In this document: one piece after another, positions 1-64,000 of the stretch
Numbering within the stretch: position 1 is the first letter of the stretch
Layout of the letters: each line of letters opens with the position of its first letter
Assembly (NCBI GenBank): GCA_958295725.1
Contig: OY282368.1
Span: 1,282,124 to 1,346,123 of the forward strand
Length of the DNA: 64,000 bases
Reading direction: 5' to 3'
From: an uncultured Alphaproteobacteria bacterium
GTDB lineage: Bacteria > Pseudomonadota > Alphaproteobacteria > UBA2966
Notes under the pieces: generated by a model
Databases searched by the model: none
What the model saw: the letters and a program-made list of their open reading frames with translations, nothing else
Told to the model about the DNA's origin: nothing
Program-made: the position numbers and the translations under genes

Positions 1-198
1 GGACCCCGAATCGGGATCGACGGGCCCGGCGGAGCAGTCTTGGGACGCCGAGCCGCCGCCGACGCCATAGCCGTGGAACCTTCGCCGTCGCGCGTGCGCA
101 CGGCGCCCGAAAAAAGATCCCGCCCGGCTCCCAAGGAATCCCGACCCGCGCGCGTCCGACGGTGTATCGGGAACGCCTGGACGGTCTGATGCCCTGGC

Positions 199-750
199 AT
201 GATTGAGCACGACGACGCGGCGCTGGTTCGCCGGGCCCGCGGGGGAGACCGCGAGGCCTTCGCCGCGCTGATCGAGCGCCACTACGACCGCATCCACCGT
301 CTCGGCGCCCGCGTCCTCGGCGACGGCGAGGAGGCGGAAGACCTGGCGCAGGACGTCTGCGCCGGGCTGGCCGCCAGACTGGGTTCGTATCGCGGCGACA
401 GCCTCTTCACCACGTGGCTCTACCGGGTGGTGGTCAACGCGGCGCGCGACGCGATCCGGCGCGCCGCGATCCGCCGGCGCCGCGAGAGGGAACACGCCGA
501 GGCCGACGCGCTGGTCCGGGCGGCGCGCGCGGACCGGGAAGGCGAGCGGGTCTGGCTGCGGCAGGTCATGGCGCGGCTGCCGGAAGACCTGCGGGCGACG
601 GCGGCCCTCGTCCTCGGGGAGGGCCTGCGCCACGCCGAAGCCGGCGAGATACTGGGCATATCGGAGGCGACGGTGTCGTGGCGGATGCACGAACTGCGCA
701 AGCGCCTGCGTGTCATGGCGGCGGACGAAGAGGAGGAGGCGGTCCCGTGA
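199..750 (+). CDS. ECF (sigma-24/RpoE-like) RNA polymerase sigma factor
   Basis: 183 aa. Region-2-like motif DLAQDV and a region-4 HTH (EAGEILGISEATVSWRMHELRKRL). The stop overlaps the GTG start of the next gene. Confidence 0.85.
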   Translation: MIEHDDAALVRRARGGDREAFAALIERHYDRIHRLGARVLGDGEEAEDLAQDVCAGLAARLGSYRGDSLFTTWLYRVVVNAARDAIRRAAIRRRREREHAEADALVRAARADREGERVWLRQVMARLPEDLRATAALVLGEGLRHAEAGEILGISEATVSWRMHELRKRLRVMAADEEEEAVP

Positions 751-2717
751 GCGACGAGCTGGAGAGATTCGCGAAGGCGTTGCGCGCCGCGCCGCCGCGC
801 CCTTCCGCCGGGGCGCGGGAGCGGGCCGTGGCGGCGGCGCTGGCGGCGTTCGACCGCCTGCATCGGGAACACGGCCAAGGAATCGGCGATGGGGCGCGTC
901 ACAGGGAACAGGCGCCGCGCGGCGGCGCGTCCTTGCCACGGAGATTGGCCATGTCCTTCACGTCCTCCTTCCGCCGCCCCCGGCTCGCGCTGGCCGGCGG
1001 GGCGAGCCTCGCCCTCGTCGCGGGCGCCGCCCTCGTCATCCATCTCTTCCCGGTCGCGCCGCCCACCCCGTTTCCGCTGCTCGCGTCCGTCGAGAGCCCT
1101 CCGGACGCCGCCGGACCGGTCGCCCGGCCCGGCGCTCTCATGAAGACGGCGAGGGAGCCCCGCTCGCTCGACTCGGCGATGTCGATGATCCCGTCGGCGT
1201 CGATGAACTTCTCGGTGGAGGGCCTCTCCGACGGTGAGGAACCGTCGTTCCGCCGGGACGTCCAGGGGCGCGACCGCTTCGCCGCCTTCGATCCCAACCC
1301 GGTGAGAGTCGCCGCCGAGAGGCCCGTCTCGACCTTCTCGGTCGACGTCGACACCGCCTCCTACGCCTTCGCGCGCGCCGCCCTGAACCGGGGCGTGCTG
1401 CCGCCCCCGGACGCGGTGCGTATCGAGGAGCTGGTCAACTACTTCCCCTACGGCTACGAACCGCCGGCGAGCCGCGAGCGGCCCTTCGCCGTCCACGCGG
1501 GGCTGATGCCGGCGCCGTGGAACGACGACGCCCTGCTGCTGCGGATCGGCCTCCAGGGCTACCGGCTGGAGCGCGCCGCCGCGCCGCCCGCCAACCTCGT
1601 GTTCCTGATCGACAGTTCGGGTTCCATGGACGCGCCGGACAAGCTGCCGCTGCTGGTCTCCTCGTTCAAGCTGCTTCTGGACACGCTGGCGCCCGACGAC
1701 ACGGTGGCCATCGTCACCTACGCCGGCGCCGCCGGCACGGTGCTGGAGCCGACCCATGCCGCCGAGCGCGGTCGCATCCTGGCCGCGCTCGAAAGCCTGC
1801 GGGCGGGCGGGTCGACCGCTGGCGGCGAGGGGCTGCGGCAGGCCTACCTGCTGGCCGAGCGGCGCTTCGTCGAGGGCGGCGTCAACCGGGTGATCCTGGC
1901 CACCGACGGCGACTTCAACGTCGGCATCTCCGACCCGGACGAACTGGAGGGCTATATCGCGCGCAAGCGGGAGAGCGGGGTGTACCTGTCGGTTCTGGGC
2001 TTCGGCATGGGCAACTACAACGACGCGCTGATGCAGCGGCTGGCCCAGAACGGCAACGGCGCCGCCGCCTACATCGACGGCCTGCCGGAGGCGCGCAAGG
2101 CGCTGGTGGAGGAGGCGACCTCGATGCTGTTCCCGATCGCCGGGGACGTGAAGGTCCAGGTGGAGTTCAACCCGGCGACGGTGGCCGAGTACCGTCTGAT
2201 CGGCTACGAGACGCGGCTGCTGGCGCGCGAGGACTTCGCCAACGACAGGATGGACGCGGGCGAGATCGGCGCCGGGCATACGGTGACGGCCCTCTACGAG
2301 GTGACGCCTGCGGGGTCGGACGCCCGGCGCGTCGAGCCGCTGCGCTACCGGCGGGAGGCGGCGGAGGCTGGGGAAGCGTCGGCGGCCGGGGCCTTCGCCG
2401 ACGAGATCGCGTTCGTGAAGGTCCGCTACAAGCTTCCGGGGTCCGCGACCGGCGCCGAGATCGCCCGTGCGGTGACCGTCGCCGACGCCTTCGGGAGCGT
2501 CGTGTCGGCGCCCGAGGACCTGCGCTTCGCGGCGGCGGTGGCGGGGTTCGGGCAACTCCTGCGCGGCGGGCGTTACACCGGCGCGTTCGGCTACGACGAC
2601 GTCATCGCGCTGGCCCAGGGGGCCAGAGGCGATGACCCGTTCGGCTACCGGGCCGGGTTCGTCGGCCTCGCGCGTCTGGCGAAGTCGGCCGCCGCCATGG
2701 CGCCGCCCGTCGAATGA
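747..2717 (+). CDS. Anti-sigma factor fused to a von Willebrand factor type A (YfbK-like) domain protein
   Basis: GTGA overlap with the sigma factor stop. Short N-terminal anti-sigma segment and one TM helix (LALAGGASLALVAGAALVIHLF). vWA MIDAS-type motif LVFLIDSSGSMD. Track ORF 414..2717 trimmed to the GTG at 747. Confidence 0.75.
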   Translation: MSDELERFAKALRAAPPRPSAGARERAVAAALAAFDRLHREHGQGIGDGARHREQAPRGGASLPRRLAMSFTSSFRRPRLALAGGASLALVAGAALVIHLFPVAPPTPFPLLASVESPPDAAGPVARPGALMKTAREPRSLDSAMSMIPSASMNFSVEGLSDGEEPSFRRDVQGRDRFAAFDPNPVRVAAERPVSTFSVDVDTASYAFARAALNRGVLPPPDAVRIEELVNYFPYGYEPPASRERPFAVHAGLMPAPWNDDALLLRIGLQGYRLERAAAPPANLVFLIDSSGSMDAPDKLPLLVSSFKLLLDTLAPDDTVAIVTYAGAAGTVLEPTHAAERGRILAALESLRAGGSTAGGEGLRQAYLLAERRFVEGGVNRVILATDGDFNVGISDPDELEGYIARKRESGVYLSVLGFGMGNYNDALMQRLAQNGNGAAAYIDGLPEARKALVEEATSMLFPIAGDVKVQVEFNPATVAEYRLIGYETRLLAREDFANDRMDAGEIGAGHTVTALYEVTPAGSDARRVEPLRYRREAAEAGEASAAGAFADEIAFVKVRYKLPGSATGAEIARAVTVADAFGSVVSAPEDLRFAAAVAGFGQLLRGGRYTGAFGYDDVIALAQGARGDDPFGYRAGFVGLARLAKSAAAMAPPVE

Positions 2718-2930
2718 ACGGCGGCTGGAGAGTCGGGGATGGGCCCGCGTCGCTCCCCGGCCCTCCGCTCCGCCGGGCAATCCCTTCCCGATCCTTCCAT
2801 AACCGGAGACGGCGGACGGCGCCGGGCCGTGGGCGGCGGCTGTCGTGTGGCCTTGGCGGGCGACGTGTGCTTATAGTGCCGTCATCGGCCGCTTCTGTAA
2901 CTGTCGCTGGTTCCGGGGAGGGACGAACAC

Positions 2931-3395
2931 ATGGCGGGGAGCCTCAACAAGGTGCAACTCATCGGCAATCTCGGGCGCGACCCCGAGGTGCGAAACACGC
3001 AATCGGGCGATCAGATCGTGCATCTCTCGGTGGCGACCAGCGAGACCTGGCGCGACCGGCAGTCCGGCGAACGCCGGGAGCGTACCGAATGGCACCGGGT
3101 GGTGATCTTCAGCCAGCAACTCGGGGACGTGGCCAAGCAATATCTGCGCAAGGGGTCCAAGGTCTACCTCGAGGGTCAGCTGCAGACCCGCAAGTGGACG
3201 GATCAGGAGGGGCGCGACCGCTACACCACCGAGGTCGTGCTGCGGCCCTACCGGGGAGAGCTGACCATGCTCGATTCGCGGGGTAGCGGCGGCGGGGAGT
3301 TCGGCGCGCCGGACTCCGGCGCTTCGATGGACGAGCAGTCCGCGACGCGCGAGCCCGTGGCGGGCGCCGACATCGACGACGAGATCCCGTTCTGA
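2931..3395 (+). CDS. ssb: Single-stranded DNA-binding protein
   Basis: OB-fold N-terminus (NKVQLIGNLGRDPEVR...WHRVVIF), a Gly-rich linker, and the acidic C-terminal tail DIDDEIPF typical of SSB. Confidence 0.9.
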   Translation: MAGSLNKVQLIGNLGRDPEVRNTQSGDQIVHLSVATSETWRDRQSGERRERTEWHRVVIFSQQLGDVAKQYLRKGSKVYLEGQLQTRKWTDQEGRDRYTTEVVLRPYRGELTMLDSRGSGGGEFGAPDSGASMDEQSATREPVAGADIDDEIPF

Positions 3396-3433
3396 GCGGC
3401 CGGAGGTCGCGGGCGACGTCGGCACCGGTCCGG

Positions 3434-4453
3434 TTATCGTGCCCGACCGCCCGGTCCGAAGGGATCGGACCGTAGCCACTCGACGGTCTCGCGCAACATG
3501 GTGGGAATGTCTCGGAGCGCCACGCCCAGGCTGTCCCGGCGGGTGAAGTCGAATCTCGTCGGAGGGACGGGCGGCTCGGTCAGGGGTTCAGGAATCTTCA
3601 TGTCCGGCAGGAGTTTCCCGACCTCCGCGTAGATGTCCCGCCAATGCCAGCTCTCGTACACTCCGTAATACCGCCCCGACGCGTCGGGATTTTCATACGC
3701 GGCCAGGAAGAGGGCCGCGAGATCGTGTAGATGGATCATGGAATGGGAGTCGTTGGGCACCTTGCCGTGCCGGGGCTCCCCGCCGTCCATGGCGCGCCGC
3801 AACCAGGCATACGGGTTGTGGTTCATGTGCCCGGGCAGGATCAGCGGCCCGTACATGCCCGTCGGCAAGAGGACGCAGAGGCGCATGCCGTTCTCGTCGG
3901 CGTACCTGATCGCCGCCTTCTCCATGACGGTCTTGGTGGCGGACGTGTATTTCTTCGCCCGGCACTGCTCTTCCTCGTCCGACCAATGGTCGACTTCGTT
4001 CTTGACCGGCGCCGGCGGCACGGGGTTGGTGCTGCTGGTGCTGCTACAGACGACGACGGTCCCGGCGCCCGTCCGCGCCGCGGACCGCATGACGTTCAGG
4101 CAACCCTCCACGGTGGGCGTGATGATCTCGGCGTAGCCCTGCTCGTCGTCCATCTCGCGGGCGGGCTTGCCGTCGCGGCCCGCGTACACCGGGACGAGGC
4201 AGGCGACGAAGACGCCGTCGCATCCCGACACGGCCTCGTCGAACGCGCCGTCCTCGGCCATCTCGGCGCTGAACAGCCGCAGACGCTCCGGCGCGCCCGG
4301 CAGGGCCTCCAGGTAAGGCGCCTTGTCGGCGTCGTTCCGGTCGCGCAGGGTGCCGTTGACGGCGTAGCCCCGCTCCAGGCCCGCCCGGACGATGTTGGAG
4401 CCGACGAGGCCGCTGGCGCCCGCCACGCAGATGGTCTTCCTGTCGGTCGTCAT
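3434..4453 (-). CDS. NAD-dependent epimerase/dehydratase family protein (HpnA-like sugar epimerase/reductase)
   Basis: 339 aa. Rossmann motif ICVAGASGLVGSN. The start ATGA-overlaps the stop of the upstream RND gene. Track ORF 3434..6136 trimmed to the internal Met by residue count. Confidence 0.8.
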   Translation of the reverse strand: MTTDRKTICVAGASGLVGSNIVRAGLERGYAVNGTLRDRNDADKAPYLEALPGAPERLRLFSAEMAEDGAFDEAVSGCDGVFVACLVPVYAGRDGKPAREMDDEQGYAEIITPTVEGCLNVMRSAARTGAGTVVVCSSTSSTNPVPPAPVKNEVDHWSDEEEQCRAKKYTSATKTVMEKAAIRYADENGMRLCVLLPTGMYGPLILPGHMNHNPYAWLRRAMDGGEPRHGKVPNDSHSMIHLHDLAALFLAAYENPDASGRYYGVYESWHWRDIYAEVGKLLPDMKIPEPLTEPPVPPTRFDFTRRDSLGVALRDIPTMLRETVEWLRSDPFGPGGRAR

Positions 4454-6987
4454 GCTCCGCCTCCCTGTTGACGTGACGGGACGAGGGGTGACCGGTCCCG
4501 GCCGAAGGGTCTCCATATCAGGATCAGTTTCGGCAGGACCGTGAGGGCGGCGAGGAGGGCGATGAACATCGCCGCCCCGGTCAACACGCCGAAGTAGATG
4601 GTGGGGATGAAATTGGACAGCATCAGGACAGAGAAGCCGAAGACGATGGTCATGGTCGTGTAGAACACCGCCTTGCCGATGTTGCGGTGGCAGATGTGCA
4701 GAGTCTCCAGATAGTCGCCGTTCAGCGCATACTCCTCCCTGAAGCGGTAGATGTAGTGAATACCGTTGTCGACGGCGATGCCGACGGCGATCGCGGCGAC
4801 CGTGACGGTCATCATGTCCAGGGGTATCTTCGCCAACCCCATGAAGCCCAGGACGGCCGCGGCGCCGAGCAGGTTCGGCAGGATGCCGATGACCGACAGG
4901 ACGACCGACCGGAACAGCACGAGGAACATGATCGCGATTCCCAGCATTACCACCCCGATGGTCTTGATCTGGGACGCGAACAGGCTCTGTAGCATGTTGT
5001 TGTAGAGCACGAGGAGTCCGCTCACGGTGACGTCCTTCTCGTCGTATCCCAGCTCGTCCACGAGGTCGCGGCGGACCGTTTCCAGCAGCTCCTTGCGGCG
5101 CAGATCGGGCCTTGAATCCACGATGCGCGCGAGCAGCCGCGCCTCGTTGTCGCTCACGGAGACATACGGGTCGATGAGGCTCCTCTTCACCTCGGGCGGG
5201 ACCTTCCCGTACAAGATGGCGAGCTCGGTCCCGTCGAGCTCCTTTTTCAGAGAGGCTTCGGCGATGCGCACCGTCGACGCGAGGCTCAGCACCTTGCCGA
5301 CGTCGGGGCGCCCGTCGAGATAGTCGTGGACCTCCTTGATGCGGTCGATCTTGTCGGCCGTGAACCAGTAGCGCGGCGAGTTGGCGCGCTCCCGCGCGTA
5401 CTCCATCTCCATCTCGATTTCCTCCTCGGTCAGCCCTTCGAGGTCCTCGGGCGTGGGGAAGACGTCGGCGTCGGGCTCGAACCTGACGAGGATCTCCAGG
5501 GGCGTGGTGCCGCCGAGCTCCTCGTCGATGAGCTTCAGGCCCTGGTAGATCTCGGTGTCGTCCTTGAAGTAGTTGACGAAGCTGTTCTCGACGCGGAGTT
5601 GCGTCATCCCGGCGATGCTCGCGGCGGTCAGGACCGCCGCCGCTATCATGATCGCGGCGCCCCGGGTCTCGGTCAGGCGCGCCAGCCAGACGGGGGGGCG
5701 GAACCGGTCGCGATCGGGAGCCGGCGGGGTGCGAGCCTTGCCCATCGCCATCAGCAGCGCCGGGAACAGGAGGAACGAGGTCGCGAACGTCACCGCCAGC
5801 CCGGCGCTCATCATCCAGCCGAAGTCGATGACCGGCTTGATCCCGCTGACCAGCAGGGAACCGAACCCTATGACGGTCGTGAGGGCGGTGTAGAGGCAGG
5901 GTCTCGCCATCTTGCTCGCGGTGGTCCGGACCAGCACCGATTGGTCGTCCCCGGGGCGGTCCCGATGGAGTTGCCGGTAGCGCACGATGAGATGGATGTT
6001 CATCGAGATGGTGATGATCAGCATCAGGGCGAGGAAGTTGGACGAGATGACGGTGACCTTCCAGCCGATCAGTCCCAATGCTCCGATCATGGTCAGGCCG
6101 GCGTAGAAGCAACTGAGGAGCGGCAGCGCCACCCAACGCGCTTCCCGGAATATGACCGTGAGCATGACGACCAGAAACACGAGGACTCCGCCGCCGAAGA
6201 CGATCAGGTCGTTGCGCACGAGGGTCATCATGTCGTCGGCGATCATCGGCACGCCGCCGAGATGGAGAACGCCGTGCCGCCGGTACGGCGCGATGATGTC
6301 CCTGATACTCCGGATGTCGAGATGGCGGCGCTCGACGAGCGCCTCGCGCGCCCGGTCGTACTCGGCGGCGACGCGTTCCAAGGTCCGTGCCTCTTCGTCC
6401 GAGAGGCCGGCGCCGCGCCGCTTGGCGCGCAGATCGTTTCTCTCCTTGAGGAGGCTGTCGAGGTTCCGGTTCTCGGCGAGCTCCAGCAGCAGCGCGGTGG
6501 TCCGCCCGTCGGGACTGACGACGAGGTTGCGATAGATCGGGCTCGTGCGCAGTTCCTCGCGGGCTCTGGCGCGGTCGACACCGGGCTTCTCGAGGCTCGG
6601 GATATCCTCGATCAACTCCTGGAGAGGGACATCGGAGCTGGCGAGCAGCGGCGCGTCGAGGATCGTGAACACGGAGGCCACGCTGTCGACTTCTTTCAGT
6701 TCGTCGCGAAGCCGTTTCAACGGCTCCAGGGCCCGATCCGAGAAGAGGTCCGCCTCCGGGCTGTAGGTCACGACGAGCAGGTCGTTGCTCGGGTACCGCT
6801 CGCGGATTTCCCGGAACAGGCGGAGGTCGGCATCGTCCTCCAGCAGCAGGGAGTCGGCCGAGGCGTCGAGCTTGAAGTCCCGCGCGTGGTAGCCGAAGAA
6901 GACCAGGACGGCGAGCAGCGCGGCCAGGACCGGTTTCGGATGGCGGAGCACCGAGGCGTCGTAGATCCTCGCGATACGCGATGTCAT
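4450..6987 (-). CDS. RND superfamily exporter (MMPL/HpnN-like, 12-TM)
   Basis: About 845 aa. Two blocks of 6 TM helices separated by large periplasmic loops. GxxxD-rich TM segments typical of MMPL/HpnN transporters. Confidence 0.8.
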   Translation of the reverse strand: MTSRIARIYDASVLRHPKPVLAALLAVLVFFGYHARDFKLDASADSLLLEDDADLRLFREIRERYPSNDLLVVTYSPEADLFSDRALEPLKRLRDELKEVDSVASVFTILDAPLLASSDVPLQELIEDIPSLEKPGVDRARAREELRTSPIYRNLVVSPDGRTTALLLELAENRNLDSLLKERNDLRAKRRGAGLSDEEARTLERVAAEYDRAREALVERRHLDIRSIRDIIAPYRRHGVLHLGGVPMIADDMMTLVRNDLIVFGGGVLVFLVVMLTVIFREARWVALPLLSCFYAGLTMIGALGLIGWKVTVISSNFLALMLIITISMNIHLIVRYRQLHRDRPGDDQSVLVRTTASKMARPCLYTALTTVIGFGSLLVSGIKPVIDFGWMMSAGLAVTFATSFLLFPALLMAMGKARTPPAPDRDRFRPPVWLARLTETRGAAIMIAAAVLTAASIAGMTQLRVENSFVNYFKDDTEIYQGLKLIDEELGGTTPLEILVRFEPDADVFPTPEDLEGLTEEEIEMEMEYARERANSPRYWFTADKIDRIKEVHDYLDGRPDVGKVLSLASTVRIAEASLKKELDGTELAILYGKVPPEVKRSLIDPYVSVSDNEARLLARIVDSRPDLRRKELLETVRRDLVDELGYDEKDVTVSGLLVLYNNMLQSLFASQIKTIGVVMLGIAIMFLVLFRSVVLSVIGILPNLLGAAAVLGFMGLAKIPLDMMTVTVAAIAVGIAVDNGIHYIYRFREEYALNGDYLETLHICHRNIGKAVFYTTMTIVFGFSVLMLSNFIPTIYFGVLTGAAMFIALLAALTVLPKLILIWRPFGRDRSPLVPSRQQGGGA

Positions 6988-7360
6988 GAGGGTTCCTCTT
7001 CGGACGACGGCGACCTGTCTAGCGCAAAACGGACGCGCGGGCACATGGTTTGCCGCGTGCGCGGCATCATGGGTGTCGTCCGGAGGCGGCAACGACGCGT
7101 TCCGCGCGGAATGGACGGCGCGGCGGTGGACCGACGCGTTGCCGCACAACGAACCGCGCCGCGACCGCTACCGGATTGGGGCGGTTCGCGGCCTTCATTC
7201 GACGGTCCCGTTGACGGCGGCCCGACCCCGTCGGGGAACCGACGAGCCTTTCATGGATGGCGACGTAGTCGTCGGCGAGGCGTTCCGGCCTGTAGGCGCC
7301 GCCGGCCGCCAGACAGGCCGGACGGAACGCCTCCGGCGAATCGAGCTCTTGTTCGGCGCT

Positions 7361-8515
7361 CTATTCGGCGGCCTCGATCCTTTGCCCGCTGCCGAAATCG
7401 AACACTTCATTCCGGAACTCCCGCGCATCCGCGATGAAGTCCTCCAGCATGCGCCAGGCTTTGTCGTCCGTGTACTGGATCGGCGGATGCTTGCAGAAAT
7501 AGCTGGACGGCGGATGGATGGGGCCGCGCAGTCCACGGTCCAGCGCCAGTCTCGCACAGCGGATCGTGTCGATCGCGACGCCCGCCGAATTCGGCGAATC
7601 CTCCACCGACAAGCGCAGCTCGAGGTTCATGGGAACGTCGCCGAAGAGCTTGCCTTCCATGCGGATGAAGCAGATCTTGTTGTCCTTCTGCCAGGGGACG
7701 TAATCGCTGGGGCCGACGTGGATATCGCTGTCGGGCAACCGGATTCCCGCCACCGACTGGACCGCCTCGGTCTTGGACTCCTTCTTGGAAGCCAACCGGT
7801 CACGGTTGAGCATGTTCAGGAAATCGGTGTTTCCCCCGGTGTTGAGCTGGTACGTGCGCTCCAGCTTGACGCCGCGTTTCTTGAACAGGTCCACCAGGGC
7901 ACGATGGGTGATCGTGGCGCCTACCTGGGCCTTGATGTCGTCGCCGATGATCGGCAGTCCGGTCAAATCAAAGCGTCGCGCCCAGACCGGGTCGGAGGCG
8001 ATGAACACCGGGATGTTGTTGACGAAGGCGCATCTCGCTTCGAGGGCGCATTCCGCGTAGAACCGCGTCGCGTCCTCGGACCCCACCGGCAGGTAGTTCA
8101 TGAGGACTTCGACGCCGCGTTCCCGGAGCTCGCGGACGATGTCGTCCTTCCCCGGCTGTTTCACTCGTGACGGCTGGAACGTTCGCGATGGGTCCCAGTC
8201 CGCCATGTGGGCCGAGAATCCGTCCAGGATCTGGCCCATGAGGACGGGGACGTCCATGGCCGGGATGTCCTCGTGGAACACGGTCGTGCAATTGGGCGGG
8301 GCGAAGATCGCCTCCGACAGGTCGCGTCCGACCTTTCGTTCGTCGATGTCGAACGCGGCGACGATGTCGATGTCCGAGGGCCGATATCCCCCGAGGTCCC
8401 AGTGCATCAGGCCGACCGCGGAGTCGGGGTGCTTGTCGTCGTAGTAGCACAGACCCTGGAGTAGCGAGCTGGCGCAGTTCCCCACACCGACGATACCCAC
8501 CTTGATCTGCTTCAT
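7361..8515 (-). CDS. Myo-inositol-1-phosphate synthase (bacterial/archaeal type)
   Basis: 384 aa. N-terminal NAD-binding KVGIVGVGNCASSLLQGL and a conserved SKKESKTEAVQS region characteristic of the Inos-1-P synthase family. Confidence 0.7.
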   Translation of the reverse strand: MKQIKVGIVGVGNCASSLLQGLCYYDDKHPDSAVGLMHWDLGGYRPSDIDIVAAFDIDERKVGRDLSEAIFAPPNCTTVFHEDIPAMDVPVLMGQILDGFSAHMADWDPSRTFQPSRVKQPGKDDIVRELRERGVEVLMNYLPVGSEDATRFYAECALEARCAFVNNIPVFIASDPVWARRFDLTGLPIIGDDIKAQVGATITHRALVDLFKKRGVKLERTYQLNTGGNTDFLNMLNRDRLASKKESKTEAVQSVAGIRLPDSDIHVGPSDYVPWQKDNKICFIRMEGKLFGDVPMNLELRLSVEDSPNSAGVAIDTIRCARLALDRGLRGPIHPPSSYFCKHPPIQYTDDKAWRMLEDFIADAREFRNEVFDFGSGQRIEAAE

Positions 8516-9017
8516 TTCTGCGTACCTCCCTTTGATCGGTTTCTCGTCTCGCCGCGGACGGGGACGATCGGGGACGATCCAGAGTCGTTCCCCTGTTCGA
8601 AATTCGGAGTGCCCCGGCCCCTTTATCGCGAGGCGAAAGGGAGAATCCCCTTCGAGCGTCAGGACACTCGACGGTCTCCGCCCGTTCGATCAGGGGGATG
8701 CACTCGTACCGTCAATATACAGCCTCGACCTCGCCATTATCAAGGCCGTGTCCTGGTTCAGGCCATATGAGGCGGGAGGGTTTCTTCGGCTGGGCGTTCG
8801 GCAAGGTACCGGACGGGCGGTCGGCCGCCTCGGGAGGTTCCTGCTCCGGCGTTCCGGAATTCGACGAGGGGTCTTGAAATCCATCACGCCCCGCCTACAT
8901 GCCTTTTACCGACGGCCGCTTCTCGCAAGGGCCGTCGCATCGTCGATCAGGCGGGGCCGAACGGCACGTCGAACCGACTGGCTGGACCCGCCGGGATATT
9001 GCTTGAAGGAGGATATC

Positions 9018-9488
9018 ATGCGCACGACAGCGTTCGACCTTTCCCCCCTTTTCCGCACGTCCATCGGTTTCGACCGCATGTCGCGTCTGCTCGATTCGGC
9101 GGCGCGTGTCGAGGACAGTGCGCTTTCCTATCCGCCCTACAACATCGCGCAGGTCGGTGAGGACAAGTACGACATCACGATGGCGCTGGCCGGGTTCACC
9201 AGGGACGATATCGAACTGACGGTCCACGAGGGCACCCTGACCGTGAAGAGCGCCCGAGGCGAAACCGGCAGCCGGGACGAAGGCCACAAGTTCCTGCATC
9301 GCGGCATCGCCGCGCGGGCCTTCGAGCGGAAGTTCCAGCTCGCCGACCACGTCGAGGTCGTGGGCGCGGAACTCGAGAACGGCCTGCTTCGGATCGATCT
9401 GGAGCGGGTCGTCCCCGAGGAGAAGAAGCCGCGCACCATCGAGATCGGTGCTCCGAGGCAGATCGAAGGCAAGGCGAAAGCCGCCTGA
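9018..9488 (+). CDS. Small heat-shock protein (Hsp20/alpha-crystallin family)
   Basis: 156 aa. RBS GAAGGAGG lies upstream. Alpha-crystallin domain (YPPYNIAQVGEDKYDITMALAGFTRDDIELTV...GLLRIDL). Confidence 0.85.
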   Translation: MRTTAFDLSPLFRTSIGFDRMSRLLDSAARVEDSALSYPPYNIAQVGEDKYDITMALAGFTRDDIELTVHEGTLTVKSARGETGSRDEGHKFLHRGIAARAFERKFQLADHVEVVGAELENGLLRIDLERVVPEEKKPRTIEIGAPRQIEGKAKAA

Positions 9489-9513
9489 CGTCTTCGGGAA
9501 TCTCCGGGAAGAA

Positions 9514-9539
9514 GGGGGGACGGCCGTGGCCGTCCCCCC
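9514..9539. terminator. Bidirectional intrinsic-terminator-like GC hairpin between convergent hsp20 and the LytTR gene
   Basis: GGGGGGACGGCC-GT-GGCCGTCCCCCC is a perfect 12-nt inverted repeat. T-rich flanks follow on both strands. Confidence 0.5.
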
Positions 9540-9558
9540 TTCGCAGCTACAGGCGTGA

Positions 9559-10359
9559 TCAAACCAGACCGGCGGCGCGGACGTCGGCGAGATAACCGCG
9601 GCTGACCGGCACTTCCCGTCCGCCGGTGAGACGAAGCACCCGGCGGCCGTTGCGGCGCGTCGTTCCGACGACGTGACCGCGTGCGACCCAGTGGGAGCGA
9701 TGCACCCGCAGGCCGTCGGTGCCGTCGAGCTCGGCGATGGCGTCGGCGAAGCGCATCAGGACCAGCGTCGACCCGGCGGTCGTGAACGCCTCGACGTAGT
9801 GATCGGCCATCTTCAGGTGGACGAGGTCGCGACCGAGTTCCGGGGGCAGACGGTCGAGGAAGCGCGCCGTTCCACCGGCGGCGACGTCGCCGCTCGCCGC
9901 CGCGGCTTCCGCGTTCTCCGGGACCCGGCGCCGCCGCGCGAGAACGGCGACCACCGTGGAGCCGATCGCCAGCATCAGCACGGCCACCGACACATAGATG
10001 ATCGGCAACGAGCTCTCGTCGGAATAGTCCGGCCGGAACAGCGCCTCGGCGGTGAACACGACGCCGGTTCCGGGGATCGCGGCCAGGAGCGCCGCTCCGG
10101 CCACCGTCGGTATCCGGGTTCGCGGCGACCCGCCGCGCGCCAGGCGCAGCGCGGTGGTCATGACGCCCGCGCAGACGAGCCAGTTGGCGCCCATCGCCAC
10201 GGCCCAATAACCCAGGCGCCCGAGCGGTCCCATCGAGTCGTAGGTGCCGAACGGCCCGATGAAGGCGAACAGCGTCACGAGGCCCGCGAGCGCCACGGCC
10301 TGGCCCACGAGCGACCTGGTACCGAGCAATTCACGATGCGCGGATGGAGAATCTGGCAT
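9559..10359 (-). CDS. Membrane-associated LytTR-family transcriptional regulator
   Basis: N-terminal TM helices. C-terminal LytTR DNA-binding domain (LVHLKMADHYVEAFTTAGSTLVLMRFADAIAELD...RVHRSHWVA). Start trimmed to MPDSP to avoid a divergent overlap. Confidence 0.6.
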   Translation of the reverse strand: MPDSPSAHRELLGTRSLVGQAVALAGLVTLFAFIGPFGTYDSMGPLGRLGYWAVAMGANWLVCAGVMTTALRLARGGSPRTRIPTVAGAALLAAIPGTGVVFTAEALFRPDYSDESSLPIIYVSVAVLMLAIGSTVVAVLARRRRVPENAEAAAASGDVAAGGTARFLDRLPPELGRDLVHLKMADHYVEAFTTAGSTLVLMRFADAIAELDGTDGLRVHRSHWVARGHVVGTTRRNGRRVLRLTGGREVPVSRGYLADVRAAGLV

Positions 10360-10465
10360 TACACGAATGATTCCGCGCCGTTCGCGTATTTGGCAATGAC
10401 CTCGTCGGCGAATGCGTTCAACACTGGCGGGGTCATGTTCAACCACTGAAACGGGAGTACGCGAA

Positions 10466-10927
10466 ATGACCCGATCGAACAACACGTTGGTGGGCCTCGC
10501 CCTCGCATGTCTCGCCCTGTTTGCCGCCCAGACCGCCCTCGCGGGTGACCTCGAGGTCCGCCTCGATGGCCTGCGCTCGGCGGACGGAGATGCCCGTATC
10601 GCGCTTCATCGCCGTGTCGACGGCGTGAAGTTTCCCGATGGCGCCGGCGTGGTCGCCGCGATATCCCGGCGGGCCGTCGCCGGTTCGATGCGCGTCGTCT
10701 TCACCGACTTGCCGCCCGGCGACTACGCGGTGGCGGCGTTTCACGACGCCGACGGAGACGGCGAGCTGGCGACGAACCTCCTGGGGATGCCGACGGAGGG
10801 CTACGGTTTCTCCAACGGCGCTCGCGGTTTCATGGGACCGCCCCGTTTCGACGCCGCGACCGTGACGGTCGGACAGGAAGCGGGCCTGCTCTCCGTCGCC
10901 GTGCCCATGGGCTATCCCGAAAGCTGA
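10466..10927 (+). CDS. Secreted DUF2141-family protein
   Basis: Signal peptide. FHDADGDGELATNLLGMPTEGYGFSNGA matches the conserved DUF2141 core. Confidence 0.55.
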   Translation: MTRSNNTLVGLALACLALFAAQTALAGDLEVRLDGLRSADGDARIALHRRVDGVKFPDGAGVVAAISRRAVAGSMRVVFTDLPPGDYAVAAFHDADGDGELATNLLGMPTEGYGFSNGARGFMGPPRFDAATVTVGQEAGLLSVAVPMGYPES

Positions 10928-10946
10928 TGCTGAAGAGGAAGACGAT

Positions 10947-12458
10947 ATGATGAAGAAACTCCCGTCCCGCCGCGACGTGTTGCTGGCTACCGCCGGCCTG
11001 CCGGCGCTGTTCGCGGCGAGGGCGGCGGTCGGCGCCACCGACGCGCCGGCCGCCACGTCGGCGCGCCAGTCCCGGACGATCGGGTTCGCTTCCGTCGTGG
11101 CGGAGGAGCTCTCGTCTCCGCTGGAGACGTCGGGCGGCCGCCCGCCGGCGGGACTCACGGGTATCCTGTGGCGCAACGGCCCGGCCGAGCACGATCGTTT
11201 CGGCCACCGCTACGGTCACTGGTTCGACGGCGACGGCATGGTGCAGGCCTTCGCCTTCACCGGAGCCGGCGTCGCGCACCGCGGCCGCGTCCTGGATACC
11301 CCCAAACGACGCCGCGAGACCCGACACGGCAAGCGCGTCGTCCCCGCGTTCGCCACGCTCCCGCCGGGGCACACGCAGGTGCTCGCGCCCGACGACATGA
11401 ACGTGGCCAACACGTCCATCCTCGCTCACGCTGGGCGCCTCATGGCCTTGTGGGAGGGCGGTTCGGCGCTGGAGATCGATCCGGAAACGCTCGCCGCCGG
11501 ACGGTTCGTCGACTGGGCGCCGAGTGTCGCCGGTGTCCCGTTCTCCGCCCATCCGAAGATCGGACGGGACGGGACGCTGTGGAACATCGGTTGCGTGCCG
11601 GGACCGCGGCCGGTACTGGTGTTCTATCGCATCGATCGGGCCGGCCGCCTCGTCAAGGCCAACGTCGCGCCGGTCGCGCCGTTGGGCATGGCGCACGATT
11701 TCGTCATGACGGCGCGGCATCTCGTCGTGATGTTGGCGCCGTTCGTGCTCGAACCCGACTTGCTGGCCTCCGGCCGCGTGAGCTTTCTCGACGCCCACGA
11801 CTGGCGTCCGGCTCTGGGTACCAGGGTCTTGACGATCGACAGGGATACGCTGGAAGTGAAACGGCGCCACGAGCTGCCGCCGGGCTTCCATTTCCACCAC
11901 GGCAACGGCTGGGAGGAGGCGGACGGGACGATCCGGCTCGATCTGTGTCAAGCGCCCGGTCCCGGGTTCGTCACCAGGGACCTGCGGGCCGCGATGCGCG
12001 GGGAGGGGCGGTTCTCCTCCGCCCATCCGAGCTACCGGCAGGTCGTCCTCGAGCCGAACGGCGCCGCCAGGGTCGGGCCGGCGGTTCCGGGCGCGGCGGA
12101 ATTCCCTCGTATCGATTCCCGTCGCACCGGGATCCGGCACGATATGGTTTTCGCGCTCGCCGACGGCGGGGAGGGGGAGGGCTGGCCGTTTTCGCGCGTC
12201 GTCCGTCTCGAGCCCGGCAACGGCGAAGTCGACAGTTGGACGTTCCCCGGGCACCGGATTCCCGAGGAGCACGTGTTCGTGCCGCGCGGCGAGGCGGAAG
12301 GCGACGGCTGGCTCGTCGGCTCCTTTCTCGATGTCCGCCGTCGCGTTACGGGGCTCGGCGTTTTCGAGGCTATGCGCCTCTCCGACGGTCCGGTGTGGGA
12401 AGGCGTCCTGCCCTATCCGCTGCCGCTCGGACTGCACGGCACGTTCGTGAAGTCGTAG
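10947..12458 (+). CDS. Carotenoid cleavage oxygenase (RPE65 family), Tat-secreted
   Basis: Tat motif SRRDVL. Four conserved iron-ligand His contexts (HTQVL..., FSAHPK, MAHDF, HFHHGNGWEE). Confidence 0.75.
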   Translation: MMKKLPSRRDVLLATAGLPALFAARAAVGATDAPAATSARQSRTIGFASVVAEELSSPLETSGGRPPAGLTGILWRNGPAEHDRFGHRYGHWFDGDGMVQAFAFTGAGVAHRGRVLDTPKRRRETRHGKRVVPAFATLPPGHTQVLAPDDMNVANTSILAHAGRLMALWEGGSALEIDPETLAAGRFVDWAPSVAGVPFSAHPKIGRDGTLWNIGCVPGPRPVLVFYRIDRAGRLVKANVAPVAPLGMAHDFVMTARHLVVMLAPFVLEPDLLASGRVSFLDAHDWRPALGTRVLTIDRDTLEVKRRHELPPGFHFHHGNGWEEADGTIRLDLCQAPGPGFVTRDLRAAMRGEGRFSSAHPSYRQVVLEPNGAARVGPAVPGAAEFPRIDSRRTGIRHDMVFALADGGEGEGWPFSRVVRLEPGNGEVDSWTFPGHRIPEEHVFVPRGEAEGDGWLVGSFLDVRRRVTGLGVFEAMRLSDGPVWEGVLPYPLPLGLHGTFVKS

Positions 12459-12637
12459 CGTCCGCTTCTCCGGCTTGCGATCGCATGTGTCCATGCGAAC
12501 CCCCTCCCCTGAGCATAGGGGGAAGGAGACAACGGAGGGGGCAGCAAAGAGTTCGTTCTGTACGCCGGACCGGACATGAAATATCATCCGAATCGTATCG
12601 CCTCCCGGAGGCCGTTCGAACCTGAAGGAGACCCGAC

Positions 12638-13819
12638 ATGAGAAGAATCCTCGTATCTTCCGTGGCGCTCGCGATGATGGCGTCGTCCGCGTCCGCCGAT
12701 ATGAAGATCGGTGTTCTGCTGGGCTTTACCGGACCGATCGAGTCCCTGACCCCCGACATCGCGGCCGGAGCCGAGCTCGCCATGACGGAGGCATCGGAGT
12801 CCGGCAAGTTCCTCGGCGGCCAGAAGGTGGCGCCGGTGCGTGGCGATTCCACCTGCGTCGACGCGGCGGCCGCGACGGCGACGGCCGAGCGCCTGATCAC
12901 CTCGGACGGCGTCGCCGCTATCATGGGCGCGGATTGCTCGGGTGTGACCATCGCCGTCACCAACAACGTCGCGGTGCCGAACGGCGTGGTCATGATCTCC
13001 CCGTCGGCGACCTCGCCGGCGCTCAGCACCATCGAGGACAAGGGATATTTCTTCCGCACGGCGCCTTCCGACGCCCGGCAGGGCGAAGTGCTGGCGCAGG
13101 TCGCCAAGGCGCGCGGCATCGAGAGCATCGCCATCACCTATACCAACAACGACTACGGCAAGGGATTGGCGGAGTCGTTCTCCGACGCGTTCGAGGCCGT
13201 CGGCGGCCGGGTCGAGCTTTCGGCGTCGCACGAGGATGGTAAGGCGGACTATTCCGCGGAAGTCGGTGCGCTGTCCGCCTCGGGCGCCGGGCACTTGGCC
13301 GTCTTCGGCTATATCGACAAGGGCGGCAAGGGCATCATCCAGGCCTCCATCGACACCGGCGCGTTCGACAAGTTCCTCCTGGCGGACGGCATGATCGGGG
13401 ACTCGCTGGTCAAAGCCATCGGCGAGCCGCTGAACGGCGCCGTCGCCACTGCGCCAGGTTCGGATTCTCCTAACGCCACGAAGTTCATCGATGTTGCCAA
13501 GGCCGCGGGAATCAAGGGCGACGCGCCGTTCGTGGGCCAGGCCTACGACGCGGCAGCCCTGATCATCCTGGCGGCGCAGGCGGCGGGCTCGATGGATCGC
13601 GCCGCGATCCAGTCGAAGATCATGACCGTCGCCAACGCGCCGGGCGAGGCGATCGGACCCGGCGAGGTGGGCAAGGCGCTCGAGCTTCTCGCCGCCGGAA
13701 AGGCCGTGAACTTCCAGGGCGCGACGGATGTCGAGTTGAACGAGGTGGGCGAGGCCTCCGGATCCTATAAGGAGTACGAGGTGAGGGACGGCAAGTTCAC
13801 GGGCGTCAACGTGCATTGA
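12638..13819 (+). CDS. ABC transporter substrate-binding protein (branched-chain amino acid/amide type, LivK-like)
   Basis: Signal peptide. Periplasmic binding protein type-6 architecture. First gene of a Liv-type operon. Confidence 0.8.
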   Translation: MRRILVSSVALAMMASSASADMKIGVLLGFTGPIESLTPDIAAGAELAMTEASESGKFLGGQKVAPVRGDSTCVDAAAATATAERLITSDGVAAIMGADCSGVTIAVTNNVAVPNGVVMISPSATSPALSTIEDKGYFFRTAPSDARQGEVLAQVAKARGIESIAITYTNNDYGKGLAESFSDAFEAVGGRVELSASHEDGKADYSAEVGALSASGAGHLAVFGYIDKGGKGIIQASIDTGAFDKFLLADGMIGDSLVKAIGEPLNGAVATAPGSDSPNATKFIDVAKAAGIKGDAPFVGQAYDAAALIILAAQAAGSMDRAAIQSKIMTVANAPGEAIGPGEVGKALELLAAGKAVNFQGATDVELNEVGEASGSYKEYEVRDGKFTGVNVH

Positions 13820-13876
13820 CCCCGTAGCGGAGCTCCCCGGCGCGCTTTCCCCGCGCCCTCGGACGACGGGCGTACC

Positions 13877-14659
13877 GTGATCCGTGTCGTCGACGTGTGC
13901 AAGCATTTCGGCGGCGTCCGCGCCGTCGATGGCGCCACCCTGAAAATCGAGGAAGGCGCCATCACCGGGCTGATCGGCCCGAACGGCGCGGGCAAGACCA
14001 CCTTGTTCAACGTCATCGCCGGGGTCTATCCGCCGACCTCGGGGCGCGTCTACCTCGGAGACGAGGACATCACCGGGCTCCGGCCCCACGAGCTCTTCCG
14101 CAAGGGCGTGGCGCGGACGTTCCAGGTCGCACACGAGTTCTCCACATTGACGGTGTTGGAGAACCTGATGGTGGCCGCCGTGGACCAGATCGGCGAAGAC
14201 CTTCTCGGCGCCTGGATGCGACCGGGTCGGGTTCGCTCCCAGGAAGCGGTGCTCCGCCGCAAGGCCGAGGAGGTTGTCGAGTTCCTGAACCTGGAGGCGG
14301 TCGCGGGGGAACCGGCCGGCAACCTGTCGGGCGGCCAGAAGAAACTGGTCGAAATCGGGCGCGTGATGATGACGGATGCCCGGGTGATTCTGCTCGACGA
14401 GATAGCGGCCGGCGTGAATCGCGCCCTGCTGAGAGACATTTCCGGGACCATCTTGCGCCTCAACCTGCAACGCGGCCTCACGTTCTGCATGATCGAGCAC
14501 GACATGGATCTCATCTCCCTGCTCTGCGACCCGGTCATTGTCATGGCCGAGGGGGCGGTGCTCACCCAGGGCCCGGCCCCGGACGTCCGGGCCGACGAAC
14601 GGGTTATCGAGTCCTATCTGGGCAGGGGGCGCGGAAACCCGCCGGCCGGTTCCGCGTGA
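13877..14659 (+). CDS. livG: ABC transporter ATP-binding protein (LivG-like)
   Basis: Walker [10 protein letters not shown], signature LSGGQKK, Walker B ILLDE. GTG start. Confidence 0.85.
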   Translation: MIRVVDVCKHFGGVRAVDGATLKIEEGAITGLIGPNGAGKTTLFNVIAGVYPPTSGRVYLGDEDITGLRPHELFRKGVARTFQVAHEFSTLTVLENLMVAAVDQIGEDLLGAWMRPGRVRSQEAVLRRKAEEVVEFLNLEAVAGEPAGNLSGGQKKLVEIGRVMMTDARVILLDEIAAGVNRALLRDISGTILRLNLQRGLTFCMIEHDMDLISLLCDPVIVMAEGAVLTQGPAPDVRADERVIESYLGRGRGNPPAGSA

Positions 14660-15360
14660 GCTATCTGGCTGGCGAGGACATGCGCGGCGGCTATGGCGCC
14701 GCCGACATATTGCGTGGATGCGCCATCGCCGTGGACAGGGGCGAGATCGCGGTCATCGTGGGTCCCAATGGGGCCGGAAAATCGACGGCGATGAGGGCGT
14801 TGTTCGGCATGTTGCGGCTACGGCGGGGCAGGGTGCTCTTGGACGGGCGCGACATCGGGAGGCTGACGCCGCGGGAGCGGGTGAGGGCGGGGATGGCCTT
14901 CGTCCCGCAGACCGACAACGTGTTCACGACCATGACGGTCCAGGAGAACCTCGAGATGGGCGCCTTTCTGCGTCGCGACGACATCTCCGAAAGCATGGAG
15001 GAGATCTTCGGGCTGTTCCCGGTGCTGAGGGAAAAGCGTCGCCAGCAGGCCGGCACGCTGTCCGGCGGACAGCGCCAGCAGGCCGCCATCGGACGGGCCC
15101 TGATGACGCGGCCGAGCGTGTTGATGCTCGACGAGCCGACCGCCGGCGTGTCGCCGATCGTCATGGACGAGTTGTTCGACCGGTTGCTCGAAATCCGGCG
15201 GATGGGGATCGCCATCCTGATGGTCGAGCAGAACGCCCGCCGGGCGCTCGCCATCGCCGACCGCGGCTTCGTCCTGGTGAACGGCGGAAACCGGTTCACC
15301 GACACCGGACACGCGCTGCTCGCCAATCCCGAGGTGGGGCGCGCGTTCCTCGGCGGATGA
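14656..15360 (+). CDS. livF: ABC transporter ATP-binding protein (LivF-like)
   Basis: GTGA overlap with livG. Walker A GPNGAGKST, signature LSGGQRQ. An N-terminal length of 12 residues before the YG motif supports the GTG start. Confidence 0.8.
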   Translation: MSYLAGEDMRGGYGAADILRGCAIAVDRGEIAVIVGPNGAGKSTAMRALFGMLRLRRGRVLLDGRDIGRLTPRERVRAGMAFVPQTDNVFTTMTVQENLEMGAFLRRDDISESMEEIFGLFPVLREKRRQQAGTLSGGQRQQAAIGRALMTRPSVLMLDEPTAGVSPIVMDELFDRLLEIRRMGIAILMVEQNARRALAIADRGFVLVNGGNRFTDTGHALLANPEVGRAFLGG

Positions 15361-15380
15361 CCGGAGGGGATGACGGGGCG

Positions 15381-16397
15381 ATGATCGTCGATGTCGCCAA
15401 TGCCTTGGTTCTGCTGTGCAATTTCGTCGTCGTTCCGGCTATTGCCTACGGTTCGCAACTCGCCCTGGGCGCGCTCGGCATAACGCTGGTGTTCGGCGTC
15501 CTGCGTTTCGCCAACTTCTCCCACGGCGATCTCATGGCCCTGGGCACGATGGTCACGATCCTGGCGACCTGGCAGTTGCGGCGCTGGGGCGTCGGCGCCG
15601 GTCCGTTGCCCACCGCGCTGCTGGCCCTGCCGTTCGGCGCGCTGGTCGCGGTCGTCGCGAGCCTCGCCGTCGACCGGTCGGTGTTCCGCTTCTACCGCGT
15701 CAGGCGGAGCGGGCCGGTGGTGCTGACCGTCGTGTCGGTCGGCGTGATGTTCGTGATGAACGGCGTGGTCCGCTTCGTCATCGGTCCGGACGACCGCTCC
15801 TTCGCCGACGGCGCCCGTTACCTGATGACGGCGGGCGAGTTCAAGCGCATGACCGGCCTTGACGAGGGGTTGGCGATTCGCTCCTCCCAGGTTCTGACCG
15901 TGTTTGTCGCCGTCGCGTCGGTGGCGACCCTGTTCTGGTTCCTGCAACGCACGCGCATGGGCAAGTCGATGCGGGCCTATGCGGACAACGAGGATCTGGC
16001 GCTGCTCTCGGGCGTCGACCCGGACCGGGTGGTGCTCGTGACCTGGACCATCACCGCCGTGCTCGCGACCGTCGCCGGCACGCTCTACGGCCTCGACAAG
16101 AGTTTCCAGCCGTTCACCTACCTGCAACTCCTGCTCCCCATGTTCGCCGCTGCCATCGTCGGTGGCATCGGCCAGCCGCTGGGGGCCATCGCCGGGGGGT
16201 TCCTCGTCGCCTTCTCCGAGGTCGCGATCACCTACGCCTACAAGAAGTTCCTGCGGTACCTGCTCCCCGAGCACCTGCATCCCGACGGCCTGGTGCAGCT
16301 TCTGTCGACCGACTACAAGTTTTCGGTCTCGTTCGCCATCCTGGTGGCGGTCCTGCTGTGGCGTCCCACCGGCCTGTTCCGGGGACGGGTGCTGTGA
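15381..16397 (+). CDS. livH: Branched-chain amino acid ABC transporter permease (LivH-like)
   Basis: RBS GGAGGGGA. Multi-TM permease. Confidence 0.8.
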   Translation: MIVDVANALVLLCNFVVVPAIAYGSQLALGALGITLVFGVLRFANFSHGDLMALGTMVTILATWQLRRWGVGAGPLPTALLALPFGALVAVVASLAVDRSVFRFYRVRRSGPVVLTVVSVGVMFVMNGVVRFVIGPDDRSFADGARYLMTAGEFKRMTGLDEGLAIRSSQVLTVFVAVASVATLFWFLQRTRMGKSMRAYADNEDLALLSGVDPDRVVLVTWTITAVLATVAGTLYGLDKSFQPFTYLQLLLPMFAAAIVGGIGQPLGAIAGGFLVAFSEVAITYAYKKFLRYLLPEHLHPDGLVQLLSTDYKFSVSFAILVAVLLWRPTGLFRGRVL

Positions 16398-17758
16398 GCG
16401 AGCGGGCGCGCGCCGTCGGCGGCTTCGCGATCGTCGCCGTGCTGCTGGTCGCCGTCGGCTTCGGCCGATCCTGGTCGGTCAGTCTGGCGGTGTTCAATCT
16501 CTGCCTGATCTCGGCGGTGATGTCGCTCGGCGTGAACATCCAGTGGGGTTACGCCGGCCTGTTCAATGCCGGCGTCATGGCCTTCGCCGCCCTCGGCGGG
16601 CTGGCGGGCGTGCTGGTCTCCCGCCCGCCGGTGTGGGCGGCCGTGGCGGCGGGCGGCGGCGGTCTGCTGTGGGCGGCCGTGGCGGCGTGCCTGACGCTCG
16701 CCCTCGTCCGGGTCGCGTTCCGGCGCTTGCCTCCGGGTCGATGGCGGTTGCTGGGCGTGACGGCAGCGGTCGTCGCCGGCTTTTTCGCGACGCGCGCCTT
16801 TTTCGACCCCGCCGTCGAGGCGATCGAGGCGGTCGATCCCTCCACGAGCGGCTATCTCGGGGGTCTCGGTCTGCCCATCGTCCTGTCGTGGGCGGTCGGC
16901 GGCGTGTTCGCGGCCGCCGTCGCCTGGGTGGTCGGTCGAGTCGCGTTGGGGCTCCGCTCGGATTACCTCGCCATCGCCACGCTCGGCATCTCCGAGATCG
17001 TGATCGCGGTTCTCAAGAACGAGGATTGGCTCGCGCGCGGCGTGAAGAACGTGACCGGTCTCGACCGCCCGGTCCCCTACGAGCTCGACCTCCAGCAGGC
17101 TGTCTGGTTCCGGGATCTCGTGGCGGCGCTCAACGCCGGCAGGCTCTCCGCCCTGGACGCGGCCGAGCGCGCCGCGGCGCTGCATGGCCTCGCGATCGAA
17201 GCGGCGGGCATCTTCGTCAAGCTCTGCTACGCGGGGTTGTTCGCCGCCGTCCTTCTGGTCGTCCTGTTGCTCAGCGAGCGGGCGCTCCGTTCGCCGTGGG
17301 GGCGGATGATGCGGGCGATCCGGGACAACGAGGCGGCGGCGGAAGCCCTCGGCAAGGACGTCGTTCGCCGTCACCGACAGGTCTTCGTCCTCGGTTCCGC
17401 GGTCGTCGGCATCGCCGGCGCGATGCTTGTCACGCTCGACGGACAGTTCACGCCTTCCGCTTACAACCCGTTGCGGTTCACGTTCCTGATCTGGGTGATG
17501 GTGATCGTCGGCGGCTCCGGCAACAACCTGGGCGCGGTGCTTGGCGGCTTCGTCATCTGGTTCGTCTGGATCGAGGCCGAACCGGCCGGCCTGTGGCTGG
17601 TGGGCGCGCTGACGTCGGCCATGGCGCCCGACGATCCGGTTCGCGCGTATCTGGTCGCGTCGGCGGCGCACATGCGTCCGATCCTGATGGGAACGATCCT
17701 GCTTCTGGTGATGCGCTTCAGCCCGCGCGGCATGGTGCCCGAGACAGTCCGGCGCTGA
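16394..17758 (+). CDS. livM: Branched-chain amino acid ABC transporter permease (LivM-like)
   Basis: GTGA overlap with livH. Multi-TM permease. An alternative start at 16358 exists. Confidence 0.8.
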   Translation: MSERARAVGGFAIVAVLLVAVGFGRSWSVSLAVFNLCLISAVMSLGVNIQWGYAGLFNAGVMAFAALGGLAGVLVSRPPVWAAVAAGGGGLLWAAVAACLTLALVRVAFRRLPPGRWRLLGVTAAVVAGFFATRAFFDPAVEAIEAVDPSTSGYLGGLGLPIVLSWAVGGVFAAAVAWVVGRVALGLRSDYLAIATLGISEIVIAVLKNEDWLARGVKNVTGLDRPVPYELDLQQAVWFRDLVAALNAGRLSALDAAERAAALHGLAIEAAGIFVKLCYAGLFAAVLLVVLLLSERALRSPWGRMMRAIRDNEAAAEALGKDVVRRHRQVFVLGSAVVGIAGAMLVTLDGQFTPSAYNPLRFTFLIWVMVIVGGSGNNLGAVLGGFVIWFVWIEAEPAGLWLVGALTSAMAPDDPVRAYLVASAAHMRPILMGTILLLVMRFSPRGMVPETVRR

Positions 17759-17771
17759 AGACTGCCGACGA

Positions 17772-19577
17772 TCACCGCCCGGCGGCGAGCCCTTCCCGGC
17801 GCGGGTCGACGGCCCCGGACAGGGCGACTTCGCCGTCCTTGCGGTCGAGTTGAACGGCGTGCAGCCCGCTGTTCATGTCGCGGACCTTCACCGTATGGCC
17901 CCGGGCCTCCAGTGCGCCCTGGAGCGCGGCCAGCGCGGTGCCCCGTTCGAGCTCGGTCGCGCCGCCCCGGTTGCACCGGTGCGGCAACTCGACCGCGGCT
18001 TGGGCGCCGAGCCCCCAGTCGATCACCGCGACCAGCGTCCCCGCAACGTAGCAGATGATGCGCGAGCCCCCCGGTGAGCCGACGACCAGGTGCAATCGTC
18101 CGTCCGCGTCGAACACCATGGTCGGCGCCATCGAGCTGCGCGGGCGCTTGCCGGGCTGCACGCGGTTGGCGACATCGCGCCCGTCGCGTTCGGGCGCGAA
18201 GGAGAAGTCGGTGAGCTGGTTGTTCAGCAGAAATCCGCGCACCATGAGTGCCGAACCGAACGCGAACTCGATGCTGGAAGTGAGCGCGACCGCGTTGCCG
18301 TGGCGGTCGACGATGCTGAGGTGCGACGTGCCCGGGGCTTCTTCCGGCGACTCGGCCTTCCGCCTCGTGCCTGCGATTCCGGGCGGTGTGCCGGGTGGCG
18401 CGTCGGTGGCGGCGGTATCGGCGTCGATCAGCGCCGCGCGCGCCCGCAGATAGGATCGGTCGAGCAGGCCGCCCGTCGGCACCGCGACGAAGTCCGGATC
18501 GGCGATGTACATGTCCCGGTCGGCGTAGGCGAGGCGGCTCGCCTCGGCGAACAGATGCACGGCGTCGACCGAGTTCGGCGCCAACGCCCCAATGTCGAAA
18601 CGTTCGAGCAATCCGAGGATCTGCAGAACGGTCAGCCCGCCCGAGCTCGGCGGACCCATGCCGCAGACCCGGTATCCGCGATAGGCGAGGCAGACCGGCG
18701 GCCGCAGCTTGGCGGCGTAGTCCGCCATGTCGCTGGCGCTCAGCTCGCCGGGATTGACCGCCGAGGCGGCGACGACGCGCGCGATGTCGTCCGCGACCGC
18801 GCCGCGATAGAAGGCGTCGGCGCCGCCGGCGGCGATACCCCGGAGCGTGTCGGCGAAGGTCGGGTTGCGCAATATCGCGCCGACCGGCTTCGGCTTCCCG
18901 TCGCCGTCGAGAAAATAGGCCGTCGTTTCGGGGAAGCGGGCGACCGTCGCAACGCGCGTCAGCAGCTTGTTGAGCCGCGGGCTGATCGCGAATCCCGCCT
19001 CGGCGAGCGCGATCGCGGGCTCGAACAGATCGGGCCACGGCAGCGCGCCGTGCGCGCGGTGTGCCGCCTCCAGCATACGCAACAGTCCGGGCGCGCCGAC
19101 CGACCGGCCGCCCACCAGAGCTTCGATATAGCCCGGCAGGCCGCCGTCCGGCTTGACGAACAGCTCGGGCGTCGCCGCCGCGGGCGCGGTCTCCCGCCCG
19201 TCATAGGTGATGAGCGCGCCGGTCGCTCCATCGTAGTGGAGCAGGAACGCGCCGCCGCCGATGCCGGACGATTGCGGCTCGACGAGGTTGAGCACGAGTT
19301 GCGCGGCGATCGCGGCGTCGATCGCGCCGCCGCCGGCCGCCAGGATCCGGCCCCCCGCGCGCGCGGCGTGCGGATTGGCCGCGACGACCATCTCGGATCC
19401 CGCCACGATGCCGGCGCGCGCGCTCGTCCCGGCGCCGGTTTCGGGCTGGATATCCCGTTCGCCCGCGTGGCTGCCGCCGGTCCAGAGCAGACAGGCGCAC
19501 AGCGCGGCCGCCGTGCGGCCTCGAGGCTTGGTTCCGGCGTTCGTCGTCTCGGTCATCGGCGGTATTCCTTCCGTCAT
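17772..19577 (-). CDS. ggt: Gamma-glutamyltransferase
   Basis: Signal peptide. GGT signature TSHLSIVDRHGNAVALTSSIEFAFG and the C-terminal GGSRII motif. Confidence 0.9.
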   Translation of the reverse strand: MTEGIPPMTETTNAGTKPRGRTAAALCACLLWTGGSHAGERDIQPETGAGTSARAGIVAGSEMVVAANPHAARAGGRILAAGGGAIDAAIAAQLVLNLVEPQSSGIGGGAFLLHYDGATGALITYDGRETAPAAATPELFVKPDGGLPGYIEALVGGRSVGAPGLLRMLEAAHRAHGALPWPDLFEPAIALAEAGFAISPRLNKLLTRVATVARFPETTAYFLDGDGKPKPVGAILRNPTFADTLRGIAAGGADAFYRGAVADDIARVVAASAVNPGELSASDMADYAAKLRPPVCLAYRGYRVCGMGPPSSGGLTVLQILGLLERFDIGALAPNSVDAVHLFAEASRLAYADRDMYIADPDFVAVPTGGLLDRSYLRARAALIDADTAATDAPPGTPPGIAGTRRKAESPEEAPGTSHLSIVDRHGNAVALTSSIEFAFGSALMVRGFLLNNQLTDFSFAPERDGRDVANRVQPGKRPRSSMAPTMVFDADGRLHLVVGSPGGSRIICYVAGTLVAVIDWGLGAQAAVELPHRCNRGGATELERGTALAALQGALEARGHTVKVRDMNSGLHAVQLDRKDGEVALSGAVDPRREGLAAGR

Positions 19578-19631
19578 ATTGCGCCGCGTTCCATGGACGC
19601 TTTATGAAATATAACGCCGAATCGAGGTGTC

Positions 19632-21740
19632 ATGACCGGATCGCAACCCCGATACCGTATCGGCGTGGACGTGGGCGGCACGTTCACGGACGTGGCCGTG
19701 GTCGACGAGGCGAGCGGCCGTATCGGCGTCGTCAAGACGTCGACCACGCCGCGGGACTTCGTCGCCGGCGTCATCGACGCGCTGAAGGCGGCGATGTCGC
19801 GCCACCGGGTCGCCGCCTCGGACGTCGTTCTCCTGTCGCACGCGACCACCGTCGTGACCAACGCCATTCTCGAGGAGAGGGGTGCGAAGACTGCGTTGAT
19901 CGCCACGCGCGGCTTCAGGGACGTTCTGGAATTGCGCCGCTCGGCCCGTGCGCGCCTCTACGACCGCAACCAGGAACCGCCCGCCGTGCTGGTGCCCCGC
20001 CACAGGCGATTCGAGGTCACCGAGCGCGTCGGTGCGGACGGCGAGGTGGTGGTTCCGCTGGCGGAGGAAGAGCTCGACGCCATCGTCGAGGAGATCGGGA
20101 ACGAGGGGGTGGAAGCGGTCGCGGTATGCCTGCTGTTCTCGTTCCTCCACGACGACCACGAACGGCGGGTCGGCGCGCGGCTGCGGGCCGCGCTGCCCGG
20201 CGTCCCGGTCTTTCTCTCCTGCGACGTCCTGCCCGAGTTGAAGGAGTTCGAGCGCACCAGCACGACCGCCGTCTGCGCCTATGTCGGTCCGCTCCTCGTG
20301 TCGTATCTGGAACGCCTGGAGCGGGCCACCCGCGCGCTGAAGCTGCCGCCGCTCCACGTCATGGGGTCGAGCGGCGGAGTCCTGGATGTCGCCGAAAGCG
20401 TGAAGATGCCGGTCATGGCCGTGGAGTCCGGCCCCGCCGCCGGCGTCATCGCCGCGGCCTTCATCGGCGGGCAGATCGACGAGCCGAACCTGATCTCCTT
20501 CGACATGGGCGGGACGACCGCCAAGGCGAGCCTCATCGCGGACGGACGGATCGAGGTGACGTCGGAGTACGAGGTCGGCGCCGACGCCAATGTCGCCCGC
20601 TGGATGCACGGCGTCGGTCACCCGGTCAAGGCGCCCGTTATCGACCTCGCGGAGGTCAGCGCCGGCGGGGGCAGCATCGCGTGGATCGATCCGGGGGGCG
20701 GACTGCGCGTCGGCCCCCGCAGCGCCGGCGCCGAGCCGGGTCCCGTATGCTACGGACGGGGCGGGCGGGACCCCACGGTCACCGACTGCGACCTGATCCT
20801 CGGATACCTGGACCCGGACTATTTCCTGGGTGGCGAGCTGGCTATCGATACGGCGGCGGCCGAAGCCGCGCTTCGGGAGAAGATCGCCGAGCCTCTCGGC
20901 CTCTCCGTCCTCGAAGCTGCGGCCGGCGTCGTCGAGGTGGTCGACCACAACATGGCGGAGGCGTTGCGCATCGTCTCCGTCGAGCGCGGCCACGACCCGC
21001 GCGAATTCGCGCTCGTGGCGTTCGGTGGCGCGGGGCCGGCGCACGCGGCGAGCCTCGCCCGCGAGCTCGGTATCCCGAAGATCATCGTGCCGCCCATTCC
21101 CGGTGGATTCTCCGCCTTGGGCCTCGTCGCCACCGACCTGCGTCGGGATTACGTCCGCACGTTCCACGGACGGCTCGACCGGGTGTCCCCGGACGAGATC
21201 TCGGAGGCGCTGTCGACGATGGAGGCGGCCGGGCGCGCCGTGCTGGCCGCGGCCGGCGTGCCGGAGGCCAGGCGCAGGCTGCGACGGGCTGCGGACGTGC
21301 GCTACACGCGGCAGGCCTACGAGCTCACGGTACCGATCGAGGACGGCACCATCGGCGCCGCGCACCTCGCGAAGTTGGCGGAGGCGTTCCATGCTCGCCA
21401 CCGGGCCACCTATGGACACGACAGCCCCGGCGAGCCGCTTCAGATCGTCAATCTCCGGGTCGGCGCCATCGGCGTCCTCGAGGGCCTGGATCTGAAGGCG
21501 GGCGATGCCGGGAACGGAGCCGTCGACGACGCCCGGCGCGGGACGCGCCCGGTCTATTTCAAGGATACCGGCGCGGTCGCGTGCGATATCCTCGACCGGG
21601 ACCGCCTACCGTCGCGCGGCGATGCGCCGGGGCCGGCCGTCATCGAGGCGGCGGACACGACGATCGTTGTTCCGCCCGGATGGAGGGCGCGGATCGACCC
21701 GAGGGGAGTCCTCGTCGTGGAGGAGGGCGGCGATGGCTGA
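19632..21740 (+). CDS. hyuA: Hydantoinase/5-oxoprolinase subunit A (HyuA family)
   Basis: 702 aa. N-terminal YRIGVDVGGTFTDVAV ATPase fold motif. Confidence 0.85.
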   Translation: MTGSQPRYRIGVDVGGTFTDVAVVDEASGRIGVVKTSTTPRDFVAGVIDALKAAMSRHRVAASDVVLLSHATTVVTNAILEERGAKTALIATRGFRDVLELRRSARARLYDRNQEPPAVLVPRHRRFEVTERVGADGEVVVPLAEEELDAIVEEIGNEGVEAVAVCLLFSFLHDDHERRVGARLRAALPGVPVFLSCDVLPELKEFERTSTTAVCAYVGPLLVSYLERLERATRALKLPPLHVMGSSGGVLDVAESVKMPVMAVESGPAAGVIAAAFIGGQIDEPNLISFDMGGTTAKASLIADGRIEVTSEYEVGADANVARWMHGVGHPVKAPVIDLAEVSAGGGSIAWIDPGGGLRVGPRSAGAEPGPVCYGRGGRDPTVTDCDLILGYLDPDYFLGGELAIDTAAAEAALREKIAEPLGLSVLEAAAGVVEVVDHNMAEALRIVSVERGHDPREFALVAFGGAGPAHAASLARELGIPKIIVPPIPGGFSALGLVATDLRRDYVRTFHGRLDRVSPDEISEALSTMEAAGRAVLAAAGVPEARRRLRRAADVRYTRQAYELTVPIEDGTIGAAHLAKLAEAFHARHRATYGHDSPGEPLQIVNLRVGAIGVLEGLDLKAGDAGNGAVDDARRGTRPVYFKDTGAVACDILDRDRLPSRGDAPGPAVIEAADTTIVVPPGWRARIDPRGVLVVEEGGDG

Positions 21741-23445
21741 CACCGCGCCCGGAGCGTTCGCGGACGACGATCCGGTCACGTTCGAGGTGGTGAAGAACAG
21801 CCTCTATTCGATGGCCGCGGAAATGCGGGTCGTTCTGTCGAAAACGGCCTATTCGCCGATCCTGAAGTCGGCGGGCGATTTCTCGTGCGGCATCTTCGAC
21901 ATGCGGGGCGACATGGTGGCGCAAGGGCCGGATTTGCCGATGCATCTCGGCTCGATGCCGCTGGCCGTCAAGGCCGTCATCCGCGCCTGGGAGGAGATTG
22001 CGCCCGGCGACGTGTTCATCCACAACGATCCGTACTTCGGCGGCTCGCATCTGCCGGACGTCAACGTGGTGACGCCTGCCTTCGCGGACGGCGGGCGCCT
22101 GCTGGGGTTCGTCTGTCTGCGGGCCCATTGGCCGGACGTGGGCGGCGGCGCGCCCGGCAGCTACGGCGTCGAGACCGAGATATTCGCCGAGGGCCTGCGT
22201 CTGCCTCCCGTCCGGTTGTATCGCCGGGGCGAGCCCGTGCGCGAGGTCGAGGACATCATCTTCGCCAACGTGCGGACGCCGGAGGAGGGACGGGGCAACC
22301 TTCGCGCCCAGGTCGGTGCCAACCGTCGCGCGGCGGCCCGGCTCGAGGGACTGGCGCGCCGTCATGGGGCGGACCGCTTGTTGCGTATCATGCGGGGCGT
22401 GATGGACCGTTCCGAGGCGATGATGCGCCGGGCCCTGGCGGCGTTGCCCGACGGCGAGGGGAGTTTCGAGGACTTCTGCGACGGCGACGGCATCCTCGAG
22501 CCGGGCGAGACCGAGGATTCGCCGTTCGCCATCAGGCTGCGCGTGAGGAAGAGCGGCGACACGCTCGCCGTCGATTTCGCGGGTACCGATCCGGTCGTGC
22601 GAGGTCCCATGAACTCGCCCCTCGCGGTGACGGCGTCGGGGGTCTACACGGCCGTGAAGACCGTGGCCGACTCGGACGCGGCGATCCCCCCGAATTCGGG
22701 CTGCTGGCGTCCGATCTCCGTGAACGCCGAGCCCGGGACTGTCGTCAACGCCACGTTTCCCGCGCCGGTGGTGTACGCCAACCACGAGATCGCCCACCGG
22801 GTCTGCGACATGGTGTTCATGGCCATGTCGGGCTTCGCGCCGGACAACGTCATGGCGTGCTCCCAGGGAACGTCGGCCATTCTCGCCATGGGCGGCATCG
22901 ACCCGCGCGACGGCGCCCGCTACGTCAACTACGAGGTCGTCAAGGGCGGGTTCGGTGCGCGCCCGGGCAAGGACGGCATCAACGCTATCGCCGCCAGCGT
23001 CGCCAACACGGCGAATACGCCGGTGGAGGTCGTGGAGATGAGCTTTCCGCTACGGGTCGACCGCTACGAGCTGATCCCGGACTCGGGCGGAGCCGGGGAG
23101 TACCGCGGTGGTCTGGCGGCCCGCCGCGTGTGGAAGGTTCTCGGCCACGTGGCGGAGGCCACGGTGTGCTGCGAGCGGTCCAAGTCGCCGCCGTTCGGCC
23201 TGTTCGGGGGCGGGGCGGGCGCACCCGCGCGCGTCTACCTGATCGAGGCCGACGGCGCACGGCGCGATCTCAACAGCAAGGAGCACTTCCTCGCGCCCGA
23301 AGGCTCCGAGATCTGGTACGAGGTGCCCGGATCGGGCGGGTTCGGCCCGCCGTCGAAGCGCGATCCGGCGAAGGTCAGGGCAGACGTCCGCGACGGATAC
23401 GTCAGCGCCGAATCGGCCCGGCGCGATTACGGCGTCGAGGTTTAG
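21733..23445 (+). CDS. hyuB: Hydantoinase/5-oxoprolinase subunit B (HyuB family)
   Basis: 8-bp overlap with hyuA. Conserved FEVVKNSLYSMAAEM...KSAGDFSCGIFD motif. Confidence 0.85.
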   Translation: MADTAPGAFADDDPVTFEVVKNSLYSMAAEMRVVLSKTAYSPILKSAGDFSCGIFDMRGDMVAQGPDLPMHLGSMPLAVKAVIRAWEEIAPGDVFIHNDPYFGGSHLPDVNVVTPAFADGGRLLGFVCLRAHWPDVGGGAPGSYGVETEIFAEGLRLPPVRLYRRGEPVREVEDIIFANVRTPEEGRGNLRAQVGANRRAAARLEGLARRHGADRLLRIMRGVMDRSEAMMRRALAALPDGEGSFEDFCDGDGILEPGETEDSPFAIRLRVRKSGDTLAVDFAGTDPVVRGPMNSPLAVTASGVYTAVKTVADSDAAIPPNSGCWRPISVNAEPGTVVNATFPAPVVYANHEIAHRVCDMVFMAMSGFAPDNVMACSQGTSAILAMGGIDPRDGARYVNYEVVKGGFGARPGKDGINAIAASVANTANTPVEVVEMSFPLRVDRYELIPDSGGAGEYRGGLAARRVWKVLGHVAEATVCCERSKSPPFGLFGGGAGAPARVYLIEADGARRDLNSKEHFLAPEGSEIWYEVPGSGGFGPPSKRDPAKVRADVRDGYVSAESARRDYGVEV

Positions 23446-23455
23446 CTTACGAGAG

Positions 23456-24955
23456 GTGCGCGACATGCAAGAAGAGGTGCGCGACATCTGGAACCCCGGA
23501 ACGGGCATCACGGATGTGGATACCGATTGGGAGAACCTGTCCGTCTCGGAGATTCCGGGAATCAAGGCGATATGGCGCGACCAGCGGGAACGCCTCAAGG
23601 GAACGAATCTCGTTTCCGACTTCAACGAGCGGCTCGGGCGCGAATGGGCGATCGAGACCGGCATCATCGAGAACCTCTACGACATCGAGCGCGGAGTTAC
23701 TCAGACACTGATCGACCGGGGGTTTCGGGAAGAGTTGCTGGCCCACGGCTCGACCAACCGTCCGCGTGAATTCGTCCTTCAACTGCTGCGCGATCAGAAA
23801 CGGGCCCTCGATGGCGTGTTCGATTTCGTGAAGGGCGCGCGGCCCTTGTCGGCCTCCTACATCAAGGAGCTCCATGCCGTGCTGCTTCGGAGCCAGACGG
23901 TCACGGAAGGGATCGATTCGCTCGGCCGGCCCGTCGAGGTAGAACTGATCAAGGGCGACTGGAAGAACCAGCCCAACCATCCGGTCCGGGACGGCGTGAC
24001 CTACAGGTACTGTCCGCCGGAGCATGTGGCGGGCGAGATGGAGAGACTCGTCGAACTGCACGCGGAGCATGTCGCCAGGGAAATGCCGGCGGAAGCGCAG
24101 GCGGCCTGGCTGCATCATCGGTTCACGCAGATCCATCCGTTCCAGGACGGCAACGGCCGGTTGGCGCGGGCCCTCGCGTCGCTCGTCCTGATCCAGCACG
24201 GTCTTTTCCCGCTGGTCGTGACCAGGGACGACCGGACGGCCTATCTCGATGCTCTCGAAGCCGCCGATGATGGCGATCTCAAGCCACTCGTCGACCTGAT
24301 CGCCACACTTCAGAGAGTTCAATTCCGCAAGGCGGTGACGCTGGCCGAAACGGTATTGTCCGACAAGACTGACGTCGGGGCGATGCTGGACGGACTCCTC
24401 AAGGCTGCCGATAAGACCGCCGTTGAAAGAAGGCAGGAGCTTAAAGGGGTTTTCGATATAGCTGGCGCGGTAAAGAAACGTTTGCATGAACGGCTGGATG
24501 AAATCGCTCCGGATGTCACAAACGCGTTATTGAAGATAACGCCTTCGGGCGCGGCCTGGATCAAGGTGAAAGACGACAAGACCGGCCATTGGTACCGGGC
24601 GCAGATCATCCAGAACGCAAAACATCATCTGGGCTACTTCGTCAACTTCGGTGAGTTCCGTTCCTGGGTGGCGCTGCATATGACTTGGGAACGGCGGGCG
24701 CGGCTGGTGTTCGCGATCCACGGTATCGGACACGGGTTCACCGGAAGCCTGATCTGCGCGCCGTTCCTGGAGATTCTGGACGAGGACGAGGACGAGGACG
24801 AAGACGGGCACCGGCGCTCCACGCTCGTTCCGGTGGCGGAAGAAGGGTTCATCTTCTTTTACAACGACACGGAGGAGGCGGTCCTGAAGAGGCTCCAGCC
24901 GTGGCTCGAAAACGTGCTCAAGATCACCCTGAAGCAATTGACCGAGAACCTCTGA
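23456..24955 (+). CDS. Fic-family protein (class II, intramolecular inhibitory motif) with a long uncharacterised C-terminal domain
   Basis: Fic active-site motif HPFQDGNGRLAR. N-terminal inhibitory motif TGIIEN (S/TxxxE(G/N)). A C-terminal extension of about 230 aa with an acidic DEDEDEDED run. GC falls locally around 24300-24650. Confidence 0.8.
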   Translation: MRDMQEEVRDIWNPGTGITDVDTDWENLSVSEIPGIKAIWRDQRERLKGTNLVSDFNERLGREWAIETGIIENLYDIERGVTQTLIDRGFREELLAHGSTNRPREFVLQLLRDQKRALDGVFDFVKGARPLSASYIKELHAVLLRSQTVTEGIDSLGRPVEVELIKGDWKNQPNHPVRDGVTYRYCPPEHVAGEMERLVELHAEHVAREMPAEAQAAWLHHRFTQIHPFQDGNGRLARALASLVLIQHGLFPLVVTRDDRTAYLDALEAADDGDLKPLVDLIATLQRVQFRKAVTLAETVLSDKTDVGAMLDGLLKAADKTAVERRQELKGVFDIAGAVKKRLHERLDEIAPDVTNALLKITPSGAAWIKVKDDKTGHWYRAQIIQNAKHHLGYFVNFGEFRSWVALHMTWERRARLVFAIHGIGHGFTGSLICAPFLEILDEDEDEDEDGHRRSTLVPVAEEGFIFFYNDTEEAVLKRLQPWLENVLKITLKQLTENL

Positions 24956-24995
24956 CGCGGGCGACCGGCCGGCTCTCCGGCCGGGATTCCCGGCG

Positions 24996-25886
24996 CTATC
25001 CGCTCCCGTCGTAGCGGTCGTCCCACAACGTCATCAGCGCCGGGCTTTCCCACGCGCCCCTGCCGCGCGCATGGACGGCCGTGTTGAACTGGGCGATGAG
25101 CGCGGTGACCGGGAGCGCGACGCCGAACCGCCGCGCCTCGTCCAGGCAAAGGCCGAGATGGATCATCAGGGAGTCGATGCCGCCGTCCGCGGGGTCGAGA
25201 TCGCCGTCGATCATGCGCCGGATCCGATGGTCGAACCACCAGGACTGCGCCGAGCCCTCGGCGAGCAGCGAGAAAGCCTTGTCGAGATCGAGGCCGGACG
25301 CGCGGGCGAACGCCACTCCCTCGGCGAGGCCCTGCATGGTCGCCGAGATCAGGATCTGGTTGACCATCTTCGCGAGCTGACCGTGCCCGCTCGGCCCGAC
25401 GCGCTCGGCGGTTCGCGAATAGGCGACGAGATACGGCCGCGCCGCCGCCACGCCGGCCTCGGCGCCGCCGATCATCACGGCCAGCTCTCCGGCGTCGGCG
25501 AGCTCCTCCGCCCCCGACACCGGCGCGTCCAAGTAGTAGATGCCGCGTTCCGCGGCCGCCTCGGCCGACGCCCGCGCGGCCCGCGCCGTCATCGTGTCGT
25601 GATCGACGAACACCGCGCCTTCAGACATCGTCCGGAAAGCGCCCGCCGGCCCCTGGGTCGCCTCCCGCGACTCGTCGTCGCCGCCGACACAGGCGGCGAT
25701 GTAGACGGCGCCGTCCGCGGCCTCGGCGGCCGTGCGGGCGGCCCGTCCGCCATGCGCGGCGACGAACGCGTCCGCCTTCTCGGGCGCGATGTCGTGAACC
25801 GTCACGTCGTGACCCGCGTCGGCGAGATGCCTCGCCATGGGTCCGCCCATCCGGCCGATGCCGATGAATGCGACCTTGTCCACCAC
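24996..25886 (-). CDS. NAD-binding 3-hydroxyisobutyrate dehydrogenase-like oxidoreductase
   Basis: VAFIGIGRMGGPMARHLADAGH Rossmann motif of the 6PGDH/HIBADH family. Confidence 0.8.
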   Translation of the reverse strand: MVDKVAFIGIGRMGGPMARHLADAGHDVTVHDIAPEKADAFVAAHGGRAARTAAEAADGAVYIAACVGGDDESREATQGPAGAFRTMSEGAVFVDHDTMTARAARASAEAAAERGIYYLDAPVSGAEELADAGELAVMIGGAEAGVAAARPYLVAYSRTAERVGPSGHGQLAKMVNQILISATMQGLAEGVAFARASGLDLDKAFSLLAEGSAQSWWFDHRIRRMIDGDLDPADGGIDSLMIHLGLCLDEARRFGVALPVTALIAQFNTAVHARGRGAWESPALMTLWDDRYDGSG

Positions 25887-25914
25887 TGGAACGCCTCCGG
25901 AAGGTTGCCCGCGC

Positions 25915-26703
25915 TCAGCTCTCGCGATAATCCGGCGTCCGCTTTTCGAGGAAGGCGCTCACGCCCTCGTCGCGTTCGCCGCTCGCCAGACACAACGCGA
26001 AGAGCTTGCGCTCGTAGTCGATGCCGGCGGCGAGATCGGCGTCCGGACTCGCCAGGACGGCGTCCCGCGCCGCCATCAGGGAGACGGGGCCCTTGACCTG
26101 CCATTTACGGCAGACCTCGCGGCCCGCGTCCATCAGTTCGCCGTCCTCGTGAACGGCGTTGACCAGCCCGACAGCGAGCGCCTCGTCGGCGGATATCGGC
26201 TCGCCCAGGGTCACCATCGCCATGGCCCGTCCGAGGCCGACCATGCGGGTCAACCGCTGGGTTCCGCCGCTGCCGGGAATGACGCCGAGATTGATCTCGG
26301 GCAGGCCGAGCCGCGCCGAGCGCGCCGCGATGCGGAGCGTGCAGGCCAGCGCGATCTCGAGGCCGGCGCCGAGGCAATGGCCGTTGACGCAGGCGAGCGT
26401 CGGCAGGCGCATGGTCTCCAGCAGGCGCGGAAGCTCGCGGCGCAGGCCGGCCCTGGTGGAGAGCTCGCTCGCGACCGTGCGTTCCTTCAGCTCGTTGATG
26501 TCGGCGCCGGCGGAGAAGGCCCTGTTGCCGGCGCCGGTCAGGATGACGCAGTCCGCCTCGCCGTCGTCCTCCAGGGAACGCAGGGCGTCCATGCATTCCT
26601 CCCGCATCGGCAGGCTCATGGCGTTGCGCCGCTCGGGATCGGTGAGGGTGACGGTCGCGATGCGTTCCTCGATATCGACCGAAATCCGGGTGTAGGCGGC
26701 CAT
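25915..26703 (-). CDS. Enoyl-CoA hydratase/isomerase (crotonase family)
   Basis: Crotonase fold motifs AFSAGADI and ACVNGHCLGAGLEIALACTLRIA. Start trimmed to MAAYTRIS by residue count. Confidence 0.85.
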   Translation of the reverse strand: MAAYTRISVDIEERIATVTLTDPERRNAMSLPMREECMDALRSLEDDGEADCVILTGAGNRAFSAGADINELKERTVASELSTRAGLRRELPRLLETMRLPTLACVNGHCLGAGLEIALACTLRIAARSARLGLPEINLGVIPGSGGTQRLTRMVGLGRAMAMVTLGEPISADEALAVGLVNAVHEDGELMDAGREVCRKWQVKGPVSLMAARDAVLASPDADLAAGIDYERKLFALCLASGERDEGVSAFLEKRTPDYRES

Positions 26704-26722
26704 GGTTTCTCCTCTCCGGGTT

Positions 26723-28288
26723 TCAGGCGGATGCCGCTTCCAGCAGGCTGGCGGCGAGCCCGGCGCGAACGGTCTTGCCGCTCGCGTTCCTGGGGATCGT
26801 CGCCACCACCTCGAGCCGGCGAGGCTTCTTGTAGTCCGCCAGTTCCCGCGCGCAGTGGGACTGGAGCTCCGCCAGGTCGGGGCGCTCTCCACGGCGCGGG
26901 ACGACGCACGCGGCGACGATCTGCCCCCACTTGGCGTCGGGCAGGCCGACGACGGCGCAATCGAGCACCGCCGGGTGAGACATCAGCACCCGCTCGATCT
27001 CGGCCGGGTGGATGTTGACGCCTCCGCTGATGACGATCTCCTTCAGCCGGCCGACCAAATGGAGGTATCCATCCTCGTCGAGATAGCCGAGATCGCCGGT
27101 GTGGAACCACCCGTCCGTGAAGGCCGCCTTCGTGGCCTCGGGATCGTCCAGGTATTCGCGCATGACCGAGGGATTGAGGCACAGTATCTCGCCGACCTCG
27201 CCGGCGGGCAGGGCCGCGCCATTCTCTCCGACGATCCGGATCTCGACGCCGGCGAACGGCCGGCCGACCGACGCAGGCTTGCGCCGCTGATCCGCGGGCT
27301 CCAGGACCGTCATGCTGTTCGACTCCGTCGAGCCGTAGTAGTCGAACAGACGGGGCGTGACGCGCTCCAGCACCTTTTCCTTGATCGCCGGTTGCAGGGG
27401 CGATCCGCAGGTCACGAGGCGGGACAGGCTGTCCAGTTTCGGCGGGAAGGAGCCGCGTTCCAGCTCGTCGAGCACCATGACCAGGACGGTGGGCACGACG
27501 AGGCTCGACGTCACCCGTTCGCCAGCCACGAGCGACAGATACTCCGCGGGATCGAAGTCGCGCTGGATGCGCACGCGACCGCCCACGCACAGATGCATCA
27601 GCGTGAACGTGAGGCCCGCCGAATGCACCTGGGGCATGACGCCGAGGTAGGTATCCTCGGGGCCGAGGCCGTAGACGTCGATCGCCTTGTAGATCCAGGC
27701 CATGCGGGCGCGATGGGTGGAGAGCGCGCCCTTGGGCTCGCCCGTCGTGCCCGAGGTGAACATCAGGCCGAAGTCGTCGTCGGGAGAAACGTCGGGAAGC
27801 GCGCCGAACGCCGATTCGTGCGGTCGCTCGAACGCGGCGTCGCTCGCGTTTCCGCCGGGGTCGATGGCGACGATCTCGGGGCGGACGACCTCGGCGCGCT
27901 CGACCGCCCGCTCGATCGTGTCCGCGCGGTCGACGGCGGTGACGAGGCAGCGGGGACGGGCGAGGGCGAGAAGGCCGGCGGCCTCGCCTTCCTTCAGACG
28001 CGGGTTGATGGGCGAGAAGACCCCGCCCGCCCGCGCCACCGCCAGAACGACGACGACATAGGCGATGCAGTTGGGGAGATACGCCGAGACGACGTCCCCC
28101 TTCCGCACGCCGAGGCCGGTCAAGGCCGTCGCGAAGCCGTCGGCGCGGCGGTCGAGATCGTCGAACGTCAACGAGGCGCCGCCGTCGGTCAGGGCGATCC
28201 TGTCGGGCGTGGTCCGGGCGACTGTCGCGCCGATCCGCCCGACGAGGAAATCCTCGTCTCCCCGGGGTCGCTCAGCCCTCGTCGTCAT
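26723..28288 (-). CDS. AMP-dependent acyl-CoA synthetase/ligase
   Basis: AMP-binding motif FTSGTTGEPKGA and C-terminal GKTVRAG. Confidence 0.85.
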   Translation of the reverse strand: MTTRAERPRGDEDFLVGRIGATVARTTPDRIALTDGGASLTFDDLDRRADGFATALTGLGVRKGDVVSAYLPNCIAYVVVVLAVARAGGVFSPINPRLKEGEAAGLLALARPRCLVTAVDRADTIERAVERAEVVRPEIVAIDPGGNASDAAFERPHESAFGALPDVSPDDDFGLMFTSGTTGEPKGALSTHRARMAWIYKAIDVYGLGPEDTYLGVMPQVHSAGLTFTLMHLCVGGRVRIQRDFDPAEYLSLVAGERVTSSLVVPTVLVMVLDELERGSFPPKLDSLSRLVTCGSPLQPAIKEKVLERVTPRLFDYYGSTESNSMTVLEPADQRRKPASVGRPFAGVEIRIVGENGAALPAGEVGEILCLNPSVMREYLDDPEATKAAFTDGWFHTGDLGYLDEDGYLHLVGRLKEIVISGGVNIHPAEIERVLMSHPAVLDCAVVGLPDAKWGQIVAACVVPRRGERPDLAELQSHCARELADYKKPRRLEVVATIPRNASGKTVRAGLAASLLEAASA

Positions 28289-28985
28289 GATCGGCGACGA
28301 GGGCCTTGAGCCGTTCCAGGGTCGCGGACAACGGTATCCGGGCGGGACAGACGCTTTCGGCGCGGGCCATCGCCTCCGCGCTCAGGCCGCGCGCTTCCCC
28401 GGCGATGTCCCCCAGACGCGCGATCCCGGCGCCGTCGCGTTCGTCGAGCGCGAGCATGAGCACGCGGTTCAGGGCGGCCGGCCCGACGCCATCGCCGCTC
28501 GTCGCCTCACCGGCGACGGCGGAAACGCAGGCGCCGCAGGTGATGCAGCCGTTCCGCGCCTCGATCGCGGCTCGTTCGTCGGAATCGGGCGGCAGGACCG
28601 GCAGATCGCGTCGATCCGGTTCCCGTGGACGAAGGGCGGCCCCGGCGCGGGCGAGGCCCTCGAAGAAGGGCCGCATGTCGACGATCAGGTCGTGTCGCGC
28701 GGGCAGGCCCCGCAACGGCTCGACGCGCAAGGTTCCGCTCTCGACGTCGCCGAGAGCGGTCTGGCAGGTCAGGGCTTCCTTGCCGTCGATCACGACGGCG
28801 CAGGCTCCGCACATGCCGACGCGGCAGGCGTAACGAAACCCGAGCGTGGGATCCTCGTTCTCGCGGATCCAGTTCAAGGCGTCGAGGACGCGCGCGTGCG
28901 CGGACCGGACCGGCACCTCGAAGCGGTTCCGGCCCGCCGGGTCGGTGCGGACGACTTCGAGGGTGACGGTCGCGTTCGATCCCAT
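28272..28985 (-). CDS. Succinate dehydrogenase/fumarate reductase-type iron-sulfur subunit
   Basis: 237 aa. 2Fe-2S motif CRVGMCGAC...C and a CITCGAC 4Fe-4S-type motif. 17-bp overlap with the ligase start. Confidence 0.65.
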   Translation of the reverse strand: MGSNATVTLEVVRTDPAGRNRFEVPVRSAHARVLDALNWIRENEDPTLGFRYACRVGMCGACAVVIDGKEALTCQTALGDVESGTLRVEPLRGLPARHDLIVDMRPFFEGLARAGAALRPREPDRRDLPVLPPDSDERAAIEARNGCITCGACVSAVAGEATSGDGVGPAALNRVLMLALDERDGAGIARLGDIAGEARGLSAEAMARAESVCPARIPLSATLERLKALVADHDDEG

Positions 28986-29005
28986 GTTCGATCCGGTCGC
29001 GCCGC

Positions 29006-30712
29006 TCACGCGGGGATGAGGATATCGCCCTGCAACGCCTCGGGCGTGCGGCGGGTGAAGGCCACGGAGCGGGGTTCGGTACGCGGTTTTCCGTCGGCGC
29101 CGCGTCGCTGGACGAAATTGACGAGGAAGCGGTCGTCGGAGTCGGGGAAGTCCTCGCGGAAATGGCTGCCCCGGCTCTCTTCCCGGAGTTCCGCCGCCGC
29201 GCCGATGAGGCGCGCCACGTCGATCAGGTTCTCGGCGTCGAGACGCTCCTGGAGGTCGGGGTTTCCGCCGCGTCGCGTCGGCATGGCCAGGGCGCCGAGC
29301 TCGTCTTCGATGGCGTCGATCTCGCCCGCCGCCCGCGTCAGGCCGTTCGCGTCGCGGAGAACGCCGAGGCGGTCCCAGGCCAGGGCGCGCAACCGCTTCT
29401 TCAGCTCGAAGGGCCGTCCGGTGATCCCGCCGGAACCCTCCAGGCGGGTGCGGGCGGCGTCGAGCCGGTCCCTGTCGATGGACGCGCGTGTCCCTTCCGT
29501 CGCGTGACGGGCGATCGATTCGCCGGCGATGGCCCCGAACACCATCGATTCGGCCACTCCGTTGCCGCCGAGGCGGTTGGCGCCGTGGACGCCGCCGGCG
29601 TCCTCGCCGGCCGCGAACAGCCCCTCCAGGGTCGCTCGGCAGTCGGCGTCGATGCGGATACCTCCCATCTGGAAGTGCGCCGTGGGGGTTACCTCGATCA
29701 GGTCCGTCGCCATGTCGGCGCCGACGGTCAGGCAGCGGGCGTACATGCCTGGGGAGGACTCGAGCAGGAACTCCTTCCCGAGATGCCGGACGTCGAGATA
29801 GACGCCCCCGCTGGCCGTGCCGCGGCCGGCCCGGACCTCCATCATGCCGCTCCGCGAGACGCGGTCGCGGGTGGAGCGTTCCATCTTCTCGGGATCGTAG
29901 CGCGCCATATAGCGCTCGCGACCGGCGTTGAGCAGATGGCCGCCGGCGCCCCGCAGGCCTTCCTCGAGGACCGTCCCGTTCATCAGCGAGCCGTCCACGA
30001 TAAGTCCCGTGGGATGGAACTGCATCATCTCCATGTCGACGAACTCGGCGCCGGCCCGGTAGGCCATGGCGAGGCCGTCCCCCGACTTCTCGAGCGAGGC
30101 CGCGGTGATGCGGTAGAGCGGGGCGGCCCCGCCCGTCGCCAGCAGGACGGCGGTGGTGTGGACGGCGATGAGCTCGCCGCTGTGAAGGTCGAGCAGCAGT
30201 GCGCCGGCCACCGCCCGGCCCGAGGCGTCCAGCAGCAGGTCGACGCCGCGGACTTCGTCGAGCAGCTCGATGTCGCGAACCAGAACCTGTTCCGCGAGGC
30301 GGCCGACGATCTCGATTCCGGTGAGATCGCCGCGGTGGATCGTCCGGTTGAACGACTGTCCGGCGAGCGCGCGCTGGTGGATGGCGCCGTCGGCGTCGCG
30401 GTCGAAGACGCAGCCGAAGGCGTTCTCCATCTCGAAGACGCGCTCCGGCGCTTGCGTGACCAGGGTCCAGGCCAGCTCCTGATCGTTGATCAGGCCGCCG
30501 CCCCGGATCGTGTCGTCGTAATGCCTGTCGAACGAATCGTCCTCGTGCAGGACGGCGTTGTAGCCGCCCTGGACCATGCGGGTGCATCCGCTCTTGCCGA
30601 ACAGGCCCTTGCTGGCCACGACGATATCGAGGCCGGGCGCGGCGTCGCGCGCGTGGATCGCCGCGTACAGCGCGCCGCCGCCGCCGCCGATGATCAGGAT
30701 ATCGCAGGTCAT
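29006..30712 (-). CDS. FAD-binding fumarate reductase/succinate dehydrogenase-type flavoprotein subunit
   Basis: 568 aa. N-terminal DILIIGGGGGALYAA, the FAD-attachment context MQFHPTG, and the C-terminal RGSHFREDFP motif. Confidence 0.8.
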   Translation of the reverse strand: MTCDILIIGGGGGALYAAIHARDAAPGLDIVVASKGLFGKSGCTRMVQGGYNAVLHEDDSFDRHYDDTIRGGGLINDQELAWTLVTQAPERVFEMENAFGCVFDRDADGAIHQRALAGQSFNRTIHRGDLTGIEIVGRLAEQVLVRDIELLDEVRGVDLLLDASGRAVAGALLLDLHSGELIAVHTTAVLLATGGAAPLYRITAASLEKSGDGLAMAYRAGAEFVDMEMMQFHPTGLIVDGSLMNGTVLEEGLRGAGGHLLNAGRERYMARYDPEKMERSTRDRVSRSGMMEVRAGRGTASGGVYLDVRHLGKEFLLESSPGMYARCLTVGADMATDLIEVTPTAHFQMGGIRIDADCRATLEGLFAAGEDAGGVHGANRLGGNGVAESMVFGAIAGESIARHATEGTRASIDRDRLDAARTRLEGSGGITGRPFELKKRLRALAWDRLGVLRDANGLTRAAGEIDAIEDELGALAMPTRRGGNPDLQERLDAENLIDVARLIGAAAELREESRGSHFREDFPDSDDRFLVNFVQRRGADGKPRTEPRSVAFTRRTPEALQGDILIPA

Positions 30713-30765
30713 GGATTGCACGCGGGTCTCTCCGGACGCCTCTCGGGGACAGGCCGCGCCGGAAG

Positions 30766-32142
30766 CTACAGGCCGTCGGCGAGGTCCGACAGCGCGCGGT
30801 CGATCCTCTCCACGATGTAGTCGACGTCGTCGCTGGTCGTGATGAGGGGCGGCAGGATCGGGATCACGCCGTCGGCGGCTCGCGTCAACAGGCCGTGGCC
30901 GTCGAGGAGGGCGGTAATCCTGTCGCCGATGCCTGCGGCCGCCGGGAACCGTTCCCGCGTCTCGCGGTCCCCGACCAGCTCGACGGCGGCGAACAGCCCC
31001 TTGCCGCCCCTGATATCGCCGACGAAAGGATGTCGGTAGAGCACCTGGAGGCGCTCGAACAAGTACCGCCCCATCTTCGCGGAGTTCTCGACCAGGTTCT
31101 CCTTCTCGATGATGTCGAGATTGGCGAGCGCCGCGGCGCAGGCGATCGGGTGCCCACCGTAGGTGTACAGATGGCGGAACTTCTCGTCCTCGCCGCCCAT
31201 GAACGTGTCGGCGATCCGCTTGCGGACGATCGCGCCGGCGGCGGGGAGATAGCCGCTGCTCAACTGCTTGGCCATGGTCGTGATGTCGGGCCGCGCGTCC
31301 CAGTGCATGCTGGCGAACCATTTGCCCGTCCGCCCATATCCGGTGACCACCTCGTCCATGATCATCAGGACGCCGAAGCGGTCGCAGATCTCGCGAACGG
31401 TCGGCCAGTAATCCTCGTGCGGGATGTAGACGCCGCCGGTGATCGACATCGGCTCGCCGATGAAGGCGGCCACCGTCTCCGGTCCCTCGTCCTCGATGAC
31501 GCGCTCGACCTCGCGCGCGCACTCAAGCGTGCATGAGCCGTTCGCCGCGCACAGCGCGCAGTGGTACTCGTTGGGCTGGGTCACGTGGATGTTGCCGGGT
31601 TGCAGCGGACCGTAGTCCCCGGGCGCCGCGATGCCGCCGCCGCCCGCGGCCATCGTCGCGTGCGTGCCGCCGTGGTACGAACCGGCCCTGCTGACGACCT
31701 TGTAGCGGCCCTTCTCGCCTTGGATCCGGTGGTATTTCTTGGCGATCTTGAGCGCGACCTCGTTGGACTCGGCGCCGCCGTTGGTCAGGAACACCCGCGA
31801 TCCCGTATCGGGCGCGAGGCTGGCGATCCTGGCCGAGAGTCGGATGGTGTTGGGGTTCGTGCCCGCCCAAGGGTTCGATGTGATCCCTCGCATGGCCTCG
31901 TATACGGCGTCCGCGATCTCCCCGCGACCGTAGCCCACCGCCTGTAACCACATCCCCGACATCATGTCGAATATCTTTCGCCCGTCGATGTCGGTCAGCC
32001 AGCAGCCTTCGCCGCTCGCGTAGATCTTCAACGACTCCGGGGCCTTGGCGAAGTCGTTCATCTGGTGGAACGGGAGCCACAGATGATCGACCGCCATTCG
32101 CCGCAGGTCTTCGTGCGCTCGTTCGCGTCCTTGTCCGGTCAT
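30766..32142 (-). CDS. Class-III (omega) aminotransferase, PLP-dependent
   Basis: 458 aa. Fold-type-I motifs including the MIMDEVVTGYGRTG region and the PLP-lysine context (TMAKQLSSG). Confidence 0.85.
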   Translation of the reverse strand: MTGQGRERAHEDLRRMAVDHLWLPFHQMNDFAKAPESLKIYASGEGCWLTDIDGRKIFDMMSGMWLQAVGYGRGEIADAVYEAMRGITSNPWAGTNPNTIRLSARIASLAPDTGSRVFLTNGGAESNEVALKIAKKYHRIQGEKGRYKVVSRAGSYHGGTHATMAAGGGGIAAPGDYGPLQPGNIHVTQPNEYHCALCAANGSCTLECAREVERVIEDEGPETVAAFIGEPMSITGGVYIPHEDYWPTVREICDRFGVLMIMDEVVTGYGRTGKWFASMHWDARPDITTMAKQLSSGYLPAAGAIVRKRIADTFMGGEDEKFRHLYTYGGHPIACAAALANLDIIEKENLVENSAKMGRYLFERLQVLYRHPFVGDIRGGKGLFAAVELVGDRETRERFPAAAGIGDRITALLDGHGLLTRAADGVIPILPPLITTSDDVDYIVERIDRALSDLADGL

Positions 32143-32173
32143 GTCGTCGGCTCTCCAGGGACGTCTTCACCCG

Positions 32174-33556
32174 TCATGAAGCGAGCACGGCGTCGGCACG
32201 TTCGCGCGCGGCGGTCGCGCGCTCCGAGTCGCCCAAGGCCTCCAGGGTCTCGGCGTACTTGAGCCAGTTTCCGCGGCTGTTGGGTCTCTCGGCGACCCGC
32301 TCGGCGAGCAAGGCACGCGCGAGGGCGAGGCGCTTGTTCCGGATCGCCGATTCGATCAGCACCTGGGCGAAGATATCGCGCTGCGCGTGGCTACCGCCGA
32401 GGCAGGCGAGGTCGTAGCGCAGGGGCAGCAGGCCATCGACCACGGCGTCATGGTCGTCCCTGGCGAAGTCCAGCAAGGCCTGGCAGATCGGGATCGCCAC
32501 GGATTCCATGGTCGCGGCGGCGAAGTTGTCCGGCGTCCCGGCGAACGCGCGCAGCGACGCCAGCAACTTCTCGGCGGCGTCGAAACGCCTGTCGGCCGCC
32601 AACGCCATCATCGTGTGGGTGTCGGTGAAGGCGAGGACGTGGTCGTCCACGTGCGCCTCCATGGCGTCCGCCATGGGCTTCCAACGGCCGCCCACGTCGA
32701 CGCCGAGGAGGTCGAGGCGCAGCAGCATGGAGGCGCCATTCTGGACATCGAGATAGAAGTCCCATGCCTCGGGCGTGACGGAGCGGTCGAACAGCGCCAG
32801 CGCGCTGCCATAGTCGCCTGTTTCGACCGAGTACATGGTCCGGTGCCACCAGAGATGGCCCCTGAAGGGATTGCGGTCCTCCCAGGCGTCGGCCGGGTAA
32901 TCCAGCCAGTCCATTCCCTCGCGCACGCGACCTTGCATCTCGAGGACATGGGCGACCGCGTGGATCGCCCACAGGTCGTCCGGGTTGGCCTCGACGGCGC
33001 GACGCCCGAATTCCTCGGCCCGCGCGTACTCGCCGCATTCCTCCAGGCCGAAGGCGTACATGCCTTGAACGCCGCCATAGCCGGGCACGGACTCGTCCCA
33101 CCGGTCGATGACCCGGGCGACGCCGTCGCGGAGGTCGCCCGCCCGGCCCATCCAGAAGGCGTTGTAGTGCTGCAGGCGCAGCGCCAGCAGGTCGTGGGGA
33201 TGTTCCCGGAGGATTTCGTCCCAGACGGCGCAGGCCGCCGCGAGGTCCCCGCGGGACCAGGCGCCGAGCGCCGCCACGTGGGCGGCTTCCCGGCTCGTGA
33301 CCTTGCCGACGCCGGCTTCCGCGGCGGCGAGGCTCTCCTCGATCTTGGGCCGCACCGCGGTGGTCCCGAACAGGTTGAAGAGATAGCCCTTGAAGCACTG
33401 CCCCATGACGAAGCCGGGGTCGGCCTCGAGCATCCGTTTGACGGCGTCCCCGACTCCCGCCCGATAATCCAGATACTGCGCCATCGTCTCGTCGAAGCCC
33501 TCGGCCGCGGCAGCGCTGTCGGTGGTCAGGGCGAGACCGCGTTCGTCGGCGTACAT
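32174..33556 (-). CDS. TPR-repeat protein (TTC38-like)
   Basis: All-helical, with repeated A/L-rich TPR-like units. RBS GAGGAG lies before MYADERG. Confidence 0.5.
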   Translation of the reverse strand: MYADERGLALTTDSAAAAEGFDETMAQYLDYRAGVGDAVKRMLEADPGFVMGQCFKGYLFNLFGTTAVRPKIEESLAAAEAGVGKVTSREAAHVAALGAWSRGDLAAACAVWDEILREHPHDLLALRLQHYNAFWMGRAGDLRDGVARVIDRWDESVPGYGGVQGMYAFGLEECGEYARAEEFGRRAVEANPDDLWAIHAVAHVLEMQGRVREGMDWLDYPADAWEDRNPFRGHLWWHRTMYSVETGDYGSALALFDRSVTPEAWDFYLDVQNGASMLLRLDLLGVDVGGRWKPMADAMEAHVDDHVLAFTDTHTMMALAADRRFDAAEKLLASLRAFAGTPDNFAAATMESVAIPICQALLDFARDDHDAVVDGLLPLRYDLACLGGSHAQRDIFAQVLIESAIRNKRLALARALLAERVAERPNSRGNWLKYAETLEALGDSERATAARERADAVLAS

Positions 33557-33833
33557 GGCTGCTCCTCTCGCGGGTCGGGACGGCATGGTGTAGACGGGAA
33601 TCCCGAAATCTTCAACGCCGTCCCGATCTACAATTCATATAACAAACAAAATGAATGTTGTAATACTTTGATTGAAATGAATTTTTGAACTCACAACACC
33701 GACCCCGCGATCCGGGACTCGATCGCTTCCCATTGCCTGTCTCCGCCCGGAGATCGCCGATGTCTGGATTGGCGTCGACGGGGCGAGACCGGGGCCGCGG
33801 GAGCGCGCGCGGGCCGCAGCCGTCGCCTTCCGG

Positions 33834-34169
33834 TCACGAGTCCGGCGCTCGGGACTCGTCGAGGCGGACGTATATCTTCCCGTTCTCGACCTTGGTGGCG
33901 TAGGTGTCGAGGGCGACGGACACCGGCGCGCCCTTGGGCTTGCCGGTGGGGATGTGGAACCGCCCCTGATGGACCGGACACTCGATGATGTCGTCGATCA
34001 CGACCCCTTCCGACAGGAAGGCGAAGGCGTGGGTGCAGATGTTCTCGGTGGCGTAGAACTTTCCCTTCACGTTGTAGACGGCGACGGCGGTGCCCGCCAC
34101 GTCGACGCCGATCACGTCCTCTTCCTCGATATCGTCGGTCGACGCGACCAAGCGCCACTCTCCGGCCAT
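33834..34169 (-). CDS. Rieske [2Fe-2S] ferredoxin
   Basis: CTH...CPVHQG Rieske ligand boxes. 111 aa. Confidence 0.8.
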   Translation of the reverse strand: MAGEWRLVASTDDIEEEDVIGVDVAGTAVAVYNVKGKFYATENICTHAFAFLSEGVVIDDIIECPVHQGRFHIPTGKPKGAPVSVALDTYATKVENGKIYVRLDESRAPDS

Positions 34170-34206
34170 GCAACGGGTCTCCTGTCGTCCGTGGACGGAC
34201 GTCAGT

Positions 34207-35214
34207 TCAGAGGGATTGGACGATGCGGAATCGGAATTTCCGTTCCAGGTGGTGACGTAGCACGTCCCGCTGGACCGCCCAGTACCCCTTGTCGACGGGG
34301 TTCATTTCGTGACCCACCTCGGCATGGAGCGCGGGCAGGGCGTGGAACGGAACGGACGGCGCCAGATGATGCTCGCAGTGATAGGGCATGTTCCAGCACA
34401 GGAACCGGGTCAGGGGACCGGTCCTCACGGTGCGGGCGTAGGTCCGGAGATCGAGCTTCCCTTCCGTGCAGCCGGTATGGTCGGCGATACGGATGGCCCG
34501 CGCCACGGGTACGCCGATGACCGTGGGGATAGCCCAGTAGATGGCGACGGCCCACGTCCCGAGAGCGACGCTGACGGCGGCGAGGCCGACGTAGATCGCC
34601 AGCATGACACGGGCTTCGAGGAAAATTCTGGGGAGCTGGTCCTCGGGCACGAACTGGCGGTTGAACGGGCGGATACGGCCCATGGAATGGCGCAGGATCC
34701 AGCCGATGTTCTTGATCCAGAGCTGGGTGGCCGTGACGTAGTACACGTAGTCCATCCACGACGAGGGGCTCGGCAGGACCAACTCCGGGTCCTTGCCGAA
34801 TTCCTGGGCATGGGTGTGATGGCCGGTATGGTCGTAGCGGAAATACGTCGGCGGCCACAGGATCATGATGCCCGTGATCCAATGCACGGTCTCGTTGAGC
34901 CAGCGGGTGCGGAAGGCGGTACCGTGGCTGCACTCGTGCATCGGCGCGAACAGATGCCCCAGCATGACGCCGTGCAGAAGCATCGCCGGGATCAGCCATC
35001 CCGTCCCCGTGGCCAGATACACCAGGTATCCGGTGCCGAGGACGATCGACATGTGTCCGCCGAAATAGATCAGGCCGTGGCGATCGGTGCGCTTGGTGAA
35101 GGGCTTGAGCCGCTCGCGCGAGACGATCTCCCGCTGCGCAGCCAGGAGCTTCGCGTTGGCCTCGGGGCTGGTCAGTTTTCGGGTCCGGAGGTCGTCGACG
35201 GCTACGGCTTCCAA
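34207..35214 (-). CDS. Membrane fatty-acid desaturase/hydroxylase family protein (three His boxes)
   Basis: His boxes HECSH, HTGHHTH, HCEHH. Multiple TM segments. Confidence 0.75.
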   Translation of the reverse strand: MEAVAVDDLRTRKLTSPEANAKLLAAQREIVSRERLKPFTKRTDRHGLIYFGGHMSIVLGTGYLVYLATGTGWLIPAMLLHGVMLGHLFAPMHECSHGTAFRTRWLNETVHWITGIMILWPPTYFRYDHTGHHTHAQEFGKDPELVLPSPSSWMDYVYYVTATQLWIKNIGWILRHSMGRIRPFNRQFVPEDQLPRIFLEARVMLAIYVGLAAVSVALGTWAVAIYWAIPTVIGVPVARAIRIADHTGCTEGKLDLRTYARTVRTGPLTRFLCWNMPYHCEHHLAPSVPFHALPALHAEVGHEMNPVDKGYWAVQRDVLRHHLERKFRFRIVQSL

Positions 35215-35390
35215 TGTCGCACCCTTTCGCTAAACTCCCGCTGGAGCGGTTCGGGAGAACATTGCCGAATCTAGCAGCGGCGCTCCGTACCCGCAAGCGA
35301 TCGCGGATCCGCGATCGAAGGCGCGGGTCGCGTCTCGTCCGAACCGGTCCGGGCGTCGCGACGATGCGAAAATCATGTCTCGGGGAGGCG

Positions 35391-36992
35391 ATGAAACAGA
35401 TGTCAGCACCGAATTTCCTTTTCATTCAGGCCGATCAGATGGCGGCGCCGGTTCTTCCGGTCTACGGCCACCCGCTGGTCAAGGCGCCGTATCTGGAAGG
35501 TCTGGCGCGCGACGGGGTCGTCTTCGAGAACGCCTACTGCAACAACCCGATCTGCGCGTCGTCCCGTTTCTCGATGATGGCGGGTCAGCTTCCCTCGCGC
35601 ATCGGCGCCTATGACAACGCGGCGGAGTTTCCCGCGACCGTGCCGACCTTCGCCCATTACCTGCGGGCGCTCGGCTACGCGACGTGCCTGAGCGGCAAGA
35701 TGCACTTCGTCGGTCCGGACCAGCTCCACGGCTTCGAGGAGCGGCTGACCACCGATATCTATCCGTCCGATTTCGGCTGGACGCCCGACTGGTCCAGGGG
35801 CGACAGGCAATTGCCGCCGTCGGGCATGAGCATGCGCAGCGTCGTCGAGGCCGGCCTCTGCCGGCGCAGCCTGCAGATCGACTACGACGAGGACGTCGGC
35901 TTCCAGGCGGTGCGGAGGATCTACGACTACGCGCGCGACCCGGACGGCAAGCCGTTCTTCCTCGCGGCGTCGTTCACGCATCCGCACAACCCGTTCACGA
36001 TCACGCCGGAGTTCTGGAATCTCTACGACCACGACGATATCGACCTGCCCAGGTATCCCGGCAAGCCGGTCGAGGAGCGCGATCCCTGGAGCCGGCGCTA
36101 CCACTACCTGATCCGCCAGGACGAGCACGAGGTCGCCGACGAACACCTGCGCAACGCGCGGCATGCCTACTACGGGATGGTGAGCTATGTCGACAGCCAC
36201 GTGGGCCGGCTGCTCGACGCGTTGGAAGCCACGGGTCTCGCCGACAACACGGTCGTGATCTTCACCGCGGACCACGGCGAAATGATGGGCGAGCGCGGCA
36301 TGTGGTACAAGTTCAACCCCTTCGAATGGTCCGTGCGCGTGCCGTTGATCGTGCGCGCGCCGGGGAACGCCAAGGGGCGGCGCGAGGCGAAGTCGGTCTC
36401 GCTCGTCGACCTGCTGCCGACGTTGCTCGACCTCGCCACGGACGGCGGCCCGCCCGATCTCGTGGAACCCGTCGACGGACGCACATGGTCCGGAATGCTC
36501 CACGGCCCGGACGAGTCGCGCCCCGACGAAGCCATGATCGAGTTCACCGCCGAGGGCGCCATCGCGCCTTGCCTGATCCTGCGCAAGGGTCCCTACAAGT
36601 ACGTCTACAGCGAGCCCGATCCCGGCATGATGTTCAACGTCGAGACCGACCCGGGAGAGCAGGAGAACCTCTGTGGTGATCCCGCGCACAAGGACGTCGA
36701 GGACGAACTGCTGGCGGACATCCTCGGCCGGTGGGATCCGCGGCGCATCGAGGAAGACATCCTGGAAAGCCAGCGGCGGCGTCTCTTCATCCAGGACGTG
36801 CTGACGAGCGGCCGGCCTACCCCGTGGGACTATCAGCCGATGCGCGATGCCTCGCGGCAATACCTGCGGTCGGGCGGCAGCCCGACGATGGTCAAGGGTC
36901 TCGCGCGTTTCCCCTACATGGAGCCGGTGCCCCCGGACTTCCCGCGGCCCGACGCCGTTCGACCCGCGCGGGAAAAGGAGGCGCGATCATGA
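35391..36992 (+). CDS. Choline-sulfatase-like (BetC family) sulfatase with an atypical active-site motif
   Basis: Strong BetC-like blocks (YDNAAEF...GKMHFVGPDQLHGFEERLTTDIYPSDFGWTPDW). The motif reads C-A-S-S-R (35553..35567) instead of the canonical C-x-P-x-R. RBS GGGGAGG. An alternative start at 35364 exists. Confidence 0.8.
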   Translation: MKQMSAPNFLFIQADQMAAPVLPVYGHPLVKAPYLEGLARDGVVFENAYCNNPICASSRFSMMAGQLPSRIGAYDNAAEFPATVPTFAHYLRALGYATCLSGKMHFVGPDQLHGFEERLTTDIYPSDFGWTPDWSRGDRQLPPSGMSMRSVVEAGLCRRSLQIDYDEDVGFQAVRRIYDYARDPDGKPFFLAASFTHPHNPFTITPEFWNLYDHDDIDLPRYPGKPVEERDPWSRRYHYLIRQDEHEVADEHLRNARHAYYGMVSYVDSHVGRLLDALEATGLADNTVVIFTADHGEMMGERGMWYKFNPFEWSVRVPLIVRAPGNAKGRREAKSVSLVDLLPTLLDLATDGGPPDLVEPVDGRTWSGMLHGPDESRPDEAMIEFTAEGAIAPCLILRKGPYKYVYSEPDPGMMFNVETDPGEQENLCGDPAHKDVEDELLADILGRWDPRRIEEDILESQRRRLFIQDVLTSGRPTPWDYQPMRDASRQYLRSGGSPTMVKGLARFPYMEPVPPDFPRPDAVRPAREKEARS

Positions 36993-37059
36993 CCCGTATG
37001 GCCGGACGTCGACGCGGCCTGTCTGGACACTCGGACAGATCGGGGAACAGGACGCGCCT

Positions 37060-38010
37060 TCACGAGCCGGGCCGGGGCGGCCGGGAAGCGCCAGGGCGGG
37101 GCAGCACCGTCGAGACGCCGCCGACGAGCAGGAAGAGGGCGACAACCTCGACCCAACCCAACGGCTCGTCGAGAACGACGGCGCCCGATACGAGGCCCAC
37201 CGCCGGAATCGCCAGCGTCGACAGCGAGGCGACCCAGACCGGCACGAGTTGCAGGATCTTGAAGTAGAGCCAGTGGGCGAGCGCGATGCCGACGACGATG
37301 ACGTAGGCCGTGGCGAGCAAGACCTCCCACGTCGTGCCGCGCAGGTCCTGGAACTGGACGGCCCCGGCGACGATGACGGGCAGACCGCCGATCAACGCCT
37401 GCCAGCCCACGACCGCCGTGGCCGAGACCTGCCAGCGCACCCGTTTCACGACGATGGAGGACAGCGCCCAGAACACGGCGCCGCCGCTCATGACCGCGAG
37501 GCCGAGCCAGCCCCGATAGGTCGCCTCGAGGTCGCGCGCGGCCAGCAGCGCGATGGCGCCGAGGCCGAGAGCGAGGCCGAGCCACTTGCCGGGGGTGGGC
37601 CGCTCACCCAGGAACAGCGTTCCGATCAGGAACACGTAGAGCGGCATGGTATAGGCGGCGATCGCGGTGTGGCCCGAGGTCGTGAGCCGGACGGCGAGCG
37701 CGGAACAGATGAACCACACGGTCATGTTGCAGAAGCCCACGACGCCGACGCCTATCCAGTTGTCGCGCGGCATCCGCAGACGTTCCCGGTTGGCGGCCGC
37801 GATGGTCAGCATGAGGACGCCCACGCTGAGCACGCAGATCGCCCGGAACGGGAGCAGGGGCAGGCCCATCGACGCGATCTTGAGAATCGGCCAGTTGACG
37901 CCCCATGCCAAGGTCAGCAGCCCCAGCAACAGGAGGCCGCGGGTCGGAAGGCGCGTCGGTTCCGGCGCCGGGTCGGGGCCGTCCAGATGTCGGCCTGTCG
38001 CGTCCGTCAT
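37060..38010 (-). CDS. EamA/DMT-family transporter
   Basis: 10-TM protein with two EamA-like halves. Confidence 0.7.
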   Translation of the reverse strand: MTDATGRHLDGPDPAPEPTRLPTRGLLLLGLLTLAWGVNWPILKIASMGLPLLPFRAICVLSVGVLMLTIAAANRERLRMPRDNWIGVGVVGFCNMTVWFICSALAVRLTTSGHTAIAAYTMPLYVFLIGTLFLGERPTPGKWLGLALGLGAIALLAARDLEATYRGWLGLAVMSGGAVFWALSSIVVKRVRWQVSATAVVGWQALIGGLPVIVAGAVQFQDLRGTTWEVLLATAYVIVVGIALAHWLYFKILQLVPVWVASLSTLAIPAVGLVSGAVVLDEPLGWVEVVALFLLVGGVSTVLPRPGASRPPRPGS

Positions 38011-38111
38011 GGTTCGCGCAGCTACGGGGAACGGTCGGCGCCGCGGCCGGATCCCGACAGCGTCGAGGCGAAGGCGAGGGAGGCTCTCCCCATTCGCGTC
38101 CGGCGGCGGCT

Positions 38112-39338
<1,227 letters not shown>

Positions 39339-39423
39339 GGTTTCCCGTTATTCCCTTGCGATCCGGCGGGGGACGGAGGCGATCGTTCCAGTCTTCCGCC
39401 TCGATTATACACCACGTCGAAAG

Positions 39424-39917
39424 GCGCGGCGTCCGCACAATCCGCACACCCTCCGGGGGTCGAACCCGGCGTGGCGTCCGCACAATCCGCACACCCTTCG
39501 GGGGTCGAGCCCGGCGTGGCGATCCGCACAATCCGCACACTCTCCGGGGGTCGAACCCGGCGTGGCGATCCGCACAATCCGCACACCCTTCGAGGGTCGA
39601 ACCCGGCGCGGCGATCCGCACGATCCGCACACTCTCCGGGGGTCGAACCCGGCGCGGCAATCCGCACGATCCGCACACTCTCCGGGGGTCGAGCCCGGCG
39701 CGGCGATCCGCACGATCCGCACACTCTCCGGGGGTCGAACCCGGCGCGGCGATCCGCACGATCCGCACACCCTCCGGGGGTCGAGCCCGGCGCGGCGATC
39801 CGCACGATCCGCACACCCTTCGCGGGTCGAGCCCGGCGCGGCGATCCGCACGATCCGCACACTCTCCGGGGGTCGAACCCGGCGCGGCGATCCGCACAAT
39901 CCGCACACCGTCGGGCC
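39424..39917. repeat. Tandem array of about 11 direct repeats of a 45-46-bp unit (no spacers)
   Basis: Unit (G)ATCCGCACAATCCGCACA-CCCTCCGGGGGTCGAACCCGG-CGTGGC. It contains an internal ATCCGCACA duplication and the palindrome CCGGG-GGTCGAA-CCCGG. Variant positions are caatcc/cgatcc, ccctcc/cccttc/actctc, gaaccc/gagccc and gcgtgg/gcgcgg. Confidence 0.9.
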
Positions 39918-39961
39918 GCATATTCCCGGAGCGCCAACCCGGCGCGCGACGGATTTTGACC

Positions 39962-41350
39962 TGTCGAGAACATTTTGAGTTGACCGGATTATGTACCAAA
40001 TGGATTGACCGCTTCTGTTGGGGTTGTTGGCCCTGTGGGGAAGTGGTCAGGCGCGGGGCGGCTGTCCACTTGTCCACAGGGCGCCGGCGGGTTGCGTCGA
40101 AGCGGGTCACGCGGCCTTGCGGGTTTGGGTTTCGAGCGGGGTTCCGTCGGCTTGGTAGTGAGCGAGGCGCCTGGGTCCGTGGAAGACGGCGAGGGTGTCG
40201 TCGGGGTACTCGTGCACCCGGACCTTGACCTTGACGTAGTGGTGGCGATGTCGCCCGGCGGGGATCTGCAGGCTGCGTCCCTTGTAGCGCACGGTGTTGT
40301 CGCCTGACACGGTGCGGTCCTCCTGGACGCAGAGGATGTCTTCCAAGGCGCCGGCGAAGGGCACGAAGGCCGAACCCTCGGCCTCGGGCGGGGTCGCGAA
40401 GCGTCTGTTGTGGTCCGGCAGGTAGACCTCCTCGAGGAAGCGGTTGGCCTCGGCCATGTCGGTGATGCCGGCGAGCCTGAGTTCCTGGGGCAGGCGCTTC
40501 TGCACGGTGGCGAACATGCGCTCCGAGCGCCCCCTGGCCTCGGGCGAGTAGGCGGCGATGTGCTCGATGCCGAGTTGGTGAAGCGCGCGACCGACCTGGG
40601 TCGGAGTGTCCTTGTCCACCTTGCCGCCGGCCTCGGGGGTGCGCCAGTAGTGGCTGCCGCGGTCGGTGTAGAGCGAACAGAACAGTCCGCGCTCGCGGAT
40701 CACCTCGCGGAGCGCCCGGAAGCTCGACATGGTGCCCTCCTCGGTGACGAAGAAGGCCGAGTAGACCTCGCTGGTGGCGTCGTCCAGGGTGACGATCAGG
40801 TCCCACTCCCGACCGGGTGCCCACTCATGGCGCGAGCCGTCCTGATGCAGCATCATGCCGGGCAGTGCCCGGCGCGGCCGCTTGCGCCGGTGGGCGCCGC
40901 GCCGGGGCGCCGCGCGCCTGCGGCCATGAGCCTGCAAGGTCAGCCGAACCCAGTTGTAGCTGCGCTTGATGCCGTGCGCGGTGACCAGCTTCTCGTGAAA
41001 ATGCTTGGCGTTGAAGTCCCAGTAGCGGGTGTCGAACAACGCCAGAACCCGCGCCACCTCGTCCACGCCGGCGCGGCGCGCCGAGACCCGGCCCAGACGG
41101 CGGTCGTACAACCCCTCCGCCCCCTCCGCCTCGTAGCGGTCGCGCCAGCGCCGGAAGGTCCGTTCCGAAACACCCAGAACCTCCGCCGCCTCGCCTTGGC
41201 TCAACACACCCCGATGGGTGCGACCGTAAACCTCCTCGAACTTCATCAATCTCAGTCCCTGTCGCTGCTCCGTCCGACGCATCCAGTCCCTCCTTGGCCT
41301 GAATACGTTCTAAAACCGGACAGATCAGTTGGTACATAATCCGGTCATAT
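39962..41350 (-). mobile_element. Insertion sequence (ISNCY/IS481-like) with about 38-bp imperfect terminal inverted repeats
   Basis: IRL TGTCGAGAACATTTTGAGTTGACCGGATTATGTACCAA (39962..). IRR reverse complement GCTGTCGTTAACAGAGGATATGACCGGATTATGTACCAA (..41361). Flanked by the direct repeat GACGGATTTTGACC (39948-39961 and 41364-41377). Confidence 0.75.
40107..41282 (-). CDS. DDE transposase (rve/integrase-core; ISNCY/IS481-like)
   Basis: 391 aa. N-terminal HTH (LSQGEAAEVLGVSERTFRRWRDRYEAEG) and an integrase-core segment with a YTDRGSHY-type motif. Confidence 0.8.
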   Translation of the reverse strand: MRRTEQRQGLRLMKFEEVYGRTHRGVLSQGEAAEVLGVSERTFRRWRDRYEAEGAEGLYDRRLGRVSARRAGVDEVARVLALFDTRYWDFNAKHFHEKLVTAHGIKRSYNWVRLTLQAHGRRRAAPRRGAHRRKRPRRALPGMMLHQDGSRHEWAPGREWDLIVTLDDATSEVYSAFFVTEEGTMSSFRALREVIRERGLFCSLYTDRGSHYWRTPEAGGKVDKDTPTQVGRALHQLGIEHIAAYSPEARGRSERMFATVQKRLPQELRLAGITDMAEANRFLEEVYLPDHNRRFATPPEAEGSAFVPFAGALEDILCVQEDRTVSGDNTVRYKGRSLQIPAGRHRHHYVKVKVRVHEYPDDTLAVFHGPRRLAHYQADGTPLETQTRKAA

Positions 41351-41375
41351 CCTCTGTTAACGACAGCGACGGATT

Positions 41376-41405
41376 TTGACCTTGCGGCGTCGTTCGTGGT
41401 AGGAT
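41376..41405 (+). promoter_or_regulatory. Candidate sigma70-type promoter of SLP gene copy 1 (TTGACC-N18-TAGGAT)
   Basis: The same element with TAGGGT as the -10 is present at 56531-56560 upstream of copy 2. Its position just upstream of the 13-bp repeat tract would put the repeats in the 5' UTR. Confidence 0.3.
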
Positions 41406-41419
41406 AAGGTTGCGAACTT

Positions 41420-41549
41420 CACGGGGCCTCTTCACGGGGCCTCTTCACGGGGCCTCTTCACGGGGCCTCTTCACGGGGCCTCTTCACGGGGCCTCTTCAC
41501 GGGGCCTCTTCACGGGGCCTCTTCACGGGGCCTCTTCACGGGGCCTCTT
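41420..41549 (+). repeat. Simple sequence repeat (CACGGGGCCTCTT)x10 between the putative promoter and the RBS of the SLP gene
   Basis: Exactly 10 perfect 13-bp units. The RBS GGAGG lies 9 nt after the tract and the ATG is at 41573. Confidence 0.9.
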
Positions 41550-41572
41550 CAGGAAGCGGAGGTCCTGTTCCG

Positions 41573-42904
41573 ATGTTCTTCAGCAGTGCTCGTGGATTCG
41601 TCTTGTCGGCGGTGGCGTGCGCCCTCGTTCTCATTCTCTCCGGCTGCGGCGGCGGCGGGAGCAGCAGCGGCACCGCGCCTCCTCCGGGACGGTCGATGGC
41701 GCAACTCGATCCCGAGCCGACGCCGGCACCAACGCCAACGCCGGAGCCGACGCCGCCGGAGACGCTGAGTAATGCGCTGGCTGTTGAAACGATACAGCCG
41801 GGTGCCGTGCTGGGGATCGAGAAGGCCATCGGCGCCGAACCAAAGGCCAGCAGCAGCACGCTGTCTAGCATCACACAGTCTTCGAATACGGACGCTGATG
41901 GTGTCACGACCGACCAAGTGGAGATATTCGCGGAGTACGGAGCCACCACACCCCGTTTTTCGGTGACAAACGGAGCCGAATGGGCCATCGGCATGGATGA
42001 AGGAAATCCCATGGCGATACAGGGCTTCGACCAATCTTGGAAAGGTGCTCAGTTGATCAACACTCATCTCTCCCATATCTCCGGGGGCACCTTGTACGTC
42101 GATGCCTACACGAACATCGAGGCGCCGACGACGGAGAATGTGCCGGGACCTTCCCAAATAGTAAGGAGAGGTGATACAGTAGGCGGTGTCTTCTTTTCCA
42201 TACCGTCCTCCGGAACTCTGAACGGCGAAGATGGCGAGTTTGAGTGTGGCTCTTCTACATGTTCTTTCAACTACCGGCGGGACTTCTCCGGCCGCGGCCC
42301 CGTTACCGATATCTCAGGGACCGTCTTATTCACCCCAGCCTCTACAACGCGCACAGACACCGACTATCTGGCCGGTGGGGTCTGGCTGTTCGTTCCCGAC
42401 ACTGCGTCAAGCACCGACGACTACGTATTCGGCGTCTTTGCGCGCGGCGAGGATCCTTTCAATCAAGGGCGGATCATGGCTCTAACCGGCAGCGCGACGT
42501 ATATGGGGGGCGCCACCGGGAAATATTCGCAAAAGGATGGTAGTTCGACCACCATCGGATCCTTCGAGGCCGACGTTAGCCTGACGGCCAGCTTTGGTGC
42601 TGCCGACAGCCTTGGTACGATCAGCGGTACGATCACCGATTTCGAATTGGACGGTGAGGCGACCGCGGGCAGCTTGACCTTGGGAGAGGCCGCTATCGGC
42701 TCCGCCAACAGCGGCTTCTTCAAGGGTGCGGTGGGCGGCTCGGATGGCTCCCGCACATACGCTGGCAAGTGGGGTGGCCAGTTCTTCGGCAACGGGGCGG
42801 CCAGTACCGACCATCCGGGATCGGTTGCCGGGACGTTCGGCGCACAGTCCACGGACGAGGCTGTGAACTACATCGGCTTTTTCGGCGCGGACCGGGAGCA
42901 GTAA
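41573..42904 (+). CDS. Surface lipoprotein with TbpB/fHbp-like C-terminal beta-barrel (putative Slam/T11SS cargo), copy 1
   Basis: Lipobox LILSGC followed by a Gly/Ser/Pro-rich linker. Handle-domain-like motifs (ATYMGGATGKY, FEADVSLTASFG...LGTISGTI). C-terminal barrel signature YAGKWGGQFFGNGA...GSVAGTFGA...YIGFFGADREQ. Confidence 0.65.
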   Translation: MFFSSARGFVLSAVACALVLILSGCGGGGSSSGTAPPPGRSMAQLDPEPTPAPTPTPEPTPPETLSNALAVETIQPGAVLGIEKAIGAEPKASSSTLSSITQSSNTDADGVTTDQVEIFAEYGATTPRFSVTNGAEWAIGMDEGNPMAIQGFDQSWKGAQLINTHLSHISGGTLYVDAYTNIEAPTTENVPGPSQIVRRGDTVGGVFFSIPSSGTLNGEDGEFECGSSTCSFNYRRDFSGRGPVTDISGTVLFTPASTTRTDTDYLAGGVWLFVPDTASSTDDYVFGVFARGEDPFNQGRIMALTGSATYMGGATGKYSQKDGSSTTIGSFEADVSLTASFGAADSLGTISGTITDFELDGEATAGSLTLGEAAIGSANSGFFKGAVGGSDGSRTYAGKWGGQFFGNGAASTDHPGSVAGTFGAQSTDEAVNYIGFFGADREQ

Positions 42905-42971
42905 CGCGATATCCAATCTCGCAACCCCGAACGGGAGAAGGGCGGCCCCGCGGCTGCCCTTCTTTTTCTCC

Positions 42972-44327
42972 ATGATGACGATGAAGTGGATCTGCGCCCT
43001 CGCCGTCGCCGTTCTGGTCCACGCTTCGGCGCTCGCCGCTTCCGACCGTTCCCATCTGTCCTCCGACCCCCGGGTCAACGACGCCCGGACACTCATCGAA
43101 AGCGGCCGCTTCGCCGAGGCGCTGGACGTCCTGCGCCCGCTGGCGCCGGACCATCCGGACCGGACGGACGTCCTCTTCCTCCTCGGTCTGGCCGCCGTCG
43201 AGGCCTCCCGGCGGGCCGACACCGGGGAAGCGGAACGGACCGTCCTGCTCGACGAGGCCATCGCCGCGCTCCGCGCCATCCTGATCGATCGGCCGGGTCT
43301 CGTGCGCGTGCGCCTGGAGCTGGCGCGGGCGTTCTTCCTCAAGCGCGAGGACGACCTCTCGCGCGAGCATTTCGAGCGCGTGCTGGCCGGCGGGCCGTCG
43401 CCGGCGATGGTCGCCAACATCCGCCGTTATCTGGCGGAAATGCGGGAGCGCCGGCGTTGGAGCGCCTGGTTCGGCGCGGCGCTGGCGCCGGACAGCAATC
43501 TCAACACGGCCTCGGACTCGGACGTCATCTACATCCGCGGCCTGCCGTTCCGCCGCGGGGCGGACGCGGGCCCCCGCTCGGGGGTGGGCGCCATCCTCTG
43601 GACGGGCGGCGAATACCAGCACCCCCTCGGCCAGCGCCTGCGCCTGCGCGCGGGCGCCGACCTCGCTCGCCGGGAGTATGCCGGAAGCGGCTTCGATCGG
43701 ACCTTTCTGTCCGGGCACGTCGGGCCGCGCTGGCTGGCGGACGCGAAGACCGAGGCGAGCCTGCTCGCCAGCGCCCGGCGCAGCTGGAGAGCCGGGGCGC
43801 CGGAGAGCCATGACCTCGGCGCCCGTCTGGAGGGCGAGCGCCGCTTCTCCCGACGCGTGACGGCGAGCGCGCGAACCTCCCTGCACTGGCGCGAATACCG
43901 GAGCGACCGACGCCTCGACGGGCCGGTTTTCGATCTCTCCCTGGGCGCCGCATGGCTCGCGACGCCGACCGTGCGGTTCGACGCGACGCTCGGCTATGCG
44001 CGTGAACGTCCGGGGCGAACGGTCTGGCGCAATACCAGCCGATGGGCGCGGGCCGGTTTCTCCATGGCGCTGCCGCTGGGCTTCACCGTCGGCGTCGGCG
44101 GTGAGTTGCGCCGGACAAGGTACGAGGGCCGGTCGCCGTACACGCTCGGCGGCGCGTCCCGCGAGGACCGGGTCCGGGTGCTGCGGATCTCGACGTTCAA
44201 TCGGGTCTTCACCCTGTACGGATACAGTCCGCGGCTCGTGCTGGCGAACGAGGCGCGCGACTCCAACGCGCAATTGCACGACTACAAGCGCAATCGCGCC
44301 GAATTGCGATTCGTGCGGCAGTTCTAG
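42972..44327 (+). CDS. Slam (surface lipoprotein assembly modulator)/DUF560 outer-membrane protein, type XI secretion, copy 1
   Basis: Signal peptide. N-terminal TPR-like periplasmic region. DUF560 onset motif RWSAWFGAALAPDSNLN. An alternating beta-strand-rich C-terminal half ending in the aromatic residue (RFVRQF) typical of OM barrels. Confidence 0.7.
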   Translation: MMTMKWICALAVAVLVHASALAASDRSHLSSDPRVNDARTLIESGRFAEALDVLRPLAPDHPDRTDVLFLLGLAAVEASRRADTGEAERTVLLDEAIAALRAILIDRPGLVRVRLELARAFFLKREDDLSREHFERVLAGGPSPAMVANIRRYLAEMRERRRWSAWFGAALAPDSNLNTASDSDVIYIRGLPFRRGADAGPRSGVGAILWTGGEYQHPLGQRLRLRAGADLARREYAGSGFDRTFLSGHVGPRWLADAKTEASLLASARRSWRAGAPESHDLGARLEGERRFSRRVTASARTSLHWREYRSDRRLDGPVFDLSLGAAWLATPTVRFDATLGYARERPGRTVWRNTSRWARAGFSMALPLGFTVGVGGELRRTRYEGRSPYTLGGASREDRVRVLRISTFNRVFTLYGYSPRLVLANEARDSNAQLHDYKRNRAELRFVRQF

Positions 44328-44520
44328 GCTCAGGATTCATAACCGGACCTGCTCATCCGCACGACTCGTCCAGCGACGGGAGTGCCGATCATGGACTTCA
44401 TCGCCGTCGGGTCCATCCATACTCCCCCCTGAAAGGGGGAGGAGTGGCGCACCGGACATTGCCGTCTTGACGATTCCGGTGTCGCGCGGGTGGAATCGCC
44501 GTGGGGTCTCGCTCCCGGTC

Positions 44521-44555
44521 CCCGGCGTGGCGATCCGCACAATCCGCACACCGTC
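44521..44555. repeat. Solitary copy of the terminal variant of the 45-bp repeat unit
   Basis: CCCGGCGTGGCGATCCGCACAATCCGCACACCGTCGG. It matches the last unit of the array at 39424-39917, including the ...CCGTCGG ending. Confidence 0.85.
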
Positions 44556-44973
44556 GGACCCTGCGAGCGTTCCAGATAAAACCACTATATGTCGTATTTC
44601 CTGTGTCATGAATATCGATATATGGTATCGTCGAGGGGGTTATCGAAACGATCCTCGCCGAGTCGCGGGACTATGGCCCCCTCCCGACTTCCTCCCTGAC
44701 CAAGGGGGAGAAGTATGAACGGATCCGGCGGATGAACCCCGGCTCGGCACTCCACCGACCGCGCGGCCGACGAGTTCCCAACGTCCCGCATGTAGCGAAC
44801 CAGGACATGCAATGGACAAATACACCGAGTTGGTGCTATCGATCGGACGCTGAAGGGAAGGGAGGCCCGATAGTCCCGGAAATCGCGAATCCGGCGGCGG
44901 TCGTGCGAACCGCCGCCCGGGAACCCGAACCCGACGCCGGAACGTGGCTACCGAAGATTCAAGGAGTACCCTC

Positions 44974-45699
44974 ATGACGGAGACGACCACCCTCGCATCC
45001 CAGGCGGAGTCGCTGACGTCGCTGCTGGGGTTGTCCGACCCCCCGCTCGCCATCACGTTCTCGTCCGAGGCGCCGGACGGCGTGAAACGTTTCGACGCCG
45101 CGATGCCGGAGCCGACGCCGGACGGTCGGACGGGCCGGGTCGCCGCGAGCTGCGTGTTCTGGATCAAGGCTCGCGATCGGACATTCACGACGGTGGCGGA
45201 GGACCACGGCAATTGCAGCGTCGGTTCGCTGACCCACGGGTTCAAGACCTTGGAGGAGGCGGCGGCCGGCGCCGACGTAGCGGCGCTGGTCGAGTCGGAG
45301 TGGGTGACGCCCGACGTGTTCCCGCACATCCCGACGGTGAACGAGAAGCCCGGGTTCGTCACCTACGGCCCCCTCGCCGAATCCCCGGCCGCCCCGGACG
45401 TCGTGTTCCTCCGGCTGAACGGCAAGCAGGCCATGATGCTGCATGACGCCTGGCCCGACCTTCGCGTCGAGGGTAAGCCCCAGTGCCACATAATCCCCAT
45501 CGCCAAGGAGGGCGGCGAGGTCGCGGTGAGCGTCGGCTGCATGTTGAGCCGCGTTCGCACGGGCATGAGCAACAACGAGGTCACGTGCGCCATTCCGACG
45601 ACCAGGCTGGGCGAGCTCCTCGAGCGTCTCGAGACGGCGAACGCCGCCGACATGAAGGTGGCGGCCTACGCCGCGGCGGACGCCAAACGTTTCGCATAG
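44974..45699 (+). CDS. DUF169 (COG2043, ArCR-type) domain protein
   Basis: About 240 aa. Conserved Cys/His pattern (ASCVFW...HGNCSVG...CHIIPIA...VGCMLSR). RBS AAGGAG. Confidence 0.5.
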   Translation: MTETTTLASQAESLTSLLGLSDPPLAITFSSEAPDGVKRFDAAMPEPTPDGRTGRVAASCVFWIKARDRTFTTVAEDHGNCSVGSLTHGFKTLEEAAAGADVAALVESEWVTPDVFPHIPTVNEKPGFVTYGPLAESPAAPDVVFLRLNGKQAMMLHDAWPDLRVEGKPQCHIIPIAKEGGEVAVSVGCMLSRVRTGMSNNEVTCAIPTTRLGELLERLETANAADMKVAAYAAADAKRFA

Positions 45700-45791
45700 G
45701 GCCCGGGCCCGCCTTCGCCCCCCCTGGGAGCACGGAGCGGAAGCCGCGTCTCCGGAGCGTCCGTCGAGGCCGGAGAAGGGGGGGAGGCGCG

Positions 45792-46784
45792 ATGTCCGAC
45801 ACGATTCCCGTCATTGACGTCGCCGACTTCATGGCCGGCTCGGCGCGGGGATTGGAGGACGCCGCGCGTGGGGTGCGCGAGGCCCTGACGACGGTCGGCT
45901 TCTTCGTCCTCACGGGACACGGCGTGCCGTGGACGCGGATCGACAGGGCATTCGACGCCGCCGCGCGGCTGCACGCCTTGCCCATGTCCAGGAAGCTCGC
46001 CCTGAGGATGAACGAGCACAACAACGGGTACATGGCCCTGGGCCATTACGCGGTCTGGACGTCGGAGGTGAACGACAACGACCGGCCCGACCTGAACGAG
46101 GCTTTCTTCGTCCGGCGCGAACGGCCCGACGACGACCCCGTGTACGCGTCGGGACGGCGTTTCCTCGGGCCCAACCGATGGCCCGACGAGGACGACCTGC
46201 CGGGATTCCGCGCCGAGATCCTCGCCTACACGGGCACCCTCGAGGCGCTGGCGCGCCGCTTCCTGCCCGTCGCCGCCCGGGCTCTCGACCTCCGGCCGGA
46301 CTGGTTCGACGGGTTCTTCGCGGACGCCTACTACATCCTGCGCCTGTCCCATTATCCCCCGGTGGAGGCGGAGACCAACCAGTTCGGGATCGCGCCGCAC
46401 ACCGACGCCAATTTCCTGACATTCCTGCCGCTCGCCGACGTTCCCGGGCTCCAGGTGCGTATGCCCGGCGGCGAATGGAAGGACGTGCCCCGCGTTCCCG
46501 GCGCCTTCGCCGTGAATTCCGGCGACATCGTGAAGCGTTGGTCGAACGGGCGCTTCAGGTCGACCCCGCACCGGGCGCTGCCGCCGGTGGGCCGGGACCG
46601 CTACGCCCTGCCGTTCTTCTTCGGCCCGGACTGGGACGCGACCATCGAATGCCTGCCGGGTTGCGGCGGGCCGGACGATCCGCCGCGCTGGCCGGCGATC
46701 ACTTACGGCGAGTGGATGACGGGCTGGTACGACGCCAACTACGACCACAAGGTCCAGGAACGGGCGACCGCGCGCCGCCACTGA
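45792..46784 (+). CDS. 2-oxoglutarate/Fe(II)-dependent oxygenase (isopenicillin-N-synthase-like)
   Basis: HxD...H facial-triad context (APHTDANFLTFL ... RFRSTPHRA) and an N-terminal DIOX_N-like region (IPVIDVADF). Confidence 0.7.
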   Translation: MSDTIPVIDVADFMAGSARGLEDAARGVREALTTVGFFVLTGHGVPWTRIDRAFDAAARLHALPMSRKLALRMNEHNNGYMALGHYAVWTSEVNDNDRPDLNEAFFVRRERPDDDPVYASGRRFLGPNRWPDEDDLPGFRAEILAYTGTLEALARRFLPVAARALDLRPDWFDGFFADAYYILRLSHYPPVEAETNQFGIAPHTDANFLTFLPLADVPGLQVRMPGGEWKDVPRVPGAFAVNSGDIVKRWSNGRFRSTPHRALPPVGRDRYALPFFFGPDWDATIECLPGCGGPDDPPRWPAITYGEWMTGWYDANYDHKVQERATARRH

Positions 46785-46873
46785 GTTTCCGTTCCCGGCT
46801 CCGGCTCCCGGGTTCGTCCTTGCGGTTCCCGCGGCGCGCGGATTATCAAGATCGCCGACGGGAGGGACCGCGT

Positions 46874-47800
<927 letters not shown>

Positions 47801-47804
47801 ACCG

Positions 47805-49331
47805 GTGACGGACGCCACGGCGCCGCCTCCGTCCGCTCCCGGGCCGTTCCATGTGCGGGGCGCGCTGAAGGAGGCCGGCCTCGCGGCGTTCGTCATGCTC
47901 GGCCTGAGCCTCGCCCTGATCGGGGCGCGCATCGACGACGTGTCCGGTGGGTTGGCGGTCCGGTGGCGACCGTTCGACGTCCTCGCGGCCGTCGTCGTGG
48001 CGTTTCTCGGGCGGCTCGGTCTCGCGTTCCTGCGCGCCGGCCGTCCGGCGCCCGTGGCGCTGGCCTCGGGGCTGTCCTGCGCGGCGCTGGCGCCGTTGCT
48101 GGCAGTCTCGGCGACCGGCGGCGGTGCGGCGGACTGGGCGCGGACGGCGCTCCCGTTCAGCGGTTTCGCCGTCAACGTCCTCGTTCTCGTCGTCGTCGTC
48201 GTCCTGGCGTTGCGCGCCGGGCTGGCCTGGCGCTTCGGCGCACGGGCCGGCGCGAGAGCGAGAGCGGGCGCGCCCGGGGCGGAGACGATGGACCGGCTCG
48301 CGTCTGTGGCGCGGCGCGCCGCCGTCCACGCCGTTCCCGTCCTTCTCCTGGCGGCGGTGCTCTTCCCGTTCCTGCCCTTCGCCGACCGCCGCATCCTCGA
48401 CATCGCCATCCTCGTGGTCACCTACGTCATGCTCGGCTGGGGACTGAACATCGTGGTCGGGCTGGCCGGCCTCCTCGATCTGGGATACGTCGCCTTCTAC
48501 GCTGTCGGCGCCTACGCCTACGCCCTGCTGGCGACGGAAATGGGCCTCGGCTTCTGGCTCTGCCTGCCGTTCGCCGGCGTCATGGCGGCGCTGGCGGGCG
48601 TGCTTCTGGGGTTCCCGGTGCTGCGCCTGCGCGGCGACTATCTCGCCATCGTCACGCTCGGTTTCGGCGAGATGATCCGCATCGTCCTGCTGAACTGGTA
48701 CGAGGTCACGAACGGCCCGGACGGCATCTCCGGCATTCCGAAGCCCACGTTCTTCGGCCTCCCGTTCGTGCGCTCTCCGCCGGAGGGTACAGAGTCGTTC
48801 CACACCTTCTTCGGGCTGGCTTACGCGCCCATCGACCGGATCGTCTTCCTCTACTATGTGATCCTGGCGATGGCGCTGATCACCAACCAGTTCACGTTAC
48901 GGATCCGCAAGCTGCCCGTGGGCCGCGCCTGGGAGGCTCTGCGCGAGGACGAGACGGCCAGCCGGTCGCTCGGGATCAACCCCCGCAACACCAAGCTCAC
49001 GGCGTTCGGCATCGGCGCGATGTTCGCCGGTTTCGCGGGATCGTTCTTCGCGACGCGCCAGGGCTTCATCAGTCCGGAGAGCTTCGTATTCATCGAATCG
49101 GCGGTGATCCTGGCGATCGTCGTGCTCGGCGGCATGGGAAGCCAGGTCGGCGTGGTGCTCGCCGCCGTCCTGCTGATCGGCCTGCCCGAGATATTCCGGG
49201 ATCTCCAGGAATTCCGGATGCTGGCGTTCGGGGCCACCATGGTGTTGATCATGACCTGGCGGCCACGCGGGCTCCTGGCCCATCGCGAGCCCACGATCCG
49301 CCTGTCCGGGAAGGGAGCGGTCAGGCGATGA
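47805..49331 (+). CDS. livM: Branched-chain amino acid-type ABC permease (LivM-like), second operon
   Basis: 508 aa. Long N-terminal extension followed by the LivM core ([31 protein letters not shown]). Confidence 0.85.
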
Positions 49332-50227
49332 CGACGGCGCCCGATACCACGGAGCCGGCCCGGCCGTTCTCGCCGCCGCAGCGGCCGCTGCTCGACGTCG
49401 AGCACCTGACGATGCGGTTCGGTGGCCTCGTGGCCGTCGACGACGTCTCCTTCGCCGCCGCGCCGGGGGACATCACGGCGATCATCGGACCCAACGGGGC
49501 GGGCAAGACGACCGTGTTCAACTGCCTGACAGGCTTCTATCGGCCATCGGTCGGGCGCCTCGCGCTGCGCGGGAACGGGCGCGAGTACCTGCTCGAGCGC
49601 ATGGAGTGCCACGACATCGCCCGGGCCGGCATGGCGCGGACGTTCCAGAGCATCCGGCTGTTTCCGCGGATGTCCGCGTTCGAGAACCTCGTCGTCGCCC
49701 AGCACAACAAGCTGATGCGGGCGTCGGGGTACACGGTGTTCGGACTGCTGGGGACGCGGAGCTACGCGGAGGCGGAGGCCGGGGCCGTGGAGCTCGCCCG
49801 GTACTGGCTGGAGAAGATCGGGCTGGTGGACCGCGCGGACGACGACGCGGGCAACCTCGCCTACGGACAGCAGCGTCGGCTGGAAATCGCGCGGGCGATG
49901 TGCACGGAGCCGCTGCTCCTCTGCCTGGACGAGCCCGCAGCGGGCCTGAACCCGCGCGAGTCGGCGGAGCTGGAGGAACTCCTGCTCTTCGTCCGGGAAC
50001 GGCACGACGTCGGCATCCTGCTGATCGAACACGACATGAGCGTGGTCATGAAGATATCCGATCGCATCGTGGTCCTCGATCACGGGCGGAAGATCGCCGA
50101 CGGAACGCCGGCGGCGGTCCGCGGCGCCCCGGCCGTGATCCGCGCTTATCTCGGCGAGGCGGACGGCGCCGACACCGACACTCATACCCGCGCGGACACC
50201 CGCCGGGACGCGGGCATGGGCGCGTGA
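49328..50227 (+). CDS. livG: ABC ATP-binding protein (LivG-like), second operon
   Basis: ATGA overlap with the preceding gene. Walker [10 protein letters not shown]. Confidence 0.85.
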
Positions 50228-50970
50228 TGCTCGAGGCGACCGGTGTCGAGACCTTCTACGGCAACATCCAGGCGTTGCGCGGGGTCGACGTCTCGATCCG
50301 GCGGGGAGAGATCGTGGCGCTCATCGGGGCCAACGGCGCCGGGAAGTCGACGTTGTTGATGACGATCTGCGGCAATCCGCGCGCGGCCTCCGGGCGCATC
50401 GTCTTCGAGAGCCGGGACATCGCATCCCTGCCGACCCACGAGATCGCGCGGCTCGGGATCGCGCAGGTGCCCGAGGGGCGTCGGATCTTTCCTCGCATGA
50501 CGGTGCTGGAGAACCTCCAGATGGGTGCGACGGTCGCCGAAGAGGCCTGCTACGAGGAGGACGTCGAGCGCGTCTTCGAGCTCTTTCCCGTCCTTCGCGA
50601 GCGCCAGCGCCAGCGCGGCGGCACGTTGTCCGGCGGCGAACAGCAGATGCTCGCCATCGCCCGCGCCCTGATGAGCCGGCCCAGACTCCTGTTGCTGGAC
50701 GAACCCTCTCTCGGCCTCGCGCCGCGTCTCGTGGCCCGGATCTTCGAGACCATCGGGGAGATCAACGAACGCCAGGACGTGACGATCTTCCTCGTCGAGC
50801 AGAACGCCCATCACGCCTTGCGTCTGGCGCACCGGGCCTACGTGATGGCGAACGGCGCCATCCTGTTGACGGGGACGGGACGGGAGCTGCTCGACAACGA
50901 CGAGGTCCGCGCGGCCTACCTGGAGGGCGGGGCCGGGAAGACGGATGTCGAACGGGGAGGGGACGTGTGA
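50227..50970 (+). CDS. livF: ABC ATP-binding protein (LivF-like), second operon
   Basis: Overlapping start. Walker A GANGAGKST, signature LSGGEQQ. Confidence 0.85.
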   Translation: MLEATGVETFYGNIQALRGVDVSIRRGEIVALIGANGAGKSTLLMTICGNPRAASGRIVFESRDIASLPTHEIARLGIAQVPEGRRIFPRMTVLENLQMGATVAEEACYEEDVERVFELFPVLRERQRQRGGTLSGGEQQMLAIARALMSRPRLLLLDEPSLGLAPRLVARIFETIGEINERQDVTIFLVEQNAHHALRLAHRAYVMANGAILLTGTGRELLDNDEVRAAYLEGGAGKTDVERGGDV

Positions 50971-51329
50971 TGGAGGGGCCGCCCGACGCGAACCTCGGTG
51001 TCTTCCTCGTCGTGACCGTCGCGGTCATGGGCTTCGCCGCGTACATGACGGGGCAGGCCTGCGCGAACACCTGGCGTCCCGTCGGACACGTGGTCTTTTA
51101 CTGCTTGCTGCTGGGTTTGGCGGACCGGTTCCTGGTCTTCGCCCTGTTCGAGGGCGAGTTGCTGTCGGTCGGCGGCTACCTCGTCGATACCGCGGTGCTG
51201 GTTGCCGTCGCGCTGCTCGCCTTCCGGCTGAATCGGACCGCGCGCCTGACGACGCAGTATCCGTGGCTTTACGAGCGTGTGGGGCTTCTGTCGTGGCGCG
51301 ACCGGCCCCGGCACGGCGACGGCCCGTGA
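50970..51329 (+). CDS. Small 3-TM membrane protein commonly trailing Liv operons (DUF6867-like)
   Basis: Start overlaps the livF stop. Three hydrophobic helices. Family assignment is from memory only. Confidence 0.4.
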   Translation: MEGPPDANLGVFLVVTVAVMGFAAYMTGQACANTWRPVGHVVFYCLLLGLADRFLVFALFEGELLSVGGYLVDTAVLVAVALLAFRLNRTARLTTQYPWLYERVGLLSWRDRPRHGDGP

Positions 51330-51506
51330 CAACGACATGGACCCGTTCGACAAGACGGCGAGGATCCCGGGCGCGGGCGGCAACGGCGTGACGAACGCGG
51401 AAGCTCCCGGTTCGACAGGGCGCGTCGCGGCGTGCTACATTGCGAGCGTCACGAGCGTCGATACCCACCGGAAAAGTAAGGCGCCCCGGAGATCGAGGAG
51501 CACGTC

Positions 51507-52592
51507 ATGTCCGCAGCCGAGGAATTGACCGATTACGCCATGCCGCCCGACGAGATCGCCGGGCCGAGCGTCTGGTACGGCCCCGAAATGGCCGCACGGG
51601 AAGACACGTGGCTTCGTCCCTTCGACGAGAAGGAGCTCGCCGAGCTCGACGCCGCCATGCGGGACGTGAAATCCCGAGGTCTCGACATTCTGGACATCGA
51701 CAGAAACGCTTTCCCGTTACCCACGCTTTCGCCGGTCTTCGACGAGATCCGTCGCGAGCTGCTGCGCGGCCGCGGTTTCGTCCTGATGCGCGGAATCCCG
51801 GTGGAGCGCTATTCCATCGAGGAATCGGCGATCGTCTATTTCGGCATCGGCTCGCACTTCGGTCTCTCCCTGCCGCAGAACGCCAGGGGGCACGTGCTGG
51901 GACACATCAGGGACGTCGGCCGCCATGAGTTCGATACCAAATCGCGCATCTACCAGACCAACGCGCGTCAGACCTTCCATTCGGATACCGCAGACATCAT
52001 CGGCCTTATGTGCCTGCATCCGGCCAGGAAAGGCGGGGAGTCGGCAGTCGTCTCGTCCGACACTCTCTACAACGAGGTGCGCCGCCGCCGTCCGGACCTG
52101 CTGCCGCTGCTCTTTCAGCCCTACGCCACGGACTGGCGTAACGAGGCGCCGGACGGAGGCGAGGGCCATTACTCCGTGCCGGTCCTCAGTTGGCACGCGG
52201 GACGGCTCTACTGCCGGTACGCGCGGCGCTACATCGATTCGGCCCAGCGTTTCGATGACGTGCCGCCGCTGACGGAGCGGGAGGTCGAGGCACTCGATTT
52301 CTTCGACTCGGTGGCGGACGATCCCGCCATCCACCTGAAGATGGAGTTCAAGGCGGGGGACATTCAACTGATCCACAACCACCAGACCCTGCACGACCGC
52401 ACCGAGTTCGAGGACTGGCCGGAACCCGAGCGCAAGCGCCACCTGTTGCGGCTGTGGCTCAACTGCGTGGACGGCTTGCCGTTACCGGAATCCTTGCGGC
52501 CCCGCTATCGCGAGCTCGAAATCGGGAGCCCGTTGCGCGGCGGCCTCCGCGTCCCCGGCCAAGTCCTTGTCGCGCCCCTCGAGGCGGAGTAG
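51507..52592 (+). CDS. TauD/TfdA-family Fe(II)/2-oxoglutarate dioxygenase
   Basis: HxD motif (FHSDTAD) and a distal His (HNHQTLHDR) in a TauD-like fold. 361 aa. Confidence 0.7.
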   Translation: MSAAEELTDYAMPPDEIAGPSVWYGPEMAAREDTWLRPFDEKELAELDAAMRDVKSRGLDILDIDRNAFPLPTLSPVFDEIRRELLRGRGFVLMRGIPVERYSIEESAIVYFGIGSHFGLSLPQNARGHVLGHIRDVGRHEFDTKSRIYQTNARQTFHSDTADIIGLMCLHPARKGGESAVVSSDTLYNEVRRRRPDLLPLLFQPYATDWRNEAPDGGEGHYSVPVLSWHAGRLYCRYARRYIDSAQRFDDVPPLTEREVEALDFFDSVADDPAIHLKMEFKAGDIQLIHNHQTLHDRTEFEDWPEPERKRHLLRLWLNCVDGLPLPESLRPRYRELEIGSPLRGGLRVPGQVLVAPLEAE

Positions 52593-52678
52593 CTCCCGGC
52601 CGCGGCAGACGGCCGAAACGGTCGGACAGCGGTCTCCGGGGCGACGCCGACGCGGAGGACGGGGAAGGGGGATATCCG

Positions 52679-54127
52679 TTACTCCAGCCCCACCCAGACG
52701 CTCTTCTGCTGGAGATACTCGCGGATCATGGCGGAGCCCGACTCGCGCCCGAGACCGGATTTCTTGTAGCCGCCGAAGGGCATCATCGGGGACTGCTGGC
52801 GATAGGTATTGATCCACACCGTTCCGGCCTGCACGCCACGGGCGACCCTGTGCGCGCGGCCCAGGTTCTCGGTCCAGATACCGGCGGCGAGACCGAAGTC
52901 GATGTCGTTGGCGATACTCACGGCCTCGTCGTCGTCCTTGAAGCGGATGACCGAGAGGACGGGACCGAATATCTCCTCCCGCGCCACGCGCATCCCGTTG
53001 TCGACGCCGTCGAACACGGTGGCCTCGATGAAGCGGCCGTCGCCGCATTCCGGCCCGGCGCCCCGGTTGCCCCCGCACACGAGCTCCGCGCCCTCCGCCT
53101 TGGCCACATCGACGTATTCCATGATCTTGTCGAACTGCGAGGCGGTGGCCACGGGACCGAGTTGCGTGTCTTCACGGGTCGGGTCGCCCATCTTCCGGGA
53201 GGCGGCGACGGCGGCGATGGCGGTCACGACCTCCCTGTGGATATCCTCCTGGATCAGGAGGCGCGAGCCGGCGATGCAGGTCTGGCCGGTCGAGGCGAAA
53301 ATGCCGGCGACGACTCCGGGGACGGCTTTTTCCAGGTCCGCGTCGGCGAACAGGATATTGGGGGACTTGCCGCCGAGCTCCAGCGTCACGCGCTTGAGAT
53401 GCCTGGCGCCGGCCTCGTAGACCCGTGCGCCGGCCTCGGTGCTCCCGGTAAAGGCGATCTTGGCGGTCAGCGGGTGCTCGACCAGCGCCATGCCCGCTTC
53501 GCCGCCGCCGCCGGTGACGACGTTGACGACACCTGCCGGAAACCCGGCCTCCTCCACGAGACGCATGAAGACGAGGGTCGATGTCGAGGTGTTGCTGGAG
53601 GGCTTGACGACCATGGTGTTGCCCGCCGAGAGCGCCGGGGCGAGCTTCCATGACAGCAACCTGAGCGGGGAGTTCCACGGCGTGACGGCGACGCAGACGC
53701 CGACCGGCTCGAAGCGCGTGTAGTTGAGGAACCTGTCCTCGTCGACGGGAACGGTGTCGCCCTGGACCTTGTCAGCGAGACCCCCGTAGTAACGATACCA
53801 GCCGGCCATGGTGCGCATCTGGTTACGAGTCTCGCCGATGACCTTGCCGTTATCGCGCGTTTCGGCCTGGGCGAGTTCCTCGGCGTTCTCCAGGACCAGA
53901 TCGCCCAGCCGGCCCAGGAGCCCGCCGCGGTCGGACGCCTTCATCTTCGGCCACTCGCCGGTCGTGAAGGCGCGGTGCGCCGCCCGCACGGCCCGGTCGG
54001 CGTCCGTGGCGTCGGCCTTGGCGACCCTGGCCCAGGGCGCGGCGGTGTAAGGGTTGTCCGTGTCGAACCAGGCGCCGGCGGCGGCCTCGCGGCGCTCGCC
54101 GTCGATATACATGCCGAAGTGTTCCAT
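52679..54127 (-). CDS. NAD(P)-dependent aldehyde dehydrogenase
   Basis: ALDH catalytic motifs LELGGKSP and FASTGQTCIAGSRLL (catalytic Cys) and the C-terminal PFGGYKKSG motif. Confidence 0.9.
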   Translation of the reverse strand: MEHFGMYIDGERREAAAGAWFDTDNPYTAAPWARVAKADATDADRAVRAAHRAFTTGEWPKMKASDRGGLLGRLGDLVLENAEELAQAETRDNGKVIGETRNQMRTMAGWYRYYGGLADKVQGDTVPVDEDRFLNYTRFEPVGVCVAVTPWNSPLRLLSWKLAPALSAGNTMVVKPSSNTSTSTLVFMRLVEEAGFPAGVVNVVTGGGGEAGMALVEHPLTAKIAFTGSTEAGARVYEAGARHLKRVTLELGGKSPNILFADADLEKAVPGVVAGIFASTGQTCIAGSRLLIQEDIHREVVTAIAAVAASRKMGDPTREDTQLGPVATASQFDKIMEYVDVAKAEGAELVCGGNRGAGPECGDGRFIEATVFDGVDNGMRVAREEIFGPVLSVIRFKDDDEAVSIANDIDFGLAAGIWTENLGRAHRVARGVQAGTVWINTYRQQSPMMPFGGYKKSGLGRESGSAMIREYLQQKSVWVGLE

Positions 54128-54206
54128 GAGGTCGCGTCTCTCCGTCGTGGATGTTCTCGTGAATTCGGGTGCGGATCGACCGTGTAGCGGAGTATGTCGG
54201 CTTCAT

Positions 54207-54329
54207 CCCATCGAGCGCATGTTCGACAGAATCAAGGACTGGCGGCGTATCGCCACACGATACGACCGATGCGCCCACACCTTCTTCAGCGCCATCTGCA
54301 TCGCCGCTACCGTCATCTTCCGGTTATGA
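54207..54329 (+). pseudogene. C-terminal remnant of an IS5-family transposase
   Basis: IERMFDRIKDWRRIATRYDRCAHTFFSAICIAATVIFRL matches the conserved IS5/IS427 transposase C-terminus (ERFFxxIKxxRRIATRYDK). No upstream catalytic domain was found. Confidence 0.6.
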
Positions 54330-54579
54330 GTCCCGAGCCCGGATTTCCGACCGGACCCGACGTCCGGTCAACCCGTGATTCCATTTCTTGAAAATTCGCC
54401 AGGGCAACTGCATGGATGGGAATATATCGAAAAGGGTTGGGGGCCGTTCATGGCCGGGGGAGGGGCCTGCTCCGCGGTCGCCGATAGTCTCCTCCTTCCC
54501 GCGTTCCTCACGATGGGCCGCCGTTCCCGACCGCGCCGCGGGCGGCCGGGCCGCTCTACGCGGCCGCCCGCGGCGCGGC

Positions 54580-54882
54580 CTACGGAAGCAGCTTGAGCAA
54601 GGCGAAGGTCAAGCCGGCGTTGGCGAGCACGATGCCGACGGCAATCCCGACGAACCGGACGGTCACGCGGGTTTCGAGGGCGGCAAGGTCGGCTTTCGTC
54701 GCCATCTTGTCCTCGATGTGTTCGATCTTGTCTTCAAGGTGGGCGATGTCGGTCTTGGCGGCGACGCCTCCGGTGATGGCGTCGCGAACCGTCGCCACGA
54801 CGCTTTCGGCCTGGCGTTCGTCGAACCCGGCTTCCCGGAGCGCCTTGGCGGCGGCGCAGGTGTCGAAGGCGGTAGCGGTCAT
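54580..54882 (-). CDS. DUF1640-like small coiled-coil/TM protein, tandem paralogue 1 of 5
   Basis: N-terminal MTATAFDTCAAAKALREAGFDERQAE, a central coiled coil, and C-terminal TM GIAVGIVLANAGLTFALLKLLP. Confidence 0.5.
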   Translation of the reverse strand: MTATAFDTCAAAKALREAGFDERQAESVVATVRDAITGGVAAKTDIAHLEDKIEHIEDKMATKADLAALETRVTVRFVGIAVGIVLANAGLTFALLKLLP

Positions 54883-54909
54883 GCGGCGGTTCCCCCGGTC
54901 GGGCGCGGC

Positions 54910-55173
54910 CTACGGAAGCAGCTTGAGCAAGGCGAAGGTCAAGCCGGCGTTGGCGAGAACGATGCCGACGGCAATCCCGACGAACCGGACGGTCATGCGG
55001 GTTTCGAGGGCGGCAATCTCGATCCTGAGGTCAGCTTTGGTCGCCAGTTCGTTCCGGTCGGCGGCAGTGGCGTCGCGCATGACGGCGACGGCGGCTTCGG
55101 CCTGGCGTTCGTCGAACCCGGCTTCCCGAAGGGTCTTGGCGGCGGCGCAGGTGTCGAAGGCGGTAGCGGTCAT
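54910..55173 (-). CDS. DUF1640-like small coiled-coil/TM protein, tandem paralogue 2 of 5
   Basis: Same N- and C-terminal modules with a different central segment. Start trimmed to MTATAF. Confidence 0.5.
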   Translation of the reverse strand: MTATAFDTCAAAKTLREAGFDERQAEAAVAVMRDATAADRNELATKADLRIEIAALETRMTVRFVGIAVGIVLANAGLTFALLKLLP

Positions 55174-55199
55174 GCGGCGGTTCCCCGGTCGGGCGCGGC

Positions 55200-55451
55200 C
55201 TACGGAAGCAGCTTGATGAGCGCGACGACGGCGGCGACGATGGCTCCGGCCTGCATCCACGAGGCGCGGTACATCCGCGCTTCGAGAGCGGCAATCTCGA
55301 TCCTGAGGTCAGCTTTGGTCGCCAGTTCGTTCCGGTCGGCGGCAGTGGCGTCGCGCATGACGGCGACGGCGGCTTCGGCCTGGCGTTCGTCGAACCCGGC
55401 TTCCCGAAGGGTCTTGGCGGCGGCGTAGGTGTCGAAGGCAGTGGCGGTCAT
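55200..55451 (-). CDS. DUF1640-like small coiled-coil/TM protein, tandem paralogue 3 of 5
   Basis: Same N-terminus. The C-terminal TM has diverged (WMQAGAIVAAVVALIKLLP). Confidence 0.5.
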   Translation of the reverse strand: MTATAFDTYAAAKTLREAGFDERQAEAAVAVMRDATAADRNELATKADLRIEIAALEARMYRASWMQAGAIVAAVVALIKLLP

Positions 55452-55506
55452 GCGGCGGTTCCCCGGTCGGGCGCGGCCTACGGAAGCAGCTTGAGGGCGG
55501 CGCCGA

Positions 55507-55758
55507 TCAAGCCGCCGGCGGAAGCAGCTTGAGCAAGGCGAAGGTCAAGCCGGCGTTGGCGAACACGATCCCGATAGCGACCTTGAGCATGTCGGCCTTG
55601 AGATCGGCGAGATCGGCCTTGTCGGCCTTGGTGGCCATCTTGTCTTCAAGGCGGGCGATGTCGGTCTTGGTGGCGACGCCTTCGGCCTGGCGTTCGTCGA
55701 ACCCGGCTTCCCGGAGCGCCTTGGCGGCGGCGCAGGTGTCGAAGGCGGTGGCGGTCAT
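55507..55758 (-). CDS. DUF1640-like small coiled-coil/TM protein, tandem paralogue 4 of 5
   Basis: Same N-terminus and a shortened central region. A 3' duplication scar (LKLLPPAA plus a vestigial repeat at 55490-55520). Confidence 0.45.
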   Translation of the reverse strand: MTATAFDTCAAAKALREAGFDERQAEGVATKTDIARLEDKMATKADKADLADLKADMLKVAIGIVFANAGLTFALLKLLPPAA

Positions 55759-55784
55759 GCGGCGGTTCCCCGGTCGGGCGCGGC

Positions 55785-56024
55785 CTACGGAAGCAGCTTG
55801 AGCAAGCCGACGATGAGCACGGCCTGTCCGGCGGCGACGGCGAAGACGAAGCGGACCAGCCGGGTTTCGAGGTTGGCGAGATCGGCCTTCGTCGCCAGCG
55901 TGTCCCGCTCGGCGGCAGTGGCGTCGCGCATGACGGCGACGGCGGCTTCGGCCTGGCGTTCGTCGAACCCGGCTTCCCGAAGAGTCTTGGCGGCGGCGTA
56001 AGTGTCGAAGGCGGTGGCGGGCAT
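55785..56024 (-). CDS. DUF1640-like small coiled-coil/TM protein, tandem paralogue 5 of 5
   Basis: MPATAFDTYAAAKTLREAGFDERQAE... The track ORF extends to 56090, and the start is uncertain. Confidence 0.45.
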   Translation of the reverse strand: MPATAFDTYAAAKTLREAGFDERQAEAAVAVMRDATAAERDTLATKADLANLETRLVRFVFAVAAGQAVLIVGLLKLLP

Positions 56025-56186
56025 GAAGCGATCATGGGCCATCACGGGTCCTTGCGCAAGTTCCGCACGGTCCCGCAACATCCCGTCCATGCCCGTTTCA
56101 GATTGTTGGCGAAATTGGGGGTGTAATCCGATGTCCAGAAGAAATATCGCATTTTTCTGTGGATTTCAGGACATTTAGCGGCGGAT

Positions 56187-56230
56187 TCCCAATCCGCAGG
56201 CCGGAGGTTCGAATCCCTCCGGGGTCGCCA
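56187..56230 (+). other. tRNA-Gly(CCC)-like 3' fragment (anticodon arm, imperfect T-arm, acceptor 3' strand plus CCA) lacking a 5' half
   Basis: GCGGA-TTCCCAA-TCCGC stem-loop with anticodon CCC. GGTTCGAATCC T-loop. ...GGGGTCGCCA at the end. The upstream 30 nt cannot form the D-arm or acceptor 5' strand. Confidence 0.35.
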
Positions 56231-56574
56231 AGCCTCTCCTTCCAGAAACCCTGGAGAAACAGCGACTTTCACGGAACGAGGCCAAAGAAATTGGCTCGAT
56301 TGGCGAATCGCAGGCATGTCCCGGCCGTGGCGGTCGGACATGGCAGCCTCTCCTATATCCGGGGAACCTGAACCACATGCCGCTCGAATACTGAATGCCG
56401 CTTACAGGTCCTGAGCCTGGCGACACACGACCGCACCGGGCACTCGACGGACATACCCCTGCCGAGTACCTTCACTCGCTCACAGCCAATGAGACCCCAT
56501 CGTCTCATATATCCTGAACCAGGACGAATTTTGACCTTGCGGCGTCGTTCGTGGTAGGGTAGGGTTGCGAACTT

Positions 56575-56605
56575 CACGGGGCCTCTTATCTTCACGGGGC
56601 CTCTT
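56575..56605 (+). repeat. Two copies of the CACGGGGCCTCTT unit (separated by ATCTT) upstream of SLP gene copy 2
   Basis: Same promoter-proximal context as 41420-41549, but 2 units rather than 10. Confidence 0.85.
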
Positions 56606-56628
56606 ATTAAGAAACAGAGAGGTTCCGA

Positions 56629-58164
56629 ATGTCTATCAACGGTACGAGTGGATTCGTCTTGTCGGCGGCGGCGTGCGCGATCGTGCTGTCCGGCTGCGGC
56701 GGCGGCGGCGGCGGCTCGTCGCCGGCGAAAGAGATCGCGGATTTGGCCGAAGGCGGCCGTCTACAGATCATGAAAGCCGCCGGGAACGACCCCGCGCCGA
56801 GCGGCAGCGTGATGCAATCCTCGAATGCGACGGACGGCGTGACGAAGGACAGCATCGGCGTCATGGCAAAGCACGAGAACGGGCAGGTGACGTTCGCCGT
56901 AGACTACGACGACGGCTCCGGGGGAGACCCCGAGATAACGATGGGCACGGCGGACGACCTGCGCGCGAGGTTCTCCGGCGACGTCATTTGCGAACAGTGC
57001 GACGCCAAGCCGTTCAGCGGCAACGCCAGGTGGAACGGCGCCGAACTGCGAAAGTCGTACGGGGACGGAACGTTGTGGGTCGATGTCTACACGGATATCG
57101 AGAAACCGACGACGGAGACGGTGACGACCGGCGGCGACGCTCCTCAAACCGGCGATGGCACCCGGGATGTTCCTACCGGGACGCGGATATCGTTTACGCA
57201 ATTCATCGGAGGCCGCGTCGACATCGATAGGCCAGGTGGGTTTAGCACTCTTGGGACACTGGATGGCGCTATGGGTACGTTCACGTGCCCGTCGAGTTGT
57301 GTTGTCAGTAACCACATCGTGGCAGGGGGGAGTTGGACCTTCACCCCCACCCGGCCGCCGGGAGCCCTTGACGTTCTAAGCAACGCGGCCGGCGTCGTCC
57401 TTACAGGGAACTTCGATGAGACTCGAACTGACGGCACCTTCAACGGCGCGGCGGGATACTTCAAATGCCTGTCCCGGTTGACGGGAAGTTGCGGTCGTGG
57501 CGTATCGAACGGCCGCACTACGCTCAGTGGCGAGTGGGTATTCATTCCCACCACCCCCACGCCAGCAGGTACGACGACGACACGCACCGTACAGGATGCC
57601 GACTATCTGGCCGGCGGAGTCTGGTTGTACGTTCCGGAGAGCGGCGACGCTTATCAGTTCGGCGCCTTCGTAGACGGCGGCCAGCCCTTTCTCCAGAGCC
57701 GTATCGAGGGCCTGACGGGCACCGCGAAGTATGCAGGAGACGCGACCGGTATCTACGTGGAAAAGGAATCCTCCACCGCCGCCGCCGAGATCGGATATTT
57801 CGACGCGGAGGTGACGTTGACGGCCGACTTCGGCACGAATGCCGAGCTGGGAACGATCCGTGGAGTCATCGATAACTTCGTCGAGGAGTCGACCGACGAG
57901 GCCATTGTCGGGGATCCGGAGGTGACGCTGCGGCAGGCTGACATCGGGTCCGCGGACAGCGGTTTCTTCAAGGGCAAGACGACGGCAACCCTCTCCGGCA
58001 GAGAGTTCACCGGCAAATGGGGTGGCCAGTTCTACGGCAACGGCGCCACCGCCACCGCCCACCCCGGTTCCGTCGCCGGCACGTTCGGCGGCGCGGCGCC
58101 GGAGAACGCCGACGACGGTTACGAAGCCTCGTTCGTAGGGGCGTACGGGGCCTACAAACAGTAA
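56629..58164 (+). CDS. Surface lipoprotein with TbpB/fHbp-like C-terminal beta-barrel (putative Slam/T11SS cargo), copy 2
   Basis: Lipobox VLSGC plus a Gly-rich linker. Its central region differs from copy 1. Conserved handle motifs (AKYAGDATGIY, FDAEVTLTADFG...LGTIRGVI) and C-terminal barrel (FTGKWGGQFYGNGA...GSVAGTFGG...FVGAYGAYKQ). Confidence 0.65.
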   Translation: MSINGTSGFVLSAAACAIVLSGCGGGGGGSSPAKEIADLAEGGRLQIMKAAGNDPAPSGSVMQSSNATDGVTKDSIGVMAKHENGQVTFAVDYDDGSGGDPEITMGTADDLRARFSGDVICEQCDAKPFSGNARWNGAELRKSYGDGTLWVDVYTDIEKPTTETVTTGGDAPQTGDGTRDVPTGTRISFTQFIGGRVDIDRPGGFSTLGTLDGAMGTFTCPSSCVVSNHIVAGGSWTFTPTRPPGALDVLSNAAGVVLTGNFDETRTDGTFNGAAGYFKCLSRLTGSCGRGVSNGRTTLSGEWVFIPTTPTPAGTTTTRTVQDADYLAGGVWLYVPESGDAYQFGAFVDGGQPFLQSRIEGLTGTAKYAGDATGIYVEKESSTAAAEIGYFDAEVTLTADFGTNAELGTIRGVIDNFVEESTDEAIVGDPEVTLRQADIGSADSGFFKGKTTATLSGREFTGKWGGQFYGNGATATAHPGSVAGTFGGAAPENADDGYEASFVGAYGAYKQ

Positions 58165-58204
58165 CGCCGCAGGCCGTCCCGAAACGGAAAGAAGGCATCG
58201 CGAG

Positions 58205-59578
58205 ATGCCTTCTTTTTCGTTCGCGCCCCGGCTGTTCGGCGCGCTCGCCGCCGTCCTGTTCCTTCTCCCGGTCCTCGCGACCGTCGCGGCTTCCGACCGT
58301 TCCCACCTGTCCTCCGACCCCCGGGTCAACGACGCCCGGACACTCATCGAAAGCGGCCGCTTCGCCGAGGCGCTGGACGTCCTGCGCCCGCTGGCGCCGG
58401 ACCATCCGGACCGGACGGACGTCCTCTTCCTCCTCGGTCTGGCCGCCGTCGAGGCCTCCCGGCGGGCCGACACCGGGGAAGCGGAACGAACCGTCCTGCT
58501 CGACGAGGCCATCGCCGCGCTCCGCGCCATCCTGATCGATCGGCCGGGTCTCGTGCGCGTGCGCCTGGAGCTGGCGCGGGCGTTCTTCCTCAAGCGCGAG
58601 GACGACCTCTCGCGCGAGCATTTCGAGCGCGTGCTGGCCGGCGGGCCGTCGCCGGCGATGGTCGCCAACATCCGCCGTTATCTGGCGGAAATGCGGGAGC
58701 GCCGGCGTTGGAGCGCCTGGTTCGGCGCGGCGCTGGCGCCGGACAGCAATCTCAACACGGCCTCGGACTCGGACGTCATCTACATCCGCGGTCTGCCGTT
58801 CCGCCGCGGGGCGGACGCGGGCCCCCGCTCGGGGGTGGGCGCCATCCTCTGGACGGGCGGCGAATACCAGCACCCCCTCGGCCAGCGCCTGCGCCTGCGC
58901 GCGGGCGCCGACCTCGCTCGCCGGGAGTATGCCGGAAGCGGCTTCGATCGGACCTTTCTGTCCGGGCACGTCGGGCCGCGCTGGCTGGCGGACGCGAAGA
59001 CCGAGGCGAGCCTGCTCGCCAGCGCCCGGCGCAGCTGGAGAGCCGGGGCGCCGGAGAGCCATGACCTCGGCGCCCGTCTGGAGGGCGAGCGCCGCTTCTC
59101 CCGACGCGTGACGGCGAGCGCGCGAACCTCCCTGCACTGGCGCGAATACCGGAGCGACCGACGCCTCGACGGGCCGGTTTTCGATCTCTCCCTGGGCGCC
59201 GCATGGCTCGCGACGCCGACCGTGCGGTTCGATGCGACGCTCGGCTATGCGCGTGAACGCCCGGGGCGAACGGTCTGGCGCAATACCAGCCGATGGGCGC
59301 GGGCCGGTTTCTCCATGGCGCTGCCGCTGGGCTTCACCGTCGGCGTCGGCGGTGAATTGCGCCGGACAGGGTACGAGGGCCGGTCGCCGTACACGCTCGG
59401 CGGCGCGTCCCGCGAGGACCGGGTCCGGGTGCTGCGGATCTCGACGTTCAATCGGGTCTTCACCCTGTACGGATACAGTCCGCGGCTCGTGCTGGCGAAC
59501 GAGGCGCGCGACTCCAACGCGCAACTGCACGACTACAAGCGCAACCGCGCCGAATTGCGATTCGTGCGGCAGTTCTAG
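58205..59578 (+). CDS. Slam/DUF560 outer-membrane protein, type XI secretion, copy 2
   Basis: Mature region essentially identical to copy 1. Only the signal peptide and a few residues differ. Confidence 0.7.
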   Translation: MPSFSFAPRLFGALAAVLFLLPVLATVAASDRSHLSSDPRVNDARTLIESGRFAEALDVLRPLAPDHPDRTDVLFLLGLAAVEASRRADTGEAERTVLLDEAIAALRAILIDRPGLVRVRLELARAFFLKREDDLSREHFERVLAGGPSPAMVANIRRYLAEMRERRRWSAWFGAALAPDSNLNTASDSDVIYIRGLPFRRGADAGPRSGVGAILWTGGEYQHPLGQRLRLRAGADLARREYAGSGFDRTFLSGHVGPRWLADAKTEASLLASARRSWRAGAPESHDLGARLEGERRFSRRVTASARTSLHWREYRSDRRLDGPVFDLSLGAAWLATPTVRFDATLGYARERPGRTVWRNTSRWARAGFSMALPLGFTVGVGGELRRTGYEGRSPYTLGGASREDRVRVLRISTFNRVFTLYGYSPRLVLANEARDSNAQLHDYKRNRAELRFVRQF

Positions 59579-59813
59579 GCTCAGGACTCATAACCGGACC
59601 TGCTCATCCGCAAGACTCGTCCAGCGACGGGAGTGCCGATCATGGACTTCATCGCCGTCGGGTCCATCCATACTCCCCCCCTGAAAGGGGAAGAAGTGGC
59701 GCACCGGACATTGCCGTCTTGACGATTCCGGTGTCGCGCGGGTGGAATCGCCGTGGGGTCTCGCTCCCGGTCCCCGATGCGGCGACCCGGCGGGAGGCCG
59801 GAAGGAGGGACGG

Positions 59814-60323
59814 ATGGGCGGCGGCTACCGCGGTTTCATGAAGGCGACGATGCCGGCCCTGGCCACCGGCATCGCGTTGGGCGGGTGTTTCGATCCCGGA
59901 ACCGATTGCTGGGACCGGGAGCGATACCAGGCCGCGGCGCGAAACCCGGGCGGTCCGATCCACGAGATACGGGCCGGGACGCACCCTGGAGAGGTCGTGG
60001 TCGAAAACCCGGACAACTGGTGGACGGGCGTCCGGTTCACGGGCGAGTCGTGCCGGATGGAGGTCGAGCACCGACCGGAAGGGACGTACGTCCGCGCGTC
60101 TTTCCTGGACGCGGCGGTGAGGCTGCGCGTGCGCATGGGCCCGGAGGACAGCCCGTTCTTTTCCGGAGAGACCGCGGACGGGAAGGCCGTCGTCCTGCAA
60201 CACCATCTGGGCCGCCCCGTGTCGCTGACGCTGACCCACTACCGGGCGGACGGGACGCTGAGCTACGGGGCCTGCGGCGAACCGGGAGAACCCTTTCTGG
60301 AGTGTCACGGCGGACGCGAGTAG
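59814..60323 (+). CDS. Small predicted lipoprotein of unknown function
   Basis: RBS GAAGGAGGGA. Lipobox IALGGC. 169 aa, with no recognisable family. Confidence 0.45.
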   Translation: MGGGYRGFMKATMPALATGIALGGCFDPGTDCWDRERYQAAARNPGGPIHEIRAGTHPGEVVVENPDNWWTGVRFTGESCRMEVEHRPEGTYVRASFLDAAVRLRVRMGPEDSPFFSGETADGKAVVLQHHLGRPVSLTLTHYRADGTLSYGACGEPGEPFLECHGGRE

Positions 60324-60501
60324 GGATTGCCGGGCTTCTCGACCGGAGGTCGCCACGGCTTCGGCGAGACCGGACGCGGATTGACTCGCGCGGCGCGCCG
60401 TCGTCTGATTTTACGGGAACGCGCCGCCAACCGCGGACAGCCGCCACGATCGTCCGCGTCTCGCCGATATCCGCCGCCCGTCCAACGACAGGGAAGCCCG
60501 C

Positions 60502-61446
60502 ATGACATCGACCCCGTCCCGAATCGTTTCCCTGCTTCCCAGTGCTACGGAAATCGTGTCCGCAGTGGGCCATCGGGACGCGCTGGTCGGCCGCTCCCAC
60601 GAGTGCGACTTTCCGGCCGGCGTCGAGGCCCTGCCGGTCTGTACCCGGCCGCGTGTGAAACTGGACGGGAGTAGCTTCGAAATCGACCGTGAAGTCAAGG
60701 CGATCGTCGAACAAGCTCTATCCGTATATGAAATCCTGGAAGATACCTTGAAGCACCTGTCGCCCGAGATCGTCGTGACCCAGGACAGATGCGAGGTGTG
60801 CGCCGTCTCGCTGTCCGACGTCGAGGCCGCGGTCCGCGAACGGATCGGCGGCGACGTCGATATCGTTTCGCTCACGGCGGAGTCCACGGAAGCCGTGTAC
60901 GAAGACATCCGACGGGTCGCCGCGGCACTCGATGCCGTCGAGGACGGCGCCGTCGTCGTCGAGCGGATGCGAAGCCGCTTCGCCGAAATCTCGGAGCGCG
61001 CGGCGGAGTTCGACGACCGTCCGCGAGTCGCCTGTATCGAATGGGCGGATCCCCTGATGGCGGCCGGCAATTGGATTCCGGAATTCGTCTCCGCGGCGGG
61101 CGGCGAGGACCCGTTCGGGGAGGCCGGCGAGCATTCGCGGTGGCTGGACTGGGAGACGCTCGCGGACGCCGACCCCGACGCGATCGTCCTGATGCCCTGC
61201 GGCTACGACCTCGGACGGACGCGCGAGGAAGCGGACCTGCTCTCCGGGGACCCCCGTTGGCGGGGCCTGCGGGCGGCGAGGGAGGGGTGGGCCTTCGCCG
61301 TCGACGGCAACGCCTGGTTCAATCGTCCCGGTCCGCGCCTGCTGGACTCGCTGGAGATGATGGCCGAGATGCTGCATCCGGAGCGCTTCTCGTTCGGTCA
61401 CGAGGGGCGCGGATGGATACGTCTTCCGGCGGCGGACGCGGCCTGA
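60502..61446 (+). CDS. BtuF/FecB-like (class III periplasmic-binding-protein fold) cobalamin/iron-complex binding protein, apparently without a signal peptide
   Basis: Conserved N-terminal RIVSLLPSATEIV and two-lobe architecture. The N-terminus is not hydrophobic. Confidence 0.6.
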   Translation: MTSTPSRIVSLLPSATEIVSAVGHRDALVGRSHECDFPAGVEALPVCTRPRVKLDGSSFEIDREVKAIVEQALSVYEILEDTLKHLSPEIVVTQDRCEVCAVSLSDVEAAVRERIGGDVDIVSLTAESTEAVYEDIRRVAAALDAVEDGAVVVERMRSRFAEISERAAEFDDRPRVACIEWADPLMAAGNWIPEFVSAAGGEDPFGEAGEHSRWLDWETLADADPDAIVLMPCGYDLGRTREEADLLSGDPRWRGLRAAREGWAFAVDGNAWFNRPGPRLLDSLEMMAEMLHPERFSFGHEGRGWIRLPAADAA

Positions 61447-61529
61447 GCGAGCCGCGCCCGTCCTCGACCCCGCCGCGCGCGGGCGGCAAGCGGGGAGGCC
61501 GGCGGGGCGGCCCGTGGGGCGTCTTGTGG

Positions 61530-62357
61530 ATGCTGGGCGCGATCTGTTCGTTCGCGACGCTGGCGCTGGCGGGACGCGCGCTCGCCGGGGAGCTCGACGC
61601 TTTCCAGATCATGCTCTACCGGAGCGTTATTTCCCTGCTCATCGTCGTCGGCCTGCTGGCGCTCGGCGGATTCGGGGAAACGGGCTTCGGTCAGTTGCGA
61701 ACCTCGGTCCCCGCCTTTCATCTCGGCCGTAACCTCGTCCATTACGTCGGCCAGTACAGCTGGTTCTACGCGCTTCCATTGATCCCGCTGGCGCAGATAA
61801 CGGCACTCGAGTTCAGCGCCCCGGTCTGGACGGTCCTGCTCGCTGCCGCGGTCCTCGGCGAGCGGTTGACCGCCCGGCGAGGTCTCGCCGTCCTCCTCGG
61901 CTTCGGCGGGATTCTGGCCATCCTCCGTCCCGGCGCGGTTCCGGTCGAGCCGGCGGCCCTTGTCGTGCTCGGGGCGGCGTTCTGCTACGCCGTCGTCTTC
62001 GTCGTCACCAAGCGCATGACGGCGACCGAAACGCCGCTCGCCATCCTGTTCTACATGTTCCTGATCCAGTCCGCGGTCGGCCTCGGTCCGGCGCTTCCGG
62101 GGTTCGTCGTACCCCCGACGGAGGACTGGCCCTGGGTGTTCGCGGTGGGCGTCACCGGCCTCTCTGCCCACTACTGCCTGACGCGCGCCTTCATGGCCGC
62201 CGAGGCGAGCGTCGTGGTGCCGGTCGATTTCCTGCGCCTGCCGTTGCTCGGCGTCGTCGGCTGGCTGCTCTACGGCGAGGGCGTGGACGGGTGGCTGATC
62301 GTGGGCGCAGGGCTGATCCTCTCCAGCGTCTGGATCAACGTCCGCGCGGGCGCGTGA
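61530..62357 (+). CDS. EamA/DMT-family transporter
   Basis: 10-TM protein with duplicated EamA halves. A TTG at 61524 or a start further upstream is possible. Confidence 0.6.
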   Translation: MLGAICSFATLALAGRALAGELDAFQIMLYRSVISLLIVVGLLALGGFGETGFGQLRTSVPAFHLGRNLVHYVGQYSWFYALPLIPLAQITALEFSAPVWTVLLAAAVLGERLTARRGLAVLLGFGGILAILRPGAVPVEPAALVVLGAAFCYAVVFVVTKRMTATETPLAILFYMFLIQSAVGLGPALPGFVVPPTEDWPWVFAVGVTGLSAHYCLTRAFMAAEASVVVPVDFLRLPLLGVVGWLLYGEGVDGWLIVGAGLILSSVWINVRAGA

Positions 62358-62383
62358 CGGGATTCGACCGGAATGGCCGGGGT

Positions 62384-63124
62384 TCAGAGCACGGTCGCCG
62401 CGACTCCCACCACCGCCAGCAGCCACAGCGCGACGCGGCGATAGAGCGCTCCGGAGGTGCCGCGGAAGATCCGCGAGCCGATCCACAGGGATGTCATGTA
62501 GGTGGGCAGATAGACCAGCATCTTGAGCAGGTCGGCGGCGGCCACGCCGCCCCCGGCGGCGAGGAAGGCGAGGCCGGCGGCGGTCAGTGCGCCGATGATG
62601 ACGATCAGGTTCGCCCGGATCGTCGCCACGGGTTCGGGCGACGAGATGAGGTAGAGTGTGGCGATGGCGCCGCCGACCCCGCCGAGGCCCGTCACCAGGC
62701 CGCAGGCCGCGCCGACGGCGCAGCCGATTGCCGTCGTCCGCGGGCCGCGCCAGCTCCAGCCGCGCAGCATGGCGATGGCGCACGCGAGCACGAAGACGCC
62801 GATCCCCCGGCGCACGAGATCGGGGTCGATCGTCAGCAGCAGCCAGGTGCCGAACGGCATCGAGACCAGGGCGGCGAGGACGAGGGGGACGAAGAGGCGA
62901 CGACTCGCCAGTGGCAGCGCGCCCGGCATCAGCTGGACGGTGCCGACCGCCCCGCACGCCAGGACCACGGCGATGGCCGAGGTCGGCCCGTAGATCAGGC
63001 CGAGGAGGGGAATGGCGAAGATGGCGCCGCCGAACCCCGTGTACCCGCGGAGCACGCCGGCGCCCAACCCCACCGCCAGCGTCGCCGCCGTGGAGGCGGA
63101 AAGGAGGTCGGCGAGGATGTTCAT
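62384..63124 (-). CDS. TauE/SafE (DUF81) family sulfite/anion exporter
   Basis: 7-8 TM, glycine-rich helices (GFGGAIFAIPLL). An alternative start at 63139 exists. Confidence 0.65.
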   Translation of the reverse strand: MNILADLLSASTAATLAVGLGAGVLRGYTGFGGAIFAIPLLGLIYGPTSAIAVVLACGAVGTVQLMPGALPLASRRLFVPLVLAALVSMPFGTWLLLTIDPDLVRRGIGVFVLACAIAMLRGWSWRGPRTTAIGCAVGAACGLVTGLGGVGGAIATLYLISSPEPVATIRANLIVIIGALTAAGLAFLAAGGGVAAADLLKMLVYLPTYMTSLWIGSRIFRGTSGALYRRVALWLLAVVGVAATVL

Positions 63125-63231
63125 GCGTTTCCCTAACATATGGTCCGGCGCCGGGGAATCGTGCTAGATACCGCCTTGCCCGCGCAGCGGGACGCTCGCG
63201 GAATCCGGACACGATCGGGGAGGATCGACCC

Positions 63232-63768
63232 ATGGACATCGCCTCGCACCTCGAGAAGGTGAAGCGGTTCGAGCGCTACAGGGCCAAGCTCGACCCGGAG
63301 AAGGAGTTCGAGATGTGGTACTGGATGTCGCTCAGTGGCGGCACCAGCGTCGTCAATGCCGCCCTGCACGCGGCCGGATTGACCGACGACGGCGACTACT
63401 TCTGCACCCAGTCGGTCGACGTCTACATGCGCGACGGCAAGCGCGACGACCCGGGGTCCTGGAAGCCCGGGTTCATGTGGGACGCGGACCTCATCCATAT
63501 CCACATGCCCGAGATATCCAAGCCGCTGACGCCCAAGATCGAGAAGGCCTACGCGGCGATGCAGGTGCTCGAGGACGTGCGCGACCCCTGCGTGCGCGGC
63601 GGCAGGAAGATCACGAAGAAGATCGTCCGCGACGTCGATGCCGCGTTCACGACCGCCGTGACCCTGTGTCGCGAAGTGGTCGAGGAAGCGGGCGCCGGAG
63701 AGGAGAAGGCGCCGGCGAAGCCGCGCCGCACGGCGACCCGAGCCGGAGGAGGGAGGAAACGCCGATGA
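63232..63768 (+). CDS. Hypothetical protein (first of two tandem paralogues)
   Basis: 178 aa with no family recognised. Shares the W..N(A)ALH..GL.DD.D core with the next ORF. Confidence 0.4.
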   Translation: MDIASHLEKVKRFERYRAKLDPEKEFEMWYWMSLSGGTSVVNAALHAAGLTDDGDYFCTQSVDVYMRDGKRDDPGSWKPGFMWDADLIHIHMPEISKPLTPKIEKAYAAMQVLEDVRDPCVRGGRKITKKIVRDVDAAFTTAVTLCREVVEEAGAGEEKAPAKPRRTATRAGGGRKRR

Positions 63769-64000
63769 CCCCCGAGTTCCACCGCGACAAGGCCAAAAGG
63801 ATCGCGCGCGCCATGCGCCATTTCACGGCGCGGGACTACGAGGCCGTGATCGAAGGCTGCATGTTGGCCGGCACTCACTGGTTCAACGCCGCCCTGCACA
63901 AGTTCGGCCTGTTCCCGGACGACCATGACGTGTTGCACGCCGAATATCTGCACAACGCCGACCGCACCCGGATAAACATCGTCGCGCCGCAGATGCTGAC
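63765..64000 (+). CDS. Hypothetical protein, paralogue of the previous ORF (3' end truncated by the window)
   Basis: ATGA overlap with the upstream stop. MTPEFHRDKAKRIARAM...WFNAALHKFGLFPDDHD. Confidence 0.35.
   Translation, partial: MTPEFHRDKAKRIARAMRHFTARDYEAVIEGCMLAGTHWFNAALHKFGLFPDDHDVLHAEYLHNADRTRINIVAPQML

Follow-up and report, generated by a model that had tools for sequence, protein, structure and literature searches.

Introduction

Several well-studied mobile elements choose their targets through DNA-bound host proteins, among them Tn7 (TnsD at attTn7), Ty3 and Ty1 (RNA polymerase III promoters) and Tf1 (RNA polymerase II promoters). Among bacterial insertion sequences (IS), members of the IS481 family generate target-site duplications of 4-15 bp, typically about 6. 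[quoted passage not shown] Its ISTde1 subgroup, characterized by a 15-17-bp duplication, includes ISCARN53 (1,404 bp, 16-bp duplication, 407-aa transposase) and ISTde1 (1,327 bp, 17 bp, 394 aa), and the literature on this subgroup reports no target preference. In the ISAba32/ISAjo2 subgroup of the same family (ISKpn21, ISRel10, ISAjo2), the IRL adjoins the XerC arm of xrs/dif. Neither family paper describes a rule that places insertions at the edge of promoters, and one of them states that the long-duplication groups have no site preference. In the literature that we searched, promoter targeting in the IS1202 family is nowhere mentioned, and a prior description may exist outside it.

Here we describe an IS beside the promoter of a surface-lipoprotein gene (SLP1) in an uncultured Alphaproteobacteria bacterium. 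The window, that is, the whole stretch of DNA analyzed, comprises 64,000 nucleotides. The element itself is ordinary, and its importance lies in the target rule to which it led. The explanation that we favor joins the identity of the element, an insertion rule based on promoter edges, its consequence for SLP1 and recognition through RNA polymerase; taken as a whole, we consider it likely to be the best one.

Results

Limits of the element and its target-site duplication

Both ends of the IS start with TGTCG (Table 1), and both IRL and IRR fit a pattern of 5'-TGT followed by a second conserved block at about position 20. The IRL is the right-hand end in window coordinates because the transposase gene lies on the minus strand. 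A preliminary description had given the element inverted repeats of 38 bp; repeats starting with TGTCG are indeed present, and the alignment of the two ends matched in 30 of 38 columns with one indel, so that the pair is imperfect. A 19-nt perfect core, TGACCGGATTATGTACCAA, begins at position 19/20 in both repeats and occurs in the window solely at the two ends of the IS. No second copy or remnant of the element was found in a scan of the window.

The flanking direct repeat, GCGACGGATTTTGACC, spans 16 bp, or 17 nt if an ambiguous T is counted; the repeat tool gives the latter value because the next T is common to the IS end and the flank. It abuts both termini, which bears out its earlier reading as a target-site duplication. 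The length of 14 bp previously assigned to it was too short, and the limits of 39948-41377 previously given for the element cut into the duplications. The sequence GACGGATTTTGACC occurs exactly twice in the window, once at each side of the IS, and GACGAATTTTGACC occurs once, at 56523-56536. Allowing at most two mismatches, the repeat motif gave 3 matches in comparison with 0.33 expected, and none of 100 shuffles reached 3. The element is complete and probably active, as had been proposed.

Table 1. Coordinates of the element, its flanks and the associated promoters in the window
Feature	Coordinates	Strand	Description and basis
Complete insertion sequence	39962-41365	minus	1,404 bp; delimited by TGT...ACA ends that adjoin the 16-bp duplication
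IRL (transposase-proximal inverted repeat)	41329-41365	minus	Inward TGTCGTTAACAGAGGATATGACCGGATTATGTACCAA; alignment of the two ends, inverted-repeat pair
IRR (transposase-distal inverted repeat)	39962-39999	plus	Inward TGTCGAGAACATTTTGAGTTGACCGGATTATGTACCAA; alignment of the two ends, inverted-repeat pair
Target-site duplication, IRR-side copy	39946-39961	plus	GCGACGGATTTTGACC; perfect direct repeat touching the IS terminus
Target-site duplication, IRL-side copy	41366-41381	plus	GCGACGGATTTTGACC; includes TTGACC at 41376-41381
Transposase gene, 391 aa	40107-41282	minus	Single intact ORF; N-terminal HTH, then DDE catalytic domain
Putative targeted promoter by family geometry	41382-41410	plus	-35 TTGCGG 41382-41387, 17-bp spacer, -10 TAAGGT 41405-41410
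Overlapping alternative promoter	41376-41405	plus	TTGACC 41376-41381, 18 bp, TAGGAT 41400-41405; promoter scan
Uninterrupted paralogous site before SLP2	56521-56565	plus	AGGACGAATTTTGACC (equivalent of the 16-bp duplication), TTGCGG 56537-56542, 17 bp, TAGGGT 56560-56565

Transposase and family placement

The reading of the transposase as an intact 391-aa DDE enzyme was correct, one undisrupted ORF encoding it, and the same length recurs in dozens of relatives. The protein matched the NCBIfam profile NF033594 (transpos_ISNCY_2) with 362.6 bits against a cut-off of 250, residues 18-376 covering positions 2-364 of the 368 in the profile, and Pfam placed HTH_28, HTH_29, HTH_23 and HTH_32 within residues 23-110. 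Catalytic residues were located by motif inspection and then matched to the description by Siguier et al.: D148 (HQDGS), D167-D168 (LDDAT), D207 (YTDRGS), E254 and Q261. The DD pair (D167-D168) and the Q at E+7 agree with the family signature. The distance of 47 residues between D207 and E254 looks long on inspection of this one sequence.

Judged from these features, the element is a member of the IS1202 family (formerly ISNCY, IS1202 group) and, by its duplication class, probably of its ISTde1 subgroup. As indirect evidence for the subgroup, its inverted repeats resemble those that Siguier et al. list for ISMyba1 and ISBrsp11. It is a new sequence within an already described IS family. The closest relatives in public genomes, at 80-87% protein identity, come from alphaproteobacterial and Paracoccaceae MAGs; relatives have lengths of 1,372-1,410 bp and end in TGTC...CGACA. 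Of the duplications in the clade, 28 were 17 bp long, 14 were 16 bp and three were 18 bp.

Two other placements were rejected. The IS481 profile NF033577 scored 106.3 bits, under its cut-off of 224, so that only the ISNCY half of the former label "ISNCY/IS481-like" holds. The ISAba32 subgroup has a 5-6-bp duplication and xrs at the IRL, versus 16 bp and a promoter-like IRL flank here. A family that never produces such duplications, which had been named as evidence against the original reading, is not what we found, given that IS1202/ISTde1 elements normally make 15-17 bp. The preliminary description was therefore right about a complete IS with a target-site duplication and wrong about the duplication length, the coordinates and the IS481 label.

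A metagenome assembly in ENA (ERZ19489113) contained eight copies identical at 1404/1404 positions, each with a different flank, and five of the eight were surrounded by perfect 16-17-bp duplications of their own. The exact transposase protein was present on at least 19 contigs of one assembly in one search and on 21 in another. Because the eight copies are 100% identical, the insertion sequence has been mobile recently.

Insertion at the edge of promoters

We assembled 58 unique insertion sites of the clade, consisting of the window site, the identical copies and relatives at 80-87% identity; "promoter" here means a match to the -35/-10 pattern together with gene orientation. Read outward on the IRL side from the edge of the duplication, these sites followed a sigma-70-type pattern, TTGMCA-N17-TAnnnT, pointing away from the IS. 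The first five positions were T (50/58), T (39/58), G (50/58), M (46/58) and C (39/58), and the -10 region showed T at +24 (37/58), A at +25 (41/58) and T at +29 (45/58), with no information elsewhere. TAnnnT at exactly 17 bp was found in 32 of 56 sites as compared with 13 of 849 control TTG sites, which were taken from the non-coding stretches that precede genes at the same loci (Fisher 7.5e-19). A score of at least 7/12 against TTGACA-17-TATAAT was obtained for 39 of 56 sites and for 0.41% of control positions. On the IRR side, TAnnnT was found at none of the 56 sites.

The nearest gene on the IRL side read away from the IS in 33 cases versus 7 according to rough GC3-based gene calls, and in 8 of 11 according to database gene calls. 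The GC3-based caller is crude: it overlooked SLP1 and predicted false ORFs across some of the intergenic sites, and it served controls and orientation counts alone, not claims about any single site. At the level of sequence, the lineage inserts so that the IRL-side duplication ends at the very first base of a -35-like hexamer, with the -10 element TAnnnT 17 bp further on. The resulting promoter would fire away from the IS, and the transposase gene is divergent from it.

A pattern of this kind might also arise if insertion were random and only those copies lying just upstream of promoters survived purifying selection, and every insertion with database gene calls was indeed intergenic, as selection alone would favor too. 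However, selection cannot phase the duplication edge to a single base (T at +1 and the -10 element exactly at +24 to +29), nor can it produce the orientation bias, and intergenic DNA without a promoter would be at least as safe. One insertion (L111), which lies inside the transposase gene of another IS, still has a promoter, TTGCCT-17-TATCGT. On phasing and orientation we reject an account by selection only, to which we give almost no credence.

The SLP1 promoter and its uninterrupted counterpart

The preliminary description had placed the insertion at the boundary of the SLP1 promoter, and the edge of the duplication does adjoin a -35/-10 pair that reads toward SLP1 (ATG at 41573). Which hexamers constitute that pair is less straightforward. 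The earlier choice of TTGACC as the -35 is backed by the promoter scan, in which TTGACC-18-TAGGAT was the sole consensus match in 39300-41700, but family geometry points to TTGCGG-17-TAAGGT as the site at which the IS aimed. The hexamers at this canonical position are weak and the better consensus lies 6 bp nearer the IS; the window site obeys the target rule less cleanly than most sites.

The paralogous site at 56.5 kb, previously suggested as an analogue of the empty site, proved genuine: the equivalent of the duplication is present once, directly followed by promoter hexamers. This uninterrupted SLP2 site shows that the promoter is present before insertion takes place. On a related contig, a third paralogous promoter (L084) carries an independent insertion that ends at the same TTGCGG base.

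It had also been suggested that the IS could modulate SLP1 through an outward-reading or hybrid promoter, in which case an ordinary IS might have landed at the promoter boundary by chance and now drive the gene with the duplicated TTGACC. The -35 of the only consensus match does lie inside the duplication, so that a further copy of TTGACC (39956-39961) is now in direct contact with the IRR end. However, at the right-hand duplication copy the -35, the spacer and the -10 of the native promoter are all unchanged, as are the 16 bp before them, which makes a hybrid unnecessary, and the left-hand TTGACC has no -10-like hexamer following it inside the IS. In the promoter scan of 39300-41700, neither end of the IS gave a promoter of hybrid or outward type, and the SLP1-facing end contains no outward -35. 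The position is, moreover, accounted for by the family-wide rule, and L084 was targeted independently at the same base. We regard a chance insertion with a hybrid promoter as very unlikely. The promoter position, formerly seen as a local curiosity, is instead systematic across the lineage of the element: the IS adjoins the SLP1 promoter because its group integrates beside the -35 boxes of bacterial promoters, and on this comparative evidence its location is not a matter of chance.

This geometry predicts staggered cuts at about -36 and -52, counted from the transcription start. The DNA beyond about -52, of which a 46-bp x10.6 tandem array is part, would have been displaced by 1.4 kb. Because the core promoter is retained beside the gene, the SLP1 core promoter would be spared, and the insertion should be able to alter only upstream-dependent regulation. 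ARAGORN detected no tRNA in the window as a target or neighbor, and no xrs was found beside the element, whose IRL flank is promoter-like.

Generality across the IS1202 family

We extended the comparison to seven distant groups (about 40-50% identity), which were drawn from a representative library and further protein searches, the first search having returned only relatives of at least 78% identity. TTG was present in 22 of their 30 flanks versus 6.5% of controls, and TAnnnT at 17 bp in 12 of 30 versus 1.0%. The P0393 group yielded two distinct sites alone, one of them atypical, with an 8-bp repeat and a promoter 8 bp from the IRR.

We then reanalyzed the curated table of Siguier et al. TAnnnT was located 16-18 bp past the edge hexamer in 27 of 36 rows of the ISTde1 sheet and in 29 of 31 rows of the IS1202 sheet, in comparison with control rates of 5% and 9%, respectively (Fisher 3e-25 and 7e-26), and all three copies of IS1202 itself obeyed the rule. 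The group of elements that appears to follow the rule is widespread; it occurs in Proteobacteria, Firmicutes, Nitrospirae, Chloroflexi, Acidobacteria and other phyla and includes the pneumococcal IS1202. Exceptions without a promoter comprised three ISVbsp4 rows, ISGba2 and some sites of our own clade and of the distant sets. Promoters of tRNA and ribosomal-protein genes recur among the targets.

Discussion

Recognition of the target

The target rule could be implemented in more than one way. We infer, at roughly even confidence, that promoter-bound RNA polymerase is what the transpososome recognizes. The transpososome would capture promoter DNA occupied by polymerase, with sigma region 4 on the -35 element or an adjacent polymerase surface as its anchor. 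The sister ISAba32 subgroup offers a parallel, its IRL lying against xrs sites bound by XerC at a distance of one duplication length. Such an anchor would fix strand transfer on the IRL side at the upstream border of the -35 hexamer and place the second one farther upstream by some 1.5 or 2.5 helical turns. The duplication classes of 5-6, 16-17 and 27-28 bp differ by about one helical turn, a spacing that fits one cut fixed at the anchor and the other displaced by one or two turns. The conserved -10 positions are those that sigma reads (-12T, -11A and -7T), and the quality of the -35 showed no positive correlation with that of the -10. The broader proposal, that the ISTde1 and IS1202 subgroups are both transposons guided by the transcription machinery and dock on the holoenzyme or sigma region 4, we hold more tentatively, at slightly less than an even chance. 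Together with the XerC-directed ISAba32, the whole IS1202 family would then read host protein-DNA complexes, and helical phasing from the anchor would set its duplication classes of 5, 16 and 27 bp.

Alternatively, the transposase or transpososome itself might read a TTGACA-like hexamer one duplication length from the IRL, perhaps owing to the likeness of this hexamer to its own binding repeat in the inverted repeats, with no role for polymerase. The -10 signal would then be secondary, arising from the tendency of tolerated TTGACA-like hexamers to belong to promoters. Several observations are in line with direct reading. The IRR holds TTGACC repeats about 18 nt from its terminus, near the 16-17-nt spacing between IRL and hexamer. 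A weak enrichment of TTG on the IRR side of the published table (11 of 36) and a slightly raised G at +3 in our own site set suggest that the transpososome may prefer TTG at both cuts, an enrichment that a two-fold symmetric complex would produce, and Harmer et al. place the specificity determinants in the transposase. On the other side, TAnnnT stands at the fixed distance in 15 of the 22 sites that have no TTG, and a -10 was present at 45% of TTGMC insertion sites versus 4% of the TTGMC motifs in non-coding DNA compatible with promoters. In addition, the transposase-binding repeats in the inverted repeats of most family members are ATGTCC rather than TTGACA, yet these elements share the target, and at the four sites of ISFersp1 in Ferrovum the -10 stays the same from site to site and the -35 does not. 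Taking both sides together, we judge direct reading of the hexamer, along with a merely secondary -10, to be improbable. In view of the TTGACC in the IRR, we also asked whether the -35 motif imitates the end or the binding repeat of the IS itself. This idea was downgraded in light of the common ATGTCC repeats and the lack of a -10 counterpart in the inverted repeats, but pseudo-end recognition may contribute in this clade.

Implications

If confirmed, integration next to sigma-70 promoters with single-base precision would represent a new kind of target-site choice among bacterial DDE transposases, and contact with polymerase or sigma would offer a testable hypothesis for the unusually long duplications of the family. 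The rule would explain persistence at low cost, as genes and core promoters are both spared. In phenotype, the elements would act mainly by separating promoters from the regulatory DNA that lies upstream of them, of which SLP1, compared with SLP2, is an example. Each insertion would also serve as a natural promoter marker in uncultured organisms, and the rule suggests a route to promoter-proximal safe-harbor integration.

Comparison with known systems

The element is closest to the ISTde1 subgroup, with which it shares its size, a single HTH-DDE transposase (about 390-430 aa in the subgroup), TGT termini, the 15-17-bp duplication, imperfect inverted repeats with a block around position 20, and the DD and E+7 Q signature; it departs from the published description of that subgroup in that promoter targeting is evident here. 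The IS1202 subgroup (S. pneumoniae IS1202 and its relatives), hosted by Firmicutes and Tenericutes, likewise has a -35 hexamer, and after it a -10, where its IRL-side duplication ends, but its duplication of 24-29 bp is about one helical turn longer and its transposase carries an insertion of about 30 aa. The ISAba32/ISAjo2 subgroup belongs to the same family and also inserts in a fixed orientation, with the IRL beside a site bound by a host protein one duplication length away; it differs in its short duplication and its XerCD targets, and our transposase is 30-37% identical to those of ISKpn21, ISRel10 and ISAjo2-type plasmid genes. Likeness to the IS481 family extends to an HTH and DDE transposase, TGT...ACA ends and a weak partial match to the IS481 model (106 bits), whereas the DDE signature here has Q instead of K/R at E+7. 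In outcome, the element resembles Tn7, Ty3, Ty1 and Tf1, which also reach a fixed, non-disruptive safe haven upstream of genes that a promoter or a complex of host protein and DNA defines. Unlike those systems, which involve unrelated enzymes and hosts, it would rely on a single bacterial DDE transposase and encodes no accessory targeting protein.

The insertion sequence and its family

The element upstream of SLP1, one of two paralogous surface-lipoprotein genes (SLP1 and SLP2) in the window, is a complete insertion sequence (IS), as the preliminary description had proposed, with inverted repeats, an intact transposase ORF and a flanking duplication. The imperfect inverted repeats each begin with TGTCG, match in 30 of 38 columns with one indel, and have in common a mismatch-free 19-nt block, TGACCGGATTATGTACCAA, which has no further occurrence in the 64-kb window. 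The 14-bp flanking repeat described earlier proved to lie within a longer duplication of 16 bp; a repeat finder gives 17 nt (family D10) because the T that comes next opens the IS on the left and the flank on the right. The 14-mer occurs exactly only at the two IS flanks, with a one-mismatch copy at 56523-56536, and its three matches with up to two mismatches compare with 0.33 expected (none of 100 shuffles reached three).

The transposase matched nearly the whole of the NCBIfam profile NF033594 (ISNCY_2) at 362.6 bits (cut-off 250) but reached only 106 bits against the IS481 model, under the cut-off of 224; the family given in the earlier label "ISNCY/IS481-like" needed correction. Pfam recognized N-terminal HTH domains only, and the catalytic residues were located by motif: D148, D207 and E254. 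Residues 167-168 form a DD pair, and a glutamine comes seven positions past the glutamate. The same DDE signature is given for the IS1202 family (Siguier et al., bioRxiv 10.1101/2022.12.17.520857), which is divided by duplication length into the ISAba32 (5-6 bp), ISTde1 (15-17 bp) and IS1202 (27-28 bp) types (Siguier et al.; Harmer et al., PMC10132070). Judged by its TGT termini, 1.4-kb length, transposase of ~390 aa and 16-bp duplication, the window IS is assignable to the ISTde1 type. ISCARN53 equals it in length (1,404 bp) and duplication (16 bp) (Harmer et al., PMC10132070). ISKpn21, ISRel10 and ISAjo2-type genes from plasmid records, only 30-37% identical to the transposase, belong to another subgroup of the family. 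Taken by itself, the window IS would be a new but unremarkable member of the ISTde1 type.

Features of the insertion sequence, the SLP promoters and their surroundings (window positions, except L084)
Feature	Positions	Strand	Details
Acyl-CoA dehydrogenase gene	38112-39338	minus	
46-bp tandem repeat	39423-39909		10.6 copies, 93% matches
Target-site duplication	39946-39961 and 41366-41381		16 nt, GCGACGGATTTTGACC, abutting both IS termini
Insertion sequence	39962-41365		1,404 bp; transposase gene on minus strand
Transposase ORF	40107-41282	minus	391 aa, single long ORF filling the IS
Candidate SLP1 promoter hexamers	41382-41410		outward from IS: GCGACGGATTTTGACC, then TTGCGG cgtcgttcgtggtagga TAAGGT (17-bp spacer)
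SLP1 leader array	41417-41551		CTTCACGGGGCCT x10.4, copies 100% identical
SLP1 start	41573		
Small ORFs	54583-56090	minus	coding-like GC3
278-bp tandem repeat	54805-56025		4.3 copies, 74% matches
tRNA 3' half-like stretch	about 56170-56232		T-arm GGTTCGAATCC, acceptor end ...GGGGTCGCCA
Integrase- or transposase-like stretch	56380-56520		translation like a C-terminus
SLP2 uninterrupted site	56521-56565		AGGACGAATTTTGACC, then TTGCGG-17-TAGGGT
SLP2 leader array	56572-56607		18-nt unit x2
L084 leader array	about 2640-2860 of L084	minus	17-nt unit x14

Copies and relatives

The identical 391-aa protein is present on at least 19 contigs of metagenome assembly ENA ERZ19489113 (another listing gives 21 contigs, the longest 3.5 Mb). 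At eight of ten loci examined there, the IS was identical to the window copy over 1404/1404 nt, each time in a different genomic context; five of these copies had perfect duplications (16 or 17 bp), two had imperfect ones (two mismatches) and one, L084, had none. A palindrome, GTCCTGGTTCAGGAC, recurs in the duplications or flanks of identical copies at L083, L084 and L086, a hint that some targeted promoters have a recurring operator or REP-like element close by.

Among GTDB species representatives, 566 stretches code for transposase relatives; the best 80 (80-87% identity) come from MAGs of Alphaproteobacteria and Paracoccaceae, where a single genome often has many copies. With IS ends set at TGTC...CGACA, perfect duplications at the relatives' unique sites measured 17 bp (n=28), 16 bp (n=14) or 18 bp (n=3). 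Two loci, L088 (1496-4321) and L033, carry head-to-tail duplication-IS-duplication-IS-duplication arrays in which one 17-bp sequence both separates and flanks the copies. The arrays were left out of the target statistics; they may represent IS dimers that failed to resolve or junction intermediates, or may have arisen by unequal recombination.

Insertions abut predicted promoters

Directly outside the duplication on the side of IRL, the transposase-proximal inverted repeat, almost every site has ...GTCAA or ...GCAA, which in the outward direction becomes TTGAC or TTGC. Promoter-like flanks of identical copies include TTGCAA-17-TATATT, TTGTAA-17-TAACAT, TTGCCA-17-TAACGT, TTGCGG-17-CATAAT, TTGCAT-17-TATAAG upstream of rpmI, and TTGCCA-17-TACCTT with the parD start 61 bp away. 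Counting from the outer edge of the IRL-side duplication over 58 unique sites (the window and L001-L090, the other loci with identical or related copies), we found +1 T in 50, +2 T in 39, +3 G in 50, +4 A or C in 46 and +5 C in 39, followed by +24 T in 37, +25 A in 41 and +29 T in 45; positions +7 to +23 and the duplication itself carried no information. The consensus, TTGMCA-N17-TAnnnT, is that of a predicted sigma-70-type promoter directed away from the IS. Its last -10 position, -7T, is absent from most alphaproteobacterial sigma-70 promoters (Myers et al., PMC8407463); given its presence at 45 of the 58 targets, the IS may prefer the promoter subset that forms stable complexes without CarD.

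As a control, we used TTG in non-coding DNA no more than 300 bp ahead of a gene (by rough gene calls), at the same loci and in the same orientation. TAnnnT at 17-bp spacing was found at 32/56 insertion sites, compared with 13/849 control TTG and 7/166 control TTGMC (Fisher: TTG class, 7.5e-19; TTGMC class, 6.7e-7). Scores of at least 7/12 against TTGACA-17-TATAAT were reached at 39/56 insertion sites versus 0.41% of 85,454 control positions. At the flank of IRR, the transposase-distal repeat, TAnnnT was found at 0/56 and TTG at 1/56 of the clade's sites. The nearest IRL-side gene was directed away from the IS in 33 cases versus 7 with the rough gene caller, and in 8 of 11 with database gene calls, with start codons 61-410 bp from IRL. 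The association of IRL, duplication and -35/-10 pair is oriented and precise to the base; selection alone could generate neither this phasing nor this orientation.

The SLP1, SLP2 and L084 promoters

At SLP1, the duplication is directly followed by TTGCGG-17-TAAGGT, which places the IS at the promoter boundary, as had been suggested; the accompanying idea of a hybrid promoter found no support. A generic promoter scan favours the overlapping pair TTGACC (41376)-18-TAGGAT, the promoter of the preliminary description, and both pairs are kept in the SLP paralogues; either may be the active one. The family rule and an independent insertion at L084 point to TTGCGG as the reference: there, an SLP1-type promoter-leader cassette precedes another gene (for a signal-peptide protein, with one for a BigA-like protein next to it downstream), and IRL of an identical copy lies 17 bp from the same TTGCGG with a different outer flank. 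The SLP2 site is intact with the same motif, and the motif is therefore older than the insertion.

Both SLP proteins have a lipobox and share 45% identity across the C-terminal 258 residues, and each has a Slam-type outer-membrane protein (Pfam SlipAM) encoded downstream. Between promoter and start, SLP1 (a tandem 13-nt repeat), SLP2 and L084 carry variable tandem arrays of one motif. Promoter and repeat leader together look like a regulatory cassette duplicated before different surface-protein genes, and the repeat copy number may tune or phase-vary expression.

The divergent intergenic stretch that separates the IS from the acyl-CoA dehydrogenase gene is taken up by the 46-bp array. In the uninterrupted site, ~37 bp would have separated this array from the 16-bp target downstream of it, and ~50 bp from the -35; it is absent at the SLP2 paralogue. 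Just upstream of the SLP2 region, the 278-bp repeat overlaps the run of small ORFs. The tRNA-like stretch (ARAGORN predicts no tRNA in the window) and the integrase- or transposase-like stretch after it may be what is left of an element that once integrated at the border of the SLP2 cassette.

Generality across the IS1202 family

Seven more groups of identical copies, from unrelated and partly AT-rich hosts, were fetched via 50% and 40% identity representatives, and their IS ends were placed where the contexts of copies diverge. TTG stood at the duplication edge in 22/30 unique IRL flanks versus 6.5% of control positions, and TAnnnT exactly 17 bp on in 12/30, compared with 1.0% of controls (Fisher, 1.7e-16). 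On the IRR side the count was 2/32, both resembling insertions of opposite orientation.

We also transcribed every duplication-bearing row of Supplementary Table 1 of Siguier et al., which gives both flanks, the duplication and the two inverted repeats (IRL and IRR) of curated members. In the 36 rows of the ISTde1 sheet (duplication 15-18 bp), the IRL side had TTG at the edge in 23 (control 5.4%, Fisher 3e-19) and TAnnnT 16-18 bp on in 27 (5.2%, 3e-25). The corresponding counts for the 31 rows of the IS1202 sheet (24-29 bp), which takes in all three IS1202 copies of Streptococcus pneumoniae, were 24 (4.4%, 7e-24) and 29 (9.2%, 7e-26). Examples are ISDku2 (TTGACG-17-TATAAT), ISFco1 (TTGAAA-17-TATAAT), ISPa130 (TTGCCG-17-TATAAT), ISCul1 (TTGACA-17-TATAAT) and ISCde4 (TTGCGC-17-TATAAT, adjoining a tRNA gene). 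Four further ISTde1 rows have the promoter at the IRR side, and three ISVbsp4 rows and ISGba2 do not follow the pattern. In both long-duplication subgroups, the IRL-side duplication stops at the -35 hexamer, the stagger being the sole difference.

Three independent data sets, namely the window's clade, the distant groups and a table published by others, back the rule. Siguier et al. (bioRxiv 10.1101/2022.12.17.520857) discuss targeting only for the ISAba32 subgroup and promoters only as junction or hybrid promoters; one of the two family papers describes the groups with long duplications as lacking a site preference. Full-text searches found, in the literature covered, no report of promoter or -35 targeting by the IS1202 family. 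Insertion beside the promoter -35 appears to be a family-wide and apparently unreported rule, and it is this rule, not the element as such, that lifts the finding above a routine IS.

A proposed model for targeting

From the geometry, one strand transfer would fall at about -36 and the other at about -52/-53. With the duplication copy next to the gene, the promoter would stay intact to about -52, whatever lies beyond (at SLP1, the 46-bp array) would be shifted by 1.4 kb, and the transposase gene would be left divergent from an active promoter.

Direct reading of a -35-like hexamer by the transposase keeps some weight, given the mild TTG enrichment also seen on the IRR side in the published table and the TTGACC inside IRR of the window's clade; the binding repeats in most members' inverted repeats (ATGTCC), in contrast, are unlike TTGACA. 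We favour recognition by capture of promoter DNA that would be bound by RNA polymerase holoenzyme, because sites with a poor -35 keep the -10 at a fixed distance (15/22), and because -35 and -10 quality show no positive correlation (rho -0.16), which would follow from selection for the strength of the promoter as a whole and not for a single motif. The conserved -10 positions are those read by sigma, and promoters of tRNA and ribosomal-protein genes are hit repeatedly, which also argues for polymerase capture.

From 5-6 through 16-17 to 27-28 bp, the duplication classes rise in steps of ~11 bp, one helical turn, as would fit a first cut held in place next to the anchor and a second that moves turn by turn along one helix face. 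Polymerase capture is further favoured by the sister subgroup ISAba32, in which the arrangement is alike and only the host protein differs: its IRL lies one duplication length from XerC-bound sites of non-conserved sequence (Siguier et al., bioRxiv 10.1101/2022.12.17.520857).

Follow-up and report, generated by a model that had tools for sequence, protein, structure and literature searches.

The window analysed here is a stretch of 64,000 nucleotides of DNA from an uncultured Alphaproteobacteria bacterium. It contains two operons on the + strand, at 41376-44537 and 56531-59789, each comprising a sigma-70-like promoter, a leader with repeats, the gene of a predicted surface lipoprotein (lip1 or lip2) and that of a type XI secretion system (T11SS) outer-membrane protein (Slam1 or Slam2). 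Slam1 (451 aa; 42972..44327, +) begins 67 nt after the end of lip1, and Slam2 (457 aa; 58205..59578, +) 40 nt after that of lip2. Many related loci, including L001, L002, L004-L006, L010, L011 and L019, likewise have the lipoprotein gene ahead of the Slam gene. Both Slam ORFs match PF04575 (SlipAM) over the entire model, with 58.6 and 56.8 bits respectively (cut-off 22), and both also match TPR models. The predicted structures have a periplasmic N-terminal TPR domain and a C-terminal DUF560 β barrel of 14 strands. The initial annotation had identified the two genes as Slams, and both the HMM searches and the modelled folds agree with this. Membership of the PF04575/DUF560 family of T11SS outer-membrane proteins is thus supported for both. 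A sequence search found no solved Slam structure. The mature Slam1 and Slam2 proteins differ by a single residue, R vs G.

The lipoproteins are the predicted cargo of these Slams. lip1 (443 aa; 41573..42904, +) has an LSGC lipobox, poly-Gly, a β handle and an eight-strand barrel. lip2 (511 aa; 56629..58164, +) is its paralogue, with the same lipobox and an additional Cys-containing insertion in the handle. The signal peptide and lipobox read ...LILSGC(25)GGGG in lip1 and ...IVLSGC(23)GGGG in lip2, and lipobox and poly-Gly are found in most full-length members of the cargo family. That large, fast-evolving family lacks annotation and numbers over 300 homologues. The fold predicted for the cargos is a handle domain followed by a C-terminal eight-strand β barrel. 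At E<=0.01 neither lip1 nor lip2 matches any family of Pfam or NCBIfam, including TbpB_B_D (PF01298) and lipoprotein-5, and a profile of the cargo family finds nothing among PDB sequences at E<=10; the link to TbpB comes entirely from fold comparison. The earlier description of the lipoproteins as TbpB-like therefore holds for the fold, but not at the level of the TbpB/lipoprotein-5 HMMs. PF01298 is carried by only a few of the cargo homologues, three in number (P0289, P0302 and P0308).

Two contigs of another assembly, L148 and L149, come from near-identical strains and carry one locus each, corresponding to loci 1 and 2 respectively, with 98-99% identity. The lip2 allele of L149 has 89% amino-acid identity to that of the window with dN/dS = 1.72, and the changes are concentrated at residues about 170-240. 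In the same comparison dN/dS is 0.09 for Slam2, 0.09 for an aldehyde dehydrogenase and 0.23 for a binding protein. The cargo is diversifying while the Slam and neighbouring genes are conserved (1.7 vs about 0.1). Import of recombinant segments, as opposed to point selection, could explain part of the value for lip2.

The two operons are paralogous at the DNA level, as had been proposed, but the paralogy is interrupted. The longest block in blastn comparison aligns 43033-44537 with 58284-59789 (98.7% identity over 1506 nt). It spans the mature Slam coding sequence plus ~210 nt of 3' flank, and its nucleotide differences number 10 in the coding sequence and 9 in the flank. The earlier claim that the whole Slam gene is shared applies to this mature part, but not to the signal-peptide regions, which are unrelated. 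A second block (41364-41445 vs 56520-56605, ~90%) covers the promoter and the first part of the repeat tract, and a third (41533-41658 vs 56589-56714, 77%) the end of the leader and the lipoprotein signal peptide. Within the cargo genes there are short blocks of 81-89% at 42360-42396 and 42764-42842. We term the paralogy discontinuous because the relationship of the cargo genes is confined to the protein level over their central 1.3-1.6 kb, with 49% identity over 392 aligned codons. The contrast of almost identical Slams with diverged cargos was thus correctly drawn. Self-blast finds no further long repeats of the Slam-module type in the window.

The promoter-like element is indeed common to the two copies. 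It lies at 41376..41405 (+) in module 1 (TTGACC, 18 nt, TAGGAT, with TG ahead of the −10) and at the homologous position 56531..56560 (+) in module 2 (TTGACC, 18 nt, TAGGGT). In a scan of 41200-44700 the module 1 promoter is the sole sigma-70-like site, upstream of the repeat array, and it is conserved at copy 2, in L148 and in L149. Directly upstream of it is an insertion sequence (39962..41365, −; Pfam HTH_28/29/23/32), with a transposase ORF containing HTH domains (40107-41282) and an inverted repeat of 18 bp (39982-39999 and 41329-41346). A duplication of 15 bp, CGACGGATTTTGACC, flanks it (39947-39961 and 41367-41381), and it is absent from L148. The shared 3' flanks (44328..44537 and 59579..59789, both +) contain the hairpin CTCCCCCCTGAAAGGGGGAG at 44422-44441 and 59673-59693, in accord with the flank of about 200 bp noted previously. 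The hairpin is without a T-run, and the copy 1 hairpin was not reported in a terminator scan of 41200-44700. The flank of module 1 ends in a solo unit of a 46-bp array at 44521-44560. A tRNA-like fragment had been placed in this region, but ARAGORN detects neither tRNA nor tmRNA genes in the window, and an Rfam scan of 39000-60500 returned nothing relevant and no tRNA-like match.

The leader of module 1 contains a tandem repeat identified by TRF, CTTCACGGGGCCT x 10.4 (41417..41551, +), with units that are 100% identical. That of module 2 has two units with 18-bp spacing (CTTCACGGGGCCTCTTAT x 2; 56572..56607, +). A 13-bp tract common to both copies had been described; the unit is present in both leaders, but there are 10.4 copies in the first and just two spaced units in the second. 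The unit CACGGGGCCTCTT occurs exactly 12 times in the window, confined to the two leaders, and with <=2 mismatches there are 13 matches vs 2.2 expected in shuffled sequences. The repeat lies between the −10 hexamer and the ribosome-binding site, as a perfect tandem repeat in front of the gene of a surface protein, and its number differs among near-identical genomes. Locus 1 has 10 units in the window vs 4 in L148, and locus 2 has 2 in the window vs 7 (of 13 bp) in L149, within flanks that are 98-99% identical. In other genomes there are five units (L154) or two variant units (L155), and in distant MAGs (L008, L005 and L099) the unit also lies between promoter and ribosome-binding site of genes for Slam and cargo. 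The Slam of L099 is only 27% identical, and its cargo is non-lipidated. The repeat is absent from the closest orthologues (L001, L019, L147 and L156) and from family members L150-L153. The related locus L002 has in its place a C18 tract in a promoter spacer of 22 nt. Tandem repeats near the Slam genes of L013, L014, L016, L020 and L025 were also considered, and proved to be unrelated REP-like elements.

RNA folding predicts that the last unit pairs with the Shine-Dalgarno (SD) region. In module 1 (41538..41568, +) RNAfold gives a hairpin of 11 bp and −17.6 kcal/mol with the SD sequence GGAGG at 41558-41562, and in module 2 (56593..56627, +) one of 11 bp and −16.4 kcal/mol with GAGAGG. The pairing is predicted in five of the folded leaders, including both of the window. 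Fold z-scores go down to −4.6. RNAalifold over 5 leaders returns the same helix with one-sided changes only; two-sided covariation is lacking because the unit is invariant. In L008 and L005 this pairing is not predicted (the units pair mutually), nor is it in L155, which has a different fold. The pairing could arise from composition alone, i.e. a purine-rich SD followed by pyrimidines. The predicted energies are −12.9 kcal/mol for unit-unit hairpins and −16.4 to −21.9 kcal/mol for the last unit with the SD. Predicted accessibility of the SD is low, at 0.10 for even and 0.025 for odd numbers of units, an oscillation of 4-6 fold with parity. Because the unit-SD hairpin is the more stable, the SD is mostly paired at every n>=1, and the folding does not support a parity switch that is strictly ON/OFF at equilibrium.

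We interpret the region as two paralogous T11SS operons with near-identical Slams, diversified cargo and repeat-tuned expression, and put the probability of this explanation as a whole at roughly 80%. In each operon a separate promoter would drive expression of a Sec/lipobox lipoprotein with a fold of the TbpB/HpuA/hemophilin type, and then of the Slam translocon. By analogy with the model established for Slam (PMC9090332), we infer that the cargo would be exported by Sec, acylated by Lgt, Lsp and Lnt, and carried by LolA and Skp. The Slam would then recognise its C-terminal barrel motif and deliver it to the cell surface. The 13-nt repeat would be transcribed within the leader from a transcription start that is itself predicted. 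The units would form stable hairpins, the last of them occluding the ribosome-binding site, and slippage would therefore alter the number of units and so the mRNA structure and translation. It is most likely that this hypervariable leader repeat tunes or switches expression, which would be similar to contingency loci, for example the 5'-UTR repeat of hmw1A.

Alternatively the 13-bp array might function at the level of DNA, as an operator array or a G-rich structure of the non-template strand, or be a neutral minisatellite. Distant operons conserve the unit sequence, as would be expected for a protein-binding site, there are GGGG runs every 13 nt, and similar GGGGCCTCT repeats occur in unrelated metagenome contigs. 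In a metagenome-wide scan for GGGGCCTCT-N3-9-GGGGCCTCT most of the hits were coding or chance repeats, spaced by multiples of 3, and only L099 was linked to a Slam. Yet a spacing of 13 bp is out of helical phase for cooperative binding, and an intramolecular quadruplex is impossible at loci with two units; a G-quadruplex was discarded since several loci have only two G-runs. Moreover the complementarity depends on G-U pairing, which is available only to RNA of the sense strand, the array always lies between the −10 and the ribosome-binding site, and the L005 variant GGAGGCCUUC retains the quasi-palindrome through matched insertion of A and U. We consider action on DNA, or neutrality, rather unlikely.

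The cargos might act in nutrient capture, as a hemophore or as the TbpB/HpuA-like partner of a TonB-dependent receptor in piracy of iron, heme or a cofactor. TbpB, HpuA, hemophilin and LbpB are among the solved folds nearest to the cargos, and a gene for a binding protein (Peripla_BP_2) is located ~0.9 kb downstream of module 2. However, fHbp, NHBA and PmSLP give similar fold scores and are not nutrient receptors, and neither a TonB-dependent receptor nor a Plug domain turned up in the long ORFs scanned. Next to the binding-protein gene we saw neither a permease nor an ATPase, whether in the window or in L149, and many of the cargo homologues are orphans with no accompanying transporter. A role in nutrient capture is thus unlikely, and the cargo is more probably a variable protein of the cell surface, exposed to the host or phages, than one half of a TonB-dependent uptake receptor.

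It is similarly improbable that module 1, instead of being a second functional system, is redundant and decaying. The locus 1 Slam is frameshifted and truncated in L148, the lip1 promoter of the window has the insertion sequence at its −35 box, and module 1 lies between units of the 46-bp array as if inserted. But the lip1 and Slam1 ORFs are intact in the window, the promoter hexamers have been preserved by the 15-bp duplication, and mature Slam1 is one residue from Slam2. An assembly artefact, either an assembler-duplicated locus or a collapsed repeat, is extremely improbable: 1.5 kb of 98.7% identity in the mature Slam and flank is the kind of repeat that assemblers mishandle, but the cargo genes and Slam signal peptides are strongly different and each copy has unique flanks. 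Two independent long-read (HiFi) contigs, L148 and L149, reproduce loci 1 and 2 with their own flanks, and the duplication is therefore not an artefact.

The system had been regarded as recently duplicated; a simple recent duplication does not account for the mosaic. With the promoter ~90% and the mature Slam 98.7% identical, the cargo at ~49% amino-acid identity and the Slam signal peptides unrelated, gene conversion or cassette replacement is needed. Recent duplication or gene conversion would account for the near-identity of the two Slams, while the exposed cargo was replaced and diversified.

Almost all study of Slam systems has so far concerned animal pathogens, and the systems are described as proteobacterial. 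The window holds a complete, duplicated Slam system in an uncultured high-GC bacterium. Close homologues (49-60% identity) occur in MAGs labelled Terriglobia, Nitrospinota, Binatia and Syntrophobacterales, a distribution suggesting that a surface-display module has spread horizontally through a host-associated community. The Slam system itself is of a known kind, and the regulatory variant is possibly new. A new kind would be a slippage-driven anti-SD riboregulator of a Slam-exported antigen, carried with T11SS operons between phyla, and this we propose tentatively, as something we do not expect to hold in full. Each unit would be an anti-Shine-Dalgarno quasi-palindrome, the last locking the ribosome-binding site and the upstream units competing. 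Gain or loss of units, by number or parity, would switch or grade translation of a fast-evolving surface antigen, and the whole would be transferred horizontally among Proteobacteria, Acidobacteriota, Nitrospinota and Binatia in what appear to be sponge microbiomes. The leader repeat thereby provides a testable hypothesis, that RNA structure over the ribosome-binding site depends on repeat number. If true, it would explain surface-antigen variation in uncultured symbionts; if the regulatory idea fails, there remains a well-supported yet ordinary pair of T11SS paralogues.

The closest known systems are Slam1-TbpB, Slam1-fHbp and Slam2-HpuA of Neisseria, Moraxella and Haemophilus (Hooda 2016/2017, PMC5449769; Huynh 2022, PMC9090332). 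As there, the gene of a TPR plus 14-strand DUF560 protein adjoins that of a lipobox protein with a handle and eight-strand barrel, and there are two Slam paralogues per genome with antigenically variable cargo. Unlike those systems, the window loci have no adjacent TonB-dependent receptor, and the cargo matches no curated TbpB/lipoprotein-5 HMM. The host is uncultured and high in GC (68%), with relatives that are MAGs, apparently of sponge microbiomes, and its Slams are nearly identical whereas the others are diverged specialists. T11SS with hemophilin or NilC cargo have been described as proteobacterial (Grossman 2021, PMC8406197; PMC9100927; cargo survey PMC12282271), in contrast to the four MAG labels of the close homologues found here. 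Marine cluster 3 of that survey (PMC12282271) rarely has a barrel cargo beside the outer-membrane protein, but the window family does. The operon logic of cargo plus DUF560 protein is shared with these systems, as is a cargo with a variable N-terminal effector or handle and a conserved C-terminal barrel, and non-lipidated cargo occurs too (L099).

In Neisseria, surface proteins (porA, opc, hpuA) classically phase-vary by homopolymers in the promoter or ORF. The window similarly has a simple repeat of contingency type at a Slam cargo, a putative surface antigen, and L002 has its C18 tract; but the window repeat is downstream of the −10, and cannot alter promoter spacing or reading frame. In hmw1A/hmw2A of Haemophilus influenzae a 7-bp repeat in the transcribed 5'-UTR acts through a hairpin (PMC12721329). 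Both cases have a perfect tandem repeat of polymorphic number between promoter and start codon of a surface-protein gene, located within a stable leader hairpin (predicted in the window). The window unit differs in being 13 nt long and quasi-palindromic, with a sequence common to operons in different phyla. Rather than using a separate G-rich arm as in hmw1A/hmw2A, its units are predicted to pair with each other, and the last with the SD.

The window, of 68% GC, contains two true copies of a type XI secretion operon, each having a lipoprotein cargo gene followed by that for the outer-membrane protein Slam. ORF listing and translation give lip1 (41573-42904, 443 aa) and Slam1 (42972-44327, 451 aa) in module 1, and lip2 (56629-58164, 511 aa) and Slam2 (58205-59578, 457 aa) in module 2. 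The two segments were originally proposed to be paralogous at the DNA level. Using blastn we find a single long block, 43033-44537 against 58284-59789, of 1506 nt with 98.7% identity. Short matches also occur at the 5' end (41364-41445 against 56520-56605, ~90%; 41533-41658 against 56589-56714, 77%), and two small islands of similarity within the cargo genes. The repeat is therefore real, but mosaic. Paralogy extends to the promoter, leader and lipoprotein signal peptide, which are alike in both copies, and to the mature Slam proteins, which differ by one residue. The cargo bodies have 49% protein identity across aligned codons, and the copies are unrelated in the stretch that begins at the cargo C-terminus and takes in the Slam signal peptide. 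In the high-identity block we count 10 differences in the coding part, of which one is non-synonymous, and nine in the flank. Divergence between the copies in this block is similar to that between co-occurring strains (dS ~0.02).

Two long-read contigs from ENA sample ERZ19489113, L148 and L149, are strain variants of the window, each 98-99% identical to it outside the modules. L148 has locus 1 with its flanks (acyl-CoA dehydrogenase, 46-bp array, module, DUF169, 2OG oxygenase and Liv transporter), and L149 has locus 2 with its own (TauD, aldehyde dehydrogenase, small-ORF array, module and binding protein). Each reproduces one locus, providing long-read support for two copies and ruling out the duplication as an artefact.

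Both lip1 and lip2 have the lipobox LSGC followed by poly-Gly. Neither has a Pfam or NCBIfam family, a search of PDB sequences with the cargo family profile gave no match, and every one of more than 300 cargo homologues is unnamed or hypothetical. PF01298 is present in three remote homologues, providing a sequence bridge from the cargo family to TbpB, and the gene order cargo then Slam is repeated in related loci. Both observations support the initial annotation of a Slam plus TbpB-like module. The cargo is a new, unannotated family with a TbpB-like fold; solved folds named for comparison of the lipoproteins include NHBA, LbpB and PmSLP. Several homologues of the cargo family, in contigs L151, L152 and L153, are orphan genes with no adjacent Slam. 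The L153 gene is flanked by five tyrosine-integrase genes, suggesting that the cargo gene is mobile by itself.

The cargo is diversifying. Comparing the window with L149, lip2 has dN = 0.062 and dS = 0.036 (dN/dS = 1.72), with changes concentrated in the handle (residues ~170-240), while the ratio is 0.09-0.23 for Slam2, the aldehyde dehydrogenase and the binding protein, whose dS is similar. The locus-1 cargo of L148 is a different allele from that of the window, 75% identical with a 75-residue insertion. Its Slam (7629-8787) is frameshifted, with a 46-bp gap relative to the window and a diverged and truncated C-terminus; we infer that this would be tolerable if the other Slam serves both cargos. 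The closest relative, L001, has two tandem cargo genes followed by one Slam (2489-5920). Upstream regions and signal peptides are almost the same in its lipA and lipB, whose bodies differ, a cassette-like pattern also seen for lip1 and lip2 in the window. In the closest cargo orthologues of other genomes it is the 5' region that differs. The cargo gene thus acts like a cassette flanked by conserved ends.

The genes between the copies (DUF169, 2OG oxygenase, Liv ABC transporter, TauD and aldehyde dehydrogenase) are ordinary metabolic ones. A 46-bp tandem array of 10.6 copies (39423-39909) separates the acyl-CoA dehydrogenase gene from module 1, and is ~140 bp longer in L148 (4891-5519). A solo unit of this array lies at the 3' end of the module (44521-44560), so that direct copies of the last array unit stand on both sides of module 1, suggesting that this module is the derived insertion. 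An IS with an HTH-domain transposase (39962-41365), absent from L148, has inserted upstream of module 1, exactly at the −35 box of lip1, where a 15-bp duplication rebuilds the promoter hexamer; it may alter lip1 expression. The window contains no tRNA gene, and there is no Rfam family in 39-60.5 kb. The GGGGGTCGAACCC stretch of the 46-bp unit may be the source of the tRNA-like fragment noted earlier. Directly upstream of module 2 is a 278-bp tandem array (54805-56025; L149 2315-3777), encoding ~5 small paralogous proteins of 83-101 aa on the minus strand (ORFs ~54580-56090) with a weak CCDC90-like match. Module 2 is followed on the same strand by an unannotated 193-aa ORF (59742-60323) and a lone Peripla_BP_2 binding-protein gene of the siderophore/heme/B12 type (60502-61446), and neither a permease nor an ATPase gene was seen next to these. 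No TonB-dependent receptor domain was found among the long ORFs scanned in the window.

Slam homologues with 46-86% identity occur in 26 genome loci, whose record titles include Gamma- and Alphaproteobacteria, Paracoccaceae, Nitrospinota, Terriglobia/Acidiferrales, Binatia, Syntrophobacterales and the gammaproteobacterial family Poriferihabitaceae. The literature on type XI secretion names Proteobacteria as its range. Slams with 51-56% identity in MAGs titled Nitrospinota, Terriglobia/Acidiferrales, Syntrophobacterales and Binatia (L005, L009-L011, L014 and L016), some on Mb-scale contigs, suggest that it exists outside Proteobacteria and has recently been transferred across phyla. Sponge microbiomes are suggested as the source by the name Poriferihabitaceae and by bin names, RHO1 and APA among them, consistent with the sponge species sampled in PMC8163846.

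The sole promoter-like site of module 1 (TTGACC-18-TAGGAT, 41376-41405) is followed by 10.4 copies of CTTCACGGGGCCT (41417-41551), ending 6 nt upstream of the Shine-Dalgarno (SD) sequence GGAGG (41558-41562) and 21 nt upstream of the start codon (ATG, 41573). The copy-2 leader has two units at 18-bp spacing. Within the window the unit occurs solely in these two leaders. Its number varies between near-identical strains, with 10 in the window and four in L148 at locus 1, and two in the window and seven in L149 at locus 2. In a third genome from sample ERZ19489113 (L154; Slam 77% identical, different flanks) there are five identical units in the same position, and L155 has two variant units with GGCGCC. 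Three distant operons also have the core, placed after a promoter-like site and before the RBS of their first cargo gene. L008 (titled Immundisolibacterales) has two units at 13-bp spacing, L005 (Nitrospinota) has four variant units of 14 nt, and metagenome contig L099 (1-3768) begins within a run of 10 or more units of GGGGCCTCTTTAC. The L099 Slam is only 27% identical to that of the window, and the cargo following its repeats is a two-lobed TbpB-like protein of 747 aa with a Sec signal and no lipobox cysteine. Many family members lack the unit, so it is not universal. Non-coding tandem repeats with a GGGGCCTCT core at 13-14-nt spacing occur in five unrelated metagenome contigs (L040, L084, L115, L119 and L120) whose stored flanks contain no Slam; this core could be a repeat or hairpin motif of wider occurrence.

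The sequence GGGGCCUC is a quasi-palindrome if G-U pairs are allowed, and neighboring units are predicted to form an 8-bp hairpin (−12.9 kcal/mol). The L005 variant GGAGGCCUUC keeps the quasi-palindrome by a matched insertion of A and U. The last unit is predicted to pair with the SD region in both window loci, L148, L149, L154 and L099, with energies of −16.4 to −21.9 kcal/mol computed for the window loci and L099. The SD-side sequences differ among the paired leaders (GGAGGUCCUG, GAGAGGUUCCG, GAAGGGGGCCUG and GGGAGGCCCUG). RNAalifold recovers this helix, but since the unit is invariant all changes are one-sided, and the comparative evidence suggests the helix without proving it. In equilibrium calculations for 0-14 units the SD is mostly closed at any n ≥ 1, and even n gives a 4-6-fold higher open fraction than odd n. 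The observed numbers (10, 2, 4, 7 and 5) include both parities.

This is a known kind of system, to which are added a diversifying cargo next to a conserved translocon, a leader repeat that is hypervariable and recurs in distant operons, and a structure predicted to sequester the SD. How the repeat works and what the cargo binds are matters of hypothesis. In the related locus L002 (Slam 71% identical), which lacks the 13-bp unit, a C18 run between TTGACC and TATGGT creates a 22-nt promoter spacer (4254-4287). This is the classical homopolymer layout of phase variation, in the same functional position as the 13-bp repeat of the window. The nearest precedent for the leader repeat is the 7-bp 5'-UTR repeat of hmw1A, which acts via a leader hairpin and RNase III (PMC12721329).

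Follow-up and report, generated by a model that had tools for sequence, protein, structure and literature searches.

A 13-nt sequence, CACGGGGCCTCTT, repeated ten times without interruption at the predicted 5' end of a lipoprotein mRNA, belongs to a family of tandem arrays, apparently undescribed so far, that precede almost exclusively genes for exported or surface proteins in uncultured proteobacteria. Each unit is complementary both to the RBS of the gene that follows and to the neighbouring unit, which points to a mechanism operating at the level of RNA. Our main proposal, which we hold with evenly balanced confidence, is that the tract constitutes a hypermutable cis-acting RNA leader in which the number of units resets translation of the surface protein. 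As judged from predicted folds, the copy number of the unit probably sets the amount of protein made.

The array is located in the window, by which we mean the whole stretch of 64,000 nucleotides that was analysed, between a promoter-like site and the first of two lipoprotein genes. The features of this locus (copy 1) are as follows.

41376..41405, + strand: promoter-like site, sigma-70-like, with -35 TTGACC, an 18-nt spacer and a TG-extended -10 TAGGAT
41420..41549, + strand: array of the 13-nt unit, ten perfect copies of CACGGGGCCTCTT, predicted 5' end of the mRNA leader
41558..41567, + strand: RBS region GGAGGTCCTG, SD sequence plus pyrimidine tail, complementary to unit positions CGGGGCCUCU
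41573..42904, + strand: lipoprotein gene 1, 443 aa, with signal peptide, LSGC lipobox and Gly-rich linker
42972..44327, + strand: Slam protein 1 (SlipAM/DUF560, type 11 secretion, outer membrane), full-length PF04575 match (E=9.3e-16) plus TPR

The units of copy 1 follow one another head to tail with no spacers between them, and TRF delimits the tract at 41417-41551 with a period of 13, 10.4 copies, 100% matches and a score of 270. The number of unit matches observed in the window was equalled by none of 100 shuffles. A search of the window that tolerated up to two mismatches returned the ten copy-1 units, two unit cores in a second leader (copy 2) and one unrelated site, and nothing else. The -35 and -10 hexamers of the promoter-like site lie at 41376-41381 and 41400-41405, respectively; this was the one site found by a promoter scan of the copy-1 leader, for which shuffles gave an expectation of 0.1, and it ends 14 nt ahead of the first unit. 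Judging from these positions, transcription is likely to start at about 41410-41415, just ahead of the first unit. Downstream of the tract, GGAGG occupies 41558-41562 and the ATG start codon is found at 41573; the helix that the RBS region can form with CGGGGCCUCU includes two G.U pairs. An earlier note on this DNA had described a perfect ten-unit tract between a putative -10 and the RBS of the lipoprotein gene, exactly as seen at 41420-41549. It had also taken the tract for a candidate phase-variation switch, of which the location at a surface-protein gene and the variation between strains (see below) are borne out, but not the classical route: because the tract lies downstream of the -10, promoter spacing and reading frame, the usual means of on/off switching, are excluded as mechanism.

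Some other readings of the repeat were tried and rejected. A coding function or a leader peptide is incompatible with a unit that contains no ATG, GTG or TTG in any frame and whose length of 13 is not divisible by 3; the array is also followed by a strong SD sequence and a signal peptide. CRISPR and REP/BIME elements were dismissed because the units adjoin one another head to tail with no spacer between them, and because every array lies 5' of a gene and points the same way. A search of the window for tRNA genes found none.

A second lipoprotein locus (copy 2) is present in the window.

56531..56560, + strand: promoter-like site, TTGACC ... TAGGGT, homologous to the copy-1 site
56575..56605, + strand: tract of two unit cores with 5 extra nt between them, an 18-bp duplication (CTTCACGGGGCCTCTTAT x2)
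56617..56627, + strand: RBS region GAGAGGTTCCG, complementary to the unit over 11 contiguous positions
56629..58164, + strand: lipoprotein gene 2, 511 aa, with lipoprotein signal peptide
58205..59578, + strand: Slam protein 2, full-length PF04575 match (E=3.4e-15)

The leaders of copies 1 and 2 are homologous, as the earlier note had maintained, and their alignment runs from about 41366/56520 to the repeat. The copy-2 promoter-like site escaped the simple scan because of the G at position 4 of its -10. The two cores of copy 2 (56575-56587 and 56593-56605) are spaced by 18 bp rather than 13, and the tract thus differs from a copy-1 tract simply reduced to two units; the count of two that had been given for this paralogous leader is correct, but its register is not, the cores lying 18 bp apart with a 5-nt spacer. 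In the helix with the copy-2 RBS region, two G.U pairs fall inside the GAGGUUCCG core.

At both loci the Slam gene lies immediately 3' of the lipoprotein gene, and the lipoboxes are found in the contexts ...LILSGC GGGG... and ...IVLSGC GGGG.... The combination of an adjacent DUF560/SlipAM gene with a lipobox-bearing cargo suggests that both are Slam-type operons. PF01298 (TbpB_B_D) aligns with residues 304-441 of lipoprotein 1 (E=0.15) and with residues 363-509 of lipoprotein 2 (E=0.018); both values are below threshold, and the alignments span the entire C-terminal domain of either protein. The two proteins are members of the largest BLAST cluster among array-linked proteins, and homologues from this cluster match PF01298 significantly (E=1e-15 to 6e-22). 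The two cassettes are mosaic in that their Slam genes are 98.7% identical while the lipoprotein genes have diverged. The closest lipoprotein homologue outside the species (P0002, 80% identity; locus L001) is preceded by an unrelated leader without the repeat, which argues that the repeat leader is not simply co-inherited with the lipoprotein gene.

The repeat extends well beyond the window. Using an exact pattern of two consecutive units, we searched GTDB species-representative genomes and metagenome contigs and obtained 50 stretches in the former and four contigs among the latter. The array-bearing genomes comprise eleven Alphaproteobacteria, one member of the Rhodospirillales, one of the Gammaproteobacteria and two Paracoccaceae MAGs. 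In total the family amounts to about 58 loci with 2-35 units each in at least 15 proteobacterial MAGs or metagenomes, and one genome of 3.55 Mb carries at least 13 arrays. Two of the metagenome contigs (LXNI01) derive from the marine-sponge metagenomes of PMC5099237, and it is for this part of the family only that a sponge origin is established. A search of viral contigs for the array gave no match, so that the array is not phage-borne in that collection, and a 28-nt promoter pattern was without match in the representative genomes. An Rfam search with the leader returned nothing at gathering score, the best E-values (0.2-8) belonging to unrelated miRNA and sRNA models, and a literature search for the unit CACGGGGCCTCTT or its complement found no papers. 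A unit that is at the same time self-complementary and directed against the RBS is a design without description in the literature and the Rfam collection searched.

The orientation of the array relative to the downstream gene is identical at every locus. In 50 of 56 distinct flanks a TAnnnT motif, usually TG-extended, begins 14-24 nt before the array, which itself begins 8-18 nt past the -10-like hexamer and is separated from it by a few nucleotides ending in CTT. The distance from the end of the array to the start codon is 13-34 nt, with a strong SD sequence within, in all genomes but one; the exception is OZ241752, in which two units (three at one locus) are followed by a longer leader of about 80 nt. 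At least one leader, at position 661 of L045, has a single unit. The units are highly homogeneous: only 19 of 577 deviate, and 17 of these 19 are changed at positions 1-3 or 12-13, which correspond to the predicted loop. A signal-peptide-like N-terminus is present in 51 of 55 downstream ORFs, 37 of 55 having a lipobox, as compared with 72 of 376 control ORFs, which are crude ORFs from the same loci (Fisher p=3e-27). The array-linked proteins fall into at least six unrelated BLAST clusters, and the Pfam domains found in them are Autotransporter, TbpB_B_D, FHBP_C, YadA head and anchor, and collagen-like repeats. The 13-mer, its loop included, is identical across Alpha- and Gammaproteobacteria in which the promoters are unrelated and the proteins only about 25% identical; as far as can be judged from the sequences, this identity is more than the pairing model alone explains.

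The number of units varies between strains. L002, a metagenome contig that shares 11.8 kb with the window at 98-99% identity and shows synteny with copy 2, has seven units in place of two. Together with three further orthologous pairs, which were reached through members of the protein clusters, the unit numbers are as follows.

Window copy 2 / L002: 2 / 7 units
L003 / L057: 13 / 22 units
L010 / L060: 23 / 19 units
L028 / L062: 11 / 9 units

Unit number was thus unequal in all four orthologous pairs with near-identical flanks, which marks the tracts as hypermutable, with the restriction that some of the contigs compared come from long-read assemblies of low coverage (5.7x-13x), in which units may have been miscounted. 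Paralogues within one genome differ as well, for example with 32, 35 and 9 units. The earlier note had inferred tract-length polymorphism from the contrast between copies 1 and 2, with related genomes to be compared. Hypervariability is confirmed, though by the four orthologous pairs and not by the paralogue contrast, and the comparison of related genomes came out as anticipated, with unit numbers that differ between strains. A tract in the leader of a surface-protein gene whose length differs between close strains has the marks of an SSR contingency locus, and on this evidence the array may be counted as a candidate for one.

The pairing properties of the unit point to how its number could be read. 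Only as sense RNA can the 8-nt unit core GGGGCCUC pair with a second copy of itself: a core-core helix closes the loop UUCAC and contains two G.U pairs among its eight, and the complementary strand cannot form it. The sense RNA of the copy-1 leader folds with -85.5 kcal/mol (z=-4.1, none of 200 shuffles being as good) into five two-unit hairpins, as compared with a z of -0.9 for the antisense strand. The typical RBS region of the family, GGAGGYCCYG, is likewise a complement of the unit. At least nine contiguous pairs with the unit, Watson-Crick or G.U, are possible for 77% of 48 array-linked RBS regions but for only 11% of 364 controls, which were other SD-bearing ORF starts from the same loci (p=2e-16). 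This contiguous-helix measure was used because RNAduplex energies (-18.3 for array-linked regions vs -15.2) discriminated poorly in a background of 68% G+C.

In a MAFFT alignment that was fitted to no structure, 93.7% of the cells are paired in a helix of 10 bp that joins the last unit to the RBS; sliding the partner by 1, 2 or 3 columns reduced the paired cells to 70%, 57-59% and 43-45%, respectively. RNAalifold recovered only four G:Y pairs from this alignment, and the full helix was then counted explicitly. Seven pairs of the helix vary, on one side only and always between GC and GU or between UA and UG. Of the transitions in the helix core, 58 keep the pair and 7 break it, and 19 transversions occur besides; this count carries some register bias. 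Two-sided, compensatory covariation was not found in the alignment because the unit side of the helix is invariant. A leader segment complementary to the SD region and conserved across homologous leaders is one mark of a cis anti-SD leader, and in this respect the array resembles such leaders.

Since a unit can pair either with its neighbour or with the RBS, the predicted cost of opening the RBS depends on whether the number of units is odd or even.

Copy-2-type leader: no units 6.1, odd 13.0, even 7.4 kcal/mol
Copy-1 leader: no units 10.2, odd about 12.3, even about 9.6 kcal/mol
Mean of 34 distinct native leaders: no units 8.6, odd 14.2, even 10.5 kcal/mol

In 31 of the 34 native leaders the predicted cost was higher with odd than with even numbers. 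Of the three exceptions, L045 and L052 carry an extra half-unit, GCGGCCTCTT, in the 5' flank, which goes along with reversed predicted parity, and their native numbers are even. For the native copy-2 leader, with its two units and 5-nt spacer, an opening cost of 8.8 kcal/mol was obtained. In the copy-1 context, where odd and even numbers differ by only about 2.7 kcal/mol, the equilibrium probability of an unpaired SD sequence is 0.10 with even and 0.02 with odd numbers; in the model, therefore, the even-numbered state at equilibrium is leakier only, and not open. Natural arrays are biased in the same sense, with 33 odd and 11 even numbers among 44 complete simple arrays (binomial p=0.0013), an excess that is present in several genomes; the test was made post hoc, after the folds had been seen, on loci that are partly paralogous and were ascertained by the exact two-unit pattern. 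Both tracts of the window are even (10, and 2 with the spacer). Under the parity model copies 1 and 2 would represent the leakier, less common state and L002, with seven units, the tight one.

Taking these data together we propose the following model. The array would be transcribed from the promoter just upstream and form the 5' end of the lipoprotein/Slam mRNA. Within this RNA the core of one unit would pair with that of its neighbour, and more strongly with the RBS region, such that the leader folds as a row of two-unit hairpins. With an odd number of units the leftover unit would sequester the SD sequence; with an even number the RBS would be held much less tightly. Gain or loss of units by slipped-strand mispairing would change the number heritably and reset translation of the surface protein, a change by one unit having the largest predicted effect. 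We infer that transcription includes the array, that pairing reduces translation in vivo and that populations switch frequently and reversibly. It is tempting to go further and to regard the array as a digital, parity-reading RNA switch that slippage toggles between tight and leaky whatever its length, possibly with cross-talk in trans among the dozens of leaders that one genome would have with a common unit and RBS type, long arrays titrating RBSs or a common factor, and as part of a genome-wide stochastic surface-coat programme of sponge symbionts that has spread between bacterial classes. This extended form of the model we consider doubtful.

Alternatively, unit number might act as a length-graded rheostat of the hmw type, in which the repeat structure alters processing or stability of the mRNA (with RNase III or RNase E as possible agents) or acts just by making the leader longer, and odd and even numbers are equivalent. 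There is a precedent in Haemophilus influenzae hmw1A, whose ATCTTTC repeats are transcribed into a hairpin that is cut by RNase III, with expression inversely proportional to repeat number (PMC12721329). Moreover, array lengths form a continuum between 2 and 35 units, long arrays are concentrated in certain protein families and the predicted 5'-terminal hairpins could stabilise the mRNA. However, predicted structure and opening cost saturate by about 4 units and depend on parity only thereafter, and the odd excess is unexpected from a pure length effect. With only 8 bp, each hairpin is also short for a substrate of RNase III. On balance we regard a rheostat as unlikely. A different argument starts from the single unit, for which the predicted opening cost (14.0 kcal/mol) is already nearly that of full sequestration (14.2 kcal/mol). 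One anti-SD unit might then be the functional element, a translational repressor hairpin, and extra copies neutral by-products of slippage, so that differences in unit number have no phenotype. The one-unit leader of L045 fits this, as does the homogeneity of the units, which is expected from recent slippage. Yet neutral expansion would leave the 33:11 odd excess to be explained by selection or by slippage in steps of two units, and the differences of 9, 4, 5 and 2 units between orthologues include odd as well as even steps. Several genomes and protein families retain arrays of 20-35 units, and the architecture is kept across bacterial classes with unrelated promoters, both of which also speak against neutrality and make it, in our view, distinctly unlikely.

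The identity of the 13-mer and its loop across classes, which exceeds the needs of self-pairing, would be accommodated if an RNA-binding protein or small RNA recognised the unit or the UUCAC-loop hairpin and co-regulated all array-bearing mRNAs, unit number being a measure of sensitivity or titration capacity. The presence of at least 13 arrays in one 3.55-Mb genome is in line with such a platform, and a post-transcriptional regulator has been proposed for the TAACTGA arrays found upstream of start codons (PMC4679880). Against it stand the lack of an identified candidate factor, the failure to find an anti-unit sequence elsewhere in the window, and the fact that no such factor is needed to account for the RBS complementarity or the parity effect; we judge a trans-acting factor to be improbable. 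Still less probable, indeed very much so, is an element acting at the level of DNA, in which the non-template G-runs form G4 or hairpin DNA during transcription and either block RNA polymerase or drive recombination of the pilE type between lipoprotein cassettes. Every unit does contain a GGGG run, arrays of at least four units conform to a relaxed G4 rule, the mosaic structure of the window cassettes would fit gene conversion, and G4-forming heptamer repeats are known from Xanthomonas and Nostoc (PMC4692102). But the loops of 9 nt exceed the classical limit of 1-7, most array-bearing loci are not paired paralogous cassettes, and the C/U-only variation opposite the RBS-paired G-run is specific to pairing of the sense strand and not to a G4. 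When G4 formation was allowed in ViennaRNA, the MFE structures of 4, 5 and 10 units still consisted of hairpins throughout, without any G4. The G-quadruplex potential that the earlier note had seen in the G-runs is thus not favoured by the models for the array RNA.

Among known systems the one closest by analogy to the proposed cis-acting leader is the 5'-UTR repeat of H. influenzae hmw1A and hmw2A, a heptanucleotide repeat (ATCTTTC)n (PMC12721329; PMC8262952). The hmw repeat is transcribed, RNase III processes the hairpin in its 5'-UTR, and expression is lower the more repeats there are (PMC12721329). In both cases a multi-copy tandem repeat is placed between a promoter or promoter-like site and the start codon of a surface-protein gene, copy number varies between strains and RNA structure of the leader is the route of action, here a predicted one. 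The units differ, however (CACGGGGCCTCTT, 13 nt, as opposed to ATCTTTC, 7 nt), and the leaders are without homology. In hmw the repeats and a separate G-rich arm further downstream form one long hairpin that is cut by RNase III, whereas the structure predicted for the 13-nt arrays is a series of 8-bp hairpins between units, together with one helix between a unit and the RBS, and contains no long duplex. Furthermore, the hmw effect is graded with length and known from two loci of one species, while the 13-nt family, with a predicted effect of parity, comprises dozens of loci in many genomes.

Cis-acting anti-SD leaders and RNA thermometers are represented by ROSE, fourU and the cssA thermometer of Neisseria meningitidis with its 8-bp repeat; the behaviour of cssA is altered by a short tandem duplication within its leader. 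The 13-nt array shares with these the pairing of an upstream leader segment with the SD sequence, here by prediction, which limits initiation. Unlike ROSE and fourU, it has no match in Rfam, and its anti-SD element is iterated 2-35 times and is self-complementary. Temperature sensing, the hallmark of the thermometers, is a property for which the array offers no evidence.

Direct-repeat arrays of the heptamer TAACTGA have been described upstream of start codons in Beggiatoaceae, Cyanobacteria and Bacteroidetes (PMC4679880). As with the present family, identical short repeats are dispersed upstream of start codons in distant lineages, which suggests horizontal spread or a shared post-transcriptional regulator. 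The TAACTGA arrays show no functional pattern in the downstream genes, canonical RBSs are rare and complementarity of the repeat to itself or to the RBS has not been reported; by contrast, the 13-nt arrays, besides having a different unit, precede almost only exported or surface proteins and are followed by strong SD sequences complementary to the unit. Classical SSR contingency loci of Neisseria, Haemophilus, Moraxella and Bartonella contain tracts in promoter spacers or in frame, or AGAT repeats in the 5'-UTR as in uspA2 (PMC5320596, PMC11466379). They have in common with the 13-nt arrays that hypermutable tracts whose length differs between close strains lie at genes for surface proteins such as autotransporters, trimeric adhesins and Slam-dependent lipoproteins. 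The 13-nt tract differs in having a long unit and in lying neither between -35 and -10 nor in an ORF, and its hosts are uncultured and in some cases sponge-associated bacteria instead of vertebrate pathogens.

Contingency loci driven by repeats are textbook knowledge for a handful of vertebrate pathogens. The arrays described here would extend the same logic, on the same classes of surface proteins, to uncultured Alpha- and Gammaproteobacteria, some of them from marine sponges. If the design is real, it would suggest stochastic variation of the surface coat among symbionts, a matter of relevance to host recognition, phagocytosis and evasion of phages in sponges. It would also represent a compact, programmable translational switch and make the sharp, falsifiable prediction that expression follows an odd/even saw-tooth. 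Finally, it would account for short-read metagenome assemblies that break right ahead of surface-protein genes and thereby bias gene catalogues; three short-read scaffolds of one autotransporter locus terminate inside the array.

The promoter-like site of copy 1, the first of the two paralogous lipoprotein and Slam gene loci, adjoins an insertion sequence and, beyond it, a tandem array distinct from the 13-mer array in the copy-1 leader. The features concerned are:

39423-39909: tandem array, 46-bp unit repeated 10.6 times with 93% matches
39963-41365: ISNCY-family insertion sequence (whole feature with flanking duplications, 39946-41382)
40107-41282, minus strand: transposase of this insertion sequence (NF033594, E=2e-108)

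On either side of the insertion sequence stands a directly repeated 17-bp sequence, GCGACGGATTTTGACCT (39946-39962 and 41366-41382). Since most of the copy-1 -35 hexamer is contained in this duplication, the element must have inserted into the putative copy-1 promoter, which the duplication then restored. All DNA formerly upstream of the -35 hexamer has been moved 1.4 kb away by this insertion. The 46-bp-unit array, which now sits between the insertion sequence and an acyl-CoA dehydrogenase gene, was located about 40 bp upstream of the copy-1 promoter before the insertion. An 18-bp piece of its unit is found again directly after Slam gene 1 (44533-44550).

Divergence between the two cassettes is unevenly distributed. 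Their Slam genes share 98.7% identity over 1.5 kb (43033-44537 versus 58284-59789) and their leaders are about 90% identical, whereas the lipoprotein open reading frames lack a match at the nucleotide level and encode proteins of 46% identity. Such a mosaic of near-identical Slam genes and diverged lipoprotein genes fits gene conversion or cassette replacement.

Closely upstream of copy 2 lie two further features:

54805-56025: 278-bp repeat unit, 4.3 copies with 74% matches
56203-56230: sequence resembling a tRNA 3' half, composed of a T-arm (GGTTCGAATCC), an acceptor strand and CCA

The 278-bp repeat coincides with a series of small minus-strand open reading frames of about 83-100 amino acids, with weak CCDC90-like matches seen in an orthologous contig. 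The tRNA-like sequence, at which neither ARAGORN nor Rfam called a tRNA, precedes the copy-2 promoter by about 300 bp and may be the remnant of an integration site.

Leaders with 13-mer arrays vary at other loci. In MAG OZ241752 (loci L008, L013, L029, L030, L033, L034, L036, L038 and L039) the array comprises two units, or three at L013, and precedes lipoprotein paralogues. Downstream of the array comes a leader of about 80 nt, which contains added elements that resemble the 13-mer unit or its complement, namely AGAGGCCUC-GUAA-GAGGUCUCU and, immediately 5' of the AUG, GGAGGCUCCCC ... GGGGGUCCUCC. This arrangement is a more elaborate version of the 13-mer-array leader. Another locus, L012, carries an array (7161-7405) of 19 cores, one unit being shortened, of the variant unit CGCGGGGCCTCTT, with an A to G change in the predicted loop between paired units of the leader RNA. 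The 65-amino-acid open reading frame downstream begins like autotransporter paralogues, and the gene is therefore probably disrupted.

Short-read assemblies are systematically broken by 13-mer arrays in front of array-linked surface-protein genes: all three short-read metagenome scaffolds of an orthologous autotransporter locus (L058, L059 and L061) terminate within the array, 49-78 nt 5' of the start codon.

Follow-up and report, generated by a model that had tools for sequence, protein, structure and literature searches.

The window, by which we mean the entire 64-kb stretch of DNA that was analyzed, contains two lipoprotein genes, SLP1 and SLP2, in what appear to be paralogous type 11 secretion operons, each with a promoter, a repeat-bearing leader, a cargo gene, and a Slam gene. 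The operons are 15 kb apart and are read from the plus strand. The genes for SLP1 (443 aa; 41573..42904) and SLP2 (511 aa; 56629..58164) are intact open reading frames where the earlier note had placed them, and each is followed on the same strand by a gene for a type 11 secretion outer membrane protein, with Slam1 (42972..44327) starting 67 nt past SLP1 and Slam2 (457 aa; 58205..59578) starting 40 nt past SLP2. The SLP1 promoter block is immediately preceded by an ISNCY-family transposase gene on the minus strand (40107..41282; NCBIfam NF033594, E = 2.4e-108). The block itself (41365..41416, plus strand) has 46 of its 52 nt in common with positions 56520-56571 and includes a sigma-70-like promoter, TTGACC-18-TAGGAT (41376-41405, plus strand), for which the promoter scan gave 1 match versus 0.3 expected. 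The promoter-like element of SLP2, TTGACC-18-TAGGGT (56531..56560, plus strand), lies inside the second block, was read from the sequence, and scores below the scan threshold. Both blocks are followed by leader tandem repeats on the plus strand, with 10.4 copies of the 13-nt unit CTTCACGGGGCCT for SLP1 (41417..41551; TRF, 100% matches) and 2 copies of an 18-nt variant of this unit for SLP2 (56572..56607). The SLP1 operon lies between a 46-nt repeat array (39423-39909) and one isolated core of that repeat (44529-44552). Neither operon is adjoined by a TonB-dependent receptor gene or by heme/iron genes, and Rfam and tRNA scans of the window returned no matches. A fragment resembling a tRNA 3' end ahead of SLP2 does not represent a gene.

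Both proteins begin with a lipoprotein signal peptide and lipobox cysteine (...LILSGC25GGGG in SLP1 and ...IVLSGC23GGGG in SLP2). In SLP1, this is followed by a Pro/Thr linker (residues 26-64), a helix and N-terminal beta domain (~65-205), one Cys module (~205-262), and the handle end with an 8-stranded barrel (~262-443). SLP2 has a helix (32-52), an N-terminal beta domain (56-167), two Cys modules (~200-262 and ~263-322), and an 8-stranded barrel (~360-511). AF2 models of the SLPs are confident, and the predicted handle and 8-stranded barrel match those of TbpB, fHbp, HpuA, and hemophilin. A Foldseek search against the PDB gave one significant match only, to TbpB at a low TM-score. The Pfam TbpB_B_D model (PF01298) scored 16 bits on SLP2, below its cutoff of 26 (E = 0.018), and did not match SLP1; a few members of the SLP family do have a precomputed match to it. 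NCBIfam holds no model for SLP1 or SLP2, and a low-scoring SslE match over the signal peptide and linker was judged spurious. Both Slam proteins have an N-terminal TPR region (TPR_19, TPR_16, TPR_14, and TPR_Slam matches) and a C-terminal DUF560/SlipAM barrel (PF04575, E = 9e-16 and 3e-15), the architecture that defines Slam/type 11 secretion proteins. Taken together, the lipobox, the neighboring Slam gene, and the predicted handle and barrel support the assignment of SLP1 and SLP2 as putative Slam-type cargo, which would presumably be exported to the cell surface by Slam. An E. coli translocation assay for Slam-dependent display has been described (PMC5449769, PMC9090332).

The earlier note had described the two proteins as mosaics with conserved ends and middles of no obvious similarity. 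The conserved ends were borne out. Both N termini read GFVLSA.ACA.V..LSGCGGGG (54 of 60 aligned nt; local score z = 12 versus shuffles), and the C-terminal ~180 to 190 residues are 51 to 53% identical (z = 47 versus shuffles). The middles, however, are homologous. A Smith-Waterman comparison of SLP1 residues 31-205 with SLP2 residues 31-260 gave a score of 128 (z = 15.7) versus 35.5 ± 5.9 for shuffled sequences, with none of 500 shuffles scoring as high, and both N regions contain the motifs QSSN..DGVT.D and GTL.VD.YT.IE.PTTE.V, which are nearly invariant in an alignment of 115 family sequences. BLASTP between the two proteins misses the N-terminal region and finds only the C-terminal 258 residues. 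Identity between the N regions is 28 to 29% by BLAST (206 aa) and reaches 40% when the N-core columns in the family alignment are counted. The identity profile is thus neither uniform nor one of conserved ends around an unrelated middle; divergence is graded and rich in indels. The difference in length has three sources, namely, the Pro/Thr-rich linker of SLP1, a 15-residue Cys loop in SLP2, and a ~55-residue Cys module that is duplicated in SLP2 (z = 7 versus shuffles; hhalign probability of 96%, E = 3e-9), and SLP2 is longer mainly because of this duplication. Synonymous divergence between SLP1 and SLP2 is 2.5 in the N part, saturated in the Cys module, and 1.5 in the C part. Because synonymous sites are saturated throughout the cargo body, the split between the two genes is old, and since this includes the barrel, the barrel is not a younger common scaffold. 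The signal peptide has a lower dS of 0.34, measured over 28 codons only, and functional constraint accounts for part of the conservation seen in the signal peptide and lipobox. Judging from these alignments, SLP1 and SLP2 are homologous end to end.

The sequences flanking the cargo genes have a different history. The mature Slam1 and Slam2 coding sequences, together with ~200 nt downstream, form a near-identical tract (43033..44537, plus strand; counterpart, 58284-59789) in which 1,478 of 1,493 nt are identical (99%). Its edges are sharp to the nucleotide, with DNA identity stepping at 43033 and 44537, and in the SLP1 operon, the right edge abuts the solitary 46-nt-repeat core. Between the mature Slams, dS is 0.023 and dN is 0.001, so dS drops ~65-fold from the adjacent SLP barrel. 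Apart from their signal peptides, Slam1 and Slam2 differ at one mature residue; therefore, one translocon sequence must accept both barrels. The promoter and signal peptide regions of the two operons are 88 to 90% identical. Among 5.8 billion proteins, Slam1 and Slam2 are mutual nearest relatives, and the next nearest is 78% identical. Across 24 SLP-Slam pairs, barrel identity correlates with Slam identity (r = 0.60), and the pair in the window is an outlier (0.52 versus 1.00). The SLP1 body is closest (80% identity) to a protein from another contig, P0059, the signal peptide and upstream region of which are unrelated to those of SLP1, while the 5' end of SLP1 matches that of SLP2 from the same genome. 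In addition, a few sites (43238, 43457, and 43465) show mutually incompatible patterns among Slam1, Slam2, and the Slam2 of the sister strain, which suggests repeated exchange. As far as the nucleotide data can tell, the real mosaic is at the operon level, in recombined flanks that comprise Slam, promoter, and signal peptide and that the earlier note does not describe.

Relatives of these proteins come almost only from MAGs of sponge-symbiont-type lineages, and the organism represented by the window is therefore presumably host associated. A Slam gene lies directly downstream in 33 of 78 related loci, and a scan of representative genomes found no SLP match closer than 51% identity. The extra N-terminal region (~200 to 300 residues) is matched by only 28 of 1.84 billion cluster representatives. 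Conservation across the family is highest in the barrel, where identity has a floor of 45 to 55%. In three other lineages compared at equal dS, dN/dS was 0.29 to 0.66 in the N part, 0.20 to 0.38 in the barrel, and 0.23 in Slam. N-core and barrel identities covary over 17,453 family pairs (r = 0.81), with few outliers, most of which involve one protein with a partial C domain.

Divergence at the strain level was assessed against one close strain (L079), which is 98.2% identical over 16.7 kb. SLP2 differs between the strains by 67.7 nonsynonymous and 13.3 synonymous changes (omega = 1.72). Eight neighboring genes pooled have 12 nonsynonymous and 36 synonymous differences, with individual dN/dS values of 0 to 0.39, and SLP2 departs strongly from these neighbors (Fisher P = 2.7e-11). 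The positive selection that the earlier note proposed to look for by dN/dS is thus suggested by a ratio of about 1.7, but an omega above 1 is marginal by the binomial test (P = 0.037) and could partly reflect relaxed constraint. The change has a hot spot at residues 166-260 (dN = 0.22, dS = 0.12). A hypervariable patch (57118..57314, plus strand; aa ~164-229) extends across the first Cys module and has 41 mismatches in 200 nt compared to a background of 0 to 3. Because dS is also raised in part of the hot spot, an imported segment, rather than selection on point mutations, explains some of this signal. Between the strains, identity in the patch is 63%, similar to its 60 to 62% identity to distant family members, and a search for a donor found no family member with a closer match to the patch of either strain than that of its sister strain. 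The SLP2 barrel is not spared, with 14 nonsynonymous changes and 1 synonymous change. The proposal that the barrel scaffold is kept while the N-lobe diversifies therefore agrees with the family-wide conservation of the barrel and with the strain-level change outside it but not with the strain-level change within it. Slam2 is under strong purifying selection between the strains (omega = 0.09). All three strain indels in SLP2 are in frame, and none of its 81 substitutions creates a stop codon (P = 0.10, which is weak evidence), and with both open reading frames intact, the check for frameshifts or a pseudogene found neither.

The leader repeats also vary. In the sister strain, the 13-nt unit is present 7 times in the SLP2 leader, and the strain alignment contains a 63-nt gap there, so that copy number differs between close relatives, as is typical of contingency loci. 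Tandem repeats of nontriplet units are frequent in the 5' leaders of SLP family genes, with nine different units found upstream of them; units are 5 to 19 nt long, and arrays begin a few bases past the -10 box. Two related loci (L027 and L029) carry 21.6 and 31.7 copies of a 7-nt unit, respectively, and copy numbers at two others (L005 and L011) are unreliable because of N gaps. In the SLP1 leader, the last repeat unit has complementarity to the Shine-Dalgarno sequence, with which it pairs in the predicted RNA fold (z = -4.9). The modeled probability that the Shine-Dalgarno sequence is unpaired is 0.02 to 0.03 when the copy number is odd and 0.10 when it is even; an on-off switch by odd or even repeat number was rejected because the modeled effect on accessibility is only 3- to 5-fold. 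Translation of the upstream repeats as part of the SLP was likewise considered. In L069, translation from an upstream ATG would pass through the repeat in frame, but a canonical signal peptide begins 73 codons later, and in L002, the open reading frame upstream of the SLP is out of frame; these loci led us to reject this reading and to regard the arrays as leader elements. The length-variable leader repeat would probably tune SLP expression, of which the modeled folds give an in silico hint.

Overall, we think it probable that SLP1 and SLP2 are two old cargo paralogues, homologous end to end, whose flanks were homogenized later and whose N parts diversify. Both belong to one unannotated TbpB-fold lipoprotein family, and their split is ancient. 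Their mosaic look would have two causes, namely, stronger purifying selection on the handle end and barrel, the part presumably recognized by the translocon, than on the N-terminal effector part and the gain and loss of Cys-containing hairpin modules between the N part and the barrel. Intragenomic recombination, by gene conversion or reduplication, would have homogenized the promoter and signal peptide regions earlier and the Slam genes very recently, and with Slam homogenized, a single translocon sequence would serve two divergent cargos. The cargo bodies would remain different, with SLP2 at least changing fast between strains through diversifying selection and the import of a small segment. 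A simple ancient duplication and differential constraint with no recombination at all would yield the graded identity between the cargos (28 to 40% in the N region, 51 to 53% in the C region), yet it is refuted by the dS discontinuity between barrel and Slam and by identity boundaries sharp to the nucleotide, and we give it almost no credence. The order of events in the preferred reading may have been an old duplication followed by flank conversion or a recent duplication after which the cargo body was replaced. A stricter form of the latter, in which the whole operon was recently copied to a new site, a foreign cargo body came in by way of the flanks, and the flanks were never converted, is possible but doubtful. 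The transposase adjoining the SLP1 operon, the insertion-like repeat array with its solitary core exactly at the right edge of the tract, the similarity of the SLP1 body to P0059, and the loose coupling of the SLP and Slam phylogenies all point toward it. A single duplication event, however, does not fit the unequal ages of the 5' flank and the Slam tract, and the incompatible Slam site patterns also argue against it.

The earlier note had proposed cassette-like recombination or positive selection. In a cassette model, unrelated N-lobes, possibly drawn from silent copies in the manner of pilE/pilS antigenic variation, are swapped onto a retained signal peptide and barrel. The restriction of BLASTP similarity to the C-terminal part gives that impression, the more similar 5' end and Slam flank could guide homologous replacement, and the ~200-nt strain patch with its raised dS resembles an imported segment. 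Nevertheless, the N regions are homologous and share family-invariant motifs, and their covariation with the barrel indicates that swapping of whole N-lobe cassettes is not the usual mode; tblastn searches of the window with both SLPs, a search for silent cassettes, returned only the two genes and no extra partial copies. We consider this explanation unlikely. Decay of one copy under relaxed constraint, or of SLP2 in particular, would account for the SLP2 omega of about 1 to 1.7 between strains, with replacements in the barrel too; also in its favor, a Slam beside an SLP1-like gene on a related contig (L080) is truncated by an IS, and another Slam appears to be split. Canonical lipoboxes, confident AF2 models, retained family-invariant positions, in-frame indels without stops, and the strong constraint on the partner Slam2 speak against decay, which makes it very improbable.

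Known Slam cargos (the TbpB C-lobe, fHbp, HpuA, hemophilin HphA/Hpl, NHBA, and PmSLP) resemble the SLPs in having a lipoprotein signal peptide, a gene directly upstream of Slam, and a conserved barrel next to an N-terminal effector region that varies, a pattern already described for this cargo class (PMC5449769, PMC12282271). The SLPs are unlike them in having no sequence-level match to solved structures, as even the 115-sequence profile found no relative among PDB sequences, and in their extra N-terminal residues without a recognized relative, comprising the helix, the beta domain with its QSSN and YVDVYTDIE motifs, and one or two Cys modules. They also differ from bilobed TbpB/LbpB-type receptors, which have two handle-barrel lobes and a TonB-dependent receptor gene nearby. 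The N-terminal beta domain was rejected at the sequence level as a second TbpB-like lobe (hhalign probability versus the barrel, 0.5%). In Xenorhabdus nematophila, NilB and NilC, a type 11 secretion outer membrane protein and a lipoprotein, are needed for colonization of the animal host (PMC9100927, PMC8406197). The likeness to the SLP operons, a DUF560 outer membrane protein with a surface lipoprotein in a bacterium of an invertebrate host rather than a vertebrate pathogen, is a functional analogy only and presumes host association here. The leader repeats recall contingency loci. Contingency repeats occur in the promoters or 5' leaders of surface protein genes in Neisseria, Haemophilus, and Moraxella, and the SLP repeats are likewise nontriplet arrays between the promoter and start codon of a surface protein gene, with copy number varying between paralogous loci and 98%-identical strains. 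They differ in their long units, in their position in the leader rather than in the spacer or coding region, and in that copy number is predicted to alter Shine-Dalgarno accessibility only slightly. Gene conversion keeps duplicated bacterial genes alike, as in tufA/tufB and the opa genes, and the near-identical tracts with sharp edges beside strongly diverged sequence fit such concerted evolution. Unlike in tufA/tufB or opa, homogenization here affects the translocon and the 5' regulatory end but leaves the cargo between them divergent.

To our knowledge, studies of Slam/type 11 secretion cargos have been limited almost entirely to vertebrate pathogens and one nematode symbiont, and the literature that we searched contained no link between Slam/type 11 secretion and sponge symbionts. 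In the systems studied, Slam cargos are ligands of host proteins, and some of them serve as vaccine antigens. Here, the same machinery would carry a cargo family that lacks a curated model and whose relatives are overwhelmingly from sponge-associated lineages. An identical translocon for two divergent cargos, a burst of amino acid change between strains that is confined to the cargo, and leaders rich in repeats are typical of molecules that face a discriminating partner, and selection on the SLPs by a host or by phages would be in keeping with them. We tentatively raise the idea that the SLPs are an undescribed type 11 secretion cargo family that is exchanged among distant sponge symbionts, including on Nitrospirales chromosomes, and behaves like contingency antigens. 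Such a reading would include fast, positively selected change in the exposed Cys module region, length-variable nontriplet repeats just past the promoter with at least nine independent units, and concerted evolution of the translocon and leader within one genome while several divergent cargos are kept. If true, it would point to an arms race over surface recognition between sponge symbionts and host cells or phages, and the SLP family would be a candidate for symbiont recognition or for avoidance of being eaten or infected. Comparison of the SLP1 and SLP2 barrels would show which residues a single Slam needs to accept different cargos.

SLP1 (41573-42904, + strand; 443 aa) and SLP2 (56629-58164, + strand; 511 aa), the two paralogous surface-lipoprotein cargo genes, are each followed by a predicted outer-membrane exporter gene with TPR repeats and a SlipAM/DUF560 domain; Slam1 (42972-44327) begins 67 nt downstream of SLP1, and Slam2 (58205-59578) begins 40 nt downstream of SLP2. 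Decay of the SLP genes, which the earlier note proposed to look for as frameshifts, is unlikely, since both open reading frames are intact and all indels (3/3) separating SLP2 from its sister-strain counterpart are in frame.

The two operons were aligned by windowed DNA comparison with exact identity counts. Identity is 88% (46/52) in the promoter block and 90% (54/60 aligned) in signal-peptide codons 8-29, falls to ~54% of aligned bases in the cargo body and ~49% in the intergenic region plus Slam signal peptide, and reaches 99.0% (1478/1493) over the mature Slam and ~200 nt downstream (43033 to ~44524-44537, versus 58284-59789). The edges of this 99% tract (43033-44537 versus 58284-59789) are sharp. 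The mature Slams differ by eight synonymous changes and one nonsynonymous change (dS 0.023), approximately the divergence of orthologues between two strains (dS 0.007-0.028), and no other Slam in the protein database comes closer than 78% identity. In a comparison of 24 SLP-Slam pairs, the window's own combines a barrel identity of 0.52 with a Slam identity of 1.00 and is an outlier. When Slam1, Slam2, and the sister-strain Slam2 are compared, a few sites show incompatible patterns, consistent with repeated exchange. The SLP1 body is nearest (80% identity) to P0059, an SLP1-like protein encoded on a related contig (L080) from the same sample as the sister strain, but the signal peptide and upstream region of P0059 are unrelated to those of SLP1. 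Because the Slams are nearly identical, and because the 5' end of SLP1 resembles SLP2 of its own genome and not P0059, both flanks appear to have been homogenized in this genome, with the cargo bodies remaining distinct. The genuine mosaic lies at the operon level, not within the cargo protein where the earlier note placed it: homogenized flanks (translocon and 5' region, 88-99% identity) enclose divergent cargo, which in SLP2 is evolving fast.

For part of the history of the SLP1 operon, a translocated copy is a credible alternative explanation. An ISNCY-family transposase gene (40107-41282, - strand) abuts the SLP1 promoter block, a 46-nt tandem repeat of 10.6 copies (39423-39909) lies to its left, and a solitary 24-nt core of the same repeat (44529-44552) marks the precise end of homology with the SLP2 locus, such that the IS and SLP1 operon (~4.6 kb) are bracketed by direct copies of the repeat. 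On L080 (23-1601 and 9183-12370), the Slam downstream of P0059 stops after ~150 nt, beside a DDE transposase gene, and a second Slam is called as two separate ORFs. These L080 cassettes appear to be decaying.

Within the cargo, the conserved ends reported earlier are real. In both proteins, a run of Gly follows the LSGC at the end of the lipoprotein signal peptide, and the similarity of the last ~180 residues was confirmed (51-53% identity over the last ~190 residues; 45% by BLASTP between SLP1 205-442 and SLP2 260-511). The remainder, described as unrelated, is not: the regions from the lipobox to the Cys-containing module align locally with a score of 128, versus 35.5 ± 5.9 for 500 shuffles (z = 15.7), and the motifs QSSN..DGVT.D and GTL.VD.YT.IE.PTTE.V, found in both proteins by global alignment, hardly vary across a family alignment of 115 members. 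The greater length of SLP2 comes mostly from a duplicated Cys module (~55 residues; G..NG..G.F.C ... W.F.P), the two copies aligning with z = 7 against shuffles and a profile-profile probability of 96% (E = 3e-9), and a crude motif count gave 0 to 3 modules per family protein. SLP1 and SLP2 are homologous throughout; two Slam cargo paralogues had been correctly sighted, and their pattern was misdescribed. SLP2 also has a 15-residue insertion (aa 119-132; window ~56983-57024) with a CxxC pair (VICEQCDAKPF), which SLP1 lacks and which is the sole internal low-confidence segment of the SLP2 structural model.

Comparison of SLP1 with SLP2 gives a dS of 2.5 and a dN of 0.66 for the N part and a dS of 1.5 and a dN of 0.37 for the C part (barrel); for the Cys module, dS is too high to be corrected and dN is 0.68. 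Because synonymous saturation extends along the whole cargo body, the barrel is of the same age as the rest and merely more constrained. Across 197 family proteins (17,453 pairs), N-core identity is about ten points below barrel identity, and the two covary (r = 0.81); therefore, whole-domain swapping is not common. Three other lineages, with dS values of 0.25-0.40, gave omega (dN/dS) values of 0.20-0.38 in the barrel, 0.23 in Slam, and 0.29-0.66 in the N part. The gradient from conserved barrel to variable N terminus thus reflects mainly differential constraint and module indels.

The SLP2 locus was compared with a sister strain represented by one 40-kb metagenomic contig (L079), which is syntenic with window positions 47382-64000 and 98.2% identical. 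Mismatches per 200 nt, 0-3 in the background, peak within SLP2 at 41 (57118-57314) and 13 (56721-56917). By the Nei-Gojobori method, SLP2 has a dN of 0.062, a dS of 0.036, and an omega of 1.72, versus a dN of ≤0.003 and an omega of 0-0.39 for eight neighboring genes and an omega of 0.09 for Slam2; SLP2 differs from its pooled neighbors (Fisher P = 2.7e-11), and its omega exceeds 1 at P = 0.037. The SLP2 barrel alone carries 14 nonsynonymous changes and 1 synonymous change. Residues 166-260 reach a dN of 0.22 and a dS of 0.12, and the hypervariable patch is 63% identical between strains, which does not exceed its identity to relatives that are far more distant. This raised dS and low identity suggest that, in addition to selection, a short diverged segment was imported. 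In the SLP1 lineage, the same (Cys) module is also the fastest (dN 0.25, dS 0.18 versus P0059). Just upstream of the SLP2 operon, small coiled-coil genes with weak Pfam CCDC90-like/DUF1640 matches form a tandem array (54580-56090, - strand; L079 7183-8645); copies are ~75% identical in DNA, and gene calling gave five of them in the sister strain. Positions ~56160-56232, ~400 nt upstream of SLP2, resemble a tRNA 3' half (T-arm and acceptor end ...GGTTCGAATCCCTCCGGGGTCGCCA), where ARAGORN called no tRNA; this sequence may be an attachment-site remnant.

Pfam gave only a subthreshold TbpB_B_D match, in SLP2, NCBIfam gave no meaningful match to either SLP, and the family profile found none among PDB sequences. 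Structure prediction, which the earlier note had suggested, yielded confident AlphaFold2 models from the family alignment (pLDDT 84.5 and 88.3) in which a helix and an N-terminal beta domain precede the Cys modules, and eight long strands make up the C-terminal part. By lipobox, adjacent Slam, and predicted structure, SLP1 and SLP2 match Slam-dependent surface lipoproteins on every in silico criterion. We place them within this known class, for which a scaffold with a variable lobe is the established description and not a new pattern.

A word-indexed protein search detected 228-303 family members, and of 1.84 billion cluster representatives, no more than 28 matched the SLP2 N-region. Among one-genome-per-species contigs, the family occurs at 78 loci, essentially all in MAGs, with Slam directly downstream in 33 of them. 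The Slam/T11SS system is described in the literature as proteobacterial. Taxon labels of the family loci extend from Alpha- and Gammaproteobacteria to Nitrospirales, Binatia, and Nitrospinota. The Slam-bearing loci include chromosome-level Nitrospirales assemblies (Slam 58-60% identical to the window's); in MAGs labeled outside Proteobacteria, SLP-family genes occur with full Slam genes (58-62% identical) in two Nitrospirales chromosomes (L016 and L057) and L009, and SLP-family genes occur in three Binatia loci (L041, L045, and L047). Several of the 78 loci have sponge-specific names, e.g., Candidatus Poriferihabitaceae and Spongiihabitans, or bin labels that belong to sponge metagenome studies. 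Poriferihabitaceae is a name used in a sponge metagenome paper.

We consider these loci moderately interesting for their strain-level selection signal, concerted flank evolution, and family-wide leader repeats. The leaders of both SLP genes carry a 13-nt repeat (CTTCACGGGGCCT) that separates a conserved sigma-70-like promoter from the ribosome-binding site, with 10.4 copies in the SLP1 leader (41417-41551), 2 in the SLP2 leader (56572-56607), and 7 in the sister-strain SLP2 leader (L079 9176-9269). In RNA folding predictions for both window leaders, the last unit is paired with the Shine-Dalgarno sequence; the modeled effect of copy number was small. Searching the window and related loci (1.03 Mb) for nontriplet repeats with units of 5-30 nt and four or more copies yielded 19. 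Fourteen of them lie no more than 450 nt upstream of SLP-family genes, a zone making up 4% of the sequence surveyed (binomial P = 3e-16). Nine different units are represented there. The arrays upstream of SLP-family genes (including L002 5713-5899, L004 5551-5612, L014 5214-5460, L027 5069-5219, L029 4991-5212, L047 5258-5572, L050 5423-5493, L069 5179-5230, and L078 5356-5410) come from many unrelated MAGs, with units of 5, 7, 8, 11, and 19 nt and up to 63 copies. At several loci, the array starts a few bases past a TTGACA...-10 promoter. A 74-nt-period array of 17.6 copies (L071 8462-9732) lies ~1.8 kb downstream of another SLP-family gene.
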